Shown here: piece after piece, positions 1 through 64,000 of the stretch | How the letters are laid out: every line of letters starts with the position of its first letter | Position numbering within the stretch: position 1 is the stretch's first letter | Sequence record: MZ443769.1 | Length of the DNA: 64,000 nucleotides | Strand: one strand, 5' to 3' | Made by a program: the position numbers and the translations under genes | The notes under the pieces: generated by a model | What the model saw: only the letters and a program-made list of their open reading frames with translations | Told to the model about the DNA's origin: nothing | The model's database searches: none

Positions 1-1
1 A

Positions 2-580
2 ATACGGGTTTCTGTCTGTTCGTTCCGAAGATTCGAAAGCGGACAGTTCGATATCAAACGCATTGAGTTCCACTCGCTGCAACATCAGTGTACGGTTCAT
101 CTGTAGATCGAAGTCAACAGAAGCACCAGGCTGAATGTACGCACCTGCTTCATACTCAACAGTCTTGCGAACGCCCATGTTCTCGCTACCGCTCATGTCT
201 ACCCAGAACATCGTACCGTTTGCGCCTGATACAAGCGTCATGCCTGCGTATTCAGGTTCAGGTACTTGCGAACTTGGGTCAAGACCTACGACAGTTAAAC
301 CTGTTTCATCCACAGCAGTGACGAACGGTGACTCAAACTTATAAGCAGAGCCTCCGAACTTCGCATCCTTCCAAGTCACGTTGTCTACGTCCAACTGATA
401 CATCTTGTTGGTCTCGGTGACGTAACACAATGTCCCAGGCTTTTTATTACCAGCAGACATTGCATCACGATCAGCAAGAGTAGCCAGACAACGCATACCC
501 CCACGAAGGTACTTGTCTTCGAGGAGGTATGGAAGTGCTGTAGATGCAGGCAACAAGAACGAAGTCATGTTAACCGGCAT
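2..580 (-). CDS. Tail/fibre-associated protein, partial (runs off window start)
   Basis: Not in ORF track. ATG at 580 with SD GGAG(AAATAAG) upstream; frame open to position 2: MPVNMTSFLLPASTALPYLLEDKYLRGGMRCLATLADRDAMSAGNKKPGTLCYVTETNKMYQL. The GG-R-xxx-RD...G-L-YV motif is typical of fibre N-termini; follows the Ig-repeat gene. Confidence 0.7.
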   Translation of the reverse strand, partial: MPVNMTSFLLPASTALPYLLEDKYLRGGMRCLATLADRDAMSAGNKKPGTLCYVTETNKMYQLDVDNVTWKDAKFGGSAYKFESPFVTAVDETGLTVVGLDPSSQVPEPEYAGMTLVSGANGTMFWVDMSGSENMGVRKTVEYEAGAYIQPGASVDFDLQMNRTLMLQRVELNAFDIELSAFESSERTDRNPY

Positions 581-591
581 CTTATTTCTCC

Positions 592-3500
592 TTACGCGAT
601 ACCTGAACCAGGGTTCGTAGAACCGTAGGTCAGTTTAAACGTATAGGCCAGACTATCGAATGGGAAGTCGTTACGATAGATAACGTAATCGACACCGTTG
701 ATCTGCACTTCTGCTGGACCAGCAAAGTTGAAGTCATCAAACTCCAACGCACCATCCCAAGAACCTGCAAAGCCCTGCGCGGATTCGACGAAGTAACCAT
801 AGCCGAGAGACTTAGGCCAAGCTACATAGAAGAACACGTTGTTCGATGCGGTACTTGTATTCGCTGGACAGTTCAGCAACTGTTGACCAGTAGTCGTCAA
901 CTGCGTAGCCAGAGACTGTACGAACTGAGCATCATAACCAGATACGGCTTTCACTTTCGCATGAGAACCGAAGCGAGCGCCCAAGTCAGATACCTGCTCT
1001 TTCTTCACAGTAACGTCTTTGGTTGCTGTCACAGTCTTACCGTTCTGAGTATAAGAAACAGTAATCGTCACAACAGCATCAGCAGTCACAGCACCAGTTA
1101 CCAGAGAACCACCAACAACGGTCAGTGGACTTACTGTACCAGACTTAACAGCTACAGACCATGAGGCAGTAGTCGTCACATCAGGTGTTGTACCGTCAGA
1201 CAGAGTTGCAGTAGCAGTGTACGCAGTAGTAACGCCACCGATAACGCTCGTAGGTCCGTTGATAGTAACAGAGTCAGGAGTTGCAGGTGCTGGCGTGTTT
1301 GTCACAGTCAGGGTTGCTGTCTGCGCTACACCGCCATACGATGCAGTACCTGTGATGATAGCGGTCTGAACAGTGCTCACAGTATTACCTGTGATAGTGT
1401 TGTTTCCGTTGAACGTGAACGCTGTAGTAGAACCAGAGCTACGTGTAATCACAGGAGTCAGGTCAGACGTTGTACCGCTTGAGAATGTCAGGCGAAGAAT
1501 GTAAGTACCAGTCTCACCTTTGTTCACAGCAGTCGGACCAATCAGCTCGCGCTTCGTGATCGTTTCAGCCTGATTGATAATCTGAATCGTTTTCTCAGGT
1601 GTGTACGTTGTACCCTCGATCGTCACAGCAGCAGCACGTAACGTAGCGGTCTGATTCTGCGTGATGGAGTTTGCAGGCACAGTCACTTTGATACGAGATG
1701 GCAGAGTACCGACAGACAGTTGAGCGTATGCACCACCCTGAGGTAATGACCACGATGGAGTTGATGCAACGTATTCAAACGTTGTACCTGACAGACGTGT
1801 AGCACGAACGAGATACTCACCAGCAACGCTACCCTCAGTCACAGTATCTGGACCGATGATTTCAACTGTGCTTACTGTATCAGTAGGACCAGTAACGGTG
1901 AACGACACGCTACCTGTCTTAGACACAGCACCAACAGTCGCAGCAACAGAGAGCTGGAATGTCAGAGTACCGTAGAAGCCGGTCAGTGCTTTCTTAACGC
2001 GAATGCGCCAGCCAGTCGTTCCACCAGCAACGATCTCAAAGTATTCTTGAGCAGCGGTGTTGAGTGTATACGACAGTTCACCACTTGTACCTTCACGTGA
2101 AGTAGAATCAGAGAAGGTCAGGGTTGTATGCAGGTCACGCGCATCACCAACGATAGCACCGAATGCAAACACAGGACTTGGTGCGAGCGGTTGAGCAGTC
2201 ATCAACGAGATAACGATGATGTTCTTAACCAGCACGGACTTCTGTGCAGTACGACCATCGTAAGCAGCACGAATCAGCACTGTGGTATCTTGCGTTACTT
2301 CACCAGCAGACAGAACACCAGTTTGTGCGATTGATGCAACTGCGCTACCTTGAATAACAGACCACACAGGTGCAGTAACCTGACGTGAAGAACCGTCTGA
2401 AAGAACTTCCCATGCAGCGAATGTCTGCGTGGTGTTTTCGTTCATTTGGTCAACGCCGCGAATCTCAAGTGAAGTAACAACAGGCGGGTTACCGACGATT
2501 GAAACATCCAGAGTCGCGTTCTTCGTGATACCGTTTTCAGTGTATGCAGCGTAAATGCTCACGCTTGAACTTGCTACGTTCACAGCACCAACAGTCAGCG
2601 TTGCGTTAGCAAATGTCGCGTACTGGTTAGTGGCTTGCAGACGGAATTCAGACGGCGTGATTGTTGCAGTATGACCATCAGAGTAAGTAGCGAGAACCGT
2701 GTACGGAGTCTGCGACTTCTCTTGAACAGAAGAAGGTCCGATGATTTGAATCTTCGTCAGGTCAACAACAGGAATCACATTGACGATAGTGATATCCAGA
2801 GTTGCGTTAACAGTCTTACCAGCTTCGGTGTACGATGCAGACAGTTTCACAGGGATATCAGAAGATACCGTACCTGCGTTAACAGTCTTGTTCACAATCG
2901 TAACGATATCCTGTCGGTCCGACGTGAATGTCGCTGGGTTAACAGTCTTGGTAGTCGTGTCACTGTACGTTGCGAGGAACGTGTAGTTCGCACTCTCACC
3001 ACTACGAATTGTGTTAGCACCCTGAATAGCCAGAGACACAACGAACGGCACTTCGACTTCGTGCAAGATCGTGATGTTCTTCGTGGCCTGAACTGTCTGG
3101 CCATTTGCGATGTACGTTGCAGACAGAACAACAGCGCGGTCCTGAACAGTTTCTTTCTTCGCAGTCACAACGTTTGCACTGATGGTCGTGTACGTCGCTG
3201 GGCTGGCTTGGAAAGCGTTCGGCGTTACGAATTCAATATCACCATTTGACCAAGTGATCTTGAACGTGTAGCTCGCGTTACCCTGTGAAGCGATTGATTC
3301 AGCACCAACGATTTCGAGCTTGGTGATGGACTGTGCTTTCACTGTCACGTTTTTGTTTGCTGTGAACGTCTGGCCGTTATAGACATACGTTGCCGTCAGC
3401 TTCGTAACAGTATCGGTAGCAACTTGTTTCGCAGTACCAACAAGTCCAACAAGACCCAGGGCATCAGGCTTGTCCACTTCGAAGTTCGAAGGCTGGATTG

Positions 3501-4599
3501 CTGCAACAGCGCCAGAAGCAAAACGACCAGTTACGGTGTACGTTTCTTTCTGCTTGAAGAACAGGCTGTCAGCACCAATGATTGAGATAGAAACCAGCGC
3601 ATCGTCAGGGATGAACGTGTTTTTGATCAACAGGTCATAAGTAGCAGTCACCCAAGTTCCATACACAGGGTCACGCAGTTTAGCAGTCACTTTCAGCACA
3701 ACGTCAGCAGGCAAATCAGGAGCAGACACTGTACCGTCTTCACTGATTGTCACGCCGATAACGTTGTCTTCGATAGACCACACAACACCAACAGGATCGT
3801 GCTCAATGCGGTCTTCCCATTCAGCATCAGCTTTAAGCTTGACGCTTGAGTTGTCCGACATGTAGCTCGCATTGCCCGGCAGTGAGATACGCAGGTTAAG
3901 CAGACGAGATGAAGACCACTCAACGTTTTCGGCAGTCGCTTTAATCCACTTACCGATATATTTATTCGGGTTAGTAGGTGACTGGTCAACGATAGCTAGA
4001 ACGAAACCTTCTTGAGGTTCATTAGAGCTTGCGACTTCAACGAACGCATTGCTATTCAGACGAATCATTGTACGCGGATAGTCAGCGTGGTCATGATTGG
4101 TAGGATAGCGAGCATCAGACATGCGCGGGTCTGAATCAGACACAGCTTCCGGATCGTTCGGGTCAGTAGGTTCTACCTTCGTTACGACAGAGCCGAGACG
4201 AGAAGTAGACGCATGAGGAATTGACAGGTCACCAGTTTCGATACCCAAGTCAGCGGCGTTCTCTACAACCTTACGGAAGAACTGTCTTGATTTAAACAGT
4301 TGTGAGTAGTCAGTCAGCGTTACCCACGAGCCACGGTGATTACCGTCAGATACGTGAGAGGTACGCAGCAACACATACTGATACTGTGGACTGCCTGTGT
4401 TAGCATCAATCCAGATCAGGTTATACGGCTTATCAGCAAACGATGGCTCAGTGAGTGACACAACAACCTGATACACATCAGTCTGATCGTTCGCGTTCGG
4501 ACGAAACAGGAATGTAATCGGGTTACGTGGTGTCAGCCCTCGGGTACGAGCCAGACCGATATACTGTTTTGCAAAGCCATCAATCGTGGTCACACTCAT
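592..4599 (-). CDS. Large Ig-like repeat virion fibre protein (1335 aa)
   Basis: About 9-10 repeats of roughly 95 aa with pattern I-x-G..Y..Y-x-DG..V..W..A-x-Y..T..V-x-I; T/V/S/A-rich; lies downstream of the tail sheath gene. Confidence 0.8.
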   Translation of the reverse strand: MSVTTIDGFAKQYIGLARTRGLTPRNPITFLFRPNANDQTDVYQVVVSLTEPSFADKPYNLIWIDANTGSPQYQYVLLRTSHVSDGNHRGSWVTLTDYSQLFKSRQFFRKVVENAADLGIETGDLSIPHASTSRLGSVVTKVEPTDPNDPEAVSDSDPRMSDARYPTNHDHADYPRTMIRLNSNAFVEVASSNEPQEGFVLAIVDQSPTNPNKYIGKWIKATAENVEWSSSRLLNLRISLPGNASYMSDNSSVKLKADAEWEDRIEHDPVGVVWSIEDNVIGVTISEDGTVSAPDLPADVVLKVTAKLRDPVYGTWVTATYDLLIKNTFIPDDALVSISIIGADSLFFKQKETYTVTGRFASGAVAAIQPSNFEVDKPDALGLVGLVGTAKQVATDTVTKLTATYVYNGQTFTANKNVTVKAQSITKLEIVGAESIASQGNASYTFKITWSNGDIEFVTPNAFQASPATYTTISANVVTAKKETVQDRAVVLSATYIANGQTVQATKNITILHEVEVPFVVSLAIQGANTIRSGESANYTFLATYSDTTTKTVNPATFTSDRQDIVTIVNKTVNAGTVSSDIPVKLSASYTEAGKTVNATLDITIVNVIPVVDLTKIQIIGPSSVQEKSQTPYTVLATYSDGHTATITPSEFRLQATNQYATFANATLTVGAVNVASSSVSIYAAYTENGITKNATLDVSIVGNPPVVTSLEIRGVDQMNENTTQTFAAWEVLSDGSSRQVTAPVWSVIQGSAVASIAQTGVLSAGEVTQDTTVLIRAAYDGRTAQKSVLVKNIIVISLMTAQPLAPSPVFAFGAIVGDARDLHTTLTFSDSTSREGTSGELSYTLNTAAQEYFEIVAGGTTGWRIRVKKALTGFYGTLTFQLSVAATVGAVSKTGSVSFTVTGPTDTVSTVEIIGPDTVTEGSVAGEYLVRATRLSGTTFEYVASTPSWSLPQGGAYAQLSVGTLPSRIKVTVPANSITQNQTATLRAAAVTIEGTTYTPEKTIQIINQAETITKRELIGPTAVNKGETGTYILRLTFSSGTTSDLTPVITRSSGSTTAFTFNGNNTITGNTVSTVQTAIITGTASYGGVAQTATLTVTNTPAPATPDSVTINGPTSVIGGVTTAYTATATLSDGTTPDVTTTASWSVAVKSGTVSPLTVVGGSLVTGAVTADAVVTITVSYTQNGKTVTATKDVTVKKEQVSDLGARFGSHAKVKAVSGYDAQFVQSLATQLTTTGQQLLNCPANTSTASNNVFFYVAWPKSLGYGYFVESAQGFAGSWDGALEFDDFNFAGPAEVQINGVDYVIYRNDFPFDSLAYTFKLTYGSTNPGSGIA

Positions 4600-5228
4600 G
4601 CGTTGTTCTCCAGGATATCAGTTGCAACCAGATGGCCATACGACGCTTTCACGTTTGTATCAGCGACGAACGTTGAACCGTCATCACCAACAGTGGCATC
4701 CATATTCACTTTGTTTTCTACAGTCTTCACTTCTACCAGAGGCTTCTCTGGGTGCATTGAATCATGCGGAAGTGGAGTACGCTTGTCAGTGTTACGCGGG
4801 TCAGTCACAGAGACAAACGTCGGACGGCCAACGGACTTCGGCTCAGTAGTCAGACGTGCAATACCGTATTCGTCAACAGACGCATTAGGAATATCATTGC
4901 CGCCACCGATATCAGATGGGTCGTAATACTGAGGTGCCCAGAATGAGTTGAAGTTCTTCACTTCTTCCCATGTATTCTGGTACTGGCCGGACGGCGTCTT
5001 GTTCTTACGCGCAATGAACTTACGGTAGAACGCGCTGTTAACGTCCATGCACAACCAGATAACGTTCATCGGAAGTACAACGCCCACAGGTTCTTGTGAC
5101 GCGATGATGTGCGTACAGCTAATGTTCAGCACTGGATTGATCTGACGAACAATCTGATCTTTTGTCAGGTCGTCAGCAAAGCCAGTAACGCTTAACAGAG
5201 CAGTAGCGAGATCGTTCAAAGTAGTCAT
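4596..5228 (-). CDS. Virion fibre-associated protein, paralogue of the N-terminus of 592..4599
   Basis: ORF track start 5270; ATG 5228 preferred (GGAG SD just after upstream stop). Shares NVIWL..IPNAS..G..DPRNTDKRTP-x-HDSMH module. Confidence 0.7.
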   Translation of the reverse strand: MTTLNDLATALLSVTGFADDLTKDQIVRQINPVLNISCTHIIASQEPVGVVLPMNVIWLCMDVNSAFYRKFIARKNKTPSGQYQNTWEEVKNFNSFWAPQYYDPSDIGGGNDIPNASVDEYGIARLTTEPKSVGRPTFVSVTDPRNTDKRTPLPHDSMHPEKPLVEVKTVENKVNMDATVGDDGSTFVADTNVKASYGHLVATDILENNA

Positions 5229-5238
5229 GGCTGCTCCA

Positions 5239-5877
5239 TTAATCAGTCGGTTGACCAAGTTCAGACTCACGAACTTTACGCCATTGAAGCGTATCGTCTT
5301 CGAGAACCATTACTTGATTCAGTTGCGGTACCAGCTGGTCTTTGATAGGAACGAACTGTTCACCGTAGCTACCGTTGATGCTTACCATAGTGGCAGGCTT
5401 CTCAGGATGCGTATGATCTTTCGGGTCACGGTCATTCGTCAGAGTTTCATCGTTCTCCAGAATAACGCGAGACTCCGCTTCTGGATACGACAGATAACCA
5501 ACACCACGAGTGATGCTCGTAGCCAGTGGAGGTAAGCTCTGGTTGATGATTTGCAGATCGTTCGGGTCATACGTTTGTTCGGCCATCGCATCGTCGTAGA
5601 AATACAATGCAGTCCAAACATCTTGGTATGGGTCTGAGTCATTCTTCGCAGTACGCTTAAACGCAGTGCGGAAAGTATCAGACTCGGGATTCAAGTCAAT
5701 CCAAATCGCATTGATTGGAAGGACCACGTAACGAGGCGTTGAATACGAGCAGAAGAACAAAAGCCCCAACTGAGAACCATCTTTTGGTAGACGGAACATG
5801 ATGGGGTTCTTATTCTGCTGGTGGATATTCGTGAGCACCTCAACGTTACTGATGAACTGTTCAAGTTTCAGTTCCAT
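5239..5877 (-). CDS. Virion fibre-associated protein, same paralogue family
   Basis: 212 aa, SD GGAGAG, motif NAIWIDL..PPLAT..G..NDRDPKDHTHPEKP; CTAATTTT motif upstream. Confidence 0.7.
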   Translation of the reverse strand: MELKLEQFISNVEVLTNIHQQNKNPIMFRLPKDGSQLGLLFFCSYSTPRYVVLPINAIWIDLNPESDTFRTAFKRTAKNDSDPYQDVWTALYFYDDAMAEQTYDPNDLQIINQSLPPLATSITRGVGYLSYPEAESRVILENDETLTNDRDPKDHTHPEKPATMVSINGSYGEQFVPIKDQLVPQLNQVMVLEDDTLQWRKVRESELGQPTD

Positions 5878-5924
5878 TGTACTCTCCGTTTAACAAGAAG
5901 CAGGTGATTAAAATTAGTGATATA

Positions 5925-6620
5925 TCAAACAGGGTCGCCCGACTTAGGACTCGTCGAACCGTATTTAATGCGGAACACGTAGTCGAGACTATCGAACGGG
6001 AAATCGTTTCGATACACTACATAATCAAATCCACCGAGAGATACTTCTGCTGCACCTTCAAAGTTGAAGTCGTTAAACTCCATAGCCCCGTCCCACGAAC
6101 CAGAGAAGCCTTGAGCTGTCTCTTGAAAGTAGCCATAAAGCAAACGCTTAGGCCAAGCGACATAGAAGAAGCGATTGTTATCAGAAGTAGATTCATTAGG
6201 AGGGCAGGTAATAAGCTGAGGACTCTCTTCACCTAGAATAGTAGGGAGCGCACGGAAGAATGCGTCATTGTAATCGATCAACGACATTACTTTATCGAGA
6301 ACACCGAAACGAGGTCCGTACTCGCCGCTAAATGGAACAGACACGCGCACACGATTGGACGTAGCATTCAGCGTTGTACTTACGTTATATGCTTTGGCTA
6401 CGATATCATGCTCGCCTGTATCGAACGGTACAGTGAAGTCGAAGTCAGCAACGGTACCTGTGGTAGGCATAGCAACTGTCTTCAATACTTTCCCGCTGCT
6501 GTTCTCAATCTGGAGTGTACCACGAAGAGGTGGTGAATCCAGATGAACGACGAAGCGAAGATTCTTGTTTCGCTGCGAGAAGCAATACTCCAAGTTACCT
6601 TGAATGGCAAGAGTAAACAT
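5925..6620 (-). CDS. Virion protein sharing its C-terminal domain with the 1335-aa protein
   Basis: C-terminal ~95 aa (FFYVAWPK..YGYF.E..QGF.GSWDGA.EF.DFNF.G.AEV..YRNDFPFDSL.Y) closely matches the end of 592..4599. Confidence 0.75.
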   Translation of the reverse strand: MFTLAIQGNLEYCFSQRNKNLRFVVHLDSPPLRGTLQIENSSGKVLKTVAMPTTGTVADFDFTVPFDTGEHDIVAKAYNVSTTLNATSNRVRVSVPFSGEYGPRFGVLDKVMSLIDYNDAFFRALPTILGEESPQLITCPPNESTSDNNRFFYVAWPKRLLYGYFQETAQGFSGSWDGAMEFNDFNFEGAAEVSLGGFDYVVYRNDFPFDSLDYVFRIKYGSTSPKSGDPV

Positions 6621-6636
6621 AAAGCCTCACAATACG

Positions 6637-6661
6637 AAAAAGGAGGACCGAAGCCCTCCTT
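6637..6661 (-). terminator. Rho-independent terminator after sheath gene
   Basis: Minus strand AAGGAGGGCTTCGGTCCTCCTT followed by T-run. Confidence 0.8.
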
Positions 6662-6669
6662 GCTGTGGA

Positions 6670-8349
6670 TTACAGAGACAATGACGTGGAGGTACTGCCT
6701 GACGGATTGATGTTGAAGCGATAGATCAAACGCTTCGCAGCGCGTGTCGGGTCGAGCACGATATCAAGAATCAGGTCGCCATTGGCAATTGACTGATTAG
6801 TGTTGTTCGTGCTATCGCAGACCACAACATAGCCCTGACTACCAGAGTTACCGCCACGCAGACCGCGAGCGAGCTTGATAGTTTCGAGGAAGCGTTCAAC
6901 CATACCTTTCAGATAGTCACGCAGAATCTGGTCGTTCGGATCAAACAGACCGACACGACAAGTTCTCTGACAGATTTCGAGCACGTAGCCTACCATGCGC
7001 TGAATCTGAATCTGCTGGAATGCAGAGTTCTGATTGTACAGAGTATTCGATTCCCACACAGCGTAACCGCCACCAGAGATATCAGGCAGTTTACGGATGT
7101 AGTTCACTTGCTCGCGTGTCATTGCATCACGGTCATCTTGATCGTATTTCTGAGTAAGACCTACGAAGTCGAGAACCTGAGAAGCAGTGATACCAGCCGG
7201 TGCGAACCAGCTACCGCGATTGTTATCAGTGAATGCGAACACAGCACAAATCTGACCAACGTTTGGCACAGTGAAGTAACGCCCAGTATCTTCATCGAAG
7301 ATCTTAACATCAGGAGTATACAGCGCCATGTTTTTGTTGTTCAGGTTCAGTGTCTGACGACGATAGCGAATCGCTTTGGCAACGGATTGCTGGTCAGATG
7401 GAACGGCTGCGACAACGAAACAGTTGATGTGGTTGTTTGCAGCAAGCGCCATACCGCGATGAACGATATAGTCTTCAATGCCGCCAGACACAAGCAACGT
7501 CACACGGATTTCTTCTGGGTCAGAGTAGTACGTCTGATATGCAGCAGCAAGCTGGTCAGAAGTAACACGCGCACCATCAGAACCACCCTGGAAGAAGATG
7601 AAGTCTGAGGTGAAGAAATCAATGTCAGTCGTGAAGTACGGGTTCTGGATGAAGCGGAAGTTTGAGCTTTCGTTTTCCATCACAGTACCGATGCGATACT
7701 GACGGTCGAACTCATCCTTGTAGTCAGTTAAGCTACACTGATAAGTATTCACTGGAGCACTACCCGCCTGATAGTTTTCGTACTCGTCGATGTAAAACAG
7801 TTTAGTGTTATACTTCGTACGGTCATCAAACGCGCTCAGACCTTTAGGCACAGCAGGACGAATCTGCATAGCCATGAAGTTGTTCCAGTCTCCTGGGTTT
7901 TCGAGAATAACGTAGCCGATGACGTTATCATTCAGAGGGTCAGTTGGCAAGAAGCCAAGACGATCTGGTGAATCGACACCTACAACATTACCGTCTTCGT
8001 CAGTATATGGAGTCAGACGAATAACAGGCTGCAATGCAGTCGGATCATCAACAGTGAGAACGCCGACAGCGTACAGCGCACCGTTAGTGATACGAACATA
8101 GTTCAGTTGGTTGGTTTGTTTTGCAATTGGCTCTGCGATATACAGGCCCAAACCGTACTTTGGATCTTTAAGACCGAAGATGTTTTTCAGGTCGTCTTTA
8201 CCACGTACAGGGACACGTTGGTTAACAGGACCGCGTCGACCCTGCCCCACCATGCCCACAACAGACGTAGATAAAGACGTTGCACCCACGGACAAGTCTC
8301 GAACGCCAGTGTAAACACCAGCGGAGGAATGTGTCGAGTTTACGGGCAT
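6670..8349 (-). CDS. Contractile tail sheath protein
   Basis: 559 aa; N-terminal SAGVYTGVRDLS, GMVGQGRRGPVN, FQGGSDG, WFAPAG and C-terminal FDPND..LR motifs typical of T4 gp18-like sheaths. Confidence 0.92.
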   Translation of the reverse strand: MPVNSTHSSAGVYTGVRDLSVGATSLSTSVVGMVGQGRRGPVNQRVPVRGKDDLKNIFGLKDPKYGLGLYIAEPIAKQTNQLNYVRITNGALYAVGVLTVDDPTALQPVIRLTPYTDEDGNVVGVDSPDRLGFLPTDPLNDNVIGYVILENPGDWNNFMAMQIRPAVPKGLSAFDDRTKYNTKLFYIDEYENYQAGSAPVNTYQCSLTDYKDEFDRQYRIGTVMENESSNFRFIQNPYFTTDIDFFTSDFIFFQGGSDGARVTSDQLAAAYQTYYSDPEEIRVTLLVSGGIEDYIVHRGMALAANNHINCFVVAAVPSDQQSVAKAIRYRRQTLNLNNKNMALYTPDVKIFDEDTGRYFTVPNVGQICAVFAFTDNNRGSWFAPAGITASQVLDFVGLTQKYDQDDRDAMTREQVNYIRKLPDISGGGYAVWESNTLYNQNSAFQQIQIQRMVGYVLEICQRTCRVGLFDPNDQILRDYLKGMVERFLETIKLARGLRGGNSGSQGYVVVCDSTNNTNQSIANGDLILDIVLDPTRAAKRLIYRFNINPSGSTSTSLSL

Positions 8350-8404
8350 AACATGTCTCCTTATATTGACTGTCTGAAATTATCGTAAGCGCACACCAAA
8401 ACGT

Positions 8405-8430
8405 AAAAAGGGCACCCGCAGGCACCCTTT
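8405..8430 (-). terminator. Rho-independent terminator
   Basis: Minus strand AAAGGGTGCCTGCGGGTGCCCTTTTT. Confidence 0.75.
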
Positions 8431-8436
8431 AGTTTG

Positions 8437-9486
8437 TTAGCAGTCGCAGCCCACAGAATCAAAGGCAAGATTCAGGTCTGGATAAAGTCGTTTAAACTCT
8501 TCTGCATCCATATTGAACCCAGCAGCATTGATGTGACCTTCACCGCCTTGAGATTGAGCTATGTGTTTTGCACTGCCCGCAACGTTTTCTGTGTAGCCAG
8601 ACGAACGTACTGAAACAAACACACGACTCGGGTCACGATGACCAAGACGCGGCAGCAACACTGTTTGGAAGTGCGCATAGTTTTCATATACGTGAGTACC
8701 GAGTTCAGAAGCAATGCCTTTGTCACATGGCACTACTGCATGTTTAACCGGCACCAAATCGTTCGGCTCTGCGAATACGCTGTTGGTATCAATGAGATGT
8801 TTAATCTTTTCATCACGCTCAACGATGTTTTTAAAACCATCAGCAATGATTGTTTCGATGTTACCATCAACAATGATATCAAAGGCTTTCTTAACAGTAG
8901 GTGGCATCTCGTCAAAGATAACACCTGACTTCTCAACTTCGCTGAACACGTCCTTAGAATATCCTTCATAGAAGGCAAAGGCGCGTTTGTTAGATCGTCG
9001 CCAGCAATCGCGGTCAGACACTAACTGAGCGATACGGATAATGTTGTTTACGAACACATATCCGCTGTTGAGAAATTGAGTAACATGATCGAGGTATGCA
9101 AGTAACGCACCTGAACCCGCAGCAGTAAAGACAAGCGGCAATGGAGTTACATCACCAAGCTTTGCACATTCTGCTTTATACAGTTCATGGGTGCGAACAT
9201 TGTGGTGGTCGAGAACTTTGAAGTTCCCTTTATAGTGCTGAGTGAACACCGCCATCTGCCGCTCTGTGAAAGAGAAGTCAACAACGATTACACGCTCATA
9301 GTCGAAGATGCCAGTCAATTCGTCCAGCTTTATACCATCAGCGTTTACGATATCGCCGTTGTCTTTTGAGTAGACAGCAGGCAGATAGTGTTTCGCGTCT
9401 GTAGGGAAAGCAAGTGCGATAATGGCAGCAGCAAACGATCCATCAGCACAACCTTGATGATAGACAACAAGTGTAGTCATGACCAC
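8437..9486 (-). CDS. DHH/DHHA1 phosphoesterase (NrnB/oligoribonuclease-like)
   Basis: VYHQGCADG, VVDFSF, LDHH, VSDRDCW and C-terminal SVRS..GGEGHINAAGF motifs. Confidence 0.85.
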   Translation of the reverse strand: MVMTTLVVYHQGCADGSFAAAIIALAFPTDAKHYLPAVYSKDNGDIVNADGIKLDELTGIFDYERVIVVDFSFTERQMAVFTQHYKGNFKVLDHHNVRTHELYKAECAKLGDVTPLPLVFTAAGSGALLAYLDHVTQFLNSGYVFVNNIIRIAQLVSDRDCWRRSNKRAFAFYEGYSKDVFSEVEKSGVIFDEMPPTVKKAFDIIVDGNIETIIADGFKNIVERDEKIKHLIDTNSVFAEPNDLVPVKHAVVPCDKGIASELGTHVYENYAHFQTVLLPRLGHRDPSRVFVSVRSSGYTENVAGSAKHIAQSQGGEGHINAAGFNMDAEEFKRLYPDLNLAFDSVGCDC

Positions 9487-10343
9487 GTCCAGTTATTCGG
9501 GCTTGTTGATGGGTTTAGCATCAGCTTTAAGCCTTCGAGGGTTTGTTCCAGAGATTTACGGTACTGTTCATCAGCAACGCTCTCTCCGTATCGTAACGCA
9601 AGACAGAATAACTGCCATTCGGATGTACCGCGTAGTTCTTCGATTTGAAGTCTAAGCTGTTCACGTCGTTGGCGAGCCATCATCAAGCGCTCTATTAAAT
9701 TAACTACACTGTGCGCTTTGGCAAAAACTTTTATGTGAATTTCTTCAAGAAGATCGTAGTTCAAATCATCCATAGCTTTTCGGGCTTCGATGAACAAACG
9801 GTTACGTTCTTCACGCACATCTTTAGGGAGATGACGGCACTTGTCTGGATGTGTACCACGAGCGATAGCACGATACACATTACCACAACGTCTATTTAAA
9901 TCCATTGCAGTCAGAATTTCGTCAACAACTTCGCTATCCGCATCACCTTCGTTGTCTTGAGTCTCATGCTCAGTATCAGGCAGAAGTGCGTCCATAGCTT
10001 TCTTGCGTTCTTCTGCTTCAAGCTGGTCTTCAAGATCATCTGACTTGGCCTGCTCTTCCTGTTTCGCTATCAGGTCTGCATGAAGGCGCTCGATAGAAGC
10101 AATCAGTGGTGCGTTCGATACGTTCAGCTTTTTAATCAGAGTTTCACAGCGCTCTGTATCAGCAGCAAGGCGCATCTCCAGAGAAGCAACCTGACGTTGT
10201 ACCTCTTCGAAGTTATCTTGAGCAAACTCCACATCGTCTGCGCTGTACTCAATTTCTTCGACGTTATCCTGTGCAGCAACTTCCGTGTTGTCGTGCTTCA
10301 CTAGCGACTGGCCGGTAACAACCATTAGCTCTGTGTTGGGCAT
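9477..10343 (-). CDS. J-domain (DnaJ-like) coiled-coil protein
   Basis: YRAIARGTHPDKC..RLFIEARKA matches J-domain helix II-HPD-helix III; acidic coiled-coil N-terminus. Confidence 0.65.
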   Translation of the reverse strand: MPNTELMVVTGQSLVKHDNTEVAAQDNVEEIEYSADDVEFAQDNFEEVQRQVASLEMRLAADTERCETLIKKLNVSNAPLIASIERLHADLIAKQEEQAKSDDLEDQLEAEERKKAMDALLPDTEHETQDNEGDADSEVVDEILTAMDLNRRCGNVYRAIARGTHPDKCRHLPKDVREERNRLFIEARKAMDDLNYDLLEEIHIKVFAKAHSVVNLIERLMMARQRREQLRLQIEELRGTSEWQLFCLALRYGESVADEQYRKSLEQTLEGLKLMLNPSTSPNNWTWS

Positions 10344-10534
10344 GGGCGCGTAAGCTCCGAGATAGGTTTAGCGAGCAACTCAAGGAGTCGTGGCGGACAG
10401 GTTGGGTTGCGTTTCAAGTTCTTATGCAACCATTGCAGATTAGAACCAGATGCAGTTACCTCAGAGCGAAAGCTGGGTAACTTCAAGTCCTTACTCTGTT
10501 TGGCCAGCAACGCATTGAGTTCGTTCAGTAGCAT
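10325..10534 (-). CDS. Hypothetical protein (69 aa)
   Basis: SD AAGG upstream; fits operon spacing. Confidence 0.65.
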   Translation of the reverse strand: MLLNELNALLAKQSKDLKLPSFRSEVTASGSNLQWLHKNLKRNPTCPPRLLELLAKPISELTRPCPTQS

Positions 10535-10544
10535 GATTGTTCCT

Positions 10545-11171
10545 TTATAAAGTCATGAGGTCGAGGATGTTTGATACAACGTGTGTTGGTCCAATCGAGA
10601 TACCTGCTTGAACAGGTAGATGCACACGCTTAGTAAATAGTTCCATCGGGTCAAGGCCACCGCCTGTGACAACGATGCGAGGAATCTTCGGGAACATCTC
10701 AAGAATATCTCGCAGTCTTTCGACCCTGTACGATGTACTCTCAAGGGTTACATTGGATATTACTAATAACGACGGTCGCTTGCTTTTGAGTTGTTCATAG
10801 TCGAAGCGATCTCCGTACAGCGTAACCCAGCGAGGTTTGAGTGCAGTCGTCGCACTATCTTCTACAGCCGAGTTAAAGATATTCAGTGCAGCCATCTTAG
10901 CACGGGCATCAGATGGGAAACTGCTTATCACAGTAATTCGTGGATCAGAACCGAACGGGTTTGTGATCATTTGAGCGAGGTGTCGAAGCTGTTTGGTCTT
11001 CGAAAACACTTTACCCTTGAAGTACGGAGAGAGCGGCTTGAAATCTTGTGCGGCTTCTTCAATCACGTACTCGTCTTTCTTTCCATACAGCAGTTGAGGG
11101 TCTACACCCAACGTCTGCATTTGCTTGGCCACATCTGGTTCAAAGTTGAAAGTTAACACTATACCCTCCAT
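10545..11171 (-). CDS. Hypothetical protein, possibly degenerate DnaC/IstB-like P-loop protein
   Basis: PSLLVISNV..ERLRDILE..PRIVVT resembles the DnaC Walker B to sensor region, but no Walker A is present. Confidence 0.55.
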   Translation of the reverse strand: MEGIVLTFNFEPDVAKQMQTLGVDPQLLYGKKDEYVIEEAAQDFKPLSPYFKGKVFSKTKQLRHLAQMITNPFGSDPRITVISSFPSDARAKMAALNIFNSAVEDSATTALKPRWVTLYGDRFDYEQLKSKRPSLLVISNVTLESTSYRVERLRDILEMFPKIPRIVVTGGGLDPMELFTKRVHLPVQAGISIGPTHVVSNILDLMTL

Positions 11172-11185
11172 ATGTTTCTATCAGC

Positions 11186-11194
11186 TATTTACAG
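11186..11194 (-). promoter_or_regulatory. CTGTAAATA motif (putative middle promoter)
   Basis: Exact motif in intergenic space 14 nt upstream of the 11171 start; recurs at 8 other gene starts. Confidence 0.7.
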
Positions 11195-11211
11195 TTTTAG
11201 CAGCAGAAGGT

Positions 11212-11239
11212 AAAAGAGCCGGACCGAAGCCCAGCTCTT
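11212..11239 (-). terminator. Rho-independent terminator
   Basis: Minus strand AAGAGCTGGGCTTCGGTCCGGCTCTTTT. Confidence 0.75.
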
Positions 11240-11246
11240 AGTGTCA

Positions 11247-11618
11247 TTACATCAGAGCCAGTTCAGGGTCAATGTACGTGTATTTGAACACGACAATAAA
11301 TCCTGATGGTACTGAACTTGTAGGCATGATCTGATAGCCGTAAAGCATGAACTTGCCTTTGGTATCAGGTTCGAGCAGCGGGTTGAATTCGAGATAAGAA
11401 GGTTCGAGCTTCAACTTCTCTGCGATATCAAGGGCCCAGCCATCGAAATCATAATCGGTATCAGGTACTTCCCACGAGATGGAGTACTTGTTCCAGTGGT
11501 CTGCCTGCATGTCTGTATCTTTTGAGATCCAGATAAGATTATCGTATCCCAGATGATAGCAGATAGCGTTAGCCAGACCACGTTCGTTCATGTGGCGCTG
11601 TAATTGATCTAAACGCAT
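11247..11618 (-). CDS. Hypothetical protein
   Basis: Start MRLDQLQRH at 11618 with GGAG SD (ORF track extends to 11702). Confidence 0.7.
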   Translation of the reverse strand: MRLDQLQRHMNERGLANAICYHLGYDNLIWISKDTDMQADHWNKYSISWEVPDTDYDFDGWALDIAEKLKLEPSYLEFNPLLEPDTKGKFMLYGYQIMPTSSVPSGFIVVFKYTYIDPELALM

Positions 11619-11623
11619 TCGAG

Positions 11624-11914
11624 TTACTCCTTTGTGCGTTGTGGTGCAGCTACCATAATGACTCTGGTAGAAGAACCCTCTGCATGATTTGTAACTGAGC
11701 ACAGGTCAATGCGCTTGCTGCCTAGTGTTTTGGACAGCAGCGTTGCAACGATAGCAGACGCAGACATAGGGTGAGTGAAGTTAGACACAACACCCTCGAC
11801 AGTCTGTACATCTACCAGTTCCGATTGCTCTGCAAACTCAATCACAATTCCTGCGCGTGTTGCCTCTGCCTTGATATCATCCATGGTAAGGCTTTGGGGT
11901 AAACGCTCTTTCAT
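11624..11914 (-). CDS. Hypothetical protein
   Basis: Start MKERL at 11914 with GGAG SD; ORF track start 11926. Confidence 0.7.
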   Translation of the reverse strand: MKERLPQSLTMDDIKAEATRAGIVIEFAEQSELVDVQTVEGVVSNFTHPMSASAIVATLLSKTLGSKRIDLCSVTNHAEGSSTRVIMVAAPQRTKE

Positions 11915-11953
11915 GTTTAACTCCATATAGACTGCAAAGAGACAGACTATAAA

Positions 11954-12379
11954 TTAGTTGCTGAGTCCCTTTAACAGCGCATTCACGCTTTCGATAAAGA
12001 TCGTTTGCTTTTCAGGAGGCAGCGTACGGAAGTTTGCCAGAGCATCGTCAACAAACGTCTCAGGCACAGGCTGAGGTTCTACAGCTTCAACAGGTGCAGT
12101 AACGCGAAGCTTGAACGTGCCGTTAAACACATGGCCGTACGCCAGACGGTTACGAACAGAGTTCAGGTCAGAGAGAGACTCGATAACGAAACCGTTAGGG
12201 AACGCAGCGAAGATTTCTGACAGATCGATAACGGCTTTATTGTCCGGTGCAGGTGCCTTCGCTTCGAAGTGAACAGTGTATTCAATACCATACGAATCAT
12301 CTTTCTGTTGGTGGCTGAAAGTAACTTTTTCAGTTGCAGATAATGTTTCGTAGAGAAATGTTATCAACGAATCTGACAT
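11954..12379 (-). CDS. Hypothetical protein (141 aa)
   Basis: GAGG SD; collinear operon. Confidence 0.75.
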   Translation of the reverse strand: MSDSLITFLYETLSATEKVTFSHQQKDDSYGIEYTVHFEAKAPAPDNKAVIDLSEIFAAFPNGFVIESLSDLNSVRNRLAYGHVFNGTFKLRVTAPVEAVEPQPVPETFVDDALANFRTLPPEKQTIFIESVNALLKGLSN

Positions 12380-12386
12380 ATAGACC

Positions 12387-12902
12387 TCAATTGGATTTTA
12401 GATTGTCGCACAGCATCCGAGTGAACTGTTCGAAGTTGATGCGCTTGAGTTCTGACAGCTCGGACCATGCAGGAAGCTTAGGGTCGTGAGCCATGAAACT
12501 TAGATACAGAGTAGGTGCGGATGTTCGTTCCGCTATCGGCTTTTTCACACGGGCACACGAAGAGATAACACATCCACGAAGAATGAAGCCCTGATTAGGA
12601 AGGTCTTTGATACGAGGCTCGACGTGATCAATTGAATGCAGCATCAGATACTCACCGAACTCCTGACGCAACTCATTCATGTTCAGGATGCGATGCACTA
12701 TATCAGAAACACATACACGACCGGCACACGAACCCACATAGGTTGTAGCGATAGGAATATCCACTTTACGAGGGCTGCTTACAGACAGGTAGTTTTCATT
12801 TGACGAATTAACAAAGAAGACTGTCAGGTAATTAACATCAGCCAAGTCAGGCAGGATATATCTGTCGAGCACCTCTTGGACGTCAATAGGTTGGGCTCTC
12901 AT
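12387..12902 (-). CDS. Hypothetical protein
   Basis: TAATG stop/start coupling at 12902. Confidence 0.7.
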   Translation of the reverse strand: MRAQPIDVQEVLDRYILPDLADVNYLTVFFVNSSNENYLSVSSPRKVDIPIATTYVGSCAGRVCVSDIVHRILNMNELRQEFGEYLMLHSIDHVEPRIKDLPNQGFILRGCVISSCARVKKPIAERTSAPTLYLSFMAHDPKLPAWSELSELKRINFEQFTRMLCDNLKSN

Positions 12903-13186
12903 TAGAGTAGCCCTTGGTCGAAGCACTGAATCACAGTGAAGTTGATTTCCATATCACTGTGATTAACAGGGCTGCCCGGATAGAAAGTGACTGCACCTGT
13001 AGTCTCAACGTTTGTGATTACGCACACGTCTTTCAACAGCATGAAACCTAAGTCCAAATCGAACTTAGTTTCAGGCAGTGCTGCGTCAAACACATGACAA
13101 TTAACAGCAGCACTGTGATGATCCATCAGAATCTTATGCAGACTCTGGCTGAAAGGAATCTTGTGTTGTGTCTGAATAGTTCGCAT
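12902..13186 (-). CDS. Hypothetical protein
   Basis: TGATG coupling to the helicase stop. Confidence 0.65.
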   Translation of the reverse strand: MRTIQTQHKIPFSQSLHKILMDHHSAAVNCHVFDAALPETKFDLDLGFMLLKDVCVITNVETTGAVTFYPGSPVNHSDMEINFTVIQCFDQGLL

Positions 13187-14784
13187 CAAAATCTCCTCAA
13201 GCCCAAGTTAGAAGGGAGTCCTTTCTTAGGCGCTTCTGGTTCGAAGTAGTCTGGGAGTTCTGCGGACATTGCTTCGTCTCGCGCTACAACGCCCATCCAA
13301 TCTCGAAGTTTCTTCGGAGTACGTTTCGCTTTACCATACCCAAACTTCCAGCACATCTTGAGAACAGACCGAGCACACTGCATCGACTTGTCCATGTTCT
13401 CGTCAATGAACATGCGAATGACAGGCGTTCGCTTGTTATCCATAGGAGTTAGAATACGACACGATTCCTGTTTCCAGTTCGGTTCGTTATTCATAGGCAT
13501 GATGTAGTACAACGTATCCCACTTAGGTACGTTCAGGCCACGCTGCATCAGTCGGCGCATACCAACTACACAACGAATCTTACCTGCACGTGCATCGTCG
13601 ATGATTTGCTTACGACGCTTCGCATGACCACCACCAAGGAACACGGAAGCAATCTCTTCTCCGTAGTGCTCATTGATACGACGCACAAGTTTCTGCGCTT
13701 GGTCAGTAAACATGATCGGAATCGCAATCGAACGACCAGCATCGAGATCTTTGATAATCCATTCGAAGATCTTATCGTTACGGTCTGGATGTGCTGCAAG
13801 GAATTTACAGAAGCGTACCCAACCGCTCTTGTTATTGTAGTTCGCTTTCGTTTGAACCAACTTACTCGTCTTATGTAGCGTGACTTTCGGTACGAGTTCT
13901 TCAACGAAGGCTTCTGCAACAACAGGTCCGATGATTGACGTGATCAGATAATCACGTTTGTCCTTACGCCACGGTGTTGCTGTCAGACCAAAGCGATACT
14001 TCATCTTTAGACTGGCGAGTGTCTGACTATAACACTGAGCACCACCAGCGTGGACTTCATCAATGAACAGCGTTCCGTAGTTCTTGTTCAACAGCTTGAG
14101 GCGCTGCTTGGAAGTTTTGCTGTCACTGATCAACGACTGATAAGTAACGAGAATAATCTGGAAGTTCTCGTAGTCATCGAGTGTCTTCGGGAACCCGTAT
14201 AACTTCTTGCCGTACTTCTCTTCAAGTTCAGGCAAGTTAGTCATTTGCTCAATCGTCTCTAAGAAACCATCGAGGAAGTCTTTCTGGTCAGCCATGATGA
14301 TTGTGCGGAAACCAGAGTGACAAGCGCCAGCAGTACCGATGACTGTTTTACCAGAACGAGGAGGTGCTTTAAACACACCACACAATTCACCGAAGAGATC
14401 TTTAAACGGTTGTTGCTGATAATCACGAAGCGAGCCTGTGAACTTCACTTTATAATCAAACGGCACACGACTCGTACCGTTGATGAACTTCACTTCTGAC
14501 AGGTCAAGACCAGAAGTCTTTTCGAAGCGGTGCATCTCACCGTACGGAATTGATACATAGCGCTTGCCTTTGATTTCAGAATACTTGGCGAGCACTGTGA
14601 TATCGAGAAGACCGCCCTTAGAACAAGAGCGACATTCCGTAGATGGTCTAATGGAACGAAACTCGCAACCCTTACAGGCTGCGTTATCGAACTCATAATG
14701 CGTCATCTTCTTTATGATGTTGTCAGCGTCCACACACTTCACTGGAATGTGCAGACGGCTGTCGACCAGTACTTTGGCTGTCAC
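13186..14784 (-). CDS. Superfamily 2 DExH helicase, UvsW-like
   Basis: LRDYQQ Q-motif, APPRSGKT Walker A, DEVH, GLTATP, RGLNVP, QESCRILT; N-terminal CxxC..CxxC. Confidence 0.9.
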   Translation of the reverse strand: MTAKVLVDSRLHIPVKCVDADNIIKKMTHYEFDNAACKGCEFRSIRPSTECRSCSKGGLLDITVLAKYSEIKGKRYVSIPYGEMHRFEKTSGLDLSEVKFINGTSRVPFDYKVKFTGSLRDYQQQPFKDLFGELCGVFKAPPRSGKTVIGTAGACHSGFRTIIMADQKDFLDGFLETIEQMTNLPELEEKYGKKLYGFPKTLDDYENFQIILVTYQSLISDSKTSKQRLKLLNKNYGTLFIDEVHAGGAQCYSQTLASLKMKYRFGLTATPWRKDKRDYLITSIIGPVVAEAFVEELVPKVTLHKTSKLVQTKANYNNKSGWVRFCKFLAAHPDRNDKIFEWIIKDLDAGRSIAIPIMFTDQAQKLVRRINEHYGEEIASVFLGGGHAKRRKQIIDDARAGKIRCVVGMRRLMQRGLNVPKWDTLYYIMPMNNEPNWKQESCRILTPMDNKRTPVIRMFIDENMDKSMQCARSVLKMCWKFGYGKAKRTPKKLRDWMGVVARDEAMSAELPDYFEPEAPKKGLPSNLGLRRF

Positions 14785-14786
14785 AT

Positions 14787-15335
14787 CTATTTCCTTGAGT
14801 TCGGCAGTCCGTACTCACGCTGATTGATAAGACCGAGAGTATCGACAAGCGCACGGTACGCAAACCCGCACTTATCAATATCTTTAATGTACAAATCAAG
14901 TTCTTCAAGAAGCATCTGCAACTGATCAGCGTAGCGGTAGTATTCGGCCATTATGTTTCTGATACAGCGCTCACGTTCTTTCGCAGCGCCGATGGATTTC
15001 AGATCTTTTGCATATTCAACCGACGCATAATCTTGAAAACGCTCCAGCATATCTTTTAACAGCTTTGAGGCTGCACTGACATGGGTAATGATTTCAGTCA
15101 TGCGTGATCGATACGACTGATCTTGAATTATCGACTCTGCTACTTTGCTCAGTGCGTTAGGGTCAGATATGTTTAACGTTCGGACCTTACGCATCTTGAA
15201 CAGTTTACGCGCTTCTTCCTGATACTCACCAAGCGGCATCTGAAACAATGAGTTGGTTTTATAAATATCACGGAGCTTCGCGTAGCGCTTGTTCGCTCTT
15301 ACTTTCAATCGAATGCGTTTTAAGTCATCCATCAT
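14787..15335 (-). CDS. Putative UvsY-like recombination mediator
   Basis: Helical protein adjacent to the UvsW-like helicase, as in T4; C-terminal IKDIDKCGFAYRALVD resembles the UvsY I..RGF.IK motif. Confidence 0.5.
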   Translation of the reverse strand: MMDDLKRIRLKVRANKRYAKLRDIYKTNSLFQMPLGEYQEEARKLFKMRKVRTLNISDPNALSKVAESIIQDQSYRSRMTEIITHVSAASKLLKDMLERFQDYASVEYAKDLKSIGAAKERERCIRNIMAEYYRYADQLQMLLEELDLYIKDIDKCGFAYRALVDTLGLINQREYGLPNSRK

Positions 15336-15766
15336 TCACCCCTGTCAGTCACAAGCAACGGACTGCTCAGTGTTTTGTTAGGGAGAGCGAAGAACGAACC
15401 ATGATCGTCTCGATACACTAAAATCCCACCAGAGTGAGATTCAGTTGGGCATGTGAAGTTGAACAGCTTTTCGAGAGGAGGCATGTAGCCTACAGACACA
15501 TCATTGAACGTGCACCACTTGGCGGATACTTCCAGCATAGAACCTACAACGGTATCAGCCAGACGCAGGTACGATTGTTTGAAGTGATAGCTGTGTTCAA
15601 TCGGGGCAACACTGTCTATGATCAATTCATTACCGTACACTGCTTTATAAACAATGATAAAGCGACGACGCCCACGAGGAGCATCGTTTATTTCATACAG
15701 AACATCGTGTATGAGTGAGGAGACGTCCCCGACAAGGACGTTCTTCTTAACTTTCAGATCATTCAC
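15332..15766 (-). CDS. Hypothetical protein (144 aa)
   Basis: ATGA coupling on both sides. Confidence 0.7.
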   Translation of the reverse strand: MNDLKVKKNVLVGDVSSLIHDVLYEINDAPRGRRRFIIVYKAVYGNELIIDSVAPIEHSYHFKQSYLRLADTVVGSMLEVSAKWCTFNDVSVGYMPPLEKLFNFTCPTESHSGGILVYRDDHGSFFALPNKTLSSPLLVTDRGE

Positions 15767-16941
15767 GCCGGCAGGTAACCGAAGTACAACAGGCTGTACG
15801 CATCGAACTTATAGTTCAGGCTGAATGCGTTCAGTTGATTGATACTTGAACCGTGGAAACCCATCGCATGACGTTCTTCACGACCGATAGACTTCAACAG
15901 CTCACGCATGATACGCAGGTCTAGGTTCGCAGTCAGTTCACGCTCTACAGGTTTAGCCAGAGTCAAACTGTCTTGCACACTACCGCTATCGTTTCCGAAT
16001 TTGAGTCTAAACTCTTTCTTCTTCAACAACAGCTTGGCGTTCGTGTTACCCTTCTTCTCAATCAGCGTTGAGATGTTAGCGAACGGTGCGGACAGATCCC
16101 CCTTGACAACACAACCCATCAACGGTTTACCGAGTTGAGCCAACATGTTGTCCATGTAGCGATAGTCTTCGTCCGATGCTTGAATCGGAGGCAGAGTAAG
16201 TACGAACGTATCGGACTCGGCAGCGAACGCTGTGCTGTCCACATGGAACGTTACTTTCTCTTCACCACAGAAACGATAAATCAGATCGAACATCTCACCA
16301 GTCAAAGAGAAGCGGAAAGGTTCTGCTTTCTTCTTCAACTCACCTTTGTAACGAGATGAAGTCCAATGACCTGGGCTGATGATGCTTACGCTCTTACCAT
16401 CACACACAACACGGCAGATGATCGACTGGTTCGTGATCGTATCTTTCAAGCGAGTAAGACGCACACCCTGAGTCAGGCAGTCGATTACTTCACGAGCCAT
16501 CGGATGACCACCTTCAAGATGGTGACGCAGACCAGTTTCAACCATCGGTATCTGTTCGTCAGACACTGGACGGAGTTTGATAACTGATTTGTACTTGCCG
16601 CTCACTTCGTTGATGTTCAACTCTTTACCTGTGAACTCAACGGTCAGCTCTTTACGTTTGTTGATCAGACCGGTCAACTGAACAGGGTCGATGTTGATGA
16701 TCGTATCGCTGTCGGCAGTTGCGTTAGGAACCAGATAAGCAACGAACGTATCTGGTGTACGACCGAGAATAAACACATCGGACTTGTACGTCACCAGAAG
16801 ATGGATGTGCGTCAGTTTATCGGCAGACTCAGAGAAACGAGTGACGCTATCGACACGCTTTAAGATATCAGACAGGATAGTACCTGTCAGAGTTATGTTG
16901 CATTGTTTCGCTGGTGATTTAGGCAGTCGGCAAGTCTTCAT
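15763..16941 (-). CDS. Putative DNA sliding clamp (beta-clamp-like)
   Basis: 392 aa with repeating alpha/beta pattern of beta-clamp size; lies in the polymerase operon; a DnaX gene is in the same window. Confidence 0.6.
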   Translation of the reverse strand: MKTCRLPKSPAKQCNITLTGTILSDILKRVDSVTRFSESADKLTHIHLLVTYKSDVFILGRTPDTFVAYLVPNATADSDTIINIDPVQLTGLINKRKELTVEFTGKELNINEVSGKYKSVIKLRPVSDEQIPMVETGLRHHLEGGHPMAREVIDCLTQGVRLTRLKDTITNQSIICRVVCDGKSVSIISPGHWTSSRYKGELKKKAEPFRFSLTGEMFDLIYRFCGEEKVTFHVDSTAFAAESDTFVLTLPPIQASDEDYRYMDNMLAQLGKPLMGCVVKGDLSAPFANISTLIEKKGNTNAKLLLKKKEFRLKFGNDSGSVQDSLTLAKPVERELTANLDLRIMRELLKSIGREERHAMGFHGSSINQLNAFSLNYKFDAYSLLYFGYLPA

Positions 16942-17206
16942 CTCTGTCCTCTAAAACGAATTGTAGTATACCCTCTACATTTACAGCCTTTAATCTCTTC
17001 GAGGTAGGCATAAGCATACCGTTGAGAAGGCCAAGCAAGTCTGCACTGTGGCAGTCAGGTGCAATCTGGTGAACGTAGATATCTTCGGGAATATCCTGAG
17101 GGTTAAGCTGCCAAGCAGTACGCAAGGCAGCACCCATGAAAGCAGGACGTTCCACCAAATGTCTGTTCAAGAAAGAACAAATGTCTTCGGCGGTTAGTGC
17201 TGTCAT
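16919..17206 (-). CDS. Hypothetical protein (95 aa)
   Basis: ATGA coupling to the polymerase stop. Confidence 0.65.
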   Translation of the reverse strand: MTALTAEDICSFLNRHLVERPAFMGAALRTAWQLNPQDIPEDIYVHQIAPDCHSADLLGLLNGMLMPTSKRLKAVNVEGILQFVLEDRDEDLPTA

Positions 17207-20200
17207 TTCTTCGTTATACCCTTCAACGCTGATTTAAGAATCTTACTGCTGATTTTGATTTTCTTCTTAGCACCATCAACAGAAGCCGCTGCTTTCTTCG
17301 CTGCTTCTTCTGCTTCGTACTTCTCAAACATTTTTGTGTTCTTCGGCAATTCTTTCTGCCAAAGCTCGATGTTCTTTTTGTCTTTGTTGGTCAGCGGATT
17401 CACTTTAGACATTGAACGGATCTTAATGTTGTTTGCCCAAAGTTGTTTCTGCATCCAGTCAGACATGAGGTGATACTGATCTTCCATAATGCTATCAGTT
17501 GTCGCCTCTACATCGAGGTCAGGTTCATTCAGTTCATCACGCTTGATGATCAGACCATTCGTAATCAGCTTGCGTAAGTTTGTGAATGAGAAGTCCCAAC
17601 CTTTAACGTCTTTCTCGGTAGCACCGATTTCGAAGTCGATTTCAGGTACGGAAGTAAATTCAAATCCAGGATGACGTTGCTGTACGACTTCGACCACTGC
17701 GCTTGTCATGGCTCGTTCGATCATATCGAGTGCGAGGAATATCCACTTGTAGTCACAGTCAACGGTCAAGGAGTCATGTACAGATACGTTCATATCGAAG
17801 TCAGGATATTCTCCATGCGACTTCCAGTATTCATATTTCATTCGGTCGAGAATACGAATCGCGGACATCATCAAGTCTGAACCGAAGCCCTGCACTGGAC
17901 TGTTTACCGCACGTCTATCACACGCAGCATGAACGATGTTCGATTCTTTGTGCGACTCAGGAAGCATGAAGCCCCACAAGTGGCGACGACGACCAACTGG
18001 TGATTCAACAAAGAAGTTCTCATGAGCAAACTTCTTAATCTTATCAAACCATTTCAATCCGATAGGGAATCTGTCGAGGAACTTACTCTTGATCTCGACG
18101 ATCTCTTTCACATCACGACCAGTAGACTTCGCAAGACCTTTATCACCCTGCTGATAAATCAAGCCGAAGATAACTGTCTTAACCGCGTTACGAATCGCTT
18201 TCGTAACTTCCATCACAGGGATACCGAAGAAGTATGCGGCGTTAATCTTATGCACGTCCCCTTCGACTTCTACTAAGTGACTAATCCATGGATCTGGAAC
18301 AGTACGATAACGATGGCGAAGTTTACGACCTTGTTCGAATACGTCAGCAACGCCTTGGTCACCTGAGATGATAGACCAGCCCCTTACTTCGTGGGCTGAG
18401 TAGTCGACCTTGATAAGTAAACGGTTCTTACGCGAGATAAGAATACGCTTGATCAACTTACCCATCTCACTACGACTCGGCACCTGCTGTAAGTTCGGGT
18501 CAGATGCAGATGTACGACCTGTCACAACTTTCAGATAGCTGTACGTTGGTCGAATCGATCTGTCGTGTCTAAAGTCATCGGATGTTCCCCACAACTTCAA
18601 CAGGCTGTTAACGTAGGCGTTCTTGAGTTTGTACGCTTTACCCAGCTTCGTATACAGTGCAACAATCGTAACGTCTGCATACGCTGCTTGGAAGTCTTTA
18701 TCGAGCTTACCAGCTTTCTTACCGTTCTCACGGACTTGGCTGTCGCTCTCTTTAAGAGGCTTGAGCTTCATCACGTCAAAGAACAGGACTTGCTTGTGCT
18801 CGGACTTGGACATATCAAACTTCGTTACTTCGACAGCGCCCATAAGACCCATCTTAGGAACATTGTCGTCAACGCAGATTGCTTTGTTTGCAGCACGTAC
18901 CTCAGGACTCGACATGAACTCTCGTTCAACGTTTCGAATCTCTTCATTGATAGGACTGTTAGGCAGGTTCAGCTTAAACAGGTAATCAATGTCAGCGCCA
19001 GCACCTGTTACTTCCAGAATACTGAACGCATGAATCTGGTCAGAGATTTGTTCACGCACCATCGACTCATACTTCTTGTACTTAATGTCTCTGGCTCGTT
19101 GAATCTGTTTCTCTGCAATACGGAATGGAATGATAACGTCAAGGCCAGCATATTCCTGAACGTTTTCATCAAGTTCAACGTCAGCAATGGTTGCTCGCAT
19201 CTCTTTACCGAACGACACTTCATGGTAAACAGTACACCCGTACTGCATCGTGAGGTTCGCTAAGTTGTAATAACCTTGACCGGTAACAGACAGCAGTGAC
19301 TTGGCGTTTTCGTCAAAGGCAAACTCACCTGCTTGAATATCCCACACGTCGGCGGCATAACTACGAATGCCGAAGTTAGAGCGCATAACGTTCAGGTCGA
19401 ACTTCGCATTGGTATAGATCTGATAATCGTTTTCGTTCTCTTCGAAGTAGTCACGAAACATCTCTTTGATCTTGCGCAGTTCTTTCGGACTGAATGGACT
19501 GTCCTTGTGATACACAGGAATCACATACGCTTTCTTGCCATCGTCCGATAACTGCACCGTCAAGATTTTATTCTTGATACGATTCAGGTTCTCGGTTTCT
19601 GTATCGACTGCAACCTTCTTGGCGCGCTTCATACGCTTCAAGATCTTTTCGAGTTGCTTGACCTTCGTTACATACACGAGGTCCCAGTTACGCTTCTTAC
19701 CACACGTCACTGTGTCGATCTTATACTTCATACCCTTGTTGAGCCAAGGCAACATCCAACGACTCATATAACCAATCGTATACGATGATGCACTGATAAG
19801 TCCAGGGTTCAGTACAATGTTATAGCTAACGTTAGGCAAGTGGATGAAGCTATGCTTACGACCATCTGCTTTTACTTTAGTTGGAATCTCAACACCGTAC
19901 CAGTGTTCATAGTGCTCTTTCGAGAACTGAATCTTTTCGTTGTTCAAGGCTTTGAACGGAGCCTTACCAAAAGTCAGAACATAGTCTGGCTTATAGTCAA
20001 CGATGATTCCTTTCAGACGTTCTGCAAATGCTGCGTCTGCATCGTCTTTATACTGCTCGGTCTTCTCATACGTCTTAAACATGTTGTATGAGATAACCAA
20101 GAAGTTCCAATCATCCAGAGTAGTCTTGGTGCGAAACACATCTTCAAGATACTGAACCTGATTCAGAAATAACTCACCCTCAGTCGAACTGAATATCTTA

Positions 20201-20367
20201 CCGTTACGCAAGTCATCAGAAGGCATATGGTCGAGGACGATTAGTGCTTTACCGCCTTTGGCACTCGTACTGAGGCCTTTAAGAATTCGAACACCATCAT
20301 ACGTCTGCACGTCTGCAAACTGTTTGGGAGGGTCGAAGTCGATAGCTATGTGCTTGGTCTTCACCAT
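17203..20367 (-). CDS. polA: Family A DNA polymerase with N-terminal UDG-like and 3'-5' exonuclease domains
   Basis: Exo I AVDTET, Exo II NAKFD, TGRTSASDPNLQQVP, motif A DYSAHEVR, motif B RNAVKTVIFGLIY, motif C VHDS. N-terminal ~230 aa with KPDYVLTFGKAPF resembles a UDG fold. Confidence 0.95.
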   Translation of the reverse strand: MVKTKHIAIDFDPPKQFADVQTYDGVRILKGLSTSAKGGKALIVLDHMPSDDLRNGKIFSSTEGELFLNQVQYLEDVFRTKTTLDDWNFLVISYNMFKTYEKTEQYKDDADAAFAERLKGIIVDYKPDYVLTFGKAPFKALNNEKIQFSKEHYEHWYGVEIPTKVKADGRKHSFIHLPNVSYNIVLNPGLISASSYTIGYMSRWMLPWLNKGMKYKIDTVTCGKKRNWDLVYVTKVKQLEKILKRMKRAKKVAVDTETENLNRIKNKILTVQLSDDGKKAYVIPVYHKDSPFSPKELRKIKEMFRDYFEENENDYQIYTNAKFDLNVMRSNFGIRSYAADVWDIQAGEFAFDENAKSLLSVTGQGYYNLANLTMQYGCTVYHEVSFGKEMRATIADVELDENVQEYAGLDVIIPFRIAEKQIQRARDIKYKKYESMVREQISDQIHAFSILEVTGAGADIDYLFKLNLPNSPINEEIRNVEREFMSSPEVRAANKAICVDDNVPKMGLMGAVEVTKFDMSKSEHKQVLFFDVMKLKPLKESDSQVRENGKKAGKLDKDFQAAYADVTIVALYTKLGKAYKLKNAYVNSLLKLWGTSDDFRHDRSIRPTYSYLKVVTGRTSASDPNLQQVPSRSEMGKLIKRILISRKNRLLIKVDYSAHEVRGWSIISGDQGVADVFEQGRKLRHRYRTVPDPWISHLVEVEGDVHKINAAYFFGIPVMEVTKAIRNAVKTVIFGLIYQQGDKGLAKSTGRDVKEIVEIKSKFLDRFPIGLKWFDKIKKFAHENFFVESPVGRRRHLWGFMLPESHKESNIVHAACDRRAVNSPVQGFGSDLMMSAIRILDRMKYEYWKSHGEYPDFDMNVSVHDSLTVDCDYKWIFLALDMIERAMTSAVVEVVQQRHPGFEFTSVPEIDFEIGATEKDVKGWDFSFTNLRKLITNGLIIKRDELNEPDLDVEATTDSIMEDQYHLMSDWMQKQLWANNIKIRSMSKVNPLTNKDKKNIELWQKELPKNTKMFEKYEAEEAAKKAAASVDGAKKKIKISSKILKSALKGITKK

Positions 20368-20396
20368 CTAGTCCTATGCGTATCAGTGATGGTTGT

Positions 20397-20405
20397 TATT
20401 TACAG
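20397..20405 (-). promoter_or_regulatory. CTGTAAATA motif upstream of DNA polymerase
   Basis: Exact motif 29 nt upstream of the start, directly after a terminator. Confidence 0.7.
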
Positions 20406-20416
20406 ATTTAGAAATG

Positions 20417-20441
20417 AAAATGGGCAGCCGAAGCCACCCAT
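20417..20441 (-). terminator. Rho-independent terminator
   Basis: Minus strand ATGGGTGGCTTCGGCTGCCCATTTT. Confidence 0.8.
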
Positions 20442-20449
20442 GTATTCAT

Positions 20450-21676
20450 TTATTGTGCGAACTTTTTCAGTGTTTTTTCCAGTGCCGCGTAGAACTCGTC
20501 ATAGGTCTTAAACACACCCTGCTGTTTGAAATGATTCATAGGCAGGTCAGTAGGCAGTTCACCGCCGTCGCGTGTCCACGTAACGATTGTGTACATGCCA
20601 CTACCTTTCAGATCACGCAGATTATCAGTGAAGCCGTTGCTCTTACCGAACAGAACACCAGACTTGGCTTGACTGTCGTTCAGGCCGATAGCAACTTCTG
20701 AACCACCGTAGCTTGCTTCAAAAGCATAGGTCTTACTGTTCTTAGGCTTGAGGCCGAAGATTGACAGCAGGTTCTTCGCATCGCTATGCGCACCACGCTC
20801 AGAAGAGGTGGTATCTTGAATCTGTTCAAACAGCATGTTCATGTCATACTGCTTTTTAGAATTCTTCGCAGCAGCGCCAGAACTAATCAGACCCTTAATG
20901 CCTTTAGCCAGAGTAGCAGCAGTCGGACGTTTGAAGTCTTGGCCTACAAAGATACCGCCAGACTTATCGACGCATGAGATCTGCCATGTAGCAGCACCTT
21001 TACTTGTGCGTGAATTGAATGGCGGGTCGATGGACACTGACTTATATTTAGCGCTAGGGTTCTGCGCTTCGAAAGTCCACGGACTTGACTGACCGTTCGT
21101 TTCTGAGTAATGACCGACGAAGGCCAAACCAGTTGCAGAAGAGAGTTGAGCAGCAATGGCATCAATCTTGGCTTGATTGATGGTTTCCATAGTGCGACCA
21201 GTGACTGTAGCCAAATCAACTTTAGGAAGCGCTGCATTTTTGTCTACGCGAGTAGCAACAACTTTTACTTTCTCGGTAGGCTTACCGACAGCAGCCGCGT
21301 CTTCTTTGACAGGGCGAGTTGTCTTAGAAGGTGTGATGTTACCCGCAGTTACCTTGATACGGATAGCGCGTAACGCATTGATGGTAGCCACCAGCGTCTT
21401 AGCTTTGTACAGGTTCTTTACGGCAGTAACGAGAGTCTTACCAGAAGCCTTCTTCATGAAAGCAGTGGCAGTCGCTTCGTCAGCAATCACATCAAAGATA
21501 GCGGAGAGTTTTGACGTCTCCAGCTCTTTGATTTTGATCAGTTCTTCGAGACGCTTGAGAATGATAGCGGAGTTGCGTCCGAACAGGATTGCACCTGTTT
21601 CAATCTGCTTTTTAGTAACAGCAGAAGTGGATTCAACAACATCCCCATCGAGATTACCCAATTTAATCAGAGACAT
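20450..21676 (-). CDS. Basic hypothetical protein, probable internal virion protein
   Basis: 408 aa, K/A-rich; leader MSLIKLGNLDGDVVESTSA is shared with other proteins in this window. Confidence 0.75.
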   Translation of the reverse strand: MSLIKLGNLDGDVVESTSAVTKKQIETGAILFGRNSAIILKRLEELIKIKELETSKLSAIFDVIADEATATAFMKKASGKTLVTAVKNLYKAKTLVATINALRAIRIKVTAGNITPSKTTRPVKEDAAAVGKPTEKVKVVATRVDKNAALPKVDLATVTGRTMETINQAKIDAIAAQLSSATGLAFVGHYSETNGQSSPWTFEAQNPSAKYKSVSIDPPFNSRTSKGAATWQISCVDKSGGIFVGQDFKRPTAATLAKGIKGLISSGAAAKNSKKQYDMNMLFEQIQDTTSSERGAHSDAKNLLSIFGLKPKNSKTYAFEASYGGSEVAIGLNDSQAKSGVLFGKSNGFTDNLRDLKGSGMYTIVTWTRDGGELPTDLPMNHFKQQGVFKTYDEFYAALEKTLKKFAQ

Positions 21677-21685
21677 GTTCGTTCC

Positions 21686-22234
21686 TTATTTGCGCTTTTT
21701 AGTCCAGTTGCTGTTATGGTTGTTGCGGTTCTGATTTTGAGTATCATCAGCGCCGGCATCAATCTCTTCGTCTTCTTCTGACTCGTCTTCTAACTCAGGC
21801 TCGTCTTCGGCCTCAATCTTTGACGTGTCGAGCACTTGCGCCTGCAGTGGTTGCTGCGATACAGTGCTTGCAACAGCAACATGCTCAGGTGCTTTCTGTT
21901 CTTCAACAGTCTTATCACCAAACACATGAGCGTGAACGTGGTCACAAGTAAGCAGTGCGCCTTTCTCTTTCAGAATGGCTTGTGCGCGTTCTTCATCCCA
22001 ATTAGCCCAAATAATATCAAGGCCTTTGTACGCATAGTGCATACCTTTAGGTAGCTTGCCACGACCATTGAACGGCAGGCCATTCGAAGGTACAGCAGGC
22101 TCGAACTCGTCAAGCATTTCCCACTTGCGTTTCGCTTCGATGCACTTAGGGCCCCACACACCATCGCACTGGCCATCGTACAGGCCAAGCAATGTCATGA
22201 TGATTTGAATCTTCTGATAGAAGGTACTAAGCAT
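21686..22234 (-). CDS. Hypothetical protein with possible peptidoglycan-binding helix motif
   Basis: LLGLYDGQCDGVWGPKC resembles the PG_binding_1 DG-x-x-G-P-x-T motif; acidic tail. Confidence 0.65.
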   Translation of the reverse strand: MLSTFYQKIQIIMTLLGLYDGQCDGVWGPKCIEAKRKWEMLDEFEPAVPSNGLPFNGRGKLPKGMHYAYKGLDIIWANWDEERAQAILKEKGALLTCDHVHAHVFGDKTVEEQKAPEHVAVASTVSQQPLQAQVLDTSKIEAEDEPELEDESEEDEEIDAGADDTQNQNRNNHNSNWTKKRK

Positions 22235-22250
22235 TGATATGTCCTCTGTG

Positions 22251-22274
22251 AAGAAGGGGCCGAAGCCCCATTCT
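22251..22274 (-). terminator. Rho-independent terminator
   Basis: Minus strand AGAATGGGGCTTCGGCCCCTTCTT. Confidence 0.7.
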
Positions 22275-22275
22275 A

Positions 22276-25200
22276 TTATACCGACTTGTTCTTAGAAGCA
22301 GTCAGTTTCAACTTGTCGAGCGACTGGATGCACTTCTTCAAGTTCGTGATAGTGTAACCTGCTTTCACGATCTTGTTGATGCGAGCCTTAGCACCAGAGA
22401 CGTTTTTCACGAAACCAATCCACATGCCGGTAGCAATATCAAACGTACCAAACTTACGAGTGTTCGGAACTTTGGTGCCAACGAAACGTTTCATTTTCGG
22501 GTTCGTGTTCAGGTCGAACATGATGCGCAGACGATCTTCCATCACCATCGGATATGCCTTGACGTGTTGCTTGTCGTTAGCAGTCTTGTGGCGTACAAGG
22601 AAGAACTGTTTCAACTGCGATTGCAGTTTAACAGCCAGCTTGTAGTTGAAGCTCAGACGCGGTGTTGATTCGTCGAAACTGTCCATGATGAACTCAAGAC
22701 GTTTAGCCGATGCGTTATCGAATTCCAATTTCTTGGAGTAGATGAAGTCCATCATCTTTTCGAAGTCCGCATAGTAAGCACAGTCGAAGTAGACGTAATC
22801 ACCAAACTCGGTGAAGTCGAAGTCTTTCAGTGCTTTCGCGTCAGGGTCTGTCGCGTCTGCATACAGCGCTACGAAGCCGTTGTATACGGTAGGCGTCAGG
22901 TCCATTGCCATGTCAGTACCGCTATCATCAAGAGTAATGATGCTGGCACCAGGCTTGGCTTTACGCACAGTGTTCGGCAGTGGAGGTAATTCAGATGCAC
23001 GGCGACGGCGTACTTTGCCCGCTGCTTCCTGAACACCTTCATTAACAGGCTTACCTGCTGCTACGTTCTCACGGCGCTTCTTAACGCGAACGGTCTTGCG
23101 TTCCTGAATCTCAACCTTCTCTTCTGTGGCGCGAGTGTCAGCAGTCTGTGATTCATCGGCGATGGTGTCTTCGACTTCAACACGACTTGCTTCCGCTTCG
23201 GCACGTTTGCGATCTTGAGCAGTAGCCCAAGGCTTACGCACAGAGAAGAACTTCTTGAGATCTGCTTTGCCCACAGCAGTAGCAACGTGGACTTTGTTTG
23301 CAGGAACAGTAACGAGATCTTCTGTACCAGACAAACGCACACGCACTGTGGTGATAGGCGAGTCAGCACGGAGTTTACCGTCAACAACACGAGCAGTAAC
23401 ACCGACAATCAGACCATTACCGAATTCAGTAACGACAGGCATCTTGTCCATCGCTGCTTTCATCATCGGACCGTCCGCGAAGTTCTGGTTACGTGCCCAA
23501 TCCAGCAGACGCTGTAAGCCCCAGCCATGACGGTCTGGAATCTTCTGGTTTGCTACGACAGGTGCTTGCTCCAGTACGCGGAAGTTTTTCAGAGGCGGTG
23601 TTTCCGGCAGAGGCATCATTGCTGCAACTGTCGTTGTACGCATCTCGTGGAACTCTTGCGATTCGATATCGTTCAGGTCTTTCTTCGCGCGGAAGTATTC
23701 GATGAAGTCTTCCATCGTGTTGTTATCGATCAACAACTTCGCGCTCATTTTGATCGGGTCAAGCTTGTATTCGTCCAGCTTGTCGTACTTAGGATTACCC
23801 TTTTCATCGAAGCGGGTTTTCTCAAGCGTCTTCCACATCAGACGAGCAACCTTACCAACTTCTAAGGTCTTGTTCGTCATCACCCAGTCAATGAATACGA
23901 CTTCACGAGGCATATCACCCGGCTTACCGTTTTCATCAAGTTGCGCAGCAGAAACATCAGGACGGAAGATACGAGCAGTAGACTGATCGTAAGTACCTGG
24001 TGACCACGGTGTATCACAGCGGATAATACGACTACCCATCTGCATGTTGTGGCCTTCACTGATAGCCTGTTCGTTCGCAATCAGAATCTGAACAGCGTTG
24101 TCAGTTTTGAATGCGTCGAGGTTAGCGTCTTTGCTTTGGCCGAGCTTACCGACTTCGCCGTGATAGAGAGCAGCAATCTTCTTGTAGTTCTCAGGCAGTG
24201 CGTTGTAGATAGCGTTAGCAGCACGAACATAACGAGTGAAGACGATCAGCTTACCTTGTGTTTCAGGTTTCCAGTAATCTGTGTCATCACTTGGTGGAAC
24301 GTTGGACGGCGGCAGATACTGACGTTTGAACGCATCGGTCTGCTTACGCGCAAGATACTTCTGACCTTGATAGACAGCAATATCCAGCTCACGAGGTTCT
24401 ACGCCCGGACGCCATTCGAAGATCTGTTGGTCAGACTGATTGTTTGGATCAGTATCACGCTCAGGCTGTACTTCGAAGTGTTTCTTAATACGGTTGATGA
24501 TAGCGACAACTTTCGCACTGACAAAGTTAGTCACACCAGCATCTTCAAACGTCAGGCGCGCTACGTCATCACCCATTGGGTCAGTCAGTAACATCTCCAT
24601 ACGCTGGAAGTACATGTTCAGGTCAGCGTTACCTGCGAGCAGCGCACCGAGATCATCACCTTCTTCAATCTCAGATACGTCGATGCCGCTTTCTTCATCT
24701 GGACCATCTGCATCACCACCGTCATCTTCGTCGTCTTCCATCGCACGTCTACGCGCTTTAGCCGAGTTAGATGCCTCTTGCAGTTTCTCCAACACTTGAG
24801 AGTACATCGCTTGATATACTTCCATGTGCAAGTTGGAGTTAGGCACGGATGGATCATCAATCTCTACCTGAATGAAGGTGTCGATTGGGTTAGGCAGCAT
24901 GAACGCCCAGTGCTTACGCTTGAACTGAATGAACGCTGTGTGGTTTGCCATACGAGAGTGAGCACGACGAATCATTTCGATATCGTCTTTCGCACCGTCA
25001 TACGCTACGTCGAGTGAGTCACCGAACATAGCAGGTGTCATCAACGCGGCTTGACCAACAATGTCACGCACACGGTCTGTTACCAACGTACCAGTAGCGA
25101 TACGCGCATAACGAACAGAAGGCGCAGTGAATACTGCTTTCGTGTTGAAGTGCACCTGACTACCAGACTGACCGCCGCTGTAGTTCTTAACTTTGTGCGA

Positions 25201-28131
25201 CTCATCCAGCAACACGTAGCTGAAATTGAAGCGGTTAACGAACTCAACAGCACCACGTACGCGAATACGGACGCCACCGATATCAACGTCGATTGTACCT
25301 GTTTGCAGGAAGCTCAGGCCAACGATGAAGATGGTGTTCTGTGGAGCTTGAGAGATAACATCGTACAGACGTTCTTCGCCCCAAGTGTTCACAGTGTCAG
25401 ACGTGATAGGCACTGCGTTCCAACCGTCTGCGATCTTATGCAGGTCATCACACCAGTTAGCAACAAGGTTAGACGGACAGATGATCAGAGGACGAATGTT
25501 CTCTTCACCCAAGTCGTTCAACTCTTGAATGGTCGCAGCGATATCGGTCAGGCCGATAATCGTTTTACCACCACCAGGCGCGATAAAGATAGTCGCATAA
25601 CGAGGACGTTTACGCAGAGTTTTGTGCGCTTCGAGCTGGTGAGGCAGCAGAGCAGAACCTGCTTTCAGACCAGGAATACGAATGTCTTCGATAGTGATTG
25701 AACTATCAGGCTGGAGCTTATCAATTTCGTTTTCAGCCGCTTCGAAGATTTCCAGAGACTTAGGAATAACGTCGCTGTACATCGTTGCGAATGGCAGGAT
25801 GATTTGTTGCAGACGATCAGAAGCTGGAGCAGTGTCAGAACCCGCGAGAGAACTGAACAGCGCTTTACGATCACCGTTCTTAATCGCTTCACACATCTGG
25901 CGATACAGAGCACCACCGAAGTAGTTGTTCAGTCGAGCCATGTCCATCAGCTTAGAACCAGAACCCATCACGAAGTAGTGCGTGTGAGAAGGCATTGATT
26001 CCATTGCAGTGGTCATGTCACCAGATTCAGCGATTGACTGTGCAGCCAAGTTAGAGCCACGCAGACCAGACGCATCGTTCAGTACGCGAATCATAATACG
26101 CAACATAGTCAGCGCAGGACGATCGTTCGCAATCTCAGGAACGGAGAAGTCGTTCTCAACAAGATTCTGATACAAGCTCTTGTCCATAGGACTTTCGTCG
26201 AGAGAAGCGTTCTCTGCATCCATACCAACAGAAGCACGGGCGGACTGTACGAGGCTACGCAGGTCAGTAACGTTCTTACTGCCGAGCATGAACTCGTAGG
26301 TCTGACAGGTCTGTGCGATGATGTTCAGCAACTCGAATACTTTGCTGTTCTCCGTAGAGTTAAACACAATACGGTTTTCAGTAACACCATCAATTAGTCG
26401 GCCACGGCCTTGCTCCGCTTTCGCAGCTTCGATCAACAGATCGTTAGCAGGCTTGAATGACACCATACCAGAAGAACTCTGGTTTGAACTGATTGCTGCG
26501 ATAACAGACGACGCAGAACGGAAGTTCGGTGCTTCACCAGGTTGAGCGAAGTCATACCCAAGTGAGTCAGCAACGTCCAGTGCAGAAGGTGCTTTCATAC
26601 CAACTGTACGAGTTTCTGAAACAGACAGACCACCGCCGTTAGACGTGTTCACCACCAGCGCAAAGTCAGGGTCGATACCGATACAGATGTTGCTGAATCG
26701 TGCGAGTGATTTCGCTTTGGTCTGAATGTCTTTGTCGAAGTCGAGGTTCTTGTTCTGAATCGCGTAGATGTTTGTACGCAATGTATCGTGGTCAGTAGAC
26801 AACGGTACGCCTTTCTCAAACAAGTCTTCCAGCACTTGGTTCAGCGTAGACTCATACGACTTAACCATTTCGACGTCAATCTGGTCACGCGTAGGCAGCA
26901 CAGACAGCGTACCGTTCGGCATGATAGTCATACCGTTATCATCAGCAACAACATCGTGCACACCGTAGCCGAACTTCTCACGAAGCGTTTTCAGCATAGG
27001 CAGCATTGTGGCAGACGTAACGTAACGCGGGATACGCGCAGCACGACGAATACCAGTACGAGTTGTGTTAGACACACGGAAGTAATACGAACTCCAACCC
27101 TGGAACCAGCGATACAGACACATGGTCTGGGCTTCTGCGCCTTGAGAAATGTATTCAACCATTTCTTTTTCGAGGCTAACAATCAGACCACCTTCTGCAC
27201 GGACGTCAGTTTTGAGTGCAACGTCATTGAACTCAACAGGTGTATCGTTGCTGATCTTCATCGCCTGAATTTTGCGATCAAGCATTGCTTTGCCCGGAAT
27301 CGAACGAACACCAATCATCATGAAGTCGCCTAAGGCATCGACAACATTTTTATCCAGATTAGCGAACAGGTCGATATCGAGACGGTTCATTGACGGGTCG
27401 ATTGAACGCAGCAGCGCGTTATAGATAGACCAGTCTTTGTCGAGAGGTACACGGACTACTTTGGTGTCAAAGGCGTTTGCGTTTGTACGTGCTTCACCGA
27501 AGATATCTTTGTACAGAGTACGTGCGGCTTCGATAGCGCGTTGTGCGATATCAGAGCTGTACACGTTCATGTTGGTTGATTCGAACTGTGCGTCTTTATC
27601 GACACGCGGACGGTCTGAACCAGCATCACCTAACAGGTTGAAGTTACCATAACCAGCCAGAGGGCTAGTTGCACACGGCGTACCGGCCATGATGATATCT
27701 TTACCGCCAGGGAAGCGCGTACTGTTTTCGATGATAGCGCCAGATGTTCCGCCGAGATGCTGACTCAAAGAGTTCTTGATCTCACGGCTCAACTTACTAC
27801 CATTGAGCTGGGTATTGATACGCATGGTCGCCATTTCGATATTCGCTTTAACACGCTTCACGAAATCATCAGGACTTACTTCCAGCATATCTTCGAATTC
27901 AGCACCGTGAGCAACGATGTAGTTGATCAGGTCGAAGGCCGCATAGATACGAGAGACAGTTGCAGCAGCAAACAGCGCAAGCGGTTCATAGTAATGACGC
28001 GCCTTACTGTTGGTGTACATCTTCGTCATCTTCGCATCAAACTCAGGAGGCAAGGACTTAACAGCAAGAGCCTCATTGAATGATTCGGCAATTTGCTGAG
28101 TAGCCGTAGCGGACGTACTGATATTAATCAT
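22276..28131 (-). CDS. Giant SNF2-family helicase/translocase (1951 aa)
   Basis: LLPHQLEA, APGGGKT, LIICPSNLVANW, DESHKVKN, TGT, SEGHNMQ, PWSPGTYDQSTARIFR; about 800-aa N-terminal and 500-aa C-terminal extensions. Confidence 0.88.
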   Translation of the reverse strand: MINISTSATATQQIAESFNEALAVKSLPPEFDAKMTKMYTNSKARHYYEPLALFAAATVSRIYAAFDLINYIVAHGAEFEDMLEVSPDDFVKRVKANIEMATMRINTQLNGSKLSREIKNSLSQHLGGTSGAIIENSTRFPGGKDIIMAGTPCATSPLAGYGNFNLLGDAGSDRPRVDKDAQFESTNMNVYSSDIAQRAIEAARTLYKDIFGEARTNANAFDTKVVRVPLDKDWSIYNALLRSIDPSMNRLDIDLFANLDKNVVDALGDFMMIGVRSIPGKAMLDRKIQAMKISNDTPVEFNDVALKTDVRAEGGLIVSLEKEMVEYISQGAEAQTMCLYRWFQGWSSYYFRVSNTTRTGIRRAARIPRYVTSATMLPMLKTLREKFGYGVHDVVADDNGMTIMPNGTLSVLPTRDQIDVEMVKSYESTLNQVLEDLFEKGVPLSTDHDTLRTNIYAIQNKNLDFDKDIQTKAKSLARFSNICIGIDPDFALVVNTSNGGGLSVSETRTVGMKAPSALDVADSLGYDFAQPGEAPNFRSASSVIAAISSNQSSSGMVSFKPANDLLIEAAKAEQGRGRLIDGVTENRIVFNSTENSKVFELLNIIAQTCQTYEFMLGSKNVTDLRSLVQSARASVGMDAENASLDESPMDKSLYQNLVENDFSVPEIANDRPALTMLRIMIRVLNDASGLRGSNLAAQSIAESGDMTTAMESMPSHTHYFVMGSGSKLMDMARLNNYFGGALYRQMCEAIKNGDRKALFSSLAGSDTAPASDRLQQIILPFATMYSDVIPKSLEIFEAAENEIDKLQPDSSITIEDIRIPGLKAGSALLPHQLEAHKTLRKRPRYATIFIAPGGGKTIIGLTDIAATIQELNDLGEENIRPLIICPSNLVANWCDDLHKIADGWNAVPITSDTVNTWGEERLYDVISQAPQNTIFIVGLSFLQTGTIDVDIGGVRIRVRGAVEFVNRFNFSYVLLDESHKVKNYSGGQSGSQVHFNTKAVFTAPSVRYARIATGTLVTDRVRDIVGQAALMTPAMFGDSLDVAYDGAKDDIEMIRRAHSRMANHTAFIQFKRKHWAFMLPNPIDTFIQVEIDDPSVPNSNLHMEVYQAMYSQVLEKLQEASNSAKARRRAMEDDEDDGGDADGPDEESGIDVSEIEEGDDLGALLAGNADLNMYFQRMEMLLTDPMGDDVARLTFEDAGVTNFVSAKVVAIINRIKKHFEVQPERDTDPNNQSDQQIFEWRPGVEPRELDIAVYQGQKYLARKQTDAFKRQYLPPSNVPPSDDTDYWKPETQGKLIVFTRYVRAANAIYNALPENYKKIAALYHGEVGKLGQSKDANLDAFKTDNAVQILIANEQAISEGHNMQMGSRIIRCDTPWSPGTYDQSTARIFRPDVSAAQLDENGKPGDMPREVVFIDWVMTNKTLEVGKVARLMWKTLEKTRFDEKGNPKYDKLDEYKLDPIKMSAKLLIDNNTMEDFIEYFRAKKDLNDIESQEFHEMRTTTVAAMMPLPETPPLKNFRVLEQAPVVANQKIPDRHGWGLQRLLDWARNQNFADGPMMKAAMDKMPVVTEFGNGLIVGVTARVVDGKLRADSPITTVRVRLSGTEDLVTVPANKVHVATAVGKADLKKFFSVRKPWATAQDRKRAEAEASRVEVEDTIADESQTADTRATEEKVEIQERKTVRVKKRRENVAAGKPVNEGVQEAAGKVRRRRASELPPLPNTVRKAKPGASIITLDDSGTDMAMDLTPTVYNGFVALYADATDPDAKALKDFDFTEFGDYVYFDCAYYADFEKMMDFIYSKKLEFDNASAKRLEFIMDSFDESTPRLSFNYKLAVKLQSQLKQFFLVRHKTANDKQHVKAYPMVMEDRLRIMFDLNTNPKMKRFVGTKVPNTRKFGTFDIATGMWIGFVKNVSGAKARINKIVKAGYTITNLKKCIQSLDKLKLTASKNKSV

Positions 28132-28628
28132 TAGTCACCCAGTTTAATGTAGTTTTGAATCACTGACTGCCAAACATCTGGAACAGGCAGGCGACGATCG
28201 GCCGCGATATCAGACAGCACATGAGCCATCGCATATGCACGAACCGGTTTCAATCCTTCGAAAACGTCACGAGTGAACATTGAAGTCAGTTGCTCGTTGG
28301 TCAATGACGAGAACATATTCCGATATTCAGACAGGTAGTTGCTGTATGCGCCGTCTTCAACAGGAGTTGTGTCAGGCGTACTCTGAATGTACAGCAAAGT
28401 CTTTGCCATTGCATCCATAATAAGCAACAGGTCTTGTTGATCAAAAGGTTGAACATCAGGAACACCGAGAGAACCCATGAGTTCAAGCACGGATTGCGGC
28501 AGTTGAATCGGTTCACGCGATTCTGAAATGGACTCAAGAATACTCCCAGCCGCACCTGCATAAGAACGATCGCTTTGCGAGATGCTGGTCAGAAGTGTTG
28601 TGAGTCGCTTATTAACTTCTAAGGTCAC
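28131..28628 (-). CDS. Hypothetical protein (165 aa)
   Basis: GGAG SD, GTG start, TAATG coupling to the SNF2 gene. Confidence 0.7.
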   Translation of the reverse strand: MTLEVNKRLTTLLTSISQSDRSYAGAAGSILESISESREPIQLPQSVLELMGSLGVPDVQPFDQQDLLLIMDAMAKTLLYIQSTPDTTPVEDGAYSNYLSEYRNMFSSLTNEQLTSMFTRDVFEGLKPVRAYAMAHVLSDIAADRRLPVPDVWQSVIQNYIKLGD

Positions 28629-28638
28629 GGTTCTTCTC

Positions 28639-29421
28639 CTAAATGAAAATGCTCCTGACTAAACTGTTGAGTTTCTTCTCGATCATGTGGCGTCGATTAG
28701 AACCTAAGAAACAGCACAGTCGGCGGGATTGTATGTGTATCGCAAACGCATTACCTTTGACGCGCATACACTCAACACCGATATCCAAATTCCACAAATG
28801 CCACAGTCTCGAATCGAGCATGGCTTGATGGATTGAGGGGTAGGTATCTGTCACAACAGGCGTAGGAGACTTTGCCAGTTTCATTGTCAAATTATCAGTT
28901 TTAAACAATGCTTTCGGTCGTTTGTTCGAAAACCAGTAAGGAACTTGCTTGTTCAGCATCTCACCGACTTTCGGAATACCTTTCGTTGTCGTCTGAGGCA
29001 CATACACCAGATAGATATCGATCGTGGTGTTAATGCTGTTAGCGACACGGTTATATTCGCTACTAGTGCGAGACAACACTTCGGCCAAACGCAATTGCTT
29101 TGAGAACTGAATACGCTGTTGCCACTTCTTGAGTGCTTGGTATTGCAGAGTAAGTAATGCCCTTGCTTCTTTGATCGAAACAGAAGAAGGACCGGGAACA
29201 GCGCGTATCAGGAACTTCGTTGAAGTCTTAGACAGCGACGACAAGAAGCCTTCAACTACACGCTGCATACCCATGGGTTGAGGCAGTGAGTGGAACAGAT
29301 CGACTGCGGTTTGCGTTGTGATATAAGCACCCCAAGCTTCGAGATACTCTGGGTCAACGCAGTCGGGGAAGTTCTTAATCTCAAGACCAACATCGGAACC
29401 GTATTGACGTAAACGTGTCAC
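28639..29421 (-). CDS. Hypothetical protein (260 aa)
   Basis: GGAGGT SD, GTGA coupling. Confidence 0.7.
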   Translation of the reverse strand: MTRLRQYGSDVGLEIKNFPDCVDPEYLEAWGAYITTQTAVDLFHSLPQPMGMQRVVEGFLSSLSKTSTKFLIRAVPGPSSVSIKEARALLTLQYQALKKWQQRIQFSKQLRLAEVLSRTSSEYNRVANSINTTIDIYLVYVPQTTTKGIPKVGEMLNKQVPYWFSNKRPKALFKTDNLTMKLAKSPTPVVTDTYPSIHQAMLDSRLWHLWNLDIGVECMRVKGNAFAIHIQSRRLCCFLGSNRRHMIEKKLNSLVRSIFI

Positions 29422-29783
29422 CGTCTACCTCCATGAAGCAGTCTTGAACCTCTACGGTTCGCGCTACCTATTTGATTGTTGTCGCACTTATGGCACAGCA
29501 ATTCGAGGTTATGTTTCAAATCAGAACCGCCGTTAGCGTGTGCAACTTTGTGGTTGAGTATCAATTGTCTTGTTGCAGTACCACAACGTTCACAGCGTTC
29601 ACCACGTTCGTCGATGATACGCATCTTGTACGCAGTCCATTCAGTACGGTCCATACGCACATGAGTACCGACACGCGCACGTTCAATACCCGTAATACCT
29701 GCAAGGCGCTGTGATGTAGACATACTGCGACCACGACCACTGTTCTGTCGAGCAGCGATACCGCCCTTTGGTCTGTAAGCCAT
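29418..29783 (-). CDS. Small HNH endonuclease
   Basis: CERCG..LNHKVAHANGGSDLKHNLELLCHKCDN: CxxC, beta-beta-alpha core, CxxC. Confidence 0.85.
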   Translation of the reverse strand: MAYRPKGGIAARQNSGRGRSMSTSQRLAGITGIERARVGTHVRMDRTEWTAYKMRIIDERGERCERCGTATRQLILNHKVAHANGGSDLKHNLELLCHKCDNNQIGSANRRGSRLLHGGRR

Positions 29784-29808
29784 ACTGTTCTCCTAATAGA
29801 TTCAATTC

Positions 29809-29817
29809 TATTTACAG
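29809..29817 (-). promoter_or_regulatory. CTGTAAATA motif
   Basis: Exact motif 25 nt upstream of the HNH start. Confidence 0.7.
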
Positions 29818-29819
29818 TT

Positions 29820-30650
29820 CTAGGCAGACGCGGAGAAGATACCGACAGTCTTATCTAGACCTGCTTGATACGCCTGTTCAATGTCTTTCGCAGCAGATCG
29901 AATGATCTGTTGAGTAGCGGCATGGGCGTTAGCAATCGAATCAACATCAAGATTGTTTTTGTTCCATGCTGTGATAGCGTGGAAAACAGAGATAAGGATT
30001 GTGCCTGCGGATTCAGCAAATGGCCCGAGTACTTCACTATTAAGAATCTCACCAAGCTGGTTAACGTCACGCAGCGCACGAAGGTCAGCAATGATCTCAC
30101 GCATCTGGTTGTACAGTTGCATAAGAGCGTAAATGTCTTTACTCTGCTTTGATACTTCATACTGCTTTTCACAGATACGAGCAATCGACTGGCACTTGGT
30201 GAACATGGTGATATATTCTTGGAGCTGTTCATTCTCCTGCTTGATAACGTCTGGAATATCATCAAGCACTTCCATCAATTGACCTTCTAATGCAGCAAGG
30301 TCTGTCGTCTTCGCAGGCTTATCGCGTTTCTTCTTCGCTTTCTTGATGGTGTCTACAGCGTTCTCTTTTTTCTTCTTTTTCTTTTTCTTCGGTGCGTCGT
30401 CTTCTGCCTGCTTCTTAGCAGTTGCAGCAGCGATCTCCGAGTACATCGAATCAGCATCAATCAGAGTAGGCATCAGGTCGAGTGCAGGGTCACGCTTCTT
30501 TTTCTTCTTAGCGCGAATGCCTTTACTCACTACCTTAACTGATTTGGCTTTCTTGATAGAAGTCGCTGCCTTGACAGTTGCTTTACTCGTCTTCTTTTTC
30601 GGACGTGCTTGGGCACTGGAGCCAATATCATCCAAGCTTATGGCTGGCAT
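29820..30650 (-). CDS. Hypothetical protein with poly-Lys N-terminal half and helical C-terminal half
   Basis: 276 aa with runs such as AKKKKKRD and PKKKKKKKKE. Confidence 0.75.
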   Translation of the reverse strand: MPAISLDDIGSSAQARPKKKTSKATVKAATSIKKAKSVKVVSKGIRAKKKKKRDPALDLMPTLIDADSMYSEIAAATAKKQAEDDAPKKKKKKKKENAVDTIKKAKKKRDKPAKTTDLAALEGQLMEVLDDIPDVIKQENEQLQEYITMFTKCQSIARICEKQYEVSKQSKDIYALMQLYNQMREIIADLRALRDVNQLGEILNSEVLGPFAESAGTILISVFHAITAWNKNNLDVDSIANAHAATQQIIRSAAKDIEQAYQAGLDKTVGIFSASA

Positions 30651-30672
30651 AGTGAATTCCTCAGTAGAAACG

Positions 30673-30700
30673 AAAAAGGGAACCCCGCGAGGCTCCCTTT
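30673..30700 (-). terminator. Rho-independent terminator
   Basis: Minus strand AAAGGGAGCCTCGCGGGGTTCCCTTTTT. Confidence 0.8.
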
Positions 30701-30710
30701 AGGGTTTTGA

Positions 30711-31523
30711 TTAGAAGCTGTAGTTCTTGATGATGGTTGCCAGCTTGGCGTAGTAGTCCGGGCTGTAACGATACACTTTCGCGTAGTAGTCGAGCAGCTT
30801 CGGTACGTCGATGCCAGCGGCAGCAGACACGGAATCAACAGCAGGCATGTGGTTCTGGTCCAGTTCATCACCAGACAGAATCGCAACCATTGACAGTGCG
30901 CTTACTTGCTCGCTTTCGCCAGCTTCATCGACCATCAGAACGCTGTTATCATCAGTAACGCGAGCAGCGATGAAACCAACTTTCAGTTCACCAGACTGAG
31001 ACACGTAGCTGGCCATGTCACCACCAACAGCAGCAGAAAGCTGTGCGTCATGGATGCTCATAGCCTGCGCAACGTGCGGCAGAGTTGCGTTGATGTTCAG
31101 AGTGCTTGCACCAGACACGGAGCGAATCATATCGATCAGATCCGCGTTGTCGTTTGCTTCGCTACTGCGAACCAGAACTTGCTCACCACCTTCGTTAGTG
31201 CGCAGCGACCACATGCGTTCGCTCTTGTCCATATACATGTTGCTGGACAGAGCACGGAATTCGTTCGCAGTGTCGGCCTGAGCCAGCGGAACGATATCCT
31301 GCATACGAGTCATGATAGTACGAACGTAGGTACTGGTTTTGCCAGCTTCAAGAACAGAAGCAGCGCCCTGAACAGGCAGATACTCACGATTGCAAGAAGC
31401 GCTAACGATTGCACCGAAGTTCTCTGCAATGTTCTCGTTGGCGGCGTGGGTCAGATGTACGATAGCCACACTCTGATTGTCAGAGAGCTGGTCAATCTTT
31501 TGGATGAAAGCCTTCATTGTCAT
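30711..31523 (-). CDS. Putative virion structural or scaffold-like protein (270 aa)
   Basis: Codon bias like highly expressed genes, own CTAATTTT motif and terminator, internal SVSG and SVSA sites. Confidence 0.7.
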   Translation of the reverse strand: MTMKAFIQKIDQLSDNQSVAIVHLTHAANENIAENFGAIVSASCNREYLPVQGAASVLEAGKTSTYVRTIMTRMQDIVPLAQADTANEFRALSSNMYMDKSERMWSLRTNEGGEQVLVRSSEANDNADLIDMIRSVSGASTLNINATLPHVAQAMSIHDAQLSAAVGGDMASYVSQSGELKVGFIAARVTDDNSVLMVDEAGESEQVSALSMVAILSGDELDQNHMPAVDSVSAAAGIDVPKLLDYYAKVYRYSPDYYAKLATIIKNYSF

Positions 31524-31546
31524 CTCCTGAGATGTTTAGACAACTG

Positions 31547-31554
31547 AAAATTAG
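31547..31554 (-). promoter_or_regulatory. CTAATTTT motif (putative late promoter)
   Basis: Intergenic, 23 nt upstream of the start; recurs before virion and lysis genes. Confidence 0.65.
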
Positions 31555-31569
31555 TATTTCGAGGAAGAG

Positions 31570-32730
31570 TTACGTGACTCGATAGCGAGCATTTACCCAG
31601 ATGTTTCGGTTACCCATAGTAGACCACTTAGTAGTCGGACTGTTGGTAACACCCAGCTTACCAAGCGAACGAGCACCGTCAATCGCTTTAGCACCTTGAG
31701 AACCATCACCTTCATTGAGACCGGCTTTAGACAGCTTGTTCTTCAGGTTAGTTACTGGGCCTTGTATCTGAGTTTCGAGTCTGCCTAAAGCAGCTTCGAT
31801 AGAGGGAGTGCGGTCCATGTTCAAGTTAACTACTTGACCAGTGAAGTCGAAAGCCATTTGACCTTCTGCTTGTAGCTGTGCAGCAAGTGCATAGTAACAG
31901 GCACACGTAATCCAACCATCGAGAATGGTTCCCTGCATGTTCGTACCAGCCCAACCAGTAACGCGAGGGCCAATCATGTTGAACAGAGCAAGTCCACGAT
32001 ACAGATAGCCAATGATATCGCCTTGACTATACTCCAACTCAGGTATCACGTTATACGCGCGGGCTTTGTTGATATGGTCTTCAACAAGGGATGCTGCAAT
32101 GAGAACTTGCGGCGTCACTACCCACAGCTTATACGTGTACATCTTCGTTGTTTTGCGAGTGTTAGAAGTGTGCATGGCAATCAGCGATATCGGCTCAAGG
32201 CGTCTTGTCGCTACCCACACAGGAACTTTGAACACGCAGGTCTTAGCGCGGTTTGCAATCATCTTCACGCCAGCATCGGATGATTCGATGTTGTCAGCGA
32301 TCATCTGGTTGTTAAGCGCCAGTTGGAATCTTAACTTATCACCGCGTACGTCGAAGTGAAACGGAAGAGTCAGCTCAAACGTTTCTTCATCGCCAAACAA
32401 ACACACAATGTCTGTCACGCGGTTTTCAGTTAGAGGCTCAACGATTAATTCTTCGCGAGCCTGTACAAGACCTTCCTCAGACTCATAGCGCCATGTAACA
32501 GACAGACGCTTGTCATCGGTGAGTCCCATGTTCGGTACAGCTAGGTCAGCAGTCCACGTTCCCGGAATCTCTCCCGGCGTGGCAACCACTTGAGCTATGA
32601 CCGAACGATCTTCAGGGTCAATAAGACTTACTACAGGTCCCATATCATCTGATTGAGGATATAGCGGCTGGTCTAAGTCATCAAAGAAACTTTCCTCGAC
32701 GACTACGACGCTACCTTCTGTCGTGCGCAT
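31570..32730 (-). CDS. Putative neck/head-tail adaptor protein
   Basis: C-terminal YLYRGLALFN..ALAAQLQAEGQMAFDFTGQVVNLNMDR resembles gp13-type adaptors; judged by eye. Confidence 0.5.
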   Translation of the reverse strand: MRTTEGSVVVVEESFFDDLDQPLYPQSDDMGPVVSLIDPEDRSVIAQVVATPGEIPGTWTADLAVPNMGLTDDKRLSVTWRYESEEGLVQAREELIVEPLTENRVTDIVCLFGDEETFELTLPFHFDVRGDKLRFQLALNNQMIADNIESSDAGVKMIANRAKTCVFKVPVWVATRRLEPISLIAMHTSNTRKTTKMYTYKLWVVTPQVLIAASLVEDHINKARAYNVIPELEYSQGDIIGYLYRGLALFNMIGPRVTGWAGTNMQGTILDGWITCACYYALAAQLQAEGQMAFDFTGQVVNLNMDRTPSIEAALGRLETQIQGPVTNLKNKLSKAGLNEGDGSQGAKAIDGARSLGKLGVTNSPTTKWSTMGNRNIWVNARYRVT

Positions 32731-32731
32731 G

Positions 32732-33838
32732 TCAGCCTGCCTTAGTGAGCCCTAATGTCTCAATCAAGTTACGCAACTGATCATGGTACCCACCAGAAAT
32801 GAGTGCCCGCGCCATTGCAACGTGGTTACTACCAGCATAGCGAACGATCTTCGCCTGATACTCAGGAACGTTCTGCATGTTCTGATTCAGGTTATAGAAG
32901 AAACTCCGAATGAAGTTCACGCGCTCTACGTTGCTAGATTCCATGTCTGACGTGTCTTGAGTCGGCGTAAGCAACAGGTACATTGCTGCGGTCAGTTCAG
33001 GACTTTGATCGACGTTCTGCGATGCAATAGAAGCACTAAGCTTCATCAAGCCTTTCGCAAGGAAGTCTACAACAGGTCCGTCGATATACGCAGTGCCTGT
33101 CTTGCCAACATCAGGTAGGTACAGAGCTTGCAGAATGTAGATGCAGAAGTACAGCGGGAATTCTTTCTGCATTACATCCGTAACGAGCATCTCACTGTAT
33201 TCGCGCCACATCGCCAAGTTGTAATGCCACTCGTCGTACGGAATAGTCCGCATACAAATAGACACAGCCTTGTTTAAGTTCTGACTGGCGCGACTCGACA
33301 GGTCTTGCGTGTTAGTAGCAGGACCGAATGAAGAGTTACTTACCAGTTGAACGTAGTTGCGAGTGATAGCCCCGATAGAGTTATAAATAACATTCAGGAA
33401 CTCAACGCCATTACCGTTCAGACCAAACACGATTGAACGAGGTACAGAGATTGTCAGATACTCGTTATTATTGTCAACACCCCACAAGCGCCAGTAGCGG
33501 CCTCGACCAACTTGAGTCATTGGTGCAGGCAGAATACGATGCGCTTTAGACTGTAGGCAGAACGTGAAAGCAATACCGCTGTCGACCATGATCACTGAAT
33601 CATCGGGACGATTCGAATAACCCATCGACATTTCGTTATCGGTAGAGTACACGTTGACCAGAGTAAAGTTCAGAGCCTTAGTGAAAGGCATCTGTGCCTC
33701 AATCATCTGGGTGATGACTTGGCGTATGATAGAGTCAAGCACGTATGGGCTTGCGTTACGCATTTGCTGAGGACGATACATCCCGCTATACGTGTTCGGC
33801 TTAAACGTGCGCTCTACCTTGAAGTGAGTCAACGCCAT
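32732..33838 (-). CDS. Hypothetical, probable virion protein (368 aa)
   Basis: Long ORF in the operon behind a CTAATTTT motif; TAATG coupling. Confidence 0.75.
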   Translation of the reverse strand: MALTHFKVERTFKPNTYSGMYRPQQMRNASPYVLDSIIRQVITQMIEAQMPFTKALNFTLVNVYSTDNEMSMGYSNRPDDSVIMVDSGIAFTFCLQSKAHRILPAPMTQVGRGRYWRLWGVDNNNEYLTISVPRSIVFGLNGNGVEFLNVIYNSIGAITRNYVQLVSNSSFGPATNTQDLSSRASQNLNKAVSICMRTIPYDEWHYNLAMWREYSEMLVTDVMQKEFPLYFCIYILQALYLPDVGKTGTAYIDGPVVDFLAKGLMKLSASIASQNVDQSPELTAAMYLLLTPTQDTSDMESSNVERVNFIRSFFYNLNQNMQNVPEYQAKIVRYAGSNHVAMARALISGGYHDQLRNLIETLGLTKAG

Positions 33839-35121
33839 TACTTAACGGATTGTTTCAGTAAACGTTTCTGCTGCGGGTTGAGACCCATAACTTCTGCGAT
33901 CTGGTCAATCTTCGCAAGAGTCATAACACCCTTAGCAGTACCGGAAGAAGAGGTCAGGCTGATCTTAACGAACTCACGACCGTTACGACCTTTGACAATC
34001 TGATGGATAAGATTGTTCTTGCCACCACGACCAGCACGAAGTACGCTTGACGCCATACCCAGGATTTCAACAACTGCTTCACGCTTCTCATTCGCTGTAA
34101 GTCCAGGAACGAGACGCACATACAGGCTGTCGTTTTGCACACGCACGTTGTCGAAGATTTCACGCTTCTTACCGCGAATCGTGTGTTCAGCTTGACCCAG
34201 CATCGAAGTATCACGCAGGTTCTGTGTGGTACGGTTGATAGGCTTACGCTCGCTGTAGTTCAAGAAACCGTCCACAGCTAACAGACTGTTGATAGCACGT
34301 TTCAGTGAAGGACCTGTTTCGACTAAGCGTCCCATTGGGAATGAACCCGGAACCTTTTCGTCTACCAGAGTAGTCACGTAGTTGCTACTGATGCCGGATG
34401 CGATTGCGATCTGAGTAGACAGCACGACTGCATACGCAGGGTAGTGCATGTTGTCAGAGTTAACGAACCCGTCAACGAACACGTAGGTCTGGAATACAAT
34501 CGGGTCAGTACCAGACGCGATGAAAGTACGTGTACGAATTTTGGTGTACTGCTCTTTGTTCAGAATCTTTTTCAGGTAAGTAGCGATTGCACCTACCAGT
34601 TTAAGATGTTCTTGTGGAGCGCCGTTCTTAACGTCAATGCTCATGAGGCGGACGAACTGCGATTGCTGTTCTTTAGCCTGAGTAATAACGTTCAACAACG
34701 ACTTAGCCGCGCTACCCTGATCTTTGAAAGCAGTGAAGGTGCGGCTGTTCAGAATTTGATATGCTACGGACAACTCACTGATTGCCTGAGTCAACTGAGC
34801 AACCTGCGCGTTATATTTCGCTTTATTCTGCACGTCAGAGATATCAATCTTGGACAGATCGATAACCTGATTAAGCTCAATTGATTTTGCCTGTTTGCCT
34901 TTGATTGAACCTTCGATATCGGCAAGTTCAATCGTCTTAGCACTAAGGGACTGTAGCTTCTTGGGGATGGTAACAGACGTGGCGGTAGAGACAATGTGCT
35001 CTACAACAGAGCGGAATTCCTTGGCTGTACGTGCACCACGCAATGCGACCATGTTCCCAGAGGCATAGTTAACAGCAGTGCTGATACTGCTAACTTCATT
35101 GTTTTTGGCAATCTTAGCCAT
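33838..35121 (-). CDS. Hypothetical, probable virion protein
   Basis: Start MAKIAK at 35121 (SD GAGG); contains SSISTA and LQSLSA sites. Confidence 0.75.
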   Translation of the reverse strand: MAKIAKNNEVSSISTAVNYASGNMVALRGARTAKEFRSVVEHIVSTATSVTIPKKLQSLSAKTIELADIEGSIKGKQAKSIELNQVIDLSKIDISDVQNKAKYNAQVAQLTQAISELSVAYQILNSRTFTAFKDQGSAAKSLLNVITQAKEQQSQFVRLMSIDVKNGAPQEHLKLVGAIATYLKKILNKEQYTKIRTRTFIASGTDPIVFQTYVFVDGFVNSDNMHYPAYAVVLSTQIAIASGISSNYVTTLVDEKVPGSFPMGRLVETGPSLKRAINSLLAVDGFLNYSERKPINRTTQNLRDTSMLGQAEHTIRGKKREIFDNVRVQNDSLYVRLVPGLTANEKREAVVEILGMASSVLRAGRGGKNNLIHQIVKGRNGREFVKISLTSSSGTAKGVMTLAKIDQIAEVMGLNPQQKRLLKQSVK

Positions 35122-35158
35122 GATCATCCTCTACTGGGTTTAGTATTCATGTCGTGTA

Positions 35159-35166
35159 AAAATTAG
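35159..35166 (-). promoter_or_regulatory. CTAATTTT(TAC) motif
   Basis: CTAATTTTTACA, 37 nt upstream of the start. Confidence 0.65.
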
Positions 35167-35253
35167 CGTTAAGGTAGTGAAATTACCAACATGATCACTT
35201 TACATTTATTAAAAGCAGTGTAGGCGATTAATAAAAAATTCGTGTAGAAAAAC

Positions 35254-35281
35254 AAAAAGGGCAGCCGAAGCCACCCTTTTT
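35254..35281 (-). terminator. Rho-independent terminator
   Basis: Minus strand AAAAAGGGTGGCTTCGGCTGCCCTTTTTG. Confidence 0.85.
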
Positions 35282-35312
35282 GAATCGTACAGTGTTAGAC
35301 CGGGATTACCGA

Positions 35313-35990
35313 TTAAACAGTCACTTTGCCTTTCGCTTTAGTCTTGGTCGCTTTCTTAGCGCCAGTCTTCTGCGCAGCAGTACCAGTGTGGTGTACTGCT
35401 TTAGTTGTCACTTGCTTGCCACCCTTCAGGCGCGGCATTGGTTTCAACTTAGGCTTTTTCAGAGTCACGGAAGCTGGTTTAACTTTTGGAGTTACCAGTT
35501 TGCCAGACTTGATAGACGGCTTACGCGCTTTACGAGCGGCCAGACGTGCTTTCTGTTTTGCGATCAGGTTGCTGTAACCAGCTTTCTGTTTCGCGGCCAG
35601 GTTGGAGCGAGCTACTTTCTGACGAGCGATCAGCAGTTTGCGGATTGCTGCCTGAGATTTGGTAGTTGCTTTCAGACCGGCGGTGTATTTGTTCAGACGT
35701 TCTTTCAGGCGCTGCTCCAGGGATTTACCTTTCGCTTTAGCACGTTGACCTTTCAGGTGTTTCGCACGTTCGCCATCGAATTTTTTGTCAGCAGCATCTT
35801 TCTTAGCGGCTGGCTTTTTGGTTGCTTTGGCTTTGGCCGCTTTCGGCTTAGCAGTTTTGGCTGCTTTAGGCTTAGCGGCTTTCGCAGCTTTCGGCTTAGC
35901 AGTTTTGGCTGCTTTAGGTTTTGCTTTAGCCTTAGAACCACCTTTAACAGGGTCTTTAGGGCTGGTCAGTTTACGATTTACTTTAGCCAT
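35313..35990 (-). CDS. Histone H1-like Lys/Ala-rich DNA-binding protein
   Basis: 225 aa, very K/A-rich with tandem AAKxAKPK repeats; own promoter motif and terminator. Confidence 0.8.
   Translation of the reverse strand: MAKVNRKLTSPKDPVKGGSKAKAKPKAAKTAKPKAAKAAKPKAAKTAKPKAAKAKATKKPAAKKDAADKKFDGERAKHLKGQRAKAKGKSLEQRLKERLNKYTAGLKATTKSQAAIRKLLIARQKVARSNLAAKQKAGYSNLIAKQKARLAARKARKPSIKSGKLVTPKVKPASVTLKKPKLKPMPRLKGGKQVTTKAVHHTGTAAQKTGAKKATKTKAKGKVTV
35841..35912. repeat. Three 24-nt tandem units encoding AAKxAKPK
   Basis: Units at 35841 and 35889 are identical (tttcggcttagcagttttggctgc); the middle unit is degenerate. Confidence 0.85.
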
Positions 35991-36059
35991 GATTATATCC
36001 TCGAAGTTACATGGAATGCTTTTGTCCTGCTGGACATTTAAGTTTCAAATCAGCATGTA

Positions 36060-36067
36060 AAAATTAG
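36060..36067 (-). promoter_or_regulatory. CTAATTTT(TAC) motif
   Basis: CTAATTTTTACATG upstream of the H1-like gene. Confidence 0.65.
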
Positions 36068-36110
36068 TATAATCTCCGCGATTTACCTGCAGGATTATTC
36101 CGAAATATTT

Positions 36111-37187
36111 CTACACAGCAGTATACCCAATCTCAGATAACACCGCGTTCAGTTCTTTACGCGCACTAACTCGCAAAGACTTTTTAATTCCTGATGCCTT
36201 TAGGTAATCCTTAAGGCCATCGCGTGGATCAATGTCTGCAAGCTGTAGCTCGCTAACATCAACTGTATCTATATTATCGAGATCGACTGATTTATTCGTG
36301 GAATTGATTTGGGAAATATTCGGCACACGAGTACGAATATCAGCAGGTATTGACACTTCATCTTTAACGATAGCACGATAACGAATCGCAGGATTTACTT
36401 CCAGCTTAGACCAATCTTTCTGCTTCTCAATCAGCACGGTCTCAAGTCTAAAGCCGGGTTTGCTATCGACGAACTTTTGTTTTACTTCGAGTTGTTTGTC
36501 CTTCGTATAGCGAACGCGGATGTGCGAGAAGCCTTTAGGCAGAGCTTCACCGAATGTCTTTTGATACGGTGAACCGCAGTAAGAGAAACGCTTCTTCGCA
36601 AGTATCTGTGCAAGATGGATGTGACCACTGATCGTATAGTCACGCGGGTCTACAGCGATATCCTTCTTAGTACGCAGCGGTCGTCCGTTATCACCGAGTG
36701 CACCTACAGCTTCAACGTGACAGAAGTTAAGACAAGGCTTCTTGTGCTTGATGCTGGACTTAGCAGGGTGCGGCAGGAAGTTAACTACGATGCCTTCAAT
36801 CTCTACTTGCTCAGGACGCAGATAGATATGCAACGACTTGAGGAAGTCCCACTCGGTGAACGTCTTGATAAGGTCCATAGACGTCTCAGACATATCCGCC
36901 CAGTCGTGGTTGCCGCCACAGTACCAACTGTCGATGATACCTTCATACTTCAAGAAGAACTGGAGAAGCTTGCGCTTAGTCTCGTCAGCCATCTTGAACT
37001 TGTCAGTGATATCACCGGGAATGAATATATGGCGTATGCCGTGTTCAATAGCATACTGATAGATGCGGTCAATCGTTTCGAGTTGGCGATCAACGTGATC
37101 TGTTGGGAAGTGAGCAGCAAGTCCTTCTAAATGCCAATCAGATGTTACAAGTGCTTCAAGGAAAGCCGCTACTTTATTCTTTTTCAT
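36111..37187 (-). CDS. sbcD: SbcD/Mre11-like recombination nuclease (T4 gp47-like)
   Basis: Metallophosphoesterase motifs TSDWH, PGD, GGNHD, CHVE, SGHIH, YCGSPYQ. Confidence 0.88.
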   Translation of the reverse strand: MKKNKVAAFLEALVTSDWHLEGLAAHFPTDHVDRQLETIDRIYQYAIEHGIRHIFIPGDITDKFKMADETKRKLLQFFLKYEGIIDSWYCGGNHDWADMSETSMDLIKTFTEWDFLKSLHIYLRPEQVEIEGIVVNFLPHPAKSSIKHKKPCLNFCHVEAVGALGDNGRPLRTKKDIAVDPRDYTISGHIHLAQILAKKRFSYCGSPYQKTFGEALPKGFSHIRVRYTKDKQLEVKQKFVDSKPGFRLETVLIEKQKDWSKLEVNPAIRYRAIVKDEVSIPADIRTRVPNISQINSTNKSVDLDNIDTVDVSELQLADIDPRDGLKDYLKASGIKKSLRVSARKELNAVLSEIGYTAV

Positions 37188-37217
37188 TCGAAGTGTTCCA
37201 CATGTTCTGTTGACTGC

Positions 37218-37226
37218 TATTTACAG
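37218..37226 (-). promoter_or_regulatory. CTGTAAATA motif
   Basis: Exact motif immediately after the terminator, upstream of sbcD. Confidence 0.7.
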
Positions 37227-37254
37227 AAAAATGGGCAACCCGAAGGCCGCCCAT
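37227..37254 (-). terminator. Rho-independent terminator
   Basis: Minus strand ATGGGCGGCCTTCGGGTTGCCCATTTTT. Confidence 0.8.
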
Positions 37255-37267
37255 GTGGTTTATTTAT

Positions 37268-38398
37268 TTATTTCTTGCCTATGCTTTTAGAGAATTCGTC
37301 TCGCGATTTAAGCTCAGCTTTAGCGGCGTCACGAGCGGCCTTATGCTTAGGATCGGCAGCTTTACCTTTATCGTCATGGTGTTTAACCATACCAGTTAAA
37401 TCATCATGGTTCAGGTACTTAATCCGTTTAGGATTCTTTGTTACCTCATTTAAATGATTCTCACGCGTCTCTGCAAACTTCTTAGCGAAGAACTCACCAC
37501 GAGAACCTTTTGTATGTATACCACGACGACCAGCTTCACGGTCTAACTCGTCTTTTGCTTCACTCTCTGCCCGATATTTGGCACGGTCGCCTTTGATTAC
37601 GCCCAGATTCGCTTTATACTCCGCAGCATGTTTAGCATCTGCATGTTTAATAGCGCCGGTCAGTTGAGAGTCAGTCAGTTTGCGAATCTTCGTAGGGTCT
37701 TTGGTAACTTTATCAAAAGTCGCTTCACCAGCAGTAACTTTCTTGCTTGCTTCCTTTTCTGCGCCCTTACGCTTGGCGGCGATCTTTTCTTCGGTTCGCT
37801 TCACGCCACGTCGGACAGACTCTGCGTGACTAGGCTTTTTCTTAGCGGCATCCGCATTGGCTTTCATTGCAGCTTTAGTCAGACCGATCAGCATAAACTT
37901 CTCGTTAGGAACGAACTTAGGCTTGAATACACCACGCTTGCCTGCAACACTGAACTCAGTGGACTTAGCCGTCTTCAACACTTTCGGGTCGAACACTGTC
38001 TCAGCATTAACAGAGAAGGTCAGGCCACCAAGACCGTGCTTACGCGCAGCAGCATTAGCAGCTTTCAGATCGAGTTTGGCGTGCTTACGGTTGTTCGCAG
38101 CAAGGGCGCGAGCTTCTTTAGCGTCCTGACGTGCGTCAGCCTTTTCGAAGCTTTTTGTTTTCGGGTTCTTCGCTTTAGCCACGGCCTTATCAGTAAGGGT
38201 TTTATACTTCACGTACCCTTTACCGAAAGCGATTGCACTTTTAATCTTGCCTGCAACTTCGGTCAAAGCAGCGCGTTTGCTACTTGGGATTACCAGTTCA
38301 GTTTTACCTGAAATCTTAGCAGTCTTATAGCCGGGTTCTTTGGCAGCGGATTCAGAAACGATATTGCTACCGTCGAGTTTTAAACGAATGAGTGACAT
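37268..38398 (-). CDS. Lys/Ala-rich basic protein, probable internal head protein
   Basis: 376 aa; leader MSLIRLKLDGSNIVSESAA; two similar C-terminal segments, KDPTKIRKLTDSQLTG and KNPKRIKYLNHDDLTG. Confidence 0.8.
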   Translation of the reverse strand: MSLIRLKLDGSNIVSESAAKEPGYKTAKISGKTELVIPSSKRAALTEVAGKIKSAIAFGKGYVKYKTLTDKAVAKAKNPKTKSFEKADARQDAKEARALAANNRKHAKLDLKAANAAARKHGLGGLTFSVNAETVFDPKVLKTAKSTEFSVAGKRGVFKPKFVPNEKFMLIGLTKAAMKANADAAKKKPSHAESVRRGVKRTEEKIAAKRKGAEKEASKKVTAGEATFDKVTKDPTKIRKLTDSQLTGAIKHADAKHAAEYKANLGVIKGDRAKYRAESEAKDELDREAGRRGIHTKGSRGEFFAKKFAETRENHLNEVTKNPKRIKYLNHDDLTGMVKHHDDKGKAADPKHKAARDAAKAELKSRDEFSKSIGKK

Positions 38399-38433
38399 GG
38401 TATGCCTCTAATGAATGAGTTTGCTGTGATTGA

Positions 38434-38441
38434 AAAATTAG
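38434..38441 (-). promoter_or_regulatory. CTAATTTT motif
   Basis: 35 nt upstream of the start. Confidence 0.65.
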
Positions 38442-38444
38442 CAT

Positions 38445-38972
38445 CTACCGTCTTCTAACGCGGTCTTGATACTCATTAAATCTTAGCCAGTCGTTCCACA
38501 AATAAGTCACAGGTTTAGAATTCTTTAGTGCGTAGTCGATACAGTTCTGAGTACCGGAAGGTGCACCGCAACAAAGAGCGAGTAGTCTATCCGTGTTATC
38601 AACCATATAGTGATTGCGCTTGTTCAACGCAAACCCAGCTTGACCGTCCATATGAACCCAGTCTTCTTTAGACGTGACTATACGAACTTCGTGGCTTCTG
38701 TTCAGCAACACGTCCAGCTCCCACACACTATCGAGAGGCCAACGAGCATTGAAGCCCAAGAAAGGAATACACGATATGACTTTGTGCCCTTGTTCGATAG
38801 CAGCAGTGGCAACAGCCATGTCCCAACCTAAAGCACAGCCTACCCACAGTTCAACTTCCTTGTCTAGCTTCAAAAGCGGTCTGTGGGCAAACTTATAGAG
38901 GCGCTTCTTGGCCTCAGAACCATATCCACCTAAATACTGTGGGCGGTGACCTGTGAAAGAGTATTTATTCAT
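38445..38972 (-). CDS. YspA/DUF1273-like SLOG-family protein
   Basis: SFTGHRP, GCALGWD, LNKRNHYMVDNTD, SGTQNCIDYA motifs. Confidence 0.8.
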   Translation of the reverse strand: MNKYSFTGHRPQYLGGYGSEAKKRLYKFAHRPLLKLDKEVELWVGCALGWDMAVATAAIEQGHKVISCIPFLGFNARWPLDSVWELDVLLNRSHEVRIVTSKEDWVHMDGQAGFALNKRNHYMVDNTDRLLALCCGAPSGTQNCIDYALKNSKPVTYLWNDWLRFNEYQDRVRRR

Positions 38973-38978
38973 GCAGTA

Positions 38979-38987
38979 TATTTACAG
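38979..38987 (-). promoter_or_regulatory. CTGTAAATA motif
   Basis: Exact motif only 6 nt upstream of the ATG at 38972. Confidence 0.65.
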
Positions 38988-38990
38988 ATA

Positions 38991-39833
38991 CTACAGGGTA
39001 GTGACTAGACCTGAGTTGAACGCGAAACTTGGGCGAGTTCCTGGAGAGAGCGGGTTATTAGATTGTCCCGATACTAAAATTTCATTGGCAACAAACTTAA
39101 TCAACATACCATCTACAGGACTTGTAATCGCATCAGTCATTGTAGGAGTTTCATCTGAACCAACGTTGTCTATCATCATAGTAACTTCTGCGGCACGTTG
39201 TATAAATGCTCCGCCATATCCAGGCTGAGTGTGTCCAGATGCGTAGAAGCCTGTGATGATTGTTTGATCAGTACCTCCAGAAAGATTCAGTGCCTGTGTA
39301 GGTCGGTTGAACGTACGGTTCTCATATTGAGAAGGTGCGCCGGAATAGACTGTGTAGTTTTGTGGAGTACCTGAACCCCGCATCACAGTCATGTTGATGA
39401 AGCTGTCGCCGGGTCTGTATGCACCAAGCTGACCAAATTCAGGATAGGTAACGTCAATAGATGTGGTTTCATTTGTGTGCAACGCACTTGGCACCATTGA
39501 ACAAACGTTTGGGCTGTATGGCAATACATAGTCAGCACTGAGAGAACCTGAACTGATATTGTTTGCGCCCGTCTGAGGACTATCTATCTTAGCAGCAAAG
39601 GTAGTGCCTCCTAAGTATTTAAAGTTGGTGCAGTAATACTTGTTGCTCTTGCGTCCGGAAACGACATTAACAATCCCTTTTCCTACAATACCTCGGGCCT
39701 TAGGTGCAACCGTTTTAAGCGTTGTCCTATCTACAATGCTGTCAATATCAACACCGTCAGCTCTATCGAACAGAAAGATTTCAGGGAAGATATCCGTCAC
39801 AGCAAGATGATTTGCAGTTGAGATAAATTGCAT
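38991..39833 (-). CDS. Hypothetical beta-rich protein in an AT-richer segment
   Basis: 280 aa, G/T/S/P-rich; SD AAGGA; starts MQFISTAN. Confidence 0.7.
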   Translation of the reverse strand: MQFISTANHLAVTDIFPEIFLFDRADGVDIDSIVDRTTLKTVAPKARGIVGKGIVNVVSGRKSNKYYCTNFKYLGGTTFAAKIDSPQTGANNISSGSLSADYVLPYSPNVCSMVPSALHTNETTSIDVTYPEFGQLGAYRPGDSFINMTVMRGSGTPQNYTVYSGAPSQYENRTFNRPTQALNLSGGTDQTIITGFYASGHTQPGYGGAFIQRAAEVTMMIDNVGSDETPTMTDAITSPVDGMLIKFVANEILVSGQSNNPLSPGTRPSFAFNSGLVTTL

Positions 39834-39901
39834 ACGATATTCCTTTTACTAATCAGGTCAGGGCCTGCGCGGAACGCAAGCTTACTGAACTTTGGTAGGA
39901 G

Positions 39902-40837
39902 TTAACTATTAAGTGAGAGAGCGTATGTTGTATTCAAACGCAACTTAGGACGAGAGCCGGGGACAATAGGAGTAGATAAATCCCAATCCGCTTTAGATAG
40001 TTTCAACATCGTTGTCACATCAAGCCAAGTTAGGCCAACGTCCAAATCAATTTCTTCGCTCGGCATAGAAGACACAGGTGTACCAGTAACTGGATCTGTC
40101 AGATACACAAGACCATCAGATTCACCATTAAAAGAGATATTAAAACCGCTACTGCCTGTGGGTGTTACATCTGTTAGTGCATTCAAATACTGAGTACCTA
40201 TCGTAAAGCCGTTTGCTGAATTTGGATAGAGATAATCTGAATCAGACACGGCAGGAACTACCAAGCCTGTCTGACTATTATAGCCATAACTTTGTAGGTT
40301 GTAGTTCGAACTGGCTGTAGGGCGTACTATGGAGAAGGCCCAATAGCTATAGAAAAGAGTCAGGGCGGACCCGTTATAGTTCCTAAGTTTGTATTTAGGA
40401 AGATTGATTTTCACATTTGCTTGAGGTGAGGTGAATACTGTAGGCACTGGGGTAATGACGTTGTATCCCTGGGCATACGGATAATTCTGCTCAATAGAAC
40501 CATCTGCTTTAGCTTTAGAAGTCCAGAGTGTAGGACTCTTTGCTACAGTCGTATGGTTATCCAAATAGTGTTGGCCTAGCATTCTGTAATCAGTCTTATT
40601 ATCATAGCCGTAGAATGACCAACGTAAAAAAGTTAAGTAATACTTACCGTCAGCGTTTTTACCTCTAACAGGATTCAAATAACCATCATTACCCATAAAA
40701 GTTCTTGCGTCCTGCAGAGCTATGGATATGCGTGAGATGTTTGATAAAAGGCTAAAATCTATAGGGTCTTTCTGCGTATCGAAGAAAGCAATCTCATACG
40801 TGTTAAGATCTATTGAAGGTTTCATTATGAATTGCAT
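39902..40837 (-). CDS. Hypothetical Y/N/S/T-rich protein in an AT-richer segment, possible receptor-binding or decoration protein
   Basis: Start MQFIMKPS at 40837 with GAGG SD (ORF track start 40858). Confidence 0.65.
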   Translation of the reverse strand: MQFIMKPSIDLNTYEIAFFDTQKDPIDFSLLSNISRISIALQDARTFMGNDGYLNPVRGKNADGKYYLTFLRWSFYGYDNKTDYRMLGQHYLDNHTTVAKSPTLWTSKAKADGSIEQNYPYAQGYNVITPVPTVFTSPQANVKINLPKYKLRNYNGSALTLFYSYWAFSIVRPTASSNYNLQSYGYNSQTGLVVPAVSDSDYLYPNSANGFTIGTQYLNALTDVTPTGSSGFNISFNGESDGLVYLTDPVTGTPVSSMPSEEIDLDVGLTWLDVTTMLKLSKADWDLSTPIVPGSRPKLRLNTTYALSLNS

Positions 40838-40876
40838 AGAGTAATCCTCAAAGCACATCCTTGTGCTTGGGTGGTA

Positions 40877-41242
40877 TTATGCTACTACTTCGAGATCGTG
40901 ATCACCTGAGTTCCAAATGAGTTCACGAATGTTGCGTGGCATAATGATGCAGCCGCTCGATGCAGTACCAGGAGCTTTGATGCTATCACCGTGAATCTGG
41001 AAAGACGAGCGGCCGAACATCACGTTGTCTTTGTTCGGATCAAGGGGCATTGCGTAAGGACCTGTCTGAGCACTTGTGCGTGGAGCAGTGATAACGTACT
41101 TACCTACAGGCAAAGGACCTACGCCAACGAGATTCTGATCAGCGTGTTTGTTCTTGTGCTCGCCCTTACCAGCATAGCCTGTAGCTACAAGCTTACCTGT
41201 CTTGGCGTACATACGACCTGTTGATTGTTCATATTTCCACAT
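40877..41242 (-). CDS. Tlde1/DUF2778-like L,D-transpeptidase-fold protein
   Basis: GYAG..GPLPVGKY..FGRSSFQIHGD..ASSGCI, carrying the catalytic H..SxGC motif. Confidence 0.8.
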   Translation of the reverse strand: MWKYEQSTGRMYAKTGKLVATGYAGKGEHKNKHADQNLVGVGPLPVGKYVITAPRTSAQTGPYAMPLDPNKDNVMFGRSSFQIHGDSIKAPGTASSGCIIMPRNIRELIWNSGDHDLEVVA

Positions 41243-41271
41243 GAGTATTGCCTCTGCGTTGGATAAAAAAC

Positions 41272-41305
41272 AAAAGGGCCTACACCTCTCGATGCAAGCC
41301 CCTTT
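41272..41305 (-). terminator. Probable terminator
   Basis: Minus strand AAAGGGGCTTGCA..TGTAGGCCCTTTTG with an imperfect stem. Confidence 0.55.
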
Positions 41306-41306
41306 C

Positions 41307-41447
41307 TTATAAAATGATTGTCACGAACTCGTTGCGATTCTTCTTAGGGTTAAACCATACTTCATCTATGATCTTTCCCATACCGAAGTTGATCATGCAC
41401 ACAGTGCGTCTACTGACTAACTGCCAATGCTTTTTACGATCAAACAT
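41307..41447 (-). CDS. Small hypothetical protein (46 aa)
   Basis: Not in ORF track. TGATG coupling; MFDRKKHWQLVSRRTVCMINFGMGKIIDEVWFNPKKNRNEFVTIIL. Confidence 0.5.
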   Translation of the reverse strand: MFDRKKHWQLVSRRTVCMINFGMGKIIDEVWFNPKKNRNEFVTIIL

Positions 41448-41959
41448 CACTGGTCCTTAATCATTTTGACTCTGGTGTGATTGAATATTCCATACGTCGG
41501 AACATCGTGGTTCGCACCTTCGTTACCTAAGATGGAGTCATATTCAGCGGAAGCAAGAATCCGACTTATCTCTGCATACTCGTCCCACCACATATAGACA
41601 CGCTTATGCGTAGAGGCAGGAATGAGATGTGAGAGTTTGTCCAGACGTTCAATAAGTTTAAGTGCTTCATCACGACCAACAAGCTTCTGTTGGAATGACT
41701 CCATGATAAGAGCTTTAACCCGCCTATAGATTTCAGCAAACTTCACTTCTGTCCAGAGGGAACGGAAGTTCAGACTAGCGGTGCGGCCTGGGTCTGCATG
41801 AAAACTGTAGAGTCGCCCATCTTCTGCATACATTTCAGCATACGCACGGTCTTGAGTTACCCAAGTCATGTGTAGCTTCTTCGCTTGTTCTTCGGACCAG
41901 TCGGAGGCTAGCCCTCGGTAGAAGATTTTGGGCGATGACAGACTAACGAAAATTTGCAT
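41447..41959 (-). CDS. Putative ADP-ribosyltransferase-fold protein (ART-PolyVal-like)
   Basis: TAATG-coupled start MQIFVSLSS; FYRG, WVTQDRAYAEMYA and YDSI..TYGIFN..VK follow the ART strand motifs. Confidence 0.55.
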   Translation of the reverse strand: MQIFVSLSSPKIFYRGLASDWSEEQAKKLHMTWVTQDRAYAEMYAEDGRLYSFHADPGRTASLNFRSLWTEVKFAEIYRRVKALIMESFQQKLVGRDEALKLIERLDKLSHLIPASTHKRVYMWWDEYAEISRILASAEYDSILGNEGANHDVPTYGIFNHTRVKMIKDQ

Positions 41960-43014
41960 TAGCGACCGGAAGTGCCTTTTTCCCAAGCTGTCTGTGAATC
42001 TATGCGATTAGGCTTCTCGTACTGGCTAAGAGCTTTTACAGCACCGCGTAGTTGTTTACGAGCAGTGGCTTCTGGCACAGGTGAATTGGAACCACCACCG
42101 TTGCCTCCAAAGTTTGCATACAGTTTCCACCTGCCGTCAGGCTGTTTCGACATACGGAAGCTACCTGTACCATGCTTGTATTCGAATGAGTTACCAGATG
42201 CAATAATCTTGCCGCGTGATACACCATCTTTAGTAGTCATGGTCTTGATCAGGCTCTCCATTTTCGGTGAAGGGTTTGTGCCTGAAACTTTCACTGCACC
42301 TGCTTTCTTACCTGTTAAGGCAGCAGTGCGCTTTTCTTTCAGCTCTTTTGCTTTAGCCTTAGTCATCGCACCAGTCACTGCATCTTTGCGTTTGACAGTC
42401 TTCGGTGCATCAACCGGCTTCGGCTTGTCGCTCGGCTTAGCTCCTGGTGTAGATTTCTTAGCAGCAGAGGAAGCACCGATCTTATCGAACTTATCACCTG
42501 TTGCAAAACGAGGTTTGAGTAACGATGGACTGCGATTCGTACCGCTCGCTTTTACCCAGAAGCTATCAGCCTTAGCTTTACCGATCTTACTGATCGTGTA
42601 ATCAGGTTGCGTCGAAGTGATGTAAGACGGACGGATAGGCGTGGACAAAACTTTCAAGCCCGCTTTGGCGAGTGAAGCGATTGCAGATGCAGCCAGCTTC
42701 TTAGCGGCAGTAACATCCTTTTTAATCACAGCGTTGTTGGCTTTGATCTTAGCGCTGATAGGAGCTTTCTTCTCAGTGTCTCGCGTTGCTTTCAACTTGA
42801 GTTTCAGCTTTGCAGTAGCCTGACCAAGTTTAGCAGCAGCCACGCCTAAGGTCTTCGCTTGCTTCAATGAAGTAGCGGCCTTAGCAACAACAGGCTTGTA
42901 CTTAGAGTTGATAACAATCGTCGGGCCGTTAGAAGATTTGACGATGTGATACGAAGGTTTCTTTACAGCAGATTCTGAGGCCAATGTCTCAGCCACATTA
43001 AGTTTGATTTTCAT
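41959..43014 (-). CDS. Lys/Ala-rich basic protein, probable internal head protein
   Basis: 351 aa; leader MKIKLNVAETLASESAV. Confidence 0.8.
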   Translation of the reverse strand: MKIKLNVAETLASESAVKKPSYHIVKSSNGPTIVINSKYKPVVAKAATSLKQAKTLGVAAAKLGQATAKLKLKLKATRDTEKKAPISAKIKANNAVIKKDVTAAKKLAASAIASLAKAGLKVLSTPIRPSYITSTQPDYTISKIGKAKADSFWVKASGTNRSPSLLKPRFATGDKFDKIGASSAAKKSTPGAKPSDKPKPVDAPKTVKRKDAVTGAMTKAKAKELKEKRTAALTGKKAGAVKVSGTNPSPKMESLIKTMTTKDGVSRGKIIASGNSFEYKHGTGSFRMSKQPDGRWKLYANFGGNGGGSNSPVPEATARKQLRGAVKALSQYEKPNRIDSQTAWEKGTSGR

Positions 43015-43022
43015 TTTAGTCC

Positions 43023-43625
43023 TTACACCAAGGCTCGTGCTGGTGCATCAAAGTTTTTGCCTGCCGAGTAATCACCGAGAGCAGCGTACAGAGAATCACG
43101 CATCATGTTCTGGATGATATCAGAGTTATGTGCTGACGCATCTTGAAACGCGACTTCAATCGCCAGAGTGCGAGGGTTGACCACAGCATAACGAATAGGT
43201 GCGATACCCTGACAGCGACCCCAAGAGTCTACACGATCTTGCAGGCCAGCACTGAACGGGATTTTGAAGTCAGTCAACTGAAACACAGCAGACTGAATTG
43301 GAGGTGGAGCAGAGAGCGACATGAATTTACCTGTCGGACTCAGCTTCTCCATAGTTGTAGACGCATCAAACACGGACTGGAAGTTGTCTGCGATTGATGT
43401 GATGTTCTTCAACTTATAGCTGTTTGTCGAAAGGCCCTTGCGAATCAACTGTGCTACCTGAACTTCGTAGTCACCAGTATCGCCTTGAGCATAAGAGACA
43501 AAAGCGTAGAGAGCAACACCATTGTCTTCACGCAGCAGACGATGATCGAGTACACGGAACCCGACCACTTTAGTCAATGCTTGCGCGTTCATTTGGGTTG
43601 CTGCCAAAGAAACGAAGATCTTCAT
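43023..43625 (-). CDS. Hypothetical protein with M-x-I-F-V-S-L leader
   Basis: 200 aa, MKIFVSLAA, internal FMSLSA; TAATG coupling. Confidence 0.75.
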   Translation of the reverse strand: MKIFVSLAATQMNAQALTKVVGFRVLDHRLLREDNGVALYAFVSYAQGDTGDYEVQVAQLIRKGLSTNSYKLKNITSIADNFQSVFDASTTMEKLSPTGKFMSLSAPPPIQSAVFQLTDFKIPFSAGLQDRVDSWGRCQGIAPIRYAVVNPRTLAIEVAFQDASAHNSDIIQNMMRDSLYAALGDYSAGKNFDAPARALV

Positions 43626-43957
43626 TAACGCATCTTGCTCAGTGCGTCTTTGGCTTTGGCCAGAGTAGGTTGAACATCGGAATCACCGAACTCAGCATTG
43701 ATAGTGATACCGACTTCGATCACGTTGAAGCCTTCATCTTCGTCCGCCATAACAACACCGAAGCGAGCAGTTTCACCATTGTACTTGATGAAACGGTAGT
43801 CGAGGATATCGTTCGGACCAGAGATATCAGACGGCATACCATCAGCCACTAACATGGCGTACAGAGATTTCTTGTCCAGACCTTTCATGAAGAAAGCTGT
43901 AGGGACGCTTGACTCAGATGGTACTGCGTCTTTCAAATTCAATTTAATAACGGTCAT
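43625..43957 (-). CDS. Hypothetical protein with SESS leader
   Basis: 110 aa, MTVIKLNLKDAVPSESSV. Confidence 0.75.
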   Translation of the reverse strand: MTVIKLNLKDAVPSESSVPTAFFMKGLDKKSLYAMLVADGMPSDISGPNDILDYRFIKYNGETARFGVVMADEDEGFNVIEVGITINAEFGDSDVQPTLAKAKDALSKMR

Positions 43958-43959
43958 GA

Positions 43960-44529
43960 TCAGACTCCAACCTGTTTTGTGATTGTGATAACACGCTGGT
44001 ACCAGCCGTAGATGTTATCTTCTTGTGTCTCGTCTGCCTTAGCGATGTTCTTGAGTTTCGCAATACGACAGCCATTAAAAGCATAGGCCAGGACTTTGAT
44101 ATCACGGACCTTACAGTAAGCAGCAAGAGCGGCCAACGTCTTAGGACCGATGTTCGCAGCAGGCGCAAAGTCGGGATAGAGTTTGCCACGTTGATTCAGG
44201 ATGTTCAACTGATCTTGCAGTTCAGCAATAGCAGCAGGTGGGCCTGAGTTAACAGCGTAATCGAACATCCACAGTGCAAGCTCTTGGCTGTACTTGGCAA
44301 TTTCGTCACACTTGCAGAAGTCCCAGAAGTTAGCGCTGTAGATCGCATAAGCAATCTCATACGGCAGATTCTGCATATCGCCTTTATAGCCATACGCACG
44401 GGCATTCTTTTCAGTAACGCCCCAACGAGTTGGACCGCCACGGTCAGCAGCGCGGTTTGTGTACTTCGAGCCACCTTCGCGATCAATAACCTCAGCAATC
44501 GCGTTCTTTCTAAACGTCAGAGCGTCCAT
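43960..44529 (-). CDS. Endolysin, glycoside hydrolase family 108 with PG_binding_3 domain
   Basis: REGG..DRGGPTRWGVT catalytic motif, YW-equivalent ANFW, FDYAVNSG, and C-terminal ..YGWYQRV. Confidence 0.92.
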   Translation of the reverse strand: MDALTFRKNAIAEVIDREGGSKYTNRAADRGGPTRWGVTEKNARAYGYKGDMQNLPYEIAYAIYSANFWDFCKCDEIAKYSQELALWMFDYAVNSGPPAAIAELQDQLNILNQRGKLYPDFAPAANIGPKTLAALAAYCKVRDIKVLAYAFNGCRIAKLKNIAKADETQEDNIYGWYQRVITITKQVGV

Positions 44530-44556
44530 AATAAATCCTCTATGTCATTACGCTTA

Positions 44557-44564
44557 AAAATTAG
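44557..44564 (-). promoter_or_regulatory. CTAATTTT motif upstream of the endolysin operon
   Basis: 27 nt upstream of the start, directly after a terminator. Confidence 0.65.
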
Positions 44565-44574
44565 CGTCAGAAAC

Positions 44575-44600
44575 AAAAAGGGCAGCCGAAGCCACCCTTT
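44575..44600 (-). terminator. Rho-independent terminator
   Basis: Minus strand AAAGGGTGGCTTCGGCTGCCCTTTTT; same stem as at 35254. Confidence 0.85.
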
Positions 44601-44603
44601 AGT

Positions 44604-44939
44604 TTAGAACCAGCGTATAGACCAGATAAGAATAGAAGACCACAGACCTATGTGCGCAAGATATGCGAATCGTAAAACATATCCTTGAACATATTTGTTT
44701 AGGCCACCATCGTACATGCCGCCATAGATTCCACCGAATGCAGTAAACGCAAATACCATAAGCATTGATTGAAACTGAGGTAGCTCCGCCCAAAACACGC
44801 AGAACTGAGCGAGCACCAAGTTAATGACGATCAGATAGATAGTTGTACGATACGTCCATTGCGTACAGTAAACGATATCGTACATGAACATGCTCAACGC
44901 AACTGCAAACAACAGGAGGGCCTGATAGTCAGCGGACAT
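44604..44939 (-). CDS. Small membrane protein (3-4 hydrophobic segments)
   Basis: 111 aa, hydrophobic; TAATG coupling. Confidence 0.7.
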   Translation of the reverse strand: MSADYQALLLFAVALSMFMYDIVYCTQWTYRTTIYLIVINLVLAQFCVFWAELPQFQSMLMVFAFTAFGGIYGGMYDGGLNKYVQGYVLRFAYLAHIGLWSSILIWSIRWF

Positions 44940-45652
44940 TATACCCCCTGATTCGCAACATACGTGTCGGTTATGTTTGCAGTCTTCTCCACGTTGCCAC
45001 GGATGTAACCGATCTCAAACACCTGCACGTTATGCTTCACCACTGCTTCACCGACAGTCTCACACGCATTGCTATGAATATCTAGGAACGCTTGACACAG
45101 ACGATCAGCAACAGGCTTCGCAAGAATCTTCATCAGTGTGTGGCGCTGTATCGCAGTCAGCTTGATAGGCAGAGCATCAATCTCACGACCGATATCTTTT
45201 CTACCACCACCGAATATCCAACGACAAATGGTATTCGTCAAAGGCTTCTGGTGAGTCTTCGATGGTAGCTTGTAGATGAACGTCATCAGACTGTAGAACA
45301 GGCTTCCGTCAACAGCACGTTTCTTGAGGTCATCGAGATACGTACCGATAGGAACTAAGCGACCACGCTCTGGTTCCATGTCATCAAGTTTACGATCAAC
45401 TGTCAGACCGAACTTGTTGATTACTTCTGAGTGACCGAACACAAAGAAGATATGATCAACGAGTTCACGGATAGCGATGGAGTTGCGCGAGTATTGCTTA
45501 GTGCCGATAATAAAAATGTGCTTACGATATTTCTTCGATGGGTCGAGAACACCTGACAGAGGAACGAACGTCACTTGGTCTGCTTCACCACGAGATTTGA
45601 GCCAGCCCAGAACCTGCTCTGGGCTTTGTCGTGTAACAGCAATTACTGGCAT
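44939..45652 (-). CDS. Hypothetical protein (237 aa)
   Basis: Collinear ORF in the sbcC operon. Confidence 0.7.
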   Translation of the reverse strand: MPVIAVTRQSPEQVLGWLKSRGEADQVTFVPLSGVLDPSKKYRKHIFIIGTKQYSRNSIAIRELVDHIFFVFGHSEVINKFGLTVDRKLDDMEPERGRLVPIGTYLDDLKKRAVDGSLFYSLMTFIYKLPSKTHQKPLTNTICRWIFGGGRKDIGREIDALPIKLTAIQRHTLMKILAKPVADRLCQAFLDIHSNACETVGEAVVKHNVQVFEIGYIRGNVEKTANITDTYVANQGV

Positions 45653-45891
45653 GATTTACCTGTGTTCACGTTTACTTCTGGGTTGTCTGCAACGAACGCA
45701 GCGACCTTCTGACGAACATCAGCTTCGGTGCTGCCGTAGAAAGTATGCTGCACGTCATGGCCACGAGTCGATGGATACTTGACAGAGCACGACCAAGACT
45801 CGCAGTAGAAAGACGGTGGGTATACTTTGTCTTTCGGTTCTTTGAGTCCAGCGTTAGGCAGGTCTAAATCTTCTTTGTTGAATACGCACAT
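45643..45891 (-). CDS. Hypothetical protein (82 aa)
   Basis: GGAA SD; operon spacing. Confidence 0.6.
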   Translation of the reverse strand: MCVFNKEDLDLPNAGLKEPKDKVYPPSFYCESWSCSVKYPSTRGHDVQHTFYGSTEADVRQKVAAFVADNPEVNVNTGKSCQ

Positions 45892-45893
45892 GG

Positions 45894-46202
45894 TTATTCC
45901 ACCGTGTCGAGTGCTTTTGCTGTGTACTCACGCAGAGTACGTTCGATATCCTGAGCAACATCCGGATGACAGATTAACTGAGAGCCTCGGATGAATACAC
46001 GCTGAGAGGGTTTCAGTATCGTACGCGGCTTACGCAGAAAGCGAGCAAGAATATTCCGTTCGTCTTGCTTGAACTCGTCCATGCACTGGATGTTAGGAAT
46101 CACATCATACTTGGCGTAAATGTCTACGCTCTTTTTGATGTAGTTGATCGACACAGGAATGCTGTGCTTCTCATGGTCGCGATTGAGTTGACCGAAGATC
46201 AT
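45894..46202 (-). CDS. Hypothetical protein (102 aa)
   Basis: TAATG coupling to sbcC. Confidence 0.65.
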   Translation of the reverse strand: MIFGQLNRDHEKHSIPVSINYIKKSVDIYAKYDVIPNIQCMDEFKQDERNILARFLRKPRTILKPSQRVFIRGSQLICHPDVAQDIERTLREYTAKALDTVE

Positions 46203-48535
46203 TATACCACCTTACGAGTCAATGCAGAGGTACCACCCTGCTTGGTGACTGTCCATTGATTGTGAGAGAAGTGCTCGACGTCATTCGGAGTTATCCAATA
46301 GATGTTCGGGATAATCTGTTTGAGTATCGGCAGGAAGTTATTGATGATGTGCTCACTCACTGCTGGGCTGCAACTGTTATCAGGCTCGTCGAGTATGATA
46401 AAGTTCGTACGGCGATTAGCAGGAATGAACGGCATGATCGCAACAGCAAACAACAGTCGGAAACAGTTAGTCTCCGCACCACTCATGATTGCAATGTCGG
46501 TTGTCTTCTTCGACACCATGCGCGTCACAGTAGCACCAACACCCTGCTTCGTAGTGAACAGTTCGAAACGCATAGGCTCAGGGAATACCAATGACGAGTA
46601 TTCGTTCAGCTTATTCTCAATCTGTTTCAGACGACCTTCAACTGCTTTCAACTTGAGAGCGGTGTTCGAGTAAGCCTTGTACAGGACTTCGAATACTTTG
46701 CGCTTATCAATCAGAGGCTGGAGCTTGGACAGTTTGAGACGAAGTTCCTTCAAGGTTTCTTCGTAGTGCTCATGCTCCTGAATGCGCATCTGCATGCCTT
46801 GCGCTTTACGTTCCTTCTTATCAATGTCGGTCGTCAGAGCAGTTACTTCCTTCTCAATGCGTTTGTAGTCGGCATCGAGAGAGTAGAATGGATTAGCAGG
46901 CTCACCGACGGCTTTCATTGCAGCGGTCAGGTCTTTCAGAATTTCAAGATCACGAATGCGACTCTTGATTGCTGTACGACCTTTCTTAGGCTTCTTAACT
47001 TCCTTCGGCTTCTTGAGTGCGGACTTACGTGCAATCAATTTCTCATAACGCTTAGACGCTTCGAACTGCTGTTCGATTTCGTCAAGGCTTGTGCCGATAG
47101 TTTTGAGTTGTGATTTAAGTTCTTTGCGATTGTGCTTAGGCTTCTTAACCTTCTGGTCTTTCAACGCAGCGAGTTGAGCATCCAACTTGTGATAGTCGAT
47201 GGCTTCAATGCACTCGTCGATAACAGACTGGGCTTTCGTTGCAGCACGGGACATTGCTTTAATGTCAACGTCTTGACCGCACGTAGGACAGGAGTTACCA
47301 TCATGGTCATGTTCCTGTAGAGCACGATACGCTTGAACTATTGCTTTGGATTCTGCTCGGCCATCCTGTGCCTCTTCCTGAGTTCGTTTAGGACTTTTGA
47401 GCTTAGAGAGTCTTTTACCGAGCTTGTCACAGGCTTCTCGCCATTCGTCGTACTCTTCTTGCTGTCCATCAACTTTCTCCAACAGTTCTTGCAAACTCTC
47501 TTCCTGTTGAACAAGCTTGCCATGCTTCTTGCGTAGCTTCTTGTTGTCGAGGTCTGCAACGTCTCCGAGAGCTTTGATTTTCTTTTTAACGTCAGCGAGT
47601 TCTGTGTCATACTCTTCCTGAGCTTCAACATAATTGTCGTAACGATCATGTTTCGCAAGGAAGTCACGCAGGTCTTTGAGCTCCTGCTTAATGTCATCGG
47701 ACTCAATGCCTAACGTGTCGAGCTGGTGCTTTAACTTCTCATACTTACGCGCATTGCTGCGTTCAGTAGACAGGTCAATAAGTTGTTCACCAAGTTGGTT
47801 ACGTCTGGCCTTCATTTTATCCAGATGCTCAACAATCTTGGCTAGCTGGTTCTTCTCCTGAGCATGAATGTCCAGTGCGTTCTGCTTACGCTGAGTAACG
47901 TCCAGCATATCAGCAAGCCCTTTAGATTCTGTCTCTGCATCTTTGGCCAGGTCCAGTTTCTTCTTTAGTGCCTGACGAATGTTATCAAACACGTCAAGGT
48001 TAAACAGGCTTGTCAAATACTTGAGACGATCAGCAGGTGCAGCGCGTTGGAAAGGATGGGTAATCTGAGACTGCACATAGCAGTAGCTGTAGAACTCTTC
48101 CTTCGAAAGAGGCCAGTGCTTCGACACCCAAGAACGTGCTACGTCCTGACGATCGACCTTCTGATCTTCATTGTTGTAGTACACCTTATACTTCTTGGCT
48201 GTCTGCACGATACGCACAATACCGCCTAGAGGTGACTGCCACGAAATGTCGATTGAACTGTCTTTGCCGAGCATGTTCCCTTTGTCTTTCTTTTTAAGAG
48301 CAAGGGGATCAGCTTCGTATAACAAAGTTGGGATAGCGCCGAACAGCAAACTCTTTCCAACACCGTTCGTATTATCTTTAACGTTCGGGCTGTCGAGGTT
48401 CTTACCGCAAATAGTTGCGAACCCTTCTTTGTCGAGCTTAACGAGGTCGAGTTCCTTGTACGTACCAACATCGCGCAAGTGAATCTCTTTCAGACCGATG
48501 CCGTGTAGCTGATTCTGCCGCTTTGTTTTAGACAT
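46202..48535 (-). CDS. sbcC: SbcC/Rad50-like SMC ATPase (T4 gp46-like)
   Basis: Walker A NGVGKS, Q-loop YVQSQ, long coiled coil with CPTCGQ zinc hook, signature MSGAE, Walker B ILDEPD. Confidence 0.92.
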   Translation of the reverse strand: MSKTKRQNQLHGIGLKEIHLRDVGTYKELDLVKLDKEGFATICGKNLDSPNVKDNTNGVGKSLLFGAIPTLLYEADPLALKKKDKGNMLGKDSSIDISWQSPLGGIVRIVQTAKKYKVYYNNEDQKVDRQDVARSWVSKHWPLSKEEFYSYCYVQSQITHPFQRAAPADRLKYLTSLFNLDVFDNIRQALKKKLDLAKDAETESKGLADMLDVTQRKQNALDIHAQEKNQLAKIVEHLDKMKARRNQLGEQLIDLSTERSNARKYEKLKHQLDTLGIESDDIKQELKDLRDFLAKHDRYDNYVEAQEEYDTELADVKKKIKALGDVADLDNKKLRKKHGKLVQQEESLQELLEKVDGQQEEYDEWREACDKLGKRLSKLKSPKRTQEEAQDGRAESKAIVQAYRALQEHDHDGNSCPTCGQDVDIKAMSRAATKAQSVIDECIEAIDYHKLDAQLAALKDQKVKKPKHNRKELKSQLKTIGTSLDEIEQQFEASKRYEKLIARKSALKKPKEVKKPKKGRTAIKSRIRDLEILKDLTAAMKAVGEPANPFYSLDADYKRIEKEVTALTTDIDKKERKAQGMQMRIQEHEHYEETLKELRLKLSKLQPLIDKRKVFEVLYKAYSNTALKLKAVEGRLKQIENKLNEYSSLVFPEPMRFELFTTKQGVGATVTRMVSKKTTDIAIMSGAETNCFRLLFAVAIMPFIPANRRTNFIILDEPDNSCSPAVSEHIINNFLPILKQIIPNIYWITPNDVEHFSHNQWTVTKQGGTSALTRKVV

Positions 48536-48735
48536 TAAATATACTCGAAGGATTTTTCCTGAATCAAACCTTTACCGTGAATCTGTTCGAATACTTCGAT
48601 TTCTTCTTCGGTGTATGGCTCGGCTGCCTCTGCGACCACATGGTACGATACTGATTCGTCCCGGGATTTTTCGCCATAGCTGTGTACGGTTCTCAACACA
48701 CGCCACACAGGTAATGCAATTAGTTCACGTTCCAT
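48535..48735 (-). CDS. Hypothetical protein
   Basis: TAATG coupling at both ends (start MERELIAL). Confidence 0.6.
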   Translation of the reverse strand: MERELIALPVWRVLRTVHSYGEKSRDESVSYHVVAEAAEPYTEEEIEVFEQIHGKGLIQEKSFEYI

Positions 48736-48944
48736 TAATGAAACACTCCTGATGCTTCGACCCACAGGTCAGTTGCGTTATACTTCGCACGGAGTTCAGC
48801 AAGCTTCGTTTCATCGAGAGGCTTTTCTGAGACAAAGATGCACTGAGGGACTTTCTCTTCAAGTCCAGTTACAGGGTGAATGTCACGGTCGTTGCGCATG
48901 ACGTTCCAGCGTTTGTTGGTACGGGTATTGAATGTCTGTTCCAT
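48735..48944 (-). CDS. Hypothetical protein (69 aa)
   Basis: First gene after the CTGTAAATA motif at 48984. Confidence 0.65.
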   Translation of the reverse strand: MEQTFNTRTNKRWNVMRNDRDIHPVTGLEEKVPQCIFVSEKPLDETKLAELRAKYNATDLWVEASGVFH

Positions 48945-48983
48945 AGTGGTAATGCCTATGTATAGTATATAAAAGATACTTGC

Positions 48984-48992
48984 TATTTACAG
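48984..48992 (-). promoter_or_regulatory. CTGTAAATA motif heading the sbcC operon
   Basis: Exact motif after a terminator. Confidence 0.7.
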
Positions 48993-49011
48993 TTTTTGAG
49001 GACACAGATAG

Positions 49012-49043
49012 AAAGAAGGGCCACCATTAGGCAGCCCCGTCTT
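49012..49043 (-). terminator. Rho-independent terminator
   Basis: Minus strand GGGCTGCC-TAAT-GGTGGCCC-TTCTTT. Confidence 0.7.
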
Positions 49044-49479
49044 AATACTTCTTAGGTTTCTTAATTGTGGATTTAGGTCGCTTGATTTTACGCAGCGCTT
49101 TACGAGCCTCAACAATATCTTTGGCCAGAGTAGCACGACGAGCTTTGGTCTGCTCTGTGTCTTGCTCTGTACCTTTAAGTTTGTCGAGACGATTCCACTC
49201 GCTAACAAGACGGTCAACGACAGCCGCTCTGCTTACACGCTGCTGGTTAACGCGAACGATATCCTGATTCGTTTTAACGGAGCGTTGTGTGTCTTGCACT
49301 TCGGTACGTGCAGACTTCACGCCCTTAGTATCACCGTCAGATTGTTTGTCGTTGAGCTTCTTACGCGCAAGCTGTGATCTACGTTGTGCACCTTTCAAGT
49401 CATCCTTAGAGTTCTCCAAGCTGACCTTCGTATCTTCAAGAGGACTTGTGCGAGCACTCAGGCTGATAAGAATTTTCAT
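49042..49479 (-). CDS. Basic coiled-coil protein with MKILISLSA leader
   Basis: Start 49479 with AGGAG SD (ORF track start 49542 crosses a terminator). Confidence 0.75.
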   Translation of the reverse strand: MKILISLSARTSPLEDTKVSLENSKDDLKGAQRRSQLARKKLNDKQSDGDTKGVKSARTEVQDTQRSVKTNQDIVRVNQQRVSRAAVVDRLVSEWNRLDKLKGTEQDTEQTKARRATLAKDIVEARKALRKIKRPKSTIKKPKKY

Positions 49480-49496
49480 ACATGCTCCTGAAAGAG

Positions 49497-49520
49497 AAAA
49501 GGGCGGCCGAAGCCACCCTC
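49497..49520 (-). terminator. Rho-independent terminator
   Basis: Minus strand GAGGGTGGCTTCGGCCGCCCTTTT. Confidence 0.75.
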
Positions 49521-49620
49521 TGTTAGATGGCGCGCTATGCACCCGACTTGTTAGGTCTTCTACTCTTATTTAGCCTCGTTGTAGTCTACGAGGAGATATG
49601 GATCACCTCCCCAGATGGTA

Positions 49621-50154
49621 CTACAATTCGAGTTCTTCGTGCTCGGCTTCCATTTCAGCGGCAGACCAAGAACGAATCACGGATGCGTTACCACGATTAC
49701 CAGTCAGCATTGTTTTAACTGCTGGTGATGCTTCTACTTCTGCGTAGTGGTTGGCGAGAGCTTTCTCGTCTTTGAACCACATAAGTGCCGATGCACCTTT
49801 TGAGCATACTAAGAACTGAACAGGCTTTCCATTACCGACGTTCAACGTCATGTAATAATCACCAACGCCATTAACACTGAGCATAGGCATGGGCTTCATC
49901 ACGTATTGGAAGTCGTCCGCTGTTTTAAGCGTCTTATCGCCGAGCAACCAGATAGCACCTTCTTCACCTGAGCGAATAGCACTGAGTTGACCGCGGCGCG
50001 TAGAGATTGTACCAAACGTTTCTTGATCGAAACGGGACAGACCGAAGATAAGGCTCGCAAGCTTCTTCAGGTCAGGAGTCGTGCAAGGACTATGAATTAT
50101 AGCCTTACCCTCAGACTCAAGTATGATTTTTGAAAGGGAAACAAAGATTTCCAT
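49621..50154 (-). CDS. Hypothetical protein with MEIFVSLSK leader
   Basis: 177 aa; CTAATTTC motif upstream. Confidence 0.75.
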   Translation of the reverse strand: MEIFVSLSKIILESEGKAIIHSPCTTPDLKKLASLIFGLSRFDQETFGTISTRRGQLSAIRSGEEGAIWLLGDKTLKTADDFQYVMKPMPMLSVNGVGDYYMTLNVGNGKPVQFLVCSKGASALMWFKDEKALANHYAEVEASPAVKTMLTGNRGNASVIRSWSAAEMEAEHEELEL

Positions 50155-50187
50155 CAGCTTAGATTCCGGTTGCAGGTAATTGTACTC

Positions 50188-50195
50188 GAAATTAG
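50188..50195 (-). promoter_or_regulatory. CTAATTTC variant of the late motif
   Basis: 33 nt upstream of the start; GACGCTAATTT context identical to 44557. Confidence 0.6.
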
Positions 50196-50219
50196 CGTCT
50201 GATCAGACTTTTCTGAAAT

Positions 50220-50250
50220 AAAAATGGGCAGCTCATTGGCCACCCATTTT
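50220..50250 (-). terminator. Rho-independent terminator
   Basis: Minus strand AAAATGGGTGGCCAATGAGCTGCCCATTTTT. Confidence 0.75.
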
Positions 50251-50254
50251 ATGC

Positions 50255-51547
50255 TTATTTAGAAGACTTCTTCTTCTTTTTCTTCTTAGGTTTTTCTTCG
50301 TCGTCTTCTTGTTGATCGCCGAATGAGACGTTCAACTGACCGCTATAAATCTGCGCCATCAATTCAGTCACAGTTGATTCCAACATGATATCGGCAGGCA
50401 CAGAAGTTGAGTTGAATGCAATCTCTGCATTAGCCAACGCTTTCTGCAAAAAGATCAAGCGTACTAAGTTCACACTGATCTTATCTTGCTTAACCATGTT
50501 CAGGAACATCTTGAGTCCAGCAGACTGCCACTTGTTTGTTTCGGCGTAATGACCGAGAACACCATGCAGCACCCAACGAGCTTTCACTACGATAGCACGA
50601 GGGTTGTTCGCTTCACGTAAGAACTGAATCACACCAATAAGATCCATCTCGTGGAATGCACCAATGACTTGAACAGCTTTGGCTTCCATTTCAATTTCAG
50701 GATCGGCTGCTGCAAGTTCTGCAACCAGCTTCTTATCGAAGTCTTCACCACCGAGCACGGACGAGTAAACGTTTTGCAACATCGAGATTGCACCACGCAT
50801 CTGACCACCAGCGTATTCAGCAATCTGGTGCATTGCTGCTTCTGCTTTCTCACGCGCTTTATCTTTCTTAGGCAGGATTTCGAGCTTGCCTGCGATTTCA
50901 ATCAAACGAGTGTGAATGATATCAGTCGGTACAGGTCTGATTGGAAGCTGAGTCATACGACCGACCATCGTACCTTTCATCTTCTCTGGGTTCGTCGTAA
51001 TGAAGATGAACACAACGTGAGCTGGCGGCTCTTCCGTAATCTTCAAGAACTTCGACTCTGCGGCACTGGACATTAAGTGGCATTCGTCGAGAATGAATAC
51101 ACGGCGTTTGAACAGCGCGTTACGAGATGCAGAGTCAACGATGTTCTGGCTACCGTCAACTTTACCTGCATCACCACCCATATCGTATTCTTGAATATCA
51201 GGATGTGAGTCAGGACCTGCATCAGCCATCTGACAGGAACGACATTTACCACATGCGCTGAACGTGTCGCAGTTGATGTACTTAGCAACCATACGACCGA
51301 ACGTTGTTTTGCCTGCGCCTGTGTGACCACTGATCAGAATAGTTGAGGGGATGACACCAGACTTCTTCCAGCCACGAAAGATTTTGACAATGTGATCTTG
51401 ACCAACATAGTCTTCAATACGACGTGGACGGAACTGAGCACCGAAGTTAATAGTCTTGAGTTCTACAACGTCCGTGCTCTTACTTTTCTTTGAAGGCTTA
51501 TCGTCACTGAATGCACGAGCCTTCTTTTTCTTTTCTACTTTCGCCAT
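50255..51547 (-). CDS. dnaX: Clamp-loader ATPase, DNA polymerase III gamma/tau-like
   Basis: FRPRRIEDYVGQ, GHTGAGKT, zinc CDTFSACGKCRSC, FILDECH, GGQMRGA; start MAKVEKK at 51547. Confidence 0.9.
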   Translation of the reverse strand: MAKVEKKKKARAFSDDKPSKKSKSTDVVELKTINFGAQFRPRRIEDYVGQDHIVKIFRGWKKSGVIPSTILISGHTGAGKTTFGRMVAKYINCDTFSACGKCRSCQMADAGPDSHPDIQEYDMGGDAGKVDGSQNIVDSASRNALFKRRVFILDECHLMSSAAESKFLKITEEPPAHVVFIFITTNPEKMKGTMVGRMTQLPIRPVPTDIIHTRLIEIAGKLEILPKKDKAREKAEAAMHQIAEYAGGQMRGAISMLQNVYSSVLGGEDFDKKLVAELAAADPEIEMEAKAVQVIGAFHEMDLIGVIQFLREANNPRAIVVKARWVLHGVLGHYAETNKWQSAGLKMFLNMVKQDKISVNLVRLIFLQKALANAEIAFNSTSVPADIMLESTVTELMAQIYSGQLNVSFGDQQEDDEEKPKKKKKKKSSK

Positions 51548-51582
51548 TTTAAATCGCCCTTTGATTTTGTCTCTACTCGCTA

Positions 51583-51591
51583 TATTTACAG
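51583..51591 (-). promoter_or_regulatory. CTGTAAATA motif upstream of dnaX
   Basis: Exact motif after a terminator. Confidence 0.7.
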
Positions 51592-51610
51592 TATTCGGCA
51601 GTGTACAGAC

Positions 51611-51648
51611 AAAAAGAAAGGACCACATCCCAAAGCGGGAGGGTCCTT
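51611..51648 (-). terminator. Probable terminator
   Basis: Minus strand AAGGACC..GGTCCTTTCTTTTT. Confidence 0.6.
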
Positions 51649-51701
51649 ATGATCGAGACATAAAATGGTGATAACAACTATCGGCAGTGGGCGCTGGCGA
51701 T

Positions 51702-51899
51702 TCAGGCAAAACTCAACTCCCAACGAGGTACAACTCGGGAGAAGGTTTTAAAGTGGCTTGGTGGATTTCGTTTGAGTTGAGCAACAGAGCGTTCAACTTC
51801 ATCATAGTCTTTGATATCACTCGCAACGGTGTGAGTGACGAACGTACCGTCAGCATGAATCAAATCAGCGACAACACGGTATCGTGGGATTCTAAACAT
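51702..51899 (-). CDS. Hypothetical protein (65 aa)
   Basis: Strong AGGAG SD; CTGTAAATA at 51941-51949. Confidence 0.7.
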   Translation of the reverse strand: MFRIPRYRVVADLIHADGTFVTHTVASDIKDYDEVERSVAQLKRNPPSHFKTFSRVVPRWELSFA

Positions 51900-51940
51900 G
51901 TATTCTCCTGCTATAAAAAATTCTCGTCGTTATTGAATTA

Positions 51941-51949
51941 TATTTACAG
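51941..51949 (-). promoter_or_regulatory. CTGTAAATA motif
   Basis: Exact motif 41 nt upstream of the start. Confidence 0.7.
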
Positions 51950-51989
51950 TTAAATCCAGTTCAAATCCTGAACTAAAGTAAGACTAATC

Positions 51990-52340
51990 TTAAACTCCAA
52001 TATGCTCTCGTAAAAACATATTGGAGTTAGCCCTCGACAGATGACGGTCTATCGAAGACTATCCCCCTGCACTCTTGTATGTACGTCAGTGCAGGAACGT
52101 TCGCGGTCTTATGCGCTATATCTCGCAGCAGGGTTGGCAGCAGGTAGCAGGGTCCCTCGCTGCATAGCGCGGCCGCACTTCGGCCATCAGTGTTACGCGG
52201 TGTTACGCGGTGTTACACTGAGCGGCCTTGACTCTTTGGCCGAGTCGGTACAAAAAAGTGTCTGGCCCACAATGAAGGCATGAAGCATTCGGGCCAGACC
52301 AAAACTTTCGAAGCAAACTCCTTATGCCTCGTTTTGTACA
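51990..52340 (-). ncRNA. Candidate structured non-coding RNA or origin-like locus
   Basis: No credible ORF; at least six inverted repeats of 5-12 bp, a 10-nt tandem repeat, and a CTAATTTTTAC motif at 52342-52352 pointing into it. Confidence 0.45.
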
Positions 52341-52344
52341 TGTA

Positions 52345-52352
52345 AAAATTAG
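52345..52352 (-). promoter_or_regulatory. CTAATTTT(TAC) motif with no downstream ORF
   Basis: CTAATTTTTACATG, the same 14-mer as before the H1-like gene. Confidence 0.6.
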
Positions 52353-52379
52353 AAACATCTCGCAATATTCAGACAATTC

Positions 52380-52967
52380 TTAGTCTAACATTGGAATAAA
52401 GTTTTCGAGGAAATGCTGGCGATCAAACGAGCTAATACGATGCGGATGATCGATGTGCGCGTTCCATGGTTGGGTGAACAGCAATACGTTCTTCGGAAGT
52501 GCTGATACATCTCCGACGCGAGTAAAGTTGTTCGTTACCTGAGTACGTGGGTTGTCGTCAATCAGGTAGTAACCGTCTTCACCGTGAATTGAATTCAAGA
52601 AAGCAATCTTATCAGGATGCTCTGCTGGATTCAGTACGTGAATGTGATCGAACATCGACAGGTGAGGAGCCAGAGCTTTGCGAGTATAACGTTCACCTTT
52701 CTCATGATAACCACGATGCGTACAAACACCGAGAGAGAATCCTTCACGCAACAGGAAAGAAAGCGTTTGAATGAAGTAATCATTCATGTCAACTTCTAAC
52801 ATGAAGCGACCGCTCTCCAGCAGATCAACGAAAGGCTTGCCACCAATCTCAGGAGTGATGTAGCGATCTTCGACCATGATGCCGTGGCCTTGCAGATGGA
52901 GATTCATGTACAAGTGAGTACGGAATCCCGTGTCATCTAAGTCAACGTAAATAGGTTTCAAGTCCAT
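52380..52967 (-). CDS. HAD-superfamily 5'(3')-deoxyribonucleotidase-like protein
   Basis: IYVDLDDT (DxD), VCTHRG, LIDDNP, LFTQPWN motifs. Confidence 0.8.
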   Translation of the reverse strand: MDLKPIYVDLDDTGFRTHLYMNLHLQGHGIMVEDRYITPEIGGKPFVDLLESGRFMLEVDMNDYFIQTLSFLLREGFSLGVCTHRGYHEKGERYTRKALAPHLSMFDHIHVLNPAEHPDKIAFLNSIHGEDGYYLIDDNPRTQVTNNFTRVGDVSALPKNVLLFTQPWNAHIDHPHRISSFDRQHFLENFIPMLD

Positions 52968-53299
52968 TAGTGTCTCGTGCCATTTACCAAAATAGGTATG
53001 TTGTTGATACGACCGAGAGATAAGAAGTGCTTGTGGTGAAGCTGTCTCATTTCATCGGCATTCGTTACGAAGATGACTTCCTGATCGTAGTCCAGCTGGA
53101 AGCACGGTACTTCACGCAGTTCTACGATATCACCAATCTCACAGACGTGGTACGGGGCATTCAGCCAAACAGAACCGTTAGAACAATAAAGAATGTGACC
53201 CACGTAATAAACATCATCAAGTGAAATCATGTGAAGAGGTTCGAACATCAAGGCTTCGTTATCGTTGAAGTCGAAAGTGAAATCATCATCGTCAGGCAT
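52967..53299 (-). CDS. Hypothetical acidic protein (110 aa)
   Basis: GAGG SD; TAATG coupling. Confidence 0.7.
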   Translation of the reverse strand: MPDDDDFTFDFNDNEALMFEPLHMISLDDVYYVGHILYCSNGSVWLNAPYHVCEIGDIVELREVPCFQLDYDQEVIFVTNADEMRQLHHKHFLSLGRINNIPILVNGTRH

Positions 53300-53302
53300 A
53301 TG

Positions 53303-53875
53303 TTAAGACCTCAAATCAATCAGGATAGAAGCACTGAGATCACGAAGCATACTGCGACCTAGTGATGTGTACATAACCTGAGAAACAACAATGCGTTCGA
53401 GGAACAGACGAGAGCTTTCAACATCGTGACCTGTCTTACCGCGAACATATTCGATTATAGAGGAAGGTGGCTGTATGAGGAAGGTAAGTATTTCTGCATC
53501 ATGCAAAACAGAACCCATGTCAGTAACAGGGCGCATCTCTGTTTCCTGATCAAGGATGTATGCGAGAACACGCTCACCGTTACCAGTGATTGGATTTTGT
53601 TTGAAGAAAGAACGAGTAACGTCCACAGTGTGTTTAAAGTTGTAGTCGCTACTCGTTGGAAGACGCAAGAAAAGTGAAGCAAGTAAAAGGTTAATATCGA
53701 CCTGAGGGCCGCTTTCAATATTGAGCATCGCGTGAGAAGTGAGAACAACATTGAGAGCGAAATCCCTAGTGTACAGTGTATGCGCAGCCGCGTGTCTGTC
53801 ATAGAAGTCAAGGGCTTTCCGTAACCCTTGATTCATTAACAGATGTTCTGCTTTTATGCGGGCGAGGCGCTGCAC
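53303..53875 (-). CDS. Hypothetical protein, possibly degenerate HD-domain
   Basis: LLLASLFLR in place of LLxAALxHD; later VLHDAEIL resembles the xxDAD motif. Confidence 0.55.
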   Translation of the reverse strand: MQRLARIKAEHLLMNQGLRKALDFYDRHAAAHTLYTRDFALNVVLTSHAMLNIESGPQVDINLLLASLFLRLPTSSDYNFKHTVDVTRSFFKQNPITGNGERVLAYILDQETEMRPVTDMGSVLHDAEILTFLIQPPSSIIEYVRGKTGHDVESSRLFLERIVVSQVMYTSLGRSMLRDLSASILIDLRS

Positions 53876-53876
53876 T

Positions 53877-54848
53877 TTAGTTTTCCCCGCGGATTTCTTT
53901 AAGCGAGTTCTTCATCGCTTTGCGCAGAGACTTACCAACATCAATACCGTCGATGTGCTTCGCAAACACATGGGCGAACAATGTTGTTGGGTTTTTCATT
54001 ACTGCTTTGTCGAGATCAGGACGGCCACCAGCAATCTGAATCTCTCCAGGCCACAGGTCTGCAATAGCGGCAGAGTCCTGTCCTGCAATCAGTTCGAGTT
54101 CACGCACACTGATTGAGTTCTGACGTGCGATAGTACGGAAGATGATATCGACGAAAGGCAGAAGGTCTTCGGACACAACGTTCTTCACGTCTTTGGCATC
54201 ACCAGCACGTTGGAAATCTTCCATCAGTTCTGTCAGAGTTTTCTGATCGATCTTCTGAACGTTGCGCAGTTTCTTAAACATCACCATCCAGCGAACTTTA
54301 CGCTTAGAACTTACGAGGTGAGTCCAGACGCTTTCGCCTAATGCAAGGAGTAGACGATTATAAACATCCACACTAACGCAATCACGATCAACGAACACAG
54401 AGACTTCATCATGCCATTCATCCTTCCGGAACTTAGTTCGGAATGAATGCGTCTTCGAGCCTGACTGCTGAATGAAATTGATAGACGCCATACGTCTTAC
54501 AGCTTCACGCAGTTTGTACTTGTCGATCAGCTTAGGAAGTTTCTTCACGCCGATCATACAGGCTTTACGAACTTCCGATTCACGTCCGTACAGATGCAAC
54601 GCAGGCATATCAGAAATAGCAGGCAGACCTACGTGCGGACGAACAGTAACACCAAACACAGAACTGCCCGGCTCGGGGTCATCACCAAGTACGCACAACA
54701 GGTCAGTGCTTGGCAGGAATTTAATCACGACGGGTTCTGGCAGATGCAGCGAGTTAGCAGCAAGGCCAACTGTTTTACCTGTCGCTAGAACCAGAAGATT
54801 TTTATTACCCTGCCTTACGACAACATAATCTTTTTCACGATGTTTCAT
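53877..54848 (-). CDS. Hypothetical protein (323 aa)
   Basis: Long collinear ORF. Confidence 0.75.
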   Translation of the reverse strand: MKHREKDYVVVRQGNKNLLVLATGKTVGLAANSLHLPEPVVIKFLPSTDLLCVLGDDPEPGSSVFGVTVRPHVGLPAISDMPALHLYGRESEVRKACMIGVKKLPKLIDKYKLREAVRRMASINFIQQSGSKTHSFRTKFRKDEWHDEVSVFVDRDCVSVDVYNRLLLALGESVWTHLVSSKRKVRWMVMFKKLRNVQKIDQKTLTELMEDFQRAGDAKDVKNVVSEDLLPFVDIIFRTIARQNSISVRELELIAGQDSAAIADLWPGEIQIAGGRPDLDKAVMKNPTTLFAHVFAKHIDGIDVGKSLRKAMKNSLKEIRGEN

Positions 54849-54856
54849 AACGGCCT

Positions 54857-55333
54857 TTAGATTTGAGTTTCAGAAGAAAGAAGTCCGTGAGTCATACCAG
54901 CAGCAGGATGCCACTTGGTAGTTACGTTGAGGAGAGCTTGCTCTTCCCACGCATCATTGTCTTCAAGTTGTTCGCAGATCAGAGCGAGCGCCATGTTCTC
55001 GTCTTTGCCTAAGTGCGCGAAGTCAGCAACAACGATCTTAGGCTTAGACAGGTCTGCGATCTCTTCGAGACAGTATTGCAGTTCTTGCAGCGAGTTAACG
55101 GCATACGAACTGCAATCCATCAGACCAGCATATTCAGTTGGTCCAAAGTGAGTGATCGCAAAGTCAGGCGCGATATCATGCAAGCACAGGAAGTGCATCA
55201 GGTCAGTGGCAATCGACGGCTGAACTTGCATGTTAAGTACCGCGATTGAGCACGGTACGTCTGATACGATTTGAAGATCACATGATGTTCCAGCAAGGTC
55301 TTTGACGATGCTGTGTGCGAGAAGGTTGCTCAT
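54857..55333 (-). CDS. Hypothetical protein (158 aa)
   Basis: GAGG SD; collinear. Confidence 0.7.
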   Translation of the reverse strand: MSNLLAHSIVKDLAGTSCDLQIVSDVPCSIAVLNMQVQPSIATDLMHFLCLHDIAPDFAITHFGPTEYAGLMDCSSYAVNSLQELQYCLEEIADLSKPKIVVADFAHLGKDENMALALICEQLEDNDAWEEQALLNVTTKWHPAAGMTHGLLSSETQI

Positions 55334-55344
55334 GATGAAGCCCT

Positions 55345-55569
55345 CTATTTCTCTTCTGTTGGGTATGATACAGGACTAGAAGTCTTGTAGAAGTTAAAAT
55401 CCGTGTTGAAACGAACAGAGGCGCGAGACACTTCTGTTTGTGCCCGCACCGACTTCTGCTGTTTGCGTTTGTTGAGAGACTCACGACGATCGAGGTCGTC
55501 AAAGATACCAGACCGTCTGTGGTACTTGAACTTCGGATGCACTGAAATATCTTTGACGATAGCGGTCAT
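55345..55569 (-). CDS. Hypothetical basic protein (74 aa)
   Basis: ATGA coupling to the upstream gene. Confidence 0.6.
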   Translation of the reverse strand: MTAIVKDISVHPKFKYHRRSGIFDDLDRRESLNKRKQQKSVRAQTEVSRASVRFNTDFNFYKTSSPVSYPTEEK

Positions 55570-56591
55570 TTTTTATATTGTCCCGTTACTGAATAGATAA
55601 GAGATTTTTTGTACAGCCGAGCATTGACGATCAGATACTTAAACTCTTTGGTCACATCAAGCTCGCCTCCAACAACTTTGGAGATTGGAATATTTTCGAT
55701 ATCAGCAATAGTCAAGGCTGTACCCATCTCACTGAAAGAAAACGAAGAAGACAGGGAAAAGCTGTTCAACGATTTCTTTGAAATGTTCGATGGGTGTTTA
55801 CCATGTTGACGTTTTGCATCAAGCCAGTTCTGCCAGTCACTCGTTGCATGATTCATAGAACGAAGAATTAGCGAGCGTGGAACTGTACTTGGATATTTCT
55901 TACGAAACTCCGTGACGACAGTAGAGACAGGAGGACCTGCTGATACGCGACGTTTATCTTTGAGTACCTTTCTCAGGTAGTCAGACCAATGAGAATAAGC
56001 TTCGACTCGAATCTGGATATACTCGTCCAGACGAATCGCTTGCTCGATACTGCATTCAATTTCGAATGTCACCAAAGAACCGCGATGACGTTCTTGGTTT
56101 GGTTTGTGTCGCGCATCCTGTTTAGCAGCCTGAATTTCAGAAGACACTTTATCACGAACACACGAAGCCCAAGCATAAACGAGCGTGAGACGCATGTCAG
56201 GTCCGTCAACTAAAACTTCAGGATAGAATTCAAGCAGCAATGGAATTGCATATCCAATCGCGCATCTGCGCTCGATGTACGCGGACTTGAGTTCACCGAT
56301 ATTCAGTTTACCCTCGGCAGAAAACATCTCTTTGGTTTGTTTGTGTGAGTCGGCTATTGCACCGCCTTCCCCTAGAACATCAGCCACAGTCAGAGTAGAT
56401 TTTGCTATGGCTGCATATGCTTCTTCGATTGAAACATCAGGCCAAGTACGGTAACCAGTTTCATCGAGGACAAAAGTCCTACGACAATACAGCTCGTAGA
56501 TGTGCAAAAAGTCCGCGACAGACAGACTTGATGGGTACACGAATTTTTTAGTTACTTTCTTTGGCGTGATACCGGCTTTTTTCTTAATCAT
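55566..56591 (-). CDS. Hypothetical protein; C-terminal half resembles TnpB REC/WED without RuvC
   Basis: By-eye similarity of TFEIECSIEQAIRLD..TEFRKKYPSTVPRSLILRSMNHATSDWQNW..HP..SKK..SF to the IS200/IS605 TnpB N-terminus. Confidence 0.45.
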   Translation of the reverse strand: MIKKKAGITPKKVTKKFVYPSSLSVADFLHIYELYCRRTFVLDETGYRTWPDVSIEEAYAAIAKSTLTVADVLGEGGAIADSHKQTKEMFSAEGKLNIGELKSAYIERRCAIGYAIPLLLEFYPEVLVDGPDMRLTLVYAWASCVRDKVSSEIQAAKQDARHKPNQERHRGSLVTFEIECSIEQAIRLDEYIQIRVEAYSHWSDYLRKVLKDKRRVSAGPPVSTVVTEFRKKYPSTVPRSLILRSMNHATSDWQNWLDAKRQHGKHPSNISKKSLNSFSLSSSFSFSEMGTALTIADIENIPISKVVGGELDVTKEFKYLIVNARLYKKSLIYSVTGQYKK

Positions 56592-56598
56592 CGCTTTC

Positions 56599-58281
56599 TC
56601 ACTGGAGTTTACTAACTATTTTTTGATACTCTCTATTTACAGTTTCTATATCGGTAGAGAACCCTCTCTTCGTGAATAGATTACGTCTAACGGTACCCAT
56701 ACGCAAGCTGTTCTCCCACAAGCGCATAAACAACAGGCTATTAAGAGTCGGTGTCATGAAAGGTTTCTCTTTCAGTTCAACATCCCCTTTGTAATCCGTT
56801 AGCAGGATAGCACCATCGAATTCCGCACTACACCACTCGGTCTCAGCCAAGATCTTGAGAAGGTTATAGCTCTCTTGACCTTGAACATAATGACTAAGCA
56901 CGGTGTACTTGTCTTTGTTGAAGAGTTCGATCTTCACAGAGTGCGAACACTGGACGCTATTCTTAAAATGATATTCGCCGCCCCTGCAATACGAGGAGTC
57001 TCTGATTCTATCGCAGAGTTCAGAAACAACTTTACCTGCAGGCTCAAATAGTTTTTTCCATCTGTCCCAAATCCAATCAACGTAGTCCGCTAACTCCTTG
57101 TCATCGAACTTATTCTTTTCTGCAACACGTTGAATTTTCGGGTCGCTGCATAGTTGACGATAGATATCAGTTTTTACAGGACGTGGTTGCTCGTCATCAG
57201 ATCTGCTTTCAAAATGTTGACGGAACCACTGGCGATTACTCCAACCACTATAGATACCACCGTAGTTAAGAGTCTTCGCTGTGCCCCTGCTTATCTTCAA
57301 ATATTTAGCAACAGCATCGTGATCAAGTGCCTCAAGCTCAGGACATTCAAGCCCATACTCCGCCAAGAGTTCTATGAGCAGGACCATCTGAGCATTCGGC
57401 ATATCGAAGTTACGGCCATACGAATGATCGAAGCATAACAGCTTAACCAACTTAGGCATAGCAGCAGCAGTTCCAAAAAGCCTTGAGCCTGTTGGGTTCA
57501 TTTTGTATATGTCGTAAAACTCGACAAGCCTGTCATTCGGGTCGTCGTTAACGAGCTTAAACCCAAACTTGCACACGCGCTTTAAGAATATATCGAGACG
57601 GAAATGCAGGCCGTCTTTTCGATTTGTCTTAGCGTTTTTCATTATGTCAAGGAATCGGTCGAGATAGAATCTATACGGACGTTGATTCTTTTGAGCCTTG
57701 TTAATGAGTGTTATCAGTTCGGAGCTACGTCCCCTGTGCTGTGAAAAGTTATCAGGTCTGACGAACGGTTTTGGTTTTATCGACGTACGGAACGAGGACT
57801 CAACTAAATCTTTCTCGTTAACGTAAATAGGTCTACGCCTCAGAGGTTTCATCAGGTTGTACATGGGTTCATCTTCAACGCACAAACTCGTAAACGTGGA
57901 TAAAATCGTTTTATTGAGCGTGTACTTACGGGCAATCCCCTTAACGTAATCGTAACGTGTTCTGTCGACCCTTTTGTCCAACCAAGCTTGCACGGAATGC
58001 GCTTTCCATCGGACTAAGGCATATCGCATCTTTTCATGAGCCCGCATGTACGTGTAGGTGACTACGGTTTCATTATAAATGTTTCTACGGTCAGAAATCT
58101 TCGACTTATCGATCAGGTGCATGAAAAACCAAGCTAAACTCTCGTAAAACTTATCAGATTTAGCGTTCGGTGGCTTTGGACAGGAATAAATCATATCCCA
58201 GAAGTATTTATGCGCTGATCTTTGTACCGTGGCTGCCCACCCTGGTAGCTCGGCTTTCTTTTTGAACACGGCCTTGGCCAT
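56599..58281 (-). CDS. Minimal PolA-superfamily (TV-Pol-like) polymerase/primase
   Basis: GSRLF, motif A-like NFDMPNAQM, motif B RGTAKTLNYGGIY, YVQGQES, motif C-like EFDGAIL; no exonuclease motifs seen. Confidence 0.6.
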   Translation of the reverse strand: MAKAVFKKKAELPGWAATVQRSAHKYFWDMIYSCPKPPNAKSDKFYESLAWFFMHLIDKSKISDRRNIYNETVVTYTYMRAHEKMRYALVRWKAHSVQAWLDKRVDRTRYDYVKGIARKYTLNKTILSTFTSLCVEDEPMYNLMKPLRRRPIYVNEKDLVESSFRTSIKPKPFVRPDNFSQHRGRSSELITLINKAQKNQRPYRFYLDRFLDIMKNAKTNRKDGLHFRLDIFLKRVCKFGFKLVNDDPNDRLVEFYDIYKMNPTGSRLFGTAAAMPKLVKLLCFDHSYGRNFDMPNAQMVLLIELLAEYGLECPELEALDHDAVAKYLKISRGTAKTLNYGGIYSGWSNRQWFRQHFESRSDDEQPRPVKTDIYRQLCSDPKIQRVAEKNKFDDKELADYVDWIWDRWKKLFEPAGKVVSELCDRIRDSSYCRGGEYHFKNSVQCSHSVKIELFNKDKYTVLSHYVQGQESYNLLKILAETEWCSAEFDGAILLTDYKGDVELKEKPFMTPTLNSLLFMRLWENSLRMGTVRRNLFTKRGFSTDIETVNREYQKIVSKLQ

Positions 58282-58652
58282 TTTTAACCTCAGAACAACT
58301 TTCTTGGTTGATCTTTACAGAATCTCTGGCTGATCATGGTATATACGCTGTATAAATGCTTGTTCTAGCAATTCTCTACCCAAAGTTGATATCAGGAGGA
58401 TATCTATCAGATAGGTTAGGTACAGCTTCATCTACATGCAGCTTGAGCGCACTATAGTCACACGAAATTCATACCATAGACCGATGAGGGAGCGTCCAAA
58501 AGTATTCATTAGGCGAGTAGTGATATGTCCAGAGGTGCGAAAGGGCTAAACCGTCTATAGGCGCCTTTTTTGGTGTCAATTCGGGATTTTCTCAATCTAA
58601 CGTATGCGTGATTAAATCCTTGCACCTCTGGAGCGATTCTGTAGGGAGTCGG

Positions 58653-59309
58653 TTATTTTTTGCGCGAAACCTTCTGCCCCAGTTTTACGCCAATCTGCGT
58701 CATAATGCGCTTAACGGTATCTCCGTCATGCTCCGCCATAGCCTGCGCAAGCCTTTCGCCCTGCTCGCGTGAAAGTTCAGGCATAACCATTTTAAGCATA
58801 GTCGAACGCATTTGAGCGCTCTTGCTGCGCTTTTTCGACAGCGAGGTCGTTTCCATCTCCTGCGCTACTCGGCGCATTGTACGTTGGACGCGACGATCAG
58901 CGAAGATATCACCAAAGATATCGCCGAATAGGTCTTTGAACGACATACCGCCTCCCATTACATCGTCCTTTGTGAAACGAACAGGCTGTCCGAGCGCATT
59001 CGTTTTAGCGCAATGTGTAGATTCGACAGCGTTTTGAATGCGATCGCCCGTGCGCGTTACTTCGTCAGGACGTGACGGCTTGCCCTCTGCTCCAGGATTT
59101 GTATCACCGTTACGCAGCGCAGGGTCACCTTCAACTTGTTTGTTTTGATCAAACATGTCATCGGCTGTAGCGCTTTGATTCGGGTCAAACGGAATCTTGC
59201 CTGTAAGCTTGTTAGGGTCAGGATACGAACGAGGGATATCAGACGCAGGCTGAGGCATGTTCGTCATATCGCCGTTCTTTTCGCTATTCAAACTAATCAT
59301 TACTCGCAT
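58653..59309 (-). CDS. Hypothetical protein with MRVMISLNS leader
   Basis: Start 59309 with AAGGA SD; low-complexity N-terminal half. Confidence 0.7.
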   Translation of the reverse strand: MRVMISLNSEKNGDMTNMPQPASDIPRSYPDPNKLTGKIPFDPNQSATADDMFDQNKQVEGDPALRNGDTNPGAEGKPSRPDEVTRTGDRIQNAVESTHCAKTNALGQPVRFTKDDVMGGGMSFKDLFGDIFGDIFADRRVQRTMRRVAQEMETTSLSKKRSKSAQMRSTMLKMVMPELSREQGERLAQAMAEHDGDTVKRIMTQIGVKLGQKVSRKK

Positions 59310-59319
59310 TTTTCGTTCC

Positions 59320-60429
59320 TTATCGAATTTTATAGCCTTTGAAAATGTTGTACGCAACTTCTTTGCGCTGTACAGGACGAGTGACGCACACCCATTCCCA
59401 TTGATCGTTCTTCGCCGTACGCTTCTTAGGCGCTTCCATAACTTTCAGCACGTAGTTTTTGAAAGGCAGCACTAAGAAGTCTTCAGGCTCAATAGCTCCG
59501 CTACGTGCAGGCAGAACAACCGTGATGTTACCGACTGTCAGCTCCTGTTCGTAGTTCAACACGTTTGCTTCGTCGCTGATGTTGCCGTTAACAGGAGGCA
59601 CACCCAAGTCGAAGATCATCGCAACGTGCGTGAAAGACTCAACATTACGGATTCGTAGTGTTACGTGCTGCCCGCGAAAACGGTCCATGTTTGCGGCTGT
59701 CAATTCGACCTCTACGCCGTTCAGGAGCAGCATAGGGCGGGGAAAAGCGGGCAATAATCTTTCGTTCTCACGAATAGAATAAGTCGCCTGCGTAAAGTAT
59801 TTTGGAATAAGCTGATCGAAATCCGCGTGTGCATCTTTGCGTTGCTGTCTAAACGTGGACGGACTTGTTGATTGATCCAACGTATAGCCAGACAGCTCTT
59901 TGACGTGATGGTGCGTGACGATGTTATAGATATAGCCTGTTGCTGCGAATCCCGGGACAATACCCTGACGGAAACAAATGCCGCAGTTCGCAACGTTACC
60001 TGCATCACCTCTGACGTCAAACTCTTCGTCAGTGCCTGTACCCATAATGTCTGCTGCATCCATTGCTGCATCCATGCCGTCGTCGATATCATCGAACGCA
60101 ACAGTCTGGCGACCTCCACCGAACATTGTCTTTGACACAGTACCGAGTTTAACTCCACCAGCTACTTCGTTGGAGCTACGACCAAGACCCTTCAATGGAC
60201 CTTCTTGATCATCGAATTCATCGTTCTCAACCTTGTTGCAACTACAGGTAATACCCATCTTCGCTTTCTTGAAGATGACTACCTGCGTTGAATCGACAGC
60301 AAGCGCCTGTTCAACTTTGGACTGCACCACTTCTTGGATACTGTCTAAACGTTGTTGCACTCGTTCTGTTTCGTAGGTCTTATGACGGTTGTAACGGTTG
60401 GTGGGTTTACCACGTTCAATCCAGCTCAT
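59320..60429 (-). CDS. Putative neck/head-completion virion protein
   Basis: Start MSWIERG with GAGGAG SD; GITCSC..CGICF..G..PGF motif resembles jumbo-phage neck proteins; late motif upstream. Confidence 0.5.
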   Translation of the reverse strand: MSWIERGKPTNRYNRHKTYETERVQQRLDSIQEVVQSKVEQALAVDSTQVVIFKKAKMGITCSCNKVENDEFDDQEGPLKGLGRSSNEVAGGVKLGTVSKTMFGGGRQTVAFDDIDDGMDAAMDAADIMGTGTDEEFDVRGDAGNVANCGICFRQGIVPGFAATGYIYNIVTHHHVKELSGYTLDQSTSPSTFRQQRKDAHADFDQLIPKYFTQATYSIRENERLLPAFPRPMLLLNGVEVELTAANMDRFRGQHVTLRIRNVESFTHVAMIFDLGVPPVNGNISDEANVLNYEQELTVGNITVVLPARSGAIEPEDFLVLPFKNYVLKVMEAPKKRTAKNDQWEWVCVTRPVQRKEVAYNIFKGYKIR

Positions 60430-60450
60430 AATTGTCTCCTCTTTGTGCTT

Positions 60451-60458
60451 AAAATTAG
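60451..60458 (-). promoter_or_regulatory. CTAATTTT motif
   Basis: 21 nt upstream of the 60429 start. Confidence 0.65.
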
Positions 60459-60486
60459 TGTTAAATTTTTTAGGACATTGCACCTA

Positions 60487-60502
60487 GTAAATAGTTATTT
60501 AC
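60487..60502. promoter_or_regulatory. Palindromic pair of GTAAATA motifs at the strand switch
   Basis: GTAAATA-GT-TATTTAC between divergent genes. Confidence 0.55.
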
Positions 60503-60528
60503 AAGCACATTGAATTACGGAGTCGAAT

Positions 60529-61077
60529 ATGCGTATTCTTACAGGCGACCCTGGTAAAGTAAACTTTGCGTTGTCTGTTCAGGAGTTTAAGGACAATCGC
60601 ATAGACATACTGGGTACGAGGATGTTCCACAGTCCTATACAGAACCTTCATTACGATATGCGCGAACCGACCAAAGCGTTCATGAAAGAGCTTGAGGACA
60701 TGTGGAAACAGTACGGTCCGTTTGATGCAATGTGCTTCGAACGCTTTCAGTCGCGTGGTTTAGGTGGCAACACAATTGAAGCTATCAGTTTGATGCTCGG
60801 TGTTGCTTCCGTGTTCGCGCTTAAAAAGAAATGTCCGATTGATCTGATTACTGCGAGTCAGTGGAAAAATGCGTTCAACCGCACTATGAACCTGAAAGAG
60901 TATTACGCTCTCCACAATCTGACTTCAAAGAAAAGCAGGAAAGCTATTCACGAATTCGACGCAAGTCTTATTGGCGTGTACACTTTCTACAGACAATCAA
61001 ACATCAAACCATTCACGGGCTTCGCGCGTATCCTCAATACATACTGCACGAAGTTCCTTGCATCACCTGTTTTATAA
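60529..61077 (+). CDS. RuvC-like Holliday junction resolvase
   Basis: ILTGDPGKVNFAL (D), MCFERFQ (E), ITASQWK and IHEFDASLIG (D) follow the RuvC/RNase H-fold catalytic pattern. Confidence 0.8.
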   Translation: MRILTGDPGKVNFALSVQEFKDNRIDILGTRMFHSPIQNLHYDMREPTKAFMKELEDMWKQYGPFDAMCFERFQSRGLGGNTIEAISLMLGVASVFALKKKCPIDLITASQWKNAFNRTMNLKEYYALHNLTSKKSRKAIHEFDASLIGVYTFYRQSNIKPFTGFARILNTYCTKFLASPVL

Positions 61078-61086
61078 GGCAGGATC

Positions 61087-61431
61087 ATGACTCTGACCGA
61101 AAGTGTTATTGCGCAAAACATTATCCACCCTGTTCTTGAGATCTTCTTTAAAGCTGAGATTCGCTTTTTGAAGCAAGGCCAGCTTCCTGTAGATGCGTCT
61201 GGTAATGCTCTGACAGAAACTGAATTCAAATCAACGTGGCTCACTCCAAACAAGTTGATCCGTGATTTCCATGATACTATTGCCTGTCAGTTGTGGTCCA
61301 CACTCAATCCTGATATCGGTTGTGTATTTTGGATTCGTGACAATGGCACATTGAAGCAGGACGACAAAAACTTTACTCATTTTAATTACGCAGTTGATAC
61401 TCGTGGTTATGAGTCTGGTGCTTATTCCTGA
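61087..61431 (+). CDS. Hypothetical protein (114 aa)
   Basis: AGG SD; collinear. Confidence 0.7.
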   Translation: MTLTESVIAQNIIHPVLEIFFKAEIRFLKQGQLPVDASGNALTETEFKSTWLTPNKLIRDFHDTIACQLWSTLNPDIGCVFWIRDNGTLKQDDKNFTHFNYAVDTRGYESGAYS

Positions 61432-61468
61432 TTCAGTTTTTGCAATATCTTCTATTTAAGGTACGACC

Positions 61469-61858
61469 ATGATTAACGAAAAAGACGTAACGAATGTAAT
61501 CACAGAAGTTCTCAAAGGTTTCGGCGAAGTTCTGTTTCTGGATCGTGGCCACACAGGCAAAAACGATGCCACGTACTCGACGCACGAAACTCAAATCAGT
61601 TGTACCATCGCTGATAACGCTGATGCAGATACTTTCGGCGAAATGTTCTTTTCGAAGTTCAGCGATCAGCTCGAAGAGTATCGCAAGAAAACCACAGGGA
61701 CGGATGCACCAACTAATCCGACTCTGATCGTGAACAACCCTGTTTATACTTACCGTGAACCTCAAGTATTGTCTGCGCCAAATGGCCGTACTTTGATCGC
61801 GGTTTCTGTGGGCTTCCCCTTCATTGTTGACCCAGCACTGCCACGTATGGATCTGTAA
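61469..61858 (+). CDS. Hypothetical protein (129 aa)
   Basis: AAGG SD; collinear. Confidence 0.7.
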   Translation: MINEKDVTNVITEVLKGFGEVLFLDRGHTGKNDATYSTHETQISCTIADNADADTFGEMFFSKFSDQLEEYRKKTTGTDAPTNPTLIVNNPVYTYREPQVLSAPNGRTLIAVSVGFPFIVDPALPRMDL

Positions 61859-61861
61859 ATA
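61853..61861 (+). promoter_or_regulatory. CTGTAAATA motif on the plus strand
   Basis: Exact motif; its orientation follows the gene strand switch. Confidence 0.65.
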
Positions 61862-61892
61862 ACCATACTAGGTACTCTTGGGAAAATCTGTA

Positions 61893-62564
61893 ATGGCGAA
61901 GCTAAAGAAAGAACGAAAAGTTGAGACTAAAAAAGTCGCTGCGAAGAAAACAAATAAACGGAAAGCAATTCCAGTAACAGTAATTGCAGATACGCGCCCT
62001 ATCATCGTATGCCCTGAACTCGAAGAGACTGCACAGCCTTTCCGATTCAGAGGCCAATGTCCGATGGTCACTTGTCAGTATTGCACAAGAGAGACTATGA
62101 CAGGCTGCATGGCTCTTGACCGAAAAGAATCCGCTGATCGTTCTATCTCTAACAGGGAGATTGCTTATTACAAGCGTGGCCTCTTTCCTGAACTTAAAGA
62201 AATGGACCAAAAGCAATTGGACACGACAGTCCGTCGCGCACAAGCTCGTACCCGTACTGCTCTCTGTCTTAATATGTACATTGCTTCCATTGATGATTCT
62301 GATTGCGACCGTACTTTCTCCTTTGTAGAAGGCCGCTCACGAATCGTTGATCAGGTTCATAACTATCTGGTTCAAACATTTACTGACTACCGACCGTGGA
62401 TGCTCGCGTATCTCGATGATGAAGAACGCTTCAACACGTCAGTGGGCAAAGTAACCAATTCCGAATTCAATTTAGGTTACGCACTGCGCTTAACGCCTCG
62501 TAAGTATCAGACGTTCTGCCAGTCGCTAAAAGACCTCAAACAATCTGGAGAAAGACATGAGTAA
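61893..62564 (+). CDS. Hypothetical protein with basic N-terminus and Cys cluster
   Basis: ATG at 61893 (ORF track TTG 61878); CPMVTCQYC..C suggests possible zinc binding. Confidence 0.7.
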   Translation: MAKLKKERKVETKKVAAKKTNKRKAIPVTVIADTRPIIVCPELEETAQPFRFRGQCPMVTCQYCTRETMTGCMALDRKESADRSISNREIAYYKRGLFPELKEMDQKQLDTTVRRAQARTRTALCLNMYIASIDDSDCDRTFSFVEGRSRIVDQVHNYLVQTFTDYRPWMLAYLDDEERFNTSVGKVTNSEFNLGYALRLTPRKYQTFCQSLKDLKQSGERHE

Positions 62565-64000
62565 CTTTATTTCGTTGGATCAGTATCGTGCTATCATCCA
62601 ACGCAACATTCTCGTCGAGCCTGCAATGCTTGTCTCGAACCAAACGCAGCCGCTGGGTTCTATCACCTTCCAGTGTCCTGGCGACAATTTCCAAATGCGG
62701 GATATCACAATCCCTGCTTCGCGTAACGCAGTCGACCTGACTCAATATGCGCCTCTGGAAAATTTACTTGCGTGTTCTCAACTGAAATCTCTAATTCAGT
62801 TGCAGCGCATCGCGTTGTTGAATCCGGAAGACATGCCAACTCCTGGTGAAGGTATTCAGAAGCCTACGCTTTCTGTTGAACCTGTTGCTGGCGCTATGTC
62901 AGTTGATGGACAGACTATCCCGAATGCAACGATCATCGTTGAGCAGAACGGAAATGTTTGGACTGGTACTTCGAACGGTGCTGGTGTATTCACTGTTGAC
63001 GTTAGCGGACTCGAAGAAGGTTCGTTCTCAATCACAGTGACCGCAGAAGGCTTCACGCCAGCTCGCTTCACCTACGAAGCAGGTGAACAGCCTCTTCAAC
63101 CGTACCCAGTTCCTACTGCGACTGCTGTGTTTAAAGAAACCACAGTCAACGGTACGACTGTTCCTCTTGCGAACATTGTCGTTGCGTTCGACACTAAATC
63201 GTTTACCGGTCAAGCAGATGATCAAGGCGTGTTCGCTATTGATGTTGACCCAATTCCGTTTGATGCAATCAGCCTGCACTTCGAAGCTGAGGGCTATCTG
63301 GAATACAACACAACGATCAACGCTGCAAGCATTCCTGGTATCGCGTCTGTTACTGCGCTGAACTTCCTGACAACTAGCGTTGCAGGTACTGCGAGTCCGA
63401 ACGCAGAAGTTGAGATCTTGATTGATGGCCAGCCGAACGTGTTTGCTACTGCAAGCCCGACTGGTACATGGTCAGCAACTGTGTTGCCTGTTAAAGGCAC
63501 TGTGCTTGCGCGTAGTCTTGAAGTTGATGGCTATGATGAAGCAACGGCCACTGCCGTACCTTCTAAATTGAACTTCGGTGACGTTGTTGTTGATGACGCT
63601 GATCAATTCGGTGAGAACCGTACAACTGTGACCGGTACAATCGCAGGCTTGAGCCCTGATGCTACCGACATTGCTGTGACAGTTACTGTTCAGGCAGGTG
63701 TTTACGAAGGGACTGTTGACCTTGCTGCTGGCACGTTCAACATTACAGGCGTTGATGCTAAAGCGGGTGTTGGTTCTACTGGCGTTGTCGATGTTACTTC
63801 CGCATTCTACGAAGATGGCTCTGCTGCGTTCACGATTCTGGAAGAGTTCGCTGCGCCTACGCTGCAACAAGCTGTTGATGGTCAGACTGCTGTTGTCGGC
63901 GACACTGCTGCTTCAACCACAGTTAAAGTCACAATGAACGGCGAAACTAAAACTGCATCTTCTAATCCGCAAGGTGCGTTCTCTGTTGATGGCTTCACTA
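62557..64000 (+). CDS. Ig-like repeat virion protein, partial (runs off window end)
   Basis: Not in ORF track. ATG 62557 with GGAG SD; open to the end: MSNFISLDQYRAIIQRN..; repeats like VDGQTIPNATIIV..GTSNGAGVFTVDV and VAGTASPNAEVEI..TASPTGTWSATV. Confidence 0.8.
   Translation, partial: MSNFISLDQYRAIIQRNILVEPAMLVSNQTQPLGSITFQCPGDNFQMRDITIPASRNAVDLTQYAPLENLLACSQLKSLIQLQRIALLNPEDMPTPGEGIQKPTLSVEPVAGAMSVDGQTIPNATIIVEQNGNVWTGTSNGAGVFTVDVSGLEEGSFSITVTAEGFTPARFTYEAGEQPLQPYPVPTATAVFKETTVNGTTVPLANIVVAFDTKSFTGQADDQGVFAIDVDPIPFDAISLHFEAEGYLEYNTTINAASIPGIASVTALNFLTTSVAGTASPNAEVEILIDGQPNVFATASPTGTWSATVLPVKGTVLARSLEVDGYDEATATAVPSKLNFGDVVVDDADQFGENRTTVTGTIAGLSPDATDIAVTVTVQAGVYEGTVDLAAGTFNITGVDAKAGVGSTGVVDVTSAFYEDGSAAFTILEEFAAPTLQQAVDGQTAVVGDTAASTTVKVTMNGETKTASSNPQGAFSVDGFT

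Follow-up and report, generated by a model that had tools for sequence, protein, structure and literature searches.

A short N-terminal leader common to otherwise unrelated proteins of the jumbo Erwinia phage pEp_SNUABM_52, a probable capsid-targeting and maturation propeptide

Introduction

In phage T4, the internal proteins IPI-III carry a capsid-targeting sequence (CTS), MKTYQEFIAE (PMC8442874), which is cut by the prohead protease gp21 (PMC8442874, PMC3012670). In phage P1, DarB, a 250 kDa helicase-type protein, is loaded into the head by means of its N-terminal region of at most 30 residues, which also carries a reporter into capsids, and that study demonstrates the packaging signal for DarB only (PMC9024508). 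In phiKZ and SPN3US, a single prohead protease (gp175/gp245) with a short recognition motif removes N-terminal propeptides from many head and ejection proteins and also cuts itself (PMC10052503).

The window analysed here, 64,000 nucleotides of record MZ443769.1, belongs to Erwinia phage pEp_SNUABM_52, a jumbo phage that is 99% identical to vB_EamM_Y3. About 15-20 otherwise unrelated proteins of the phage open with a common leader peptide of 8-19 residues. The leader most likely acts like the T4 CTS, that is, as an address tag that is removed by the head protease and loads proteins into the phage head for delivery into the host, and the leaders are probably capsid-targeting and maturation propeptides specific to this lineage.

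As in T4, a leader of about ten residues is common to hypervariable, clustered, otherwise unrelated and often very basic proteins, and, as in T4, it would end in the site of the head protease and the cargo would stay in the head (PMC8442874, PMC3012670). The best fold match of the protease model is likewise gp21. However, the leader MxIFVSLS is unrelated in sequence to MKTYQEFIAE, the putative site phi-x-S-x-S lacks the P1 Glu of the T4 site L/I-x-E, a further class (B) has longer leaders of 17-19 aa, and the capsid protein is of a small HK97 type with a 70-residue delta domain instead of Gp23. DarB, which is part of the Dar anti-restriction system, is comparable to a 1951-aa SNF2 protein with the N-terminus MINISTSA, although the P1 signal is longer than nine residues, depends on other Dar proteins and has no similarity to the leaders described here (PMC9024508). 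The phiKZ/SPN3US motif, A-x-E (S/A/G-x-E), differs from phi-x-S-x-S, and the propeptides are mostly 111-254 residues long and protein-specific, in contrast to the common short leader (PMC10052503); that lineage is also unrelated to the present one. The cargo resembles polyvalent proteins (PF18760, PF20294 KMPT-N) in that the A1 family and gp192 of phage JA29 are ART-PolyVal-like and three proteins are of the KMPT-N type, whereas the domains here stand alone, each with its own leader, instead of being fused in one giant polypeptide. The leader sequence and class B are rather likely to be a variant of the already known T4-type packaging-leader principle.

Results and Discussion

Definition of the leader

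As shown in Table 1, the leader genes of the window fall into classes A and B. The first-pass annotation had listed 11 N-termini, all of which were found at the positions given for them on the minus strand, and the depositors' CDS starts coincide for the 10 located within 124001-174000, the stretch that is annotated. The start support claimed there was also confirmed, with A1, A2 and A6 at TAATG overlaps and most others after AGGA-type Shine-Dalgarno sequences. Ten of the 11 were retained as leader proteins, A6 as a probable member, and one (MQFISTAN, A7, at 39833) was dropped, its orthologues reading MQYIAAPAN, without S-x-S. The proposed S-x-S-A ending stands in its S-x-S part, but its terminal Ala is variable. 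The invariant core is phi-x-S-x-S, and the following residue can be K, S, G, N, Q, H, V or M besides Ala; this variability at position 9 counts against the targeting reading. The consensus of class A is M-x-(I/V/L)-phi-(V/I)-S-(L/I/E)-S-x, and that of class B is M-x-(L/V)-I-(K/R)-(L/I)-N-(L/I)...phi-x-S-(E/T)-S-(A/S)-(A/V), with a length of 17-19 aa.

Table 1. Leader genes, further candidate members and late-promoter-like motifs. Positions refer to the window, except for the leaders beyond 20450-59309, which are given by record position.
Feature	Position	Strand	Leader, N-terminus or motif	Orthologues or remark
A1, 170 aa	41447..41959	-	MQIFVSLSS (41933-41959)	LQIFVSLSA in AD1 (TTG start; leader kept); body ART-PolyVal-like
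A2, 200 aa	43023..43625	-	MKIFVSLAA (43599-43625)	MQIFVALSK (SNUABM_35), MRISISLSA (Yen9-02), probably MEILVSISA (JA29)
A3, 145 aa, pI 10.5	49042..49479	-	MKILISLSA (49453-49479)	MEIMVSLSV, MQVLISLSK, MEIVISLSM
A4, 177 aa	49621..50154	-	MEIFVSLSK (50128-50154)	
A5, 218 aa	58653..59309	-	MRVMISLNS, looser (59283-59309)	MTRIKISLSG, MARIKISLSG, MKISISLND
A6, 1951-aa SNF2-type helicase	22276..28131	-	MINISTSA (28108-28131)	MNQMISTSA, MNQIISRSA; MGSLFTLNSLSAA in PaBG
B1, 408 aa	20450..21676	-	MSLIKLGNLDGDVVESTSA (21620-21676)	..GAVVSISAATK, ..GTVVSVSAANK
B2, 376 aa, pI 10.1	37268..38398	-	MSLIRLKLDGSNIVSESAA (38342-38398)	
B3, 351 aa, pI 10.4	41959..43014	-	MKIKLNVAETLASESAV (42964-43014)	MTVIRINIADSLLSESAVKK
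B4, 110 aa	43625..43957	-	MTVIKLNLKDAVPSESSV (43904-43957)	MSLIKLNLDESVSSTSA, MSLIKLNLKEAVKSESAA, MTAIKLNLGKNVKSESSV
276-aa basic protein	29820..30650	-	MPAISLDDIGSSAQARPKKK	MAAISLDDIGS.., MATSISLDDL..
Leader beyond 20450-59309	record 46029		MQLNIVLSA	
Leader beyond 20450-59309	record 89147		MMLNVSLSA	
Leader beyond 20450-59309	record 100310		MLIFLSESA	
Leader beyond 20450-59309	record 117314		MVLSESAS	
Leader beyond 20450-59309	record 192062		MIVFISLSQ	
Leader beyond 20450-59309	record 196138		MEMLISLSH	
Late-promoter-like motif	50189..50199	-	GACGCTAATTT	upstream of A4
Late-promoter-like motif	44558..44568	-		upstream of the unit endolysin, B4, A2, B3, A1
Late-promoter-like motif	38435..38445	-	ACGCTAATTT-type	44 nt upstream of B2

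In the six-frame translation of the window, [MVL]xI[FLIV][VI]SL has four matches, each at an ATG that opens an ORF of 145-200 aa, and the three six-frame matches of SES[SA][AV] all fall on residues 13-16 of an ORF. The degenerate DNA pattern for the class A leader (M-x-I-F/L-V/I-S-L-S) has four matches in the window, where shuffles predict 0.04, and five, all of them gene starts, in a set of loci that spans the whole Y3/SNUABM_52 genome. With seven leaders of Dickeya phage JA29, which belongs to another genus, as its only training set, a PSSM was used to scan 57,545 positions in 223 proteins. The four class A N-termini took ranks 1-4, the B3 site AETLASESAVKK took rank 8, and six of the 12 top matches were N-terminal, while N-termini make up 0.39% of the positions. 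The N-terminal enrichment suggested for checking was found in the first 25 residues, where bare S-x-S-A is enriched only 3.9-fold (p = 6e-4) and [VIL]S[LEIQT]S 5.5-fold (p = 6e-5).

Ser6 of class A is encoded by AGT, TCT, AGC and TCC, and Leu7 by CTG, TTG, CTG and CTT. The leader is therefore selected as a peptide, because the Ser codons switch between AGY and TCN. It is very improbable that what is conserved is an RNA or translational element, namely an A/T-rich start of the coding region that favours initiation, with the peptide as a by-product. Well-translated genes commonly have A/T-rich first codons, and those of the leader genes are fairly rich in A/T (ATGAAAATTTTTGTT...), but synonymous sites vary freely (2-3-base switches for Ser; CTG, TTG or CTT for Leu) while the amino acids are fixed, the conserved S-E-S of class B sits 40-50 nt into the gene, and the motif recurs, as a peptide, at an internal site of the capsid protein and at head-protease residues 7-9.

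An N-terminal, partly hydrophobic peptide with a small-residue end, where S-x-S-A resembles an A-x-A-type ending, might also be an export or membrane signal (Sec, Tat or lipoprotein type) or might tag the protein for a chaperone or a cellular protease. We regard this as scarcely credible; a length of 8-9 residues is far below that needed, there is neither a basic n-region nor a hydrophobic core of at least 10 residues, Leu or Glu stands at -3, and the cargo proteins carry a high charge and are of a cytoplasmic kind. Also, the genome encodes a genuine lipoprotein-like signal (MKIIVLVLSLFLVGCSG) that looks quite unlike the leaders.

Conservation and modularity

The leader is kept across Sasquatchvirus, Alexandravirus, Salmondvirus and an unclassified Yersinia phage, and PaBG carries variant forms, while the bodies behind conserved leaders are down to about 32% identical, replaced or lineage-specific. 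In the alignment of the A4 family, M1, I3 and S8 are invariant even though distant members are only 32-36% identical overall, and residues 1-8 of the AlphaFold2 model of A4 have a pLDDT below 50. The homology of A1 to 81 proteins begins at residue 8-13, that is, after the leader. The leader is supported as a detachable module, since it is kept while the bodies diverge or change and lies outside both the predicted A4 fold and the A1 homology region.

The bodies, which had been described as unrelated, do belong to different families, except for B2, B3 and Y3 gp206, which phmmer connects as distant paralogues (9e-6, 2.5e-4). Y3 gp206 has a B-type body behind a class A leader. This cargo gene is absent from SNUABM_52, and both ends of the indel lie in leader-coding DNA, one of them being the leader DNA of A3. 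The placing of the indel counts in favour of the targeting reading, in which leader-coding DNA may double as a short homology for the gain, loss and re-heading of cargo genes. The indel, together with the distant paralogy and the clustering of many bearers at 41.4-50.2 kb, would also suit the explanation that the common N-termini are functionless relics of local duplication and divergence, or of recombination copying the 5' end. This explanation is improbable, as the bearers belong to the ART-PolyVal, GNAT, KMPT-N and SNF2 families, have lengths of 77 to 1951 aa and pI values of 4.1 to 10.5, and show no mutual matches. Moreover, a neutral relic would not hold 63-75% identity over the eight leader residues of the A4 family against 32-36% for the rest, the peptide is kept through synonymous and Ser-box codon changes, and the leader reappears on unrelated genes 60-100 kb away.

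The core motif in the capsid protein and the head protease

The major capsid protein, which had been proposed for a check of the same site, has the phi-x-S-x-S core at its predicted maturation boundary, VHSQSAA/SNG; in the alignment with the mature chain of phage G (6wkk, 280 aa), residue 71 pairs with residue 1 of that chain. The predicted cut removes 70 of 366 residues (19%), and the capsid protein of PaBG loses about 20% on maturation (PMC7412058); this match supports a link of the S-x-S site to the head protease. The boundary reads HSESSV, HSNSSV or EVSES in relatives, PSESSV of B4 matches the first of these, and the boundary site takes rank 13 of 57,545 with the leader PSSM. The lack of conservation of the motif in distant relatives, which have S-A-L-A types or, in PaBG, APSAREE, counts against the targeting reading.

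The head maturation protease family has a conserved N-terminal phi-x-S-x-S-F throughout. T4 gp21 gave the only specific PDB matches to the model of the gp21-like protease (Y3 gp143), and the weakness of the fold match (E = 0.03, TM 0.34/0.49) is also counted against the targeting reading. A second conserved peptidase, phrog_17197, is encoded at 53877-54848. It has no recognisable catalytic motif and no Pfam match, and its proximity was counted against the targeting reading.

The computational tests run on the leader all favour the capsid-targeting and maturation reading that had been proposed, which is supported by the detachability of the leader, the core in head proteins, the T4-type leader swap and the late-type motif. 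In this mechanism, diverse proteins would be made late in infection with a short N-terminal extension, the exposed, strand-like peptide of which would recruit them to the assembling prohead. The phi-x-S-x-S at its end would be the recognition site of Y3 gp143, which would cut at the second Ser or immediately behind it, in the way that it would also trim the delta domain off the capsid protein and process its own N-terminus. After this maturation, the cargo, which may include the ART-PolyVal-like ADP-ribosyltransferase, very basic Lys/Ala-rich, very acidic and KMPT-N proteins and probably the 1951-aa SNF2 helicase, would be kept in the head and enter the host along with the DNA.

The class A leader barely exceeds the putative protease site (M-x-I plus phi-x-S-x-S), and it might be a protease-removable cap only, without addressing, on proteins that need not reach the head. 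Either the head protease or the second peptidase, the gene of which lies 4 kb from A4 in all relatives, might take off the cap, which might, for instance, hold enzymes inactive until late; zymogen-like control is conceivable for the ART, GNAT and Nudix bearers. We consider this unlikely, because the T4 CTS is equally short and yet does both jobs (PMC8442874), the hydrophobic N-terminal half of class B, MxLIKLNL, is retained even by PaBG although its S-x-S part is altered, the second peptidase lacks the features noted above, and an A1 homologue in a T4-like phage has a packaging-type leader.

A T4-type leader on A1 homologues

The A1 homologues carry either S-L-S-type or MKTFKQFITE-type leaders, so that the leader is interchangeable with a T4-type CTS on homologous cargo. 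The latter type comes from an uncultured phage that is T4-like and has Gp23 and Portal_T4 genes; there the A1 homologue stands in a run of seven genes sharing that start. This natural leader swap favours a packaging role.

Cargo types and transcription units

The ART-like and SNF2 bodies recognized earlier were borne out, A1 being ART-PolyVal-like and A6 having SNF2-rel_dom and Helicase_C domains. In the A1 family, 6 of 24 members match PF18760, JA29 gp192 matches ART-PolyVal with E = 2.3e-27, and the A1 domain is also found inside proteins of 2-5 kaa. KMPT-N (PF20294) is present in three proteins outside the window (record starts 100310, 109339 and 117314), two of which have the leader, while gp142 does not. 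The leader proteins include Lys/Ala-rich basic (pI 10-10.5) and very acidic (pI 4.1-4.4) groups. These cargo types (ART-PolyVal, GNAT, SNF2 helicase, extreme pI) match known packaged proteins, which supports the targeting reading. None of the leader proteins is labelled 'virion structural protein' in the Y3 records, which counts against it. Some bearers resemble ordinary enzymes (Nudix hydrolase, SNF2 helicase) and two lie in the plus-strand arm; both observations were counted against targeting.

As had been claimed, leader genes lie in units behind a late motif, with three such transcription units in Table 1. The motif GCTAATTT occurs 10 times in 188 kb, always on the minus strand, and in 8 of the 10 cases a start codon follows after 30-50 nt, with the tail sheath and PAAR genes among these. 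A late-type motif common to these genes and the leader units favours the head-cargo reading.

The 276-aa basic protein in Table 1, the N-terminus of which is kept in relatives, is possibly a weak member of the leader set.

Occurrence and enrichment of the leader motif

The segment at 36000-51000 of the window (record 160000-175000; the window coordinate is the coordinate in record MZ443769.1 minus 124000) shows 100% identity to that record, Erwinia phage pEp_SNUABM_52, and 99.1% to vB_EamM_Y3 (Y3) of the genus Sasquatchvirus, and the phage is grouped with the PaBG/Lu11/Y3/AD1/JA jumbo myoviruses (PMC7412058). Almost every gene of the window is carried by the minus strand. The first-pass annotation proposed that about 11 proteins share a short N-terminal leader ending in S-x-S-A, either of a class A type of 8-9 residues or of a longer class B type. 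All 11 quoted N-termini were reproduced by translating from their start coordinates, and all ten starts lying within the annotated part of the record at 124001-174000 are the depositors' CDS starts.

When all six frames of the window were scanned, the class A pattern [MVL]xI[FLIV][VI]SL gave four matches, each at the ATG of an ORF of 145-200 aa, and the class B pattern SES[SA][AV] gave three, all at ORF residues 13-16. The nucleotide pattern ATG-NNN-ATH-YTN-RTN-WSN-YT was observed four times against 0.04 expected in shuffled sequence; in loci spanning the whole genome it matched five times, always at a gene start, the fifth being gp206 of Y3. The bare S-x-S-A motif is enriched in the first 25 residues just 3.9-fold (p=6e-4), and [VIL]S[LEIQT]S is enriched there 5.5-fold (p=6e-5). 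A PSSM trained on seven leaders of JA29, a Dickeya phage of another genus, was scanned over 57,545 positions in 223 annotated proteins (record 1-188000). The four best-scoring positions were, in order, residue 2 of A4, of A3, of A1 and of A2; N-terminal positions, which make up 0.39% of the total, took six of the first 12 places. The shared leader is real, and the case for it is stronger than was first put forward.

Selection acts on the leader peptide rather than on the DNA. In the four class A leaders, the codons are AGT/TCT/AGC/TCC for Ser6, CTG/TTG/CTG/CTT for Leu7 and TCA/GCA/AGT/TCA for position 8, and the AD1 orthologue of A1 retains the leader after a TTG start. A DNA-level repeat or regulatory element was rejected on this codon variation.

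Proteins carrying the leader

The membership of A1-A4 and B1-B4 is solid. A5 (MRVMISLNS), with a looser class A leader, is supported by the N-termini of its orthologues (MTRIKISLSG, MARIKISLSG and MKISISLND). A6, a 1951-aa SNF2 protein, is a probable member; its relatives retain I-S-x-S-A, and PaBG has ..LNSLSAA. The gene starting with MQFISTAN at 39833 had also been listed; it was rejected as a member, being without S-x-S and having orthologues that start with MQYIAAPAN. Ten of the proteins in the range first considered are retained, but the set does not end there, as further bearers lie outside that range.

Coordinates of leader-bearing genes, motif copies and other features
Feature	Coordinates	Strand	Remark
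A1	window 41447-41959	minus	class A
A2	window 43023-43625	minus	class A
A3	window 49042-49479	minus	class A
A4	window 49621-50154	minus	class A
A5	window 58653-59309	minus	class A
A6	window 22276-28131	minus	class A
B1	window 20450-21676	minus	class B
B2	window 37268-38398	minus	class B
B3	window 41959-43014	minus	class B
B4	window 43625-43957	minus	class B
Leader MLIFLSESARKP	record 100310		outside first-pass range
Nudix hydrolase, leader MMLNVSLSAK	record 89147		outside first-pass range
Leader MQLNIVLSAK	record 46029		outside first-pass range
Leader MVLSESAS	record 117314		outside first-pass range
Leader MIVFISLSQ	record 192062, L010:5062-5568	plus	plus-strand arm; 168 aa, 33% Asp+Glu
Leader MEMLISLSH	record 196138, L010:9138-9455	plus	plus-strand arm
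gp206 indel	window 49453-49621		compare L001:30266-31350; gp206 = 256 aa
(A/G)(A/C)(C/T)GCTAATTT copies	window 35160-35170, 38435-38445, 44558-44568, 50189-50199	minus	
(A/G)(A/C)(C/T)GCTAATTT copies	record 102612, 89693, 84142, 64223	minus	
Head protease gene	L013:9341-10120		outside window
gp142	L013:8227-9339, record 108227-109339		adjoins head protease
Second conserved peptidase	window 53877-54848		phrog_17197
A1 orthologue, pEa_SNUABM_35	L007:22576-23086		annotated from internal Met
A2 orthologue, AD1	L014:23772-24300		annotated from internal Met
T4-like contig Ga0100386_10000085	L020:10001-15980		MK(T/S)FK(Q/S)FI-x-E genes
AKPKAAK-repeat protein	window 35313-35990		225 aa
MQFI gene	window 38991-39833		280 aa
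MQFI gene	window 39902-40837		311 aa

The two leader genes of the plus-strand arm have neighbours that are apparently early or middle genes, and both encode very strongly acidic proteins, with pI 4.1 and 4.4, one of which is a long Asp/Gly/Ser run.

The bodies that follow the leaders range from 77 to 1951 aa and from pI 4.1 to 10.5. They had been described as unrelated; no BLAST or phmmer match joins them, apart from a weak kinship among B2, B3 and gp206 and the three KMPT-N proteins that start at record 100310, 117314 and 109339. Pfam and PHROGs searches with the ten leader proteins of the window returned nothing informative. B2, B3 and A3 contain 21-26% Lys+Arg (pI 10.1-10.5), and two other bearers are extremely acidic.

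The motif GCTAATTT, mostly inside ACGCTAATTT, occurs in 10 copies in 188 kb, all on the minus strand, and eight of them sit 30-50 nt 5' of a start codon. It precedes A4, B2 and the unit endolysin-B4-A2-B3-A1, and also stands before the genes for the tail sheath and the PAAR protein; it is therefore a candidate late promoter element, the genes behind it being presumed late genes.

The leader as a detachable module

The leader is retained by orthologues in SNUABM_35, AD1, JA29 and Yersinia phage fHe-Yen9-02. In the alignment of A4 orthologues, which reach down to 32-36% identity, three positions never change (M1, I3, S8) and conservation reaches 90% or more at F4, V5, S6 and L7; the distant members of this alignment came from tblastn, the wider homologue search having returned only relatives of at least 65% identity. 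Two orthologues, that of A1 in pEa_SNUABM_35 and that of A2 in AD1, are annotated from an internal Met and so lack the beginning of the protein; for the former tblastn covers the full protein, and for the latter the frame is open upstream.

The same leader also stands on different bodies. JA29 has at least nine clustered leader genes that differ in content from those of the window, including two proteins of 595-653 aa and one ART-PolyVal protein, which have no counterparts in the window, and in Yen9-02 the leader is found on a GNAT acetyltransferase. In gp206 of Y3, the class A leader MKIFISLSA is followed by KTPSYIITEYEGKKIVAVPNSKRAA, and this body can be aligned with those of B2 and B3, where B2 reads SESAA followed by KEPGYKTAKISGKTELVIPSSKRAA across the corresponding boundary. 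Two of the three KMPT-N paralogues carry a leader and gp142 is without one. The paralogues at record 100310 and 117314 have S-E-S-A leaders. The leaderless gp142 combines KMPT-N with a HELAH zinc-peptidase motif.

In the AlphaFold2 model of A4 (17-sequence alignment, pTM 0.67), residues 1-8 have a pLDDT below 50 and no secondary structure, and residues 10-140 are folded; no PDB fold match was found for this model. That the class A proteins are paralogues with a common first beta-strand was rejected on the all-vs-all searches, the composition and the A4 model.

A cluster of leader genes lies at 41.4-50.2 kb of the window, and a 784-nt difference between Y3 and the window phage, which removes gp206, ends exactly in the leader-coding 5' ends ATGAAAATTTTTATAAGCCTG and ATGAAAATTCTTATCAGCCTG. 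Because the indel ends inside two leader-coding 5' ends, the untranslated region and Shine-Dalgarno sequence of gp206 now drive A3. The leader DNA behaves as a cassette joint.

A natural exchange of leaders is found in the A1 family. The full HMMER scan with A1 gave 81 relatives, with homology starting at residues 8-13, and many of these are internal domains in proteins of 2-5 kaa. A1 itself does not match PF18760 (ART-PolyVal), and six of the 24 aligned homologues do (best 1.9e-7); JA29 gp192 scores 96.9 bits against the same profile (cut-off 31.2), and R15 (in YRG), Y44 and E147 are invariant in the family. On these profile matches and residues, the A1 family is predicted to be ART-PolyVal-like. 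Some of its stand-alone homologues begin with S-L-S-type starts (MRIIISLSG, MKIFVSLAS, MKVYVSVAS, MQIQLSLSG and MKLILSMSA); others begin with MKTFKQFITEK, MNNFKQFLIEK, MKSFSQFINEK or MITFSQFISEK immediately before the conserved YRG. The metagenomic contigs of the MKTFKQFITEK homologue also carry Gp23, Portal_T4, T4 gp19 and gp15 genes. The two start types indicate that each lineage places its own local leader on one cargo family.

In T4, the capsid targeting sequence (CTS) is MKTYQEFIAE; it is cut once by the head protease, the cargo being retained (PMC8442874), and the internal proteins of T-even phages are diverse and have only the CTS in common (PMC3012670). The function of one of the two leader types on A1-family cargo, the T4 type, is therefore established. 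In an uncultured T4-like phage (JGI contig Ga0100386_10000085), seven genes start with MK(T/S)FK(Q/S)FI-x-E or a sequence close to it, and the run plainly illustrates a cluster of cargo genes with a T4-type CTS. The MKTFKQFITEK homologue belongs to this run. Six of the seven genes are consecutive; two of the products are of ART-PolyVal type (one by Pfam) and one is a DUF5662 protein.

Possible relation to head maturation

The first-pass annotation also suggested checking the capsid protein for the leader site. In the Y3 capsid protein (366 aa), the sequence at the predicted maturation boundary is ...GELVHSQSAASNGLTNEEK, and the sole PDB relative of this protein is the 280-aa chain of 6wkk, "Gp27 major capsid protein" (E=3e-8), Gp27 being the capsid protein of phage G (PMC12484599). 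As residue 4 of this chain aligns with Y3 residue 74, residue 1 of the chain corresponds to residue 71, straight after S-Q-S-A-A. Cutting there is predicted to remove 70 of the 366 residues (19%), and the capsid protein of PaBG is reported to lose about 20% on maturation, several PaBG virion proteins being processed (PMC7412058). The capsid protein orthologues (n=36) have a conserved delta domain, and the sequence after it at this position is HQSTSS, HSHSGA, HSESSV, HSNSSV or EVSES; the HSESSV of one relative matches the end of the B4 leader, PSESSV. The Y3 capsid-protein site ranked 13th of the 57,545 positions by the JA29-trained PSSM. The phi-x-S-x-S motif is present at the predicted boundary, but it drifts in distant relatives, where the boundary is of S-A-L-A types.

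The same motif is found in the head maturation protease. gp143 of Y3, assigned as such by PHROG annotation (phrog_18299, E=1.8e-131), has the N-terminus MGKPVRSESFDVSD, and of 39 orthologues, whose identity goes down to about 40%, most keep phi-x-S-x-S-F at this end of the protease. Sequence searches with gp143 gave no Pfam or PDB match. In its AlphaFold2 model (pLDDT 85.6) the first 14 residues are disordered, and the only specific PDB matches by Foldseek, the top three, were to T4 gp21 5jbl, with probabilities of 0.77-0.89 and weak scores (E 0.03-0.08, TM 0.34/0.49). With a cut assumed after the second Ser, the core phi(P5)-x-S(P3)-x-S(P1) reads V-H-S-Q-S in the capsid protein and V-R-S-E-S in the protease, I-V-S-E-S, L-A-S-E-S and V-P-S-E-S in class B leaders, and F-V-S-L-S in class A. 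The leaders of PaBG are Ala-rich variants (MAAIKINLAEAAN, MLIKINLLEAVAAK and MQLLIAMASA). A test for covariation of the capsid-protein site with the leaders in PaBG is only suggestive, as the leaders change from Ser-rich to Ala-rich, yet the capsid-protein site is APSAREE.

In the protease family, C191, C194, C206 and H208 are invariant or nearly so and lie between strands of the catalytic core, which suggests a zinc-ribbon insertion. H124 and S181 of the protease are invariant as well. A second conserved peptidase, whose PaBG counterpart is labelled a Zn-metalloprotease, is found next to the leader genes in all relatives examined; it was weighed as a candidate for processing the leaders, but lacks HExxH, any Pfam match and a recognisable motif or family.

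Comparison with known systems

As in the T4 CTS system, one short N-terminal leader is found on several unrelated bodies, and the cargo cluster is plastic with the leader at cassette boundaries, as seen from the JA29 content and the gp206 indel. In T4 the leader ends in the head-protease motif; here phi-x-S-x-S is common to the capsid boundary and the protease N-terminus, with drift in distant relatives. The sequences differ, however: MKTYQEFIAE with its L/I-x-E end is absent here, class A leaders being without a terminal Glu, and the T4-type leader was found only on homologues in the T4-like contig. Propeptides of phiKZ-like phages are cut after S/A/G-x-E (PMC10052503). The class A leaders have no Glu; the Glu of class B sits within S-E-S and not in a shared A-x-E context. 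Nor do the leaders resemble Sec or lipoprotein signals (basic n-region, core of at least 10 residues, small residues at -3/-1), as those of class A have 8-9 residues, no hydrophobic core of 10 or more, and Leu or Glu at -3. The basic bearers recall the basic internal proteins of T4 (PMC8442874), and the cargo recalls DarB of P1 (250 kDa), which is packaged via its own N-terminal 30 residues or fewer (PMC9024508).

The best available reading is that the leaders are a putative capsid-targeting or maturation signal, which we consider probable; on this reading the proteins would be packaged, cleaved at the assumed scissile bond and injected. A wider proposal, to which we give even chances, is that the PaBG/Y3 jumbo phages have an undescribed head-protease specificity (phi-x-S-x-S with no acidic P1) and use an 8-residue near-site leader as a universal tag that loads about 15-20 enzymes and charged proteins. 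An ADP-ribosyltransferase and an SNF2 helicase of 220 kDa would be among them, and the tag DNA would serve as a cassette-exchange joint. Such a code for packaging proteins would be compact and transferable and would differ from the codes of T4, P1 and phiKZ.

No earlier description of such a leader system was found in the literature searched, nor any virion proteomics for the SNUABM phages, Alexandravirus or fHe-Yen9-02. The AD1/JA paper is without proteomics, the Y3 GenBank record has no mass-spectrometry notes, and the PaBG paper describes protein processing without giving sites (PMC7412058). If correct, the reading would reveal at once a likely head-carried, host-delivered protein set for Y3, Alexandra, AD1, JA29, PaBG and many metagenomic relatives, a widespread and unstudied jumbo-phage lineage, and with it, among "hypothetical" genes, candidates for factors of early counter-defence and host takeover. 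It would also provide a third sequence-defined capsid-targeting code after T4 and P1, a new prohead-protease specificity and a very short tag for putting proteins into large capsids. The leader as a cassette boundary would account for the fast turnover of cargo genes.

Other genes of the window

The 225-aa protein, which consists mostly of AKPKAAK repeats and is histone H1-like, has no leader and is found in all relatives; its gene lies 5' of those for proteins of 427 and 368 aa and for the head-tail connector. Two neighbouring genes both start with MQFI and have (F/L)FD by residues 20-30. The relatives have two or three MQFI-like genes (MQYIAAP.., MQYLSSF.. and MQYIHSF..), and similar-looking starts occur at record 49-58 kb. 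The MQFI genes show no mutual BLAST or phmmer match, so any kinship rests solely on the N-terminal pattern. The MQFI-type N-terminus is distinct from the S-x-S leader.

Follow-up and report, generated by a model that had tools for sequence, protein, structure and literature searches.

Genes around the gap

The stretch of DNA analyzed here, a window of 64 kb, comes from the Erwinia jumbo phage pEp_SNUABM_52 (MZ443769, 261 kb, Sasquatchvirus Y3). Bases 51700-52600 are 100% identical to that phage and 97.8% identical to phage vB_EamM_Y3. Within this interval we found a gap of 480 nt, the largest unannotated or intergenic gap within the surrounding 42 kb, in a block of genes that run on the minus strand. 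The upstream neighbor (52380-52967, minus strand) encodes a HAD-superfamily phosphatase of 195 aa with the motif DLDDT near its N-terminus. This gene matches phrog_415 and phrog_16292 and has a homolog in JA13, and searches of Pfam, NCBIfam and PDB with its product returned no match. The downstream neighbor (51702-51899, minus strand) encodes a 65-aa protein of unassigned function, and 3′ of it lies the gene for the clamp loader of DNA polymerase (50255-51547). Salmondvirus lacks the 65-aa gene, yet the RNA described below is retained there. In the related phage phB78 an exonuclease is annotated a few genes beyond, and a single-strand-binding protein gene is annotated well away.

The families recognized among eight neighboring proteins were HAD/polynucleotide-kinase-like, clamp-loader and peptidase; no reverse transcriptase, RNA-guided nuclease or RNA-binding family was found among them. 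Retron msr-msd RNAs and IscB/TnpB guide RNAs were excluded as a class, since no reverse transcriptase or RNA-guided nuclease gene is adjacent. A link to RNA repair through the HAD gene, suggested by the polynucleotide kinase label of phrog_415, is weak: the protein carries the HAD signature DLDDT only and no P-loop motif is visible.

The gap had been described as ORF-free in a first-pass annotation of the window. Open reading frames can be drawn mechanically, one of 80 aa on the plus strand and others of 57, 50 and 31 aa on the minus strand, so that the description fails as worded. What holds is that no ORF keeps its position, frame or length among 17 relatives.

Elements of the gap in gene sense

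Read on the minus strand, the gap contains a promoter-like box, a hairpin with a GGAG loop, a terminator-like hairpin and then about 260 nt of further hairpins that include a terminal core of 130 nt. To assess covariation across the whole gap, 17 sequences were aligned in gene sense with MAFFT. The inverted repeats picked out by the first-pass annotation were found where it had placed them: 51993-52004/52017-52028 (12 bp, 100% complementary), 52066-52073/52088-52095 (8 bp), 52113-52119/52164-52170 (7 bp) and 52260-52268/52291-52299 (9 bp), the last followed by TTTTTT at 52252-52257 on the minus strand. Two elements had escaped it: the pseudoknot helix formed by 52096-52101 with 52082-52088, and a hairpin of 12 bp at 52030-52059.

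Both borders of the region carry the direct repeat AAGAWTNKTCTKA. The upstream copy (52369-52381, minus strand) begins at the last two bases of the HAD stop codon, includes a -35-like TTGTCT and is conserved across the main family. The downstream copy (51978-51991, minus strand) lies immediately 3′ of the last hairpin, Hd; it is conserved in the main family and missing from Rivsvirus and Salmondvirus. These are the only two occurrences of the pattern in 64 kb, where 0.08 would be expected by chance. We considered the target-site duplication of a mobile insert as the origin of this repeat and rejected it because Rivsvirus and Salmondvirus carry the RNA without the downstream copy. After Hd the order is the second AAGAWTNKTCTKA copy, the motif CTGTAAATATAAT and the ribosome-binding site of the 65-aa gene. 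CTGTAAATATAAT (51937-51949, minus strand) is a recurrent promoter-like motif before that gene and marks a boundary outside the RNA.

The putative promoter-like element TTGTCT-N17-TCTAAT occupies 52348-52376 (minus strand). It is followed by hp1 (52309-52331, minus strand), a hairpin with a 7-bp stem and the loop UAAGGAGUU, in which 100% of alignment cells are paired and 3 of the 7 pairs show compensatory changes; an unbiased scan for stacked pairs also recovered this hairpin. Next comes the terminator-like element (52252-52301, minus strand), consisting of a hairpin at 52259-52301 and a U6 run at 52252-52257. Here 93.7% of cells are paired, 53 of them as G-U, and 8 of 15 pairs are compensatory.

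Beyond the terminator-like element, the segments GACUC/GGCC/GAGUC/GGCC (52223-52246, minus strand) are a candidate small pseudoknot or junction. One pairing among them, 52230-52234 with 52242-52246 (GAGTC/GACTC), had been noted before and is visible in the letters and invariant across all relatives. Covariation is uninformative for these segments because all of their pairs are invariant, and a competing 7-bp pairing joins 52237-52243 with 52180-52186.

Hairpin Ha (52189-52219, minus strand) has the conserved loop ACACCGCG, with 92.5% of cells paired and 1 compensatory pair. A tandem repeat reported earlier was confirmed in its loop (52190-52216, period 10, 2.7 copies), as was an inverted repeat around it (52187-52203/52205-52221). 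The third copy of the 10-nt unit is missing in the 97.8%-identical Y3, which indicates a strain-level duplication inside a hairpin loop. The short hairpin Ha2 (52171-52185, minus strand; GGCCG...CGGCC) is weakly supported, with 92.9% of cells paired and zero compensatory changes. The long hairpin Hb (52113-52170, minus strand) has 96.2% of cells paired and compensatory changes in 9 of 14 pairs, and the conserved GCUACCUGC in its loop is retained in Rivsvirus.

A core of about 130 nt contains a predicted pseudoknot

The core (51992-52112, minus strand; ~130 nt) opens with the single-stranded motif RUAAGAC, which reads AUAAGAC here (52106-52112, minus strand). UAAGAC is identical in 24 of 24 core sequences from five genera. 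Then follows a segment (52067-52101, minus strand) that is predicted to be a classical H-type pseudoknot: its strands run in the order a, b, a′, b′, with helix a formed by 52096-52101/52082-52088 and helix b by 52089-52095/52067-52073, and both helices covary. Its loops measure ~1, ~1 and 7-10 nt, lengths that would permit coaxial stacking, and the third is A/U-rich. A purine run (52061-52066, minus strand) lies beside it and reads GGGGAG in most relatives and GGGGGA in pEp_SNUABM_52.

Two hairpins of 12 bp complete the core. Hc (52030-52059, minus strand) has the loop CCGUCA, with 91-97% of cells paired, 36 G-U cells and 4 to 7 compensatory pairs. In Hd (51992-52029, minus strand; ACUCCAAUA / UAUUGGAGU) 95-98% of cells are paired, and every genus keeps the sequence of the helix itself, with compensatory changes confined to its two ends.

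Covariation and strand specificity

Folded as a minus-strand RNA of 360 nt, the region reaches -149 kcal/mol, against -107 ± 5 for shuffled sequences (z = -7.9). The core alone gave z = -7.6 on the minus strand versus -3.9 on the plus strand. For the whole gap RNAalifold predicted 107 pairs, 32 of them compensatory. Helix by helix, 92-100% of cells in the 17-sequence alignment are paired, compared with roughly 20-60% when the partner strand is slid by 1-3 columns. In this alignment compensatory changes fall in 5 of 7 pairs of pseudoknot helix b and in 4 of 11 pairs of Hc. When all pairs of columns were scanned without a model, hp1 and pseudoknot helix a were recovered and no further long-range helices appeared.

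The paired columns hold 187 G-U cells versus 8 A-C cells. The fold therefore belongs to the minus, or gene, strand; its plus-strand counterpart would be disrupted. Conservation that preserves G-U pairs argues for selection on folding of the RNA rather than on the DNA.

The core was aligned separately. In a MAFFT alignment of 20 sequences with the pseudoknot included, 94.1% of cells are paired, versus 33-48% with slid partners; 13 of 35 pairs are compensatory, and the observed values were reached by 0 of 500 shuffles. With 24 sequences from five genera, in an alignment that is partly model-fitted, 92.5% of cells are paired and 19 of 35 pairs are compensatory. The values in the same alignment are 97% of cells and 5 of 6 pairs for helix b, and 83% and 3 of 5 pairs for helix a, which is outside the covariance model. 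Phylogenetic depth is small: the covariance model has an effective sequence number of 1.3. The slid-partner control and the changes across genera are stronger evidence than the column shuffles, which relatedness alone can beat.

Judged by these alignments, the gap specifies a structured non-coding RNA: its compensatory pairs exceed the controls, its G-U pairs are specific to one strand and it has no conserved ORF. The comparisons show, at the level of sequence, that it is conserved as an RNA fold in Sasquatchvirus, Alexandravirus, Snuvirus, Rivsvirus and Salmondvirus jumbo phages.

The RNA matches no described family

No match to Rfam 15 was found in the whole window at gathering thresholds. 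A permissive search of 51800-52500 (E up to 10) returned a chance snoRNA match only (E 6.2), and Rfam searches of five homologous loci found nothing over the RNA. ARAGORN found no tRNA or tmRNA gene in the window. The RNA thus matches no described RNA family. Nor did searches of the literature on these phages and on jumbo-phage non-coding RNAs, outside which the original Y3 paper lay, turn up a description of the element. An undescribed phage non-coding RNA had been among the readings offered by the first-pass annotation. That reading fits the conservation across several genera, the compensatory changes found in most helices among related phages, the strand-specific excess of G-U pairs and the absence of an Rfam match.

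Mimicry of ribosomal RNA was also considered, using an E. coli rRNA operon for comparison. Two conserved loops resemble the 16S decoding center and one is complementary to helix 44. We dropped this idea as chance because the RNA has 8-12-nt matches to 16S and 23S over its whole length and in either sense, and these vary among homologs.

Distribution of the gap and of the core

Using sensitive blastn we found the gap matched over its full length in 48 phage records, which span Sasquatchvirus, Alexandravirus, Snuvirus and Dickeya phage AD1. The identity of 68-73% is about that of the flanking coding sequence. Gap size (466-485 nt) and neighboring genes are constant in every record.

The core is also present in Rivsvirus and Salmondvirus. 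A covariance model of the core, built without pseudoknot helix a, found exactly one copy in the window. It gave full-length matches in Rivsvirus (pEa_SNUABM_5, E ~1e-13, and a metagenome relative, E ~1e-11) and in the Salmondvirus phages JA13 and JA29 (E ~1e-7). By comparison, nhmmer recovered the Rivsvirus copies partially and none from Salmondvirus. The locus of PaBG, the nearest outgroup by clamp-loader similarity, shares the gene order but lacks the gap, and the covariance model found no match in it.

A scan of IMG/VR with a pattern of the core yielded 16 stretches with one match each, on jumbo-sized contigs except for one 72-kb fragment. A metagenome collection yielded two true members and chance matches, and among 185,579 bacterial and archaeal genomes no real match was found. 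Across the viral, metagenome and genome collections the scans thus returned the same phage clade and two chance matches in coding sequence. Since true pattern matches come from this clade alone and PaBG lacks the gap, the RNA appears to be limited to a single lineage of jumbo phages of Erwinia and Dickeya.

Promoter-like and terminator-like elements

The TTGTCT-N17-TCTAAT block is nearly invariant in 17 phages and has a single match in the 64-kb window. A sigma-70 scan of the window, which required hexamers 16-18 bp apart and a -10 carrying A and T at positions 2 and 6, respectively, did not list it because TCTAAT lacks the A at position 2. The box is a putative promoter, possibly activator-dependent. 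A motif at 52339-52352, which is present, had led the first-pass annotation to speak of a late-type promoter. However, it does not recur in the window, with 5 loose matches versus 7.2 expected, and the motif that does recur before minus-strand starts is a different one, CTGTAAATAKA. The latter occurs seven times in the window against 1.8 expected, in each case on the minus strand and a few tens of bases before a putative start codon. Because the proposed motif is not recurrent and the -10 is atypical, the term late-type is unsupported.

The hairpin at 52259-52301 and its U6 run have the features of a Rho-independent terminator, and we assign them as one by prediction. The U-run is 6 to 12 nt long in relatives. 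A simple terminator scanner did not report this hairpin because its loop exceeds 8 nt.

The surroundings of the core differ between genera

The order of elements in Rivsvirus is that of pEp_SNUABM_52: a promoter-like motif, a GGAG hairpin, a terminator, a long variable region and the core. The Rivsvirus counterpart of hp1 retains the GGAG loop on a stem of wholly different sequence. In this genus the hairpin with the CCGUCA loop is placed 5′ of the core, and on the 3′ side of the core come two hairpins that exclude each other, with another ORF directly after them.

The gap of Salmondvirus is only ~340 nt long, with a CTAATTT motif that overlaps the end of the HAD gene and a 5′ part of 90 nt before the core. 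On the 3′ side of the core are a UAAGGAGG sequence and a strong terminator (U9), then the promoter-like motif CTGTAAAT and the clamp loader gene. Lying between a promoter-like motif and a strong terminator, the Salmondvirus core looks like a discrete transcript of ~285 nt.

The module of GGAG hairpin and terminator is thus retained on opposite sides of the core, 5′ in one lineage and 3′ in another. What lies 3′ of the core also varies by genus, being the 65-aa gene with its promoter motif, a terminator and a promoter motif, or exclusive hairpins and another gene. No downstream expression platform is shared among the genera compared.

A partner-binding RNA as the preferred reading

The most likely reading is that of a new non-coding RNA, specific to phages, whose action would depend on binding a partner. 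Transcription would start at the promoter-like box just past the HAD gene, near 52341, and most transcripts would end at the U-run near 52252 to give a small RNA of ~90 nt. Read-through or antitermination would add ~260 nt, extending the RNA to ~51990. The terminator is upstream of the structured part in pEp_SNUABM_52, so the long form depends on this putative read-through. In Salmondvirus the core may instead be made as the ~285-nt transcript. A terminated form of ~90 nt and a longer read-through form had been proposed in the first-pass annotation, and two such forms would be consistent with everything that we tested.

The core would serve as a self-contained platform that binds one specific partner, a protein being the likeliest candidate, and not as a switch for one downstream gene. 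We favor a partner-binding core because the unpaired UAAGAC is invariant and GGGGAG is kept, because Hd is conserved in its sequence and not in its pairing alone, and because the core persists while everything downstream changes. Taken as a whole, the proposal of a phage-specific locus on the minus strand that gives a short terminated RNA and a long form with a partner-binding core has, in our estimate, an even chance of being right.

Two groups of known systems resemble the first part of this RNA. Like CsrB/RsmB-type RNAs and terminator-ended small RNAs, the first 90 nt consist of a hairpin that exposes AAGGAG and a Rho-independent terminator with a U-tail. In contrast to sponge RNAs, which have many GGA-type loops, there is a single one here, and a long conserved structure follows the terminator. 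The placing of a conserved hairpin a short way behind the putative promoter and ahead of a terminator, past which further sequence would be expressed, recalls the processive antitermination RNAs HK022 put and lambda nut boxB. This likeness is positional only, and put RNAs differ in having two specific stem-loops.

Leader, origin and other explanations

The main rival is a cis-acting leader or attenuator, in which binding of a protein or small ligand would set transcription or translation into the 65-aa, clamp-loader and replication genes, and in which early transcripts from an upstream promoter or operon would meet the GGAG hairpin and terminator. Both the regulation by binding and the arrival of early transcripts from upstream we regard as unlikely, while worth weighing seriously. 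This reading is favored by the arrangement in Rivsvirus, where the core is succeeded by the two mutually exclusive hairpins and by the next ORF without an intervening promoter motif. The RNA also invariably precedes the clamp-loader block, the Salmondvirus core has a strong terminator behind it, and pseudoknotted leaders that control replication genes are known from gene 32 of phage T4. However, no expression platform is conserved between genera, and the main family has a separate promoter-like motif (CTGTAAATATA) between the RNA and the next gene. Its terminator lies 5′ of the conserved core, the reverse of the riboswitch order. A riboswitch in particular was rejected since what follows the core differs in each genus, the terminator of pEp_SNUABM_52 is upstream of the core and no riboswitch family matches.

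The leader of T4 gene 32 mRNA contains an autoregulatory operator pseudoknot. The predicted pseudoknot described here resembles it in being of the classical H-type, with a first loop of one nucleotide and a longer last loop. Each lies in a non-coding stretch of a phage that precedes replication genes, with unstructured AU-rich sequence after it. In T4, though, there is one small pseudoknot in the gene's own leader, whereas here the pseudoknot lies within a 130-nt core of a multi-hairpin RNA of ~350 nt. A separate promoter motif precedes the next gene here, and the single-strand-binding protein gene of phB78 is distant.

A bolder reading takes the core as the active center of a new class of large phage RNA, either a ribozyme or a high-affinity decoy or sensor for a host or phage factor, with the GGAG hairpin and terminator gating its stage-specific release. 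We consider this rather improbable. The factor that is sensed or decoyed could be, for example, a defense or replication protein.

A transcription-activated origin, at which the transcript would form a persistent RNA-DNA hybrid in the AT-rich sequence at ~51900-51990 and prime DNA synthesis, seems quite improbable. The locus does adjoin replication genes (the clamp loader, and in phB78 the exonuclease a few genes on), and an AT-rich segment follows the structure. ColE1 RNA II is likewise several hundred nucleotides long, and its folding matters. As with ColE1 RNA II and T4 oriF-oriG, a folded transcript of several hundred nucleotides, if made as proposed, would here adjoin replication functions and AT-rich downstream DNA. 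Against this, the first-pass suggestion of an origin or packaging site found no support, as cumulative GC skew has no inflection near 52 kb, although the skew is weak throughout. No iterons were seen, the sole direct repeat being the two-copy border motif. The AT-rich stretch doubles as the site where the next gene has its promoter and ribosome-binding sequences. A strong terminator parts the RNA from the downstream DNA in Salmondvirus, and no antisense partner was identified, which again is unlike ColE1 RNA II and oriF-oriG.

That the core is itself a catalytic RNA, for instance an undescribed type of self-cleaving ribozyme with a role in processing the transcript, is very improbable. In its favor, the invariant unpaired UAAGAC and the GGGGAG run flank the compact pseudoknot, and the size and complexity of the RNA are high for a non-coding RNA of bacteria. 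However, no Rfam ribozyme family matched even at E up to 10, nothing in the sequence marks a cleavage site, and the helix order a, b, a′, b′ with two hairpins is unlike the architectures of HDV-like, twister, pistol, hatchet and glmS ribozymes.

Although inverted repeats are dense and mechanical ORFs exist in the window, a DNA-level element (a packaging site or cruciform) or a small coding sequence is barely credible: an asymmetry of 187 G-U to 8 A-C cells is expected of RNA and unlike DNA hairpins, the locus is internal in both the circular pEp_SNUABM_52 and the linear Y3 records, and the ORFs lack conservation of position, frame and length and meet a 10-nt indel between two near-identical phages. 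The origin, ribozyme, DNA-level and coding readings are each less likely than the non-coding RNA and leader readings.

Significance

Few long, intricately folded RNAs of bacteria and phages have invariant unpaired nucleotides, and those described earlier proved to be biochemically unusual. GOLLD and ROOL are long, intricately folded RNAs of phages and prophages whose function was obscure for years. The RNA described here is likewise unusually long, intricately folded and carried by phages. It differs in having no Rfam match, in being shorter (a 130-nt core and ~350 nt in total) and in its occurrence in one clade of Erwinia and Dickeya jumbo phages.

The RNA is common to no fewer than five genera of jumbo phages, whose hosts are the plant pathogens Erwinia and Dickeya and which are under development for biocontrol of fire blight and soft rot. 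The 130-nt core provides a defined experimental target, and the position of the GGAG-terminator module, 5′ or 3′ of the core by lineage, offers a natural experiment on the gating of expression. If the RNA should prove to be merely a stable leader or a small regulatory RNA, it would still correct the annotation of about 50 phage genomes. The annotation of one relative puts a probably spurious ORF inside the RNA region.

Conserved features of the RNA region and its borders

We found that the region of the proposed structured RNA is flanked by a direct repeat. One copy of the 13-nt motif AAGAWTNKTCTKA lies at each border on the minus strand, at 52369-52381 and 51978-51991. The motif occurs twice in 64 kb against an expectation of 0.08 occurrences, and both occurrences are placed precisely at the borders. 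Both copies are kept in the main family, the relatives aligned across the gap, while no copy 3' of the RNA was found in Rivsvirus or Salmondvirus, more distant genera that carry the core of the RNA. AAGAWTNKTCTKA is a candidate box to which a protein may bind.

The third copy of a 10-nt tandem repeat (52190-52216) is absent from phage Y3, which is 97.8% identical; this copy arose by recent duplication and makes the hairpin Ha loop larger. The U-run 3' of the terminator hairpin (columns 133-144 of the gap alignment A2, 52252-52257 in the window) ranges from 6 to 12 across phages and is never shorter than 6, with lengths of 12 in pEa_SNUABM_1, 11 in AD1 and 9 in pEa_SNUABM_2.

In Salmondvirus, the sequence UAAGGAGG and a strong terminator are found 3' of the core (2840-2880 of locus L041 and 2835-2872 of locus L042, from the Dickeya phages JA13 and JA29, respectively), whereas their counterparts in the window phage, the GGAG hairpin and its terminator, are located on the 5' side of the core. 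The homologous structured RNA region of pEa_SNUABM_5 (Rivsvirus) contains a 41-aa ORF annotated in GenBank on the reverse strand (1743-1868 of locus L040), which is probably a spurious call.

Neighboring genes and a recurrent promoter-like motif

The 195-aa protein encoded upstream of the RNA (52380-52967) matches a PHROG labelled polynucleotide kinase. The only signature in this protein is that of a HAD phosphatase, with DLDDT near the N-terminus and YLIDDN later. Many jumbo phages have homologs of it.

The motif CTGTAAATAKA recurs in the window at 16976, 29807, 38977, 44972, 51581, 51939 and 56632, always on the minus strand, a few tens of bases 5' of the putative start codons of minus-strand genes, which include those for the clamp loader and the 65-aa protein. 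The motif probably represents a promoter class of the window phage. Relatives of this phage have their own sigma factor in their annotation. The mechanical clamp-loader ORF (50255-51628, minus strand) begins with ATG at 51628 and encodes 457 aa, while the record places the start at 51547 (430 aa). Since the promoter-like motif at 51581-51591 falls within the longer ORF, the shorter annotated start is favored.

A second unannotated gap, at 58282-58652, measures 371 nt and ranks second by size in that part of the genome. Its minus strand folds only modestly better than shuffled sequences (z = -2.3). In phB78, a related phage, a gap at approximately the corresponding position is larger, at about 935 nt.

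Follow-up and report, generated by a model that had tools for sequence, protein, structure and literature searches.

What does the gene at positions 55566..56591 (minus strand) of the window, the 64,000-nucleotide stretch of DNA that we analyzed, do for the phage that carries it? The window belongs to the genome of the Erwinia jumbo phage pEp_SNUABM_52 (MZ443769.1), whose host, Erwinia amylovora, is the fire-blight bacterium; the gene product (QZE56078.1) is annotated there as a hypothetical protein and nothing more. A preliminary description proposed that it is a domesticated fragment of TnpB, the ancestor of all Cas12 enzymes, and that it lacks the RuvC nuclease. The open reading frame (ORF) is real and its coordinates were exact: it starts with ATG and encodes 341 aa.

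QZE56078.1 consists of a helical N-terminal half and a C-terminal TnpB-type REC lobe. The N-terminal half (residues 1-167; 56091..56591, minus strand) begins with a basic tail that leads into an all-helical domain; it matches nothing, in agreement with its earlier description as unrelated, and represents a helical domain of ~165 residues added ahead of the REC lobe. Next comes the first strand of the WED barrel, beta-1 (residues 173-179; 56055..56075, minus strand), which carries an F-x-I-E-C motif and was located by the AF2 model and by structural and profile alignments; within the family, F176, I178, and E179 of this strand vary little or not at all. The REC helical insertion (residues 182-258; 55818..56048, minus strand; pLDDT 76-89) matches TnpB REC by both structure and profile, and P238-R239-S240, at the start of a helix inside it, is invariant. 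The rest of the WED barrel (residues 277-339; 55575..55763, minus strand) was delimited by aligning the model with TnpB: residues 168-341 pair with TnpB residues 1-175. The predicted secondary structure (strand 173-179; helices 182-209, 223-230, and 239-258; strand 277-280; helix 286-292; three more strands) is that of an OB-fold WED barrel with REC helices between beta-1 and beta-2. The model as a whole is of medium confidence (pLDDT 75.9, pTM 0.49), with one good model among five. The C-terminal half has a pI of 9.0 to 9.8 and is basic in all 14 of 14 family members.

Foldseek, an independent full-library aligner, and a sequence profile comparison agree in placing this half in the TnpB family. 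In a full-library structural alignment, the first 42 matches in a row belonged to the superfamily, and unrelated folds scored lower by >6 Z units. Of the 166 residues of 8ex9_A, a chain comprising only the REC lobe, 154 could be aligned. Among the matches listed by Foldseek, the first 29 rows, to an E value of about 0.8, were TnpB, Fanzor2, or Cas12 only, and BFVD returned "transposases" (TnpB/Fanzor) of giant viruses and phages. Sequence identity in the structural alignments was only 8 to 16%. Profile comparison by hhalign against 10 real TnpBs nevertheless detected homology to the TnpB N-terminal region (score 46.6, E = 5e-6, probability 86%) that Pfam or HMMER alone did not see. The match spans residues 172-278(-324) and profile positions 10-120(-171), in the same register as the structural alignment, and pairs the strand and EQ helix, the VPRS helix, and the basic P..K.. 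segment. Controls scored far lower: the best of 40 column shuffles reached 17.9 (E = 0.12), the reversed alignment 14.4, and the N-terminal half 12.6. The order of TnpB features originally noticed in residues ~180-341 is therefore borne out by the model, by the hhalign span, and by the same pairing of motifs, and a match to TnpB REC/WED, the lack of which would have counted against the proposal, was obtained both by structure and by profile. We conclude that the last 174 residues are homologous to the TnpB/Cas12 REC lobe, though diverged from it, with a WED OB-type barrel into which the REC bundle is inserted after the first strand; that this half derives from TnpB itself and has lost RuvC is very probable.

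In TnpB, WED comprises residues 1-12 and 117-176, and RuvC begins at residue 185 (PMC10097598). QZE56078.1 ends at the WED/RuvC boundary, where the WED-RuvC linker of TnpB begins, so that the whole nuclease lobe (RuvC plus the zinc-finger TNB) is deleted. No sequence remains past WED that could form a TNB zinc finger, Zn-ribbon Pfam matches were zero, and the longest family member has ≤389 aa. The RuvC domain OrfB_IS605 (PF01385) was absent from the whole genome of phage Y3, TnpA (PF01797) was absent from five complete related phages, and a search at the ends of the surrounding cassette (described below) found neither terminal repeats nor hairpins of the IS type. The preliminary description was thus right that the protein stops before RuvC and the zinc finger, that IS ends and tnpA are missing, and that it is more reduced than the TldRs, which are bilobed and keep a mutated or degenerate RuvC lobe (bioRxiv 10.64898/2026.09.22.753285).

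About 20 related phages have conserved the gene, and its family, searched for among 1.84 billion representatives, falls into six clusters at 50% identity. Variation is concentrated in the third codon position (26 of 30 listed variant sites), and dN/dS values of 0.10 to 0.27 indicate purifying selection with no sign of diversifying selection. Because it is conserved over its full length, is under such selection, has no IS context, and occupies a fixed syntenic position, we regard the gene as domesticated rather than decaying, as had been proposed.

The preliminary description did not consider the tight coupling of this gene to the Pol A-fold gene upstream, which shifts its likeliest function. 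The REC-lobe gene lies directly 3' of pol560 (56599..58281, minus strand), which encodes an exonuclease-less polymerase of the Pol A superfamily with intact catalytic residues and whose stop lies 7 nt before the REC-lobe ATG; given this gap, the two genes are probably cotranscribed and translationally coupled. Transcript data consist of fragments, as contigs, in one metatranscriptome only; a 267-nt contig lies at 56576-56841, but its overlap with the gene junction is too short to count. A fold search confirmed the Pol A fold of pol560, whose catalytic motifs are invariant across nine divergent homologs. It has the published TV-Pol features (PMC2579912), namely a thumb, the beta-hairpin Arg, two catalytic Asp residues, fingers with R/K-x-x-x-K, and no exonuclease; we call it TV-Pol-like on the basis of this feature list and its fold. 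An hhalign comparison with canonical Pol A was not significant, yet motifs A and B fell in register. The canonical replicase of the phage is encoded elsewhere (17203-20367), and a Vibrio phage homolog of pol560, outside the clade, lies between genes for a Rep helicase and RNase HI; no other homolog has a Rep helicase close by.

Together with a spacer, the two genes form an exchangeable 3.1-kb cassette (55570..58656) that is delimited by breaks in identity to phage Y3: the genomes are 98.3% identical up to 55569 and 96.3% identical from 58657, with nothing alignable between. At the same site Y3 carries a 3084-bp cassette of a different type, with no REC-lobe gene. The REC-lobe gene is present in exactly those phages that have a polymerase of the pol560 lineage, and the two genes have diverged in step with each other and more rapidly than the flanking sequence. 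The stop codon of the REC-lobe gene overlaps the ATG of the next gene, a gene beyond the cassette that shows 100% conservation in Y3. The neighborhood is one of replication genes, encoding a clamp loader, a PNK-like phosphatase, and a polymerase. Other cassette types combine a polymerase with small proteins that have no detectable relation to the REC-lobe protein. We considered whether Y3 gp218 and gp217 might be a split version of it, but found no relation by BLASTP or hhalign, also when more members were included. As a separate observation, BFVD rank 41 is a 165-aa entry with a REC-lobe-like fold and a length equal to that of gp217.

We put the chance at slightly better than even that the REC-lobe protein works with the adjacent polymerase as its nucleic-acid-binding partner, by analogy with the PolA-SSB primases. 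In the CcPol-MP and PolA-SSB primases, template binding comes from a small, variable OB-fold protein that accompanies a Pol A devoid of exonuclease (PMC10061031, PMC10201439); in SCCmec, the small OB-fold protein MP plays this template role for the CcPol primase (PMC10061031). By extension, the REC-lobe protein would be the nucleic-acid-binding subunit of a two-protein primase/polymerase: its basic WED-REC module could hold or position the template or the start site, while the N-terminal half may dock onto pol560. Regarding the nucleic acid bound, TnpB carries its omega-RNA scaffold on WED and RuvC and the heteroduplex channel on REC and RuvC, whereas the cleft for the TAM duplex is formed by WED and REC alone (PMC10097598). 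The protein would therefore have kept the cleft in which a short duplex motif is bound and wedged apart, and have lost the guide-RNA surfaces, which makes site- or structure-specific DNA binding likelier than RNA guidance.

Several observations count against such a partnership. The position of the TAM-contacting Gln of TnpB is not kept in the family, so a TnpB-like duplex readout cannot simply be carried over to QZE56078.1. The cassette contains a spacer and two genes, with no helicase and no recombinase. Since the polymerases of other cassettes have small, unrelated partners, a partner role needs no REC lobe, and little can be built on the adjacency of the genes alone. Size and model quality weigh on the same side: MP-type partners have only ~100 aa, and the AF2 model is of medium confidence. 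A bolder version of the same idea, which we term site-directed priming, holds that this REC-lobe-only descendant of TnpB targets a minimal primase/polymerase of the Pol A type, as one of its subunits: it would recognize a specific DNA site and wedge it open, possibly with a short RNA, for the start of synthesis. We think this decidedly unlikely; if true, it would be a machine made from half an RNA-guided nuclease and swapped among jumbo phages as a plug-in cassette.

The cassette-specific noncoding spacer (58282..58652, minus strand; 371 nt), which lies upstream of pol560 and is swapped along with both genes, is probably a promoter, operator, or 5' untranslated region, and it bears on two alternatives. 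One is that the protein is a stand-alone DNA-binding regulator whose TAM-type cleft reads a motif, such as an inverted pair of 9-mers in the spacer, and that it autoregulates the cassette or acts on other promoters, leaving the polymerase untouched. Exact copies of TACAGAATC occur only twice in the 64 kb, both in the spacer and inverted with respect to each other: one at 58316..58324 (plus strand; the coding strand reads GATTCTGTA), some 41 nt upstream of where pol560 starts, and the other at 58635..58643 (minus strand), just past the stop of the upstream gene. The pol560-proximal copy is kept in three cassettes (L003, L004, and L006), persists even in the type-A cassette that is most distant, and is absent from the Y3-type cassettes checked. 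This pattern, the basic C-terminal half, and the fact that exapted dead TnpBs are typically regulators (PMC10691335) all fit regulation. On the other hand, a further locus (L005) has the REC-lobe gene yet lacks the 9-mer, the conserved TAM-reading Gln is not retained, and strict coinheritance with one polymerase lineage would be left unexplained. Moreover, TnpB by itself binds the TAM only weakly and over a short range, and we know of no protein-only DNA binder derived from TnpB. We therefore consider a purely regulatory role fairly unlikely. In the spacer as a whole, conservation is limited to short blocks. A scan for sigma-70 promoters and terminators found sites no more often than in shuffled sequences, and a conserved spacer 14-mer, considered as a general phage promoter, proved to be unique in the window.

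The second alternative, which the preliminary description had favored, is a nuclease-free RNA-guided or RNA-binding protein: the REC lobe would hold a guide or scaffold RNA, transcribed from the spacer or from 51950-52352, seek DNA or RNA targets, and perhaps bring the polymerase to them. TnpB WED does touch stem 4 and the pseudoknot of omega-RNA (PMC10097598), and PrimPol-TnpB operons offer a precedent for a link between TnpB and a polymerase (PMC10691335). However, RuvC, which is absent here, provides the majority of the contacts with omega-RNA and one half of the heteroduplex channel (PMC10097598). Neither RNA candidate that had been proposed (58282-58652 and 51950-52340) fared well. The spacer travels with the cassette, and its single-sequence fold (z = -2.3) is slightly better than that of shuffles, but RNAalifold found no consensus structure conserved across type-A cassettes (-1.8 kcal/mol), and searches of the spacer revealed neither an Rfam family nor a tRNA. 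We rejected 51950-52352 as a cassette-linked cognate RNA because it is 98% identical in Y3, which has no REC-lobe gene, and hence does not covary with the gene. Nor was an omega-RNA evident where TnpB genes have one, at their 3' end or just past it: since the stop codon overlaps the start of the next gene, the cassette has no specific 3' noncoding DNA, though an RNA may overlap coding sequence. Of the earlier proposal, then, "nuclease-free" stands, whereas RNA guidance or binding is unsupported, given the failed candidates and the lost guide-holding surfaces; we judge it quite improbable.

The remaining alternatives concern the origin of the fold and its target. An OB barrel with a helical insertion could have arisen independently of TnpB, and sequence searches are consistent with such convergence: QZE56078.1 had no matches in Pfam, PHROG, NCBIfam, or PADLOC; even at an E value of 10, no Pfam, PHROG, or NCBIfam family was recovered, with Pfam giving only scattered noise for all 14 members (Trigger_C in five, best E = 0.023). 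A sequence-profile search of the PDB gave nothing, and HMMER did not find TnpB among the 1.84 billion representatives; the low identity and moderate model confidence also point this way. Against it stand the profile match in exact structural register with clean controls, the unbroken run of superfamily matches with the gap that follows, and a domain that ends exactly at the lobe boundary, which together make convergence very improbable. That the protein is a counterdefense decoy, a REC-lobe mimic competing with host or rival TnpB/Cas12 effectors for DNA or guide RNA, is extremely improbable: extreme divergence and allelic replacement between near-identical phages are typical of conflict genes, but no Cas12/TnpB target in the host is known from the evidence gathered, no PADLOC or anti-defense family matched, the neighborhood is devoted to replication, and selection is purifying.

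The 2023 TnpB/Cas12 census and the literature that we searched suggest that reuse of the TnpB REC lobe alone was previously undescribed; in all of the known reuses (Cas12k, Cas12m, TldR, and sigma-linked dCas12f), both the RuvC lobe and a guide RNA are retained. That a REC-lobe-only protein is conserved and under selection implies that this lobe is able to fold and act by itself, and an autonomous WED-REC module of ~175 residues is a potential minimal scaffold for studies of PAM/TAM-type DNA recognition. Its strict pairing with a TV-Pol-like polymerase joins two poorly understood groups and suggests that minimal Pol A enzymes take on very different nucleic-acid-binding partners.

Among polymerase systems, a close likeness is to CcPol-MP and PolA-SSB of SCCmec and other Bacillota elements (PMC7581432, PMC10061031): these share with the pol560 cassette an exonuclease-less A-family polymerase with intact catalytic residues, a fast-evolving protein with an OB-type barrel encoded directly after it, location on mobile or exchangeable DNA, and variation of this second protein by locus. 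MP-type partners are plain five-stranded OB barrels of ~100 aa, whereas QZE56078.1 has 341 aa, a REC insertion, and an extra domain; its WED domain is an OB fold and its C-terminal half is basic, and the 50 entries that the full-library structure search listed include no SSB or MP structure. PolA-SSB loci have a helicase in the operon and adjacent serine recombinases, both missing from the pol560 cassette, and are known in Bacillota; the pol560 cassette resides in an Enterobacterales jumbo phage. Deinococcus PrimPol-TnpB operons (PMC10691335) likewise join a TnpB-family gene to a primase-polymerase in a predicted operon, but there a complete, catalytically active TnpB goes with a PrimPol of the AEP type, whereas here a REC lobe alone accompanies a Pol A (TV-Pol-like) fold.

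Compared with ISDra2 TnpB (IS200/IS605; PDB 8h1j and 8ex9), QZE56078.1 lacks RuvC, TNB, and the C-terminal domain, as well as IS ends, TnpA, and a 3' omega-RNA region; it has an extra N-terminal helical domain of ~165 aa, and the TAM-contacting Gln is not conserved. It is also unlike Fanzor2 of giant viruses (PDB 9b0l), a complete RNA-guided nuclease inside a transposon. TldR, Cas12k, Cas12m, and dCas12f-sigma have a degenerate RuvC lobe and a guide RNA that runs along RuvC and WED, whereas QZE56078.1 is without any RuvC lobe and shows no sign of a guide RNA. The GATase-associated mini-TnpB (~280 aa, WED and RuvC only; PMC10691335) has likewise shrunk naturally by one module, but in the opposite direction: it drops REC and keeps RuvC, while QZE56078.1 keeps WED and REC and drops RuvC.

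The ORF at 55566-56591 (minus strand, 341 amino acids [aa]; QZE56078.1) is present as the preliminary description had it, and its product is annotated only as hypothetical. Searching Pfam, PHROGs, NCBIfam, and PADLOC with the protein gave no match, and a family profile likewise matched nothing in the PDB by sequence. Full-length homologs (27 to 64% identity) were recovered from 22 phage records, every one an Erwinia or Dickeya jumbo phage; when 1.84 billion representatives were searched exhaustively with a profile, only six clusters were found, each ≤389 aa. This is a working gene, because dN/dS against two relatives is 0.10 to 0.27 in both halves, and because 26 of the 30 differences listed within the ORF for a metagenomic variant (∼95% identity across the whole cassette described below) fall at third codon positions.

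Its C-terminal half (from residue ∼168) had been read by eye as a TnpB REC/WED fragment, and three independent lines of evidence support that identity. Our TnpB reference profile comprised 10 sequences, among them genuine PF01385 genes of the Nostoc plasmid pCC7120alpha and of Campylobacter phage CP220. With hhalign, the C-half alone aligned to it with an E value of 5e-6 (probability, 86%; score, 46.6), residues 172-278 (extending to 324) lying on profile positions 10-120 (extending to 171). The best of 40 column shuffles scored 17.9 (E 0.12), the reversed alignment 14.4, and the N-half (residues 1-167) 12.6. The hhalign register is also the one proposed by eye: a strand plus EQ helix, a VP-R-S helix, and a basic P..K.. 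segment. Given this E value, clean controls, and agreement in register, the C-half very probably shares ancestry with TnpB.

The AF2 model, for which the family was aligned, is of medium confidence (mean pLDDT 75.9; one of five models good), with pLDDT of 76 to 89 in the C-half helices. The N-half is modeled as all-helical, its helices lying within residues 25-162. The C-half begins with a strand (173-179), continues with three long helices (182-258), and closes with four strands, the first two separated by a short helix (277-339). Among the Foldseek matches listed against the PDB, the first 29, to an E value of ∼0.8, are all TnpB, Fanzor2, or Cas12 chains, the best TM-score (target-normalized, 0.57) being to an ISDra2 TnpB chain with only WED/REC resolved; re-examination of the candidates gave 42 superfamily rows in succession. 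The REC-lobe-only chain 8ex9_A aligns with the model over 154 of its 166 residues. Set against the published ISDra2 TnpB boundaries (WED, 1-12 and 117-176; REC, 13-116; RuvC, from 185; PMC10097598), the alignment identifies the modeled C-half as a complete REC lobe that terminates at the linker to RuvC. BFVD also contains a 165-aa viral protein (UPI001E6E5A2C) whose match to the model is confined to the REC lobe (rank 41; target-normalized TM-score, 0.57; 152 columns); it is equal in length to gp217 of the related phage Y3; further REC-lobe-only viral proteins may exist.

As first described, the protein lacks RuvC and the zinc finger, and so does every family member. The initial observation of no IS ends or tnpA was likewise borne out: the Y1 transposase tnpA is absent from five complete related genomes, a search for IS-type ends found none, and the Y3 genome contains no OrfB_IS605 domain.

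The window is part of the 261-kb genome of pEp_SNUABM_52 (MZ443769.1; record position minus 124000 gives window position), a jumbo phage of Erwinia amylovora that is assigned to the species Sasquatchvirus Y3 and groups in the "hairy" PaBG/Y3/Yoloswag/AD1 clade. Phages of this clade encode a UDG-exo-Pol I replicase of their own, together with a beta clamp and a clamp loader (PMC7412058). The window encodes a canonical 1,054-aa replicase with 3'-5' exo and DNA_pol_A domains (17203-20367), a clamp loader (50255-51628), a ResIII/SNF2-type helicase (13186-14784), a tail sheath protein (6670-8349), and a polynucleotide-kinase/phosphatase-like protein (phrog_415; 52380-52967). Three very large ORFs (1,335, 1,951, and 777 aa) are also present; a Pfam scan of the 1,335- and 777-aa ORFs gave no match.

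Directly upstream of the REC-lobe gene lies a 560-aa polymerase gene, pol560 (56599-58281, minus strand), which belongs to phrog_30690 (function not assigned there). Sequence hints of Pol A in pol560 are weak, hhalign against canonical Pol A stays below significance, and no exonuclease domain was matched. Nine very divergent homologs nevertheless keep invariant a hairpin Arg (R267), the motif A Asp (D293), a fingers Lys (K336), an H...G.E motif, and a motif C E-x-D-G (D489); these are the features that Iyer et al. (PMC2579912) list for the TV-Pol core. This confirms pol560 as a TV-Pol-type second polymerase, exonuclease-less and with intact catalytic motifs. Beyond the clade, this minimal polymerase has a single homolog, that of Vibrio phage vB_VcorM_GR7B (MT366760.1, 108766-110622; 24% identity over 68%). 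It keeps all catalytic motifs and lies in a replication/primer-processing neighborhood, flanked by RNase HI and a Rep-type helicase.

Three relatives have likely annotation problems. In Dickeya phage AD1 (locus L036, 2405-4021), the polymerase-like gene is annotated from 2969, although the frame is open from 2405, and the homolog in pEa_SNUABM_5 (180527-182191) is labeled "putative helicase." In another related phage locus (L003, 5242-6993), the longest ORF starts upstream of a conserved spacer motif, and its true start is probably ∼69 nt later. In a metagenomic variant (run X6), the polymerase gene has one inserted and one deleted nucleotide separated by 5 nt (57886-57891); the two frameshifts compensate each other locally, and about two codons differ.

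The window matches Y3 at 98.3% identity as far as 55569 and again at 96.3% from 58657 onward; between these points the two do not align. From these breaks we infer a 3,087-bp cassette, its edges exactly at the neighboring genes, that consists of a spacer (58282-58652), pol560, and the REC-lobe gene. In Y3 the site holds 3,084 bp instead, with two small, unrelated genes and a polymerase of 22% identity. A polymerase-like gene occupies this position in ∼40 records, followed by at least four partner types: the 341-aa REC-lobe fusion, 174 plus 165 aa, 174 aa only, and 167 plus 164 aa (window 55570-58656; L001, 4071-7154; L007, L036, L037, and L038, all related phage loci). Partners in the other cassette types show no relation to the REC-lobe protein or TnpB detectable by sequence. 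Since the types are patchily distributed over otherwise near-identical genomes, the cassette is swapped by recombination within the flanking genes.

The REC-lobe gene occurs in exactly those records with a pol560-lineage polymerase, and the two diverge in parallel, faster than their flanks: in the very distant locus L006, identity is 60% for a flanking gene, 26% for the REC-lobe protein, and ∼19% for the polymerase. The two genes are thus coupled in inheritance. They are probably coupled in expression as well; the REC-lobe gene starts 7 nt past the pol560 stop, and its own stop overlaps the next gene's start. A 267-nt wastewater metatranscriptome contig, 100% identical at 56576-56841, reaches 16 nt into the REC-lobe gene; as a joint transcript it is too short for proof, and DNA carry-over is possible.

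From gene order, co-inheritance, and analogy, we lean toward a model in which pol560 and the REC-lobe protein form one machine, the latter supplying nucleic-acid binding. The REC-lobe module is basic (pI 9.0 to 9.8 in 14 of 14 members) and would bind DNA, either the template or a specific start site. TnpB binds the TAM duplex and begins its unwinding in the WED-REC cleft, while the omega-RNA scaffold needs WED plus RuvC and the heteroduplex channel needs REC plus RuvC (PMC10097598). By this analogy, the retained parts would favor DNA binding and argue against guide-RNA-dependent targeting, because the cleft is kept and the RuvC-dependent RNA surfaces are gone. A stand-alone DNA-binding regulator would suit the same cleft and basic module, but we consider it rather unlikely for a gene inherited strictly with pol560.

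The suggestion that the protein is RNA-guided, or binds RNA, is unsupported after examination of both candidate RNA regions, and we regard such a role as improbable. The region 51950-52340 lies within DNA 98% shared with Y3; it is not tied to the REC-lobe gene, because Y3 keeps the region and lacks the gene. The spacer at 58282-58652 does travel with the cassette, but its conservation is confined to short blocks and no consensus fold emerges (−1.8 kcal/mol); single-sequence folding is marginal (z = −2.3). Two inverted copies of the 9-mer TACAGAATC bracket it (58316-58324, plus strand; 58635-58643, minus strand), and no other exact copy occurs in the 64-kb window. The copy nearer the promoter, which reads ATTCTGTAAAGAT on the coding strand and lies ∼35 to 45 nt before the polymerase start, is kept in L003, L004, and L006 and is absent from L005 (also a related phage locus) and from Y3-type cassettes. 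The pair shows no covariation and could be a long-range RNA stem or paired DNA sites. Convergence on the TnpB lobe, weighed against the hhalign score and its controls, is very unlikely, and a decoy role for this working gene more unlikely still.

A precedent for the polymerase-partner model exists in CcPol-MP and the wider PolA-SSB primases, in which an exo-less A-family polymerase acquires template binding and primer-independent synthesis from an OB-fold protein that is encoded downstream, is small, and varies greatly (PMC10061031; PMC10201439); the WED domain is likewise an OB fold. Among TnpB derivatives, a 2023 TnpB/Cas12 census reported PrimPol-TnpB operons, a mini form of WED plus RuvC only, and numerous exapted forms whose catalytic sites are dead, and described no REC-lobe-only form (PMC10691335); we found nothing relevant in the literature on TnpB in jumbo phages or standalone N-terminal modules. 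TldR keeps a degenerate RuvC lobe, with guide RNA along RuvC and WED (bioRxiv 10.64898/2026.09.22.753285), whereas in the phage protein the nuclease lobe is entirely gone. The phage gene would thus represent a TnpB exaptation that has wholly lost the nuclease lobe and is newly partnered with a TV-Pol-like polymerase.
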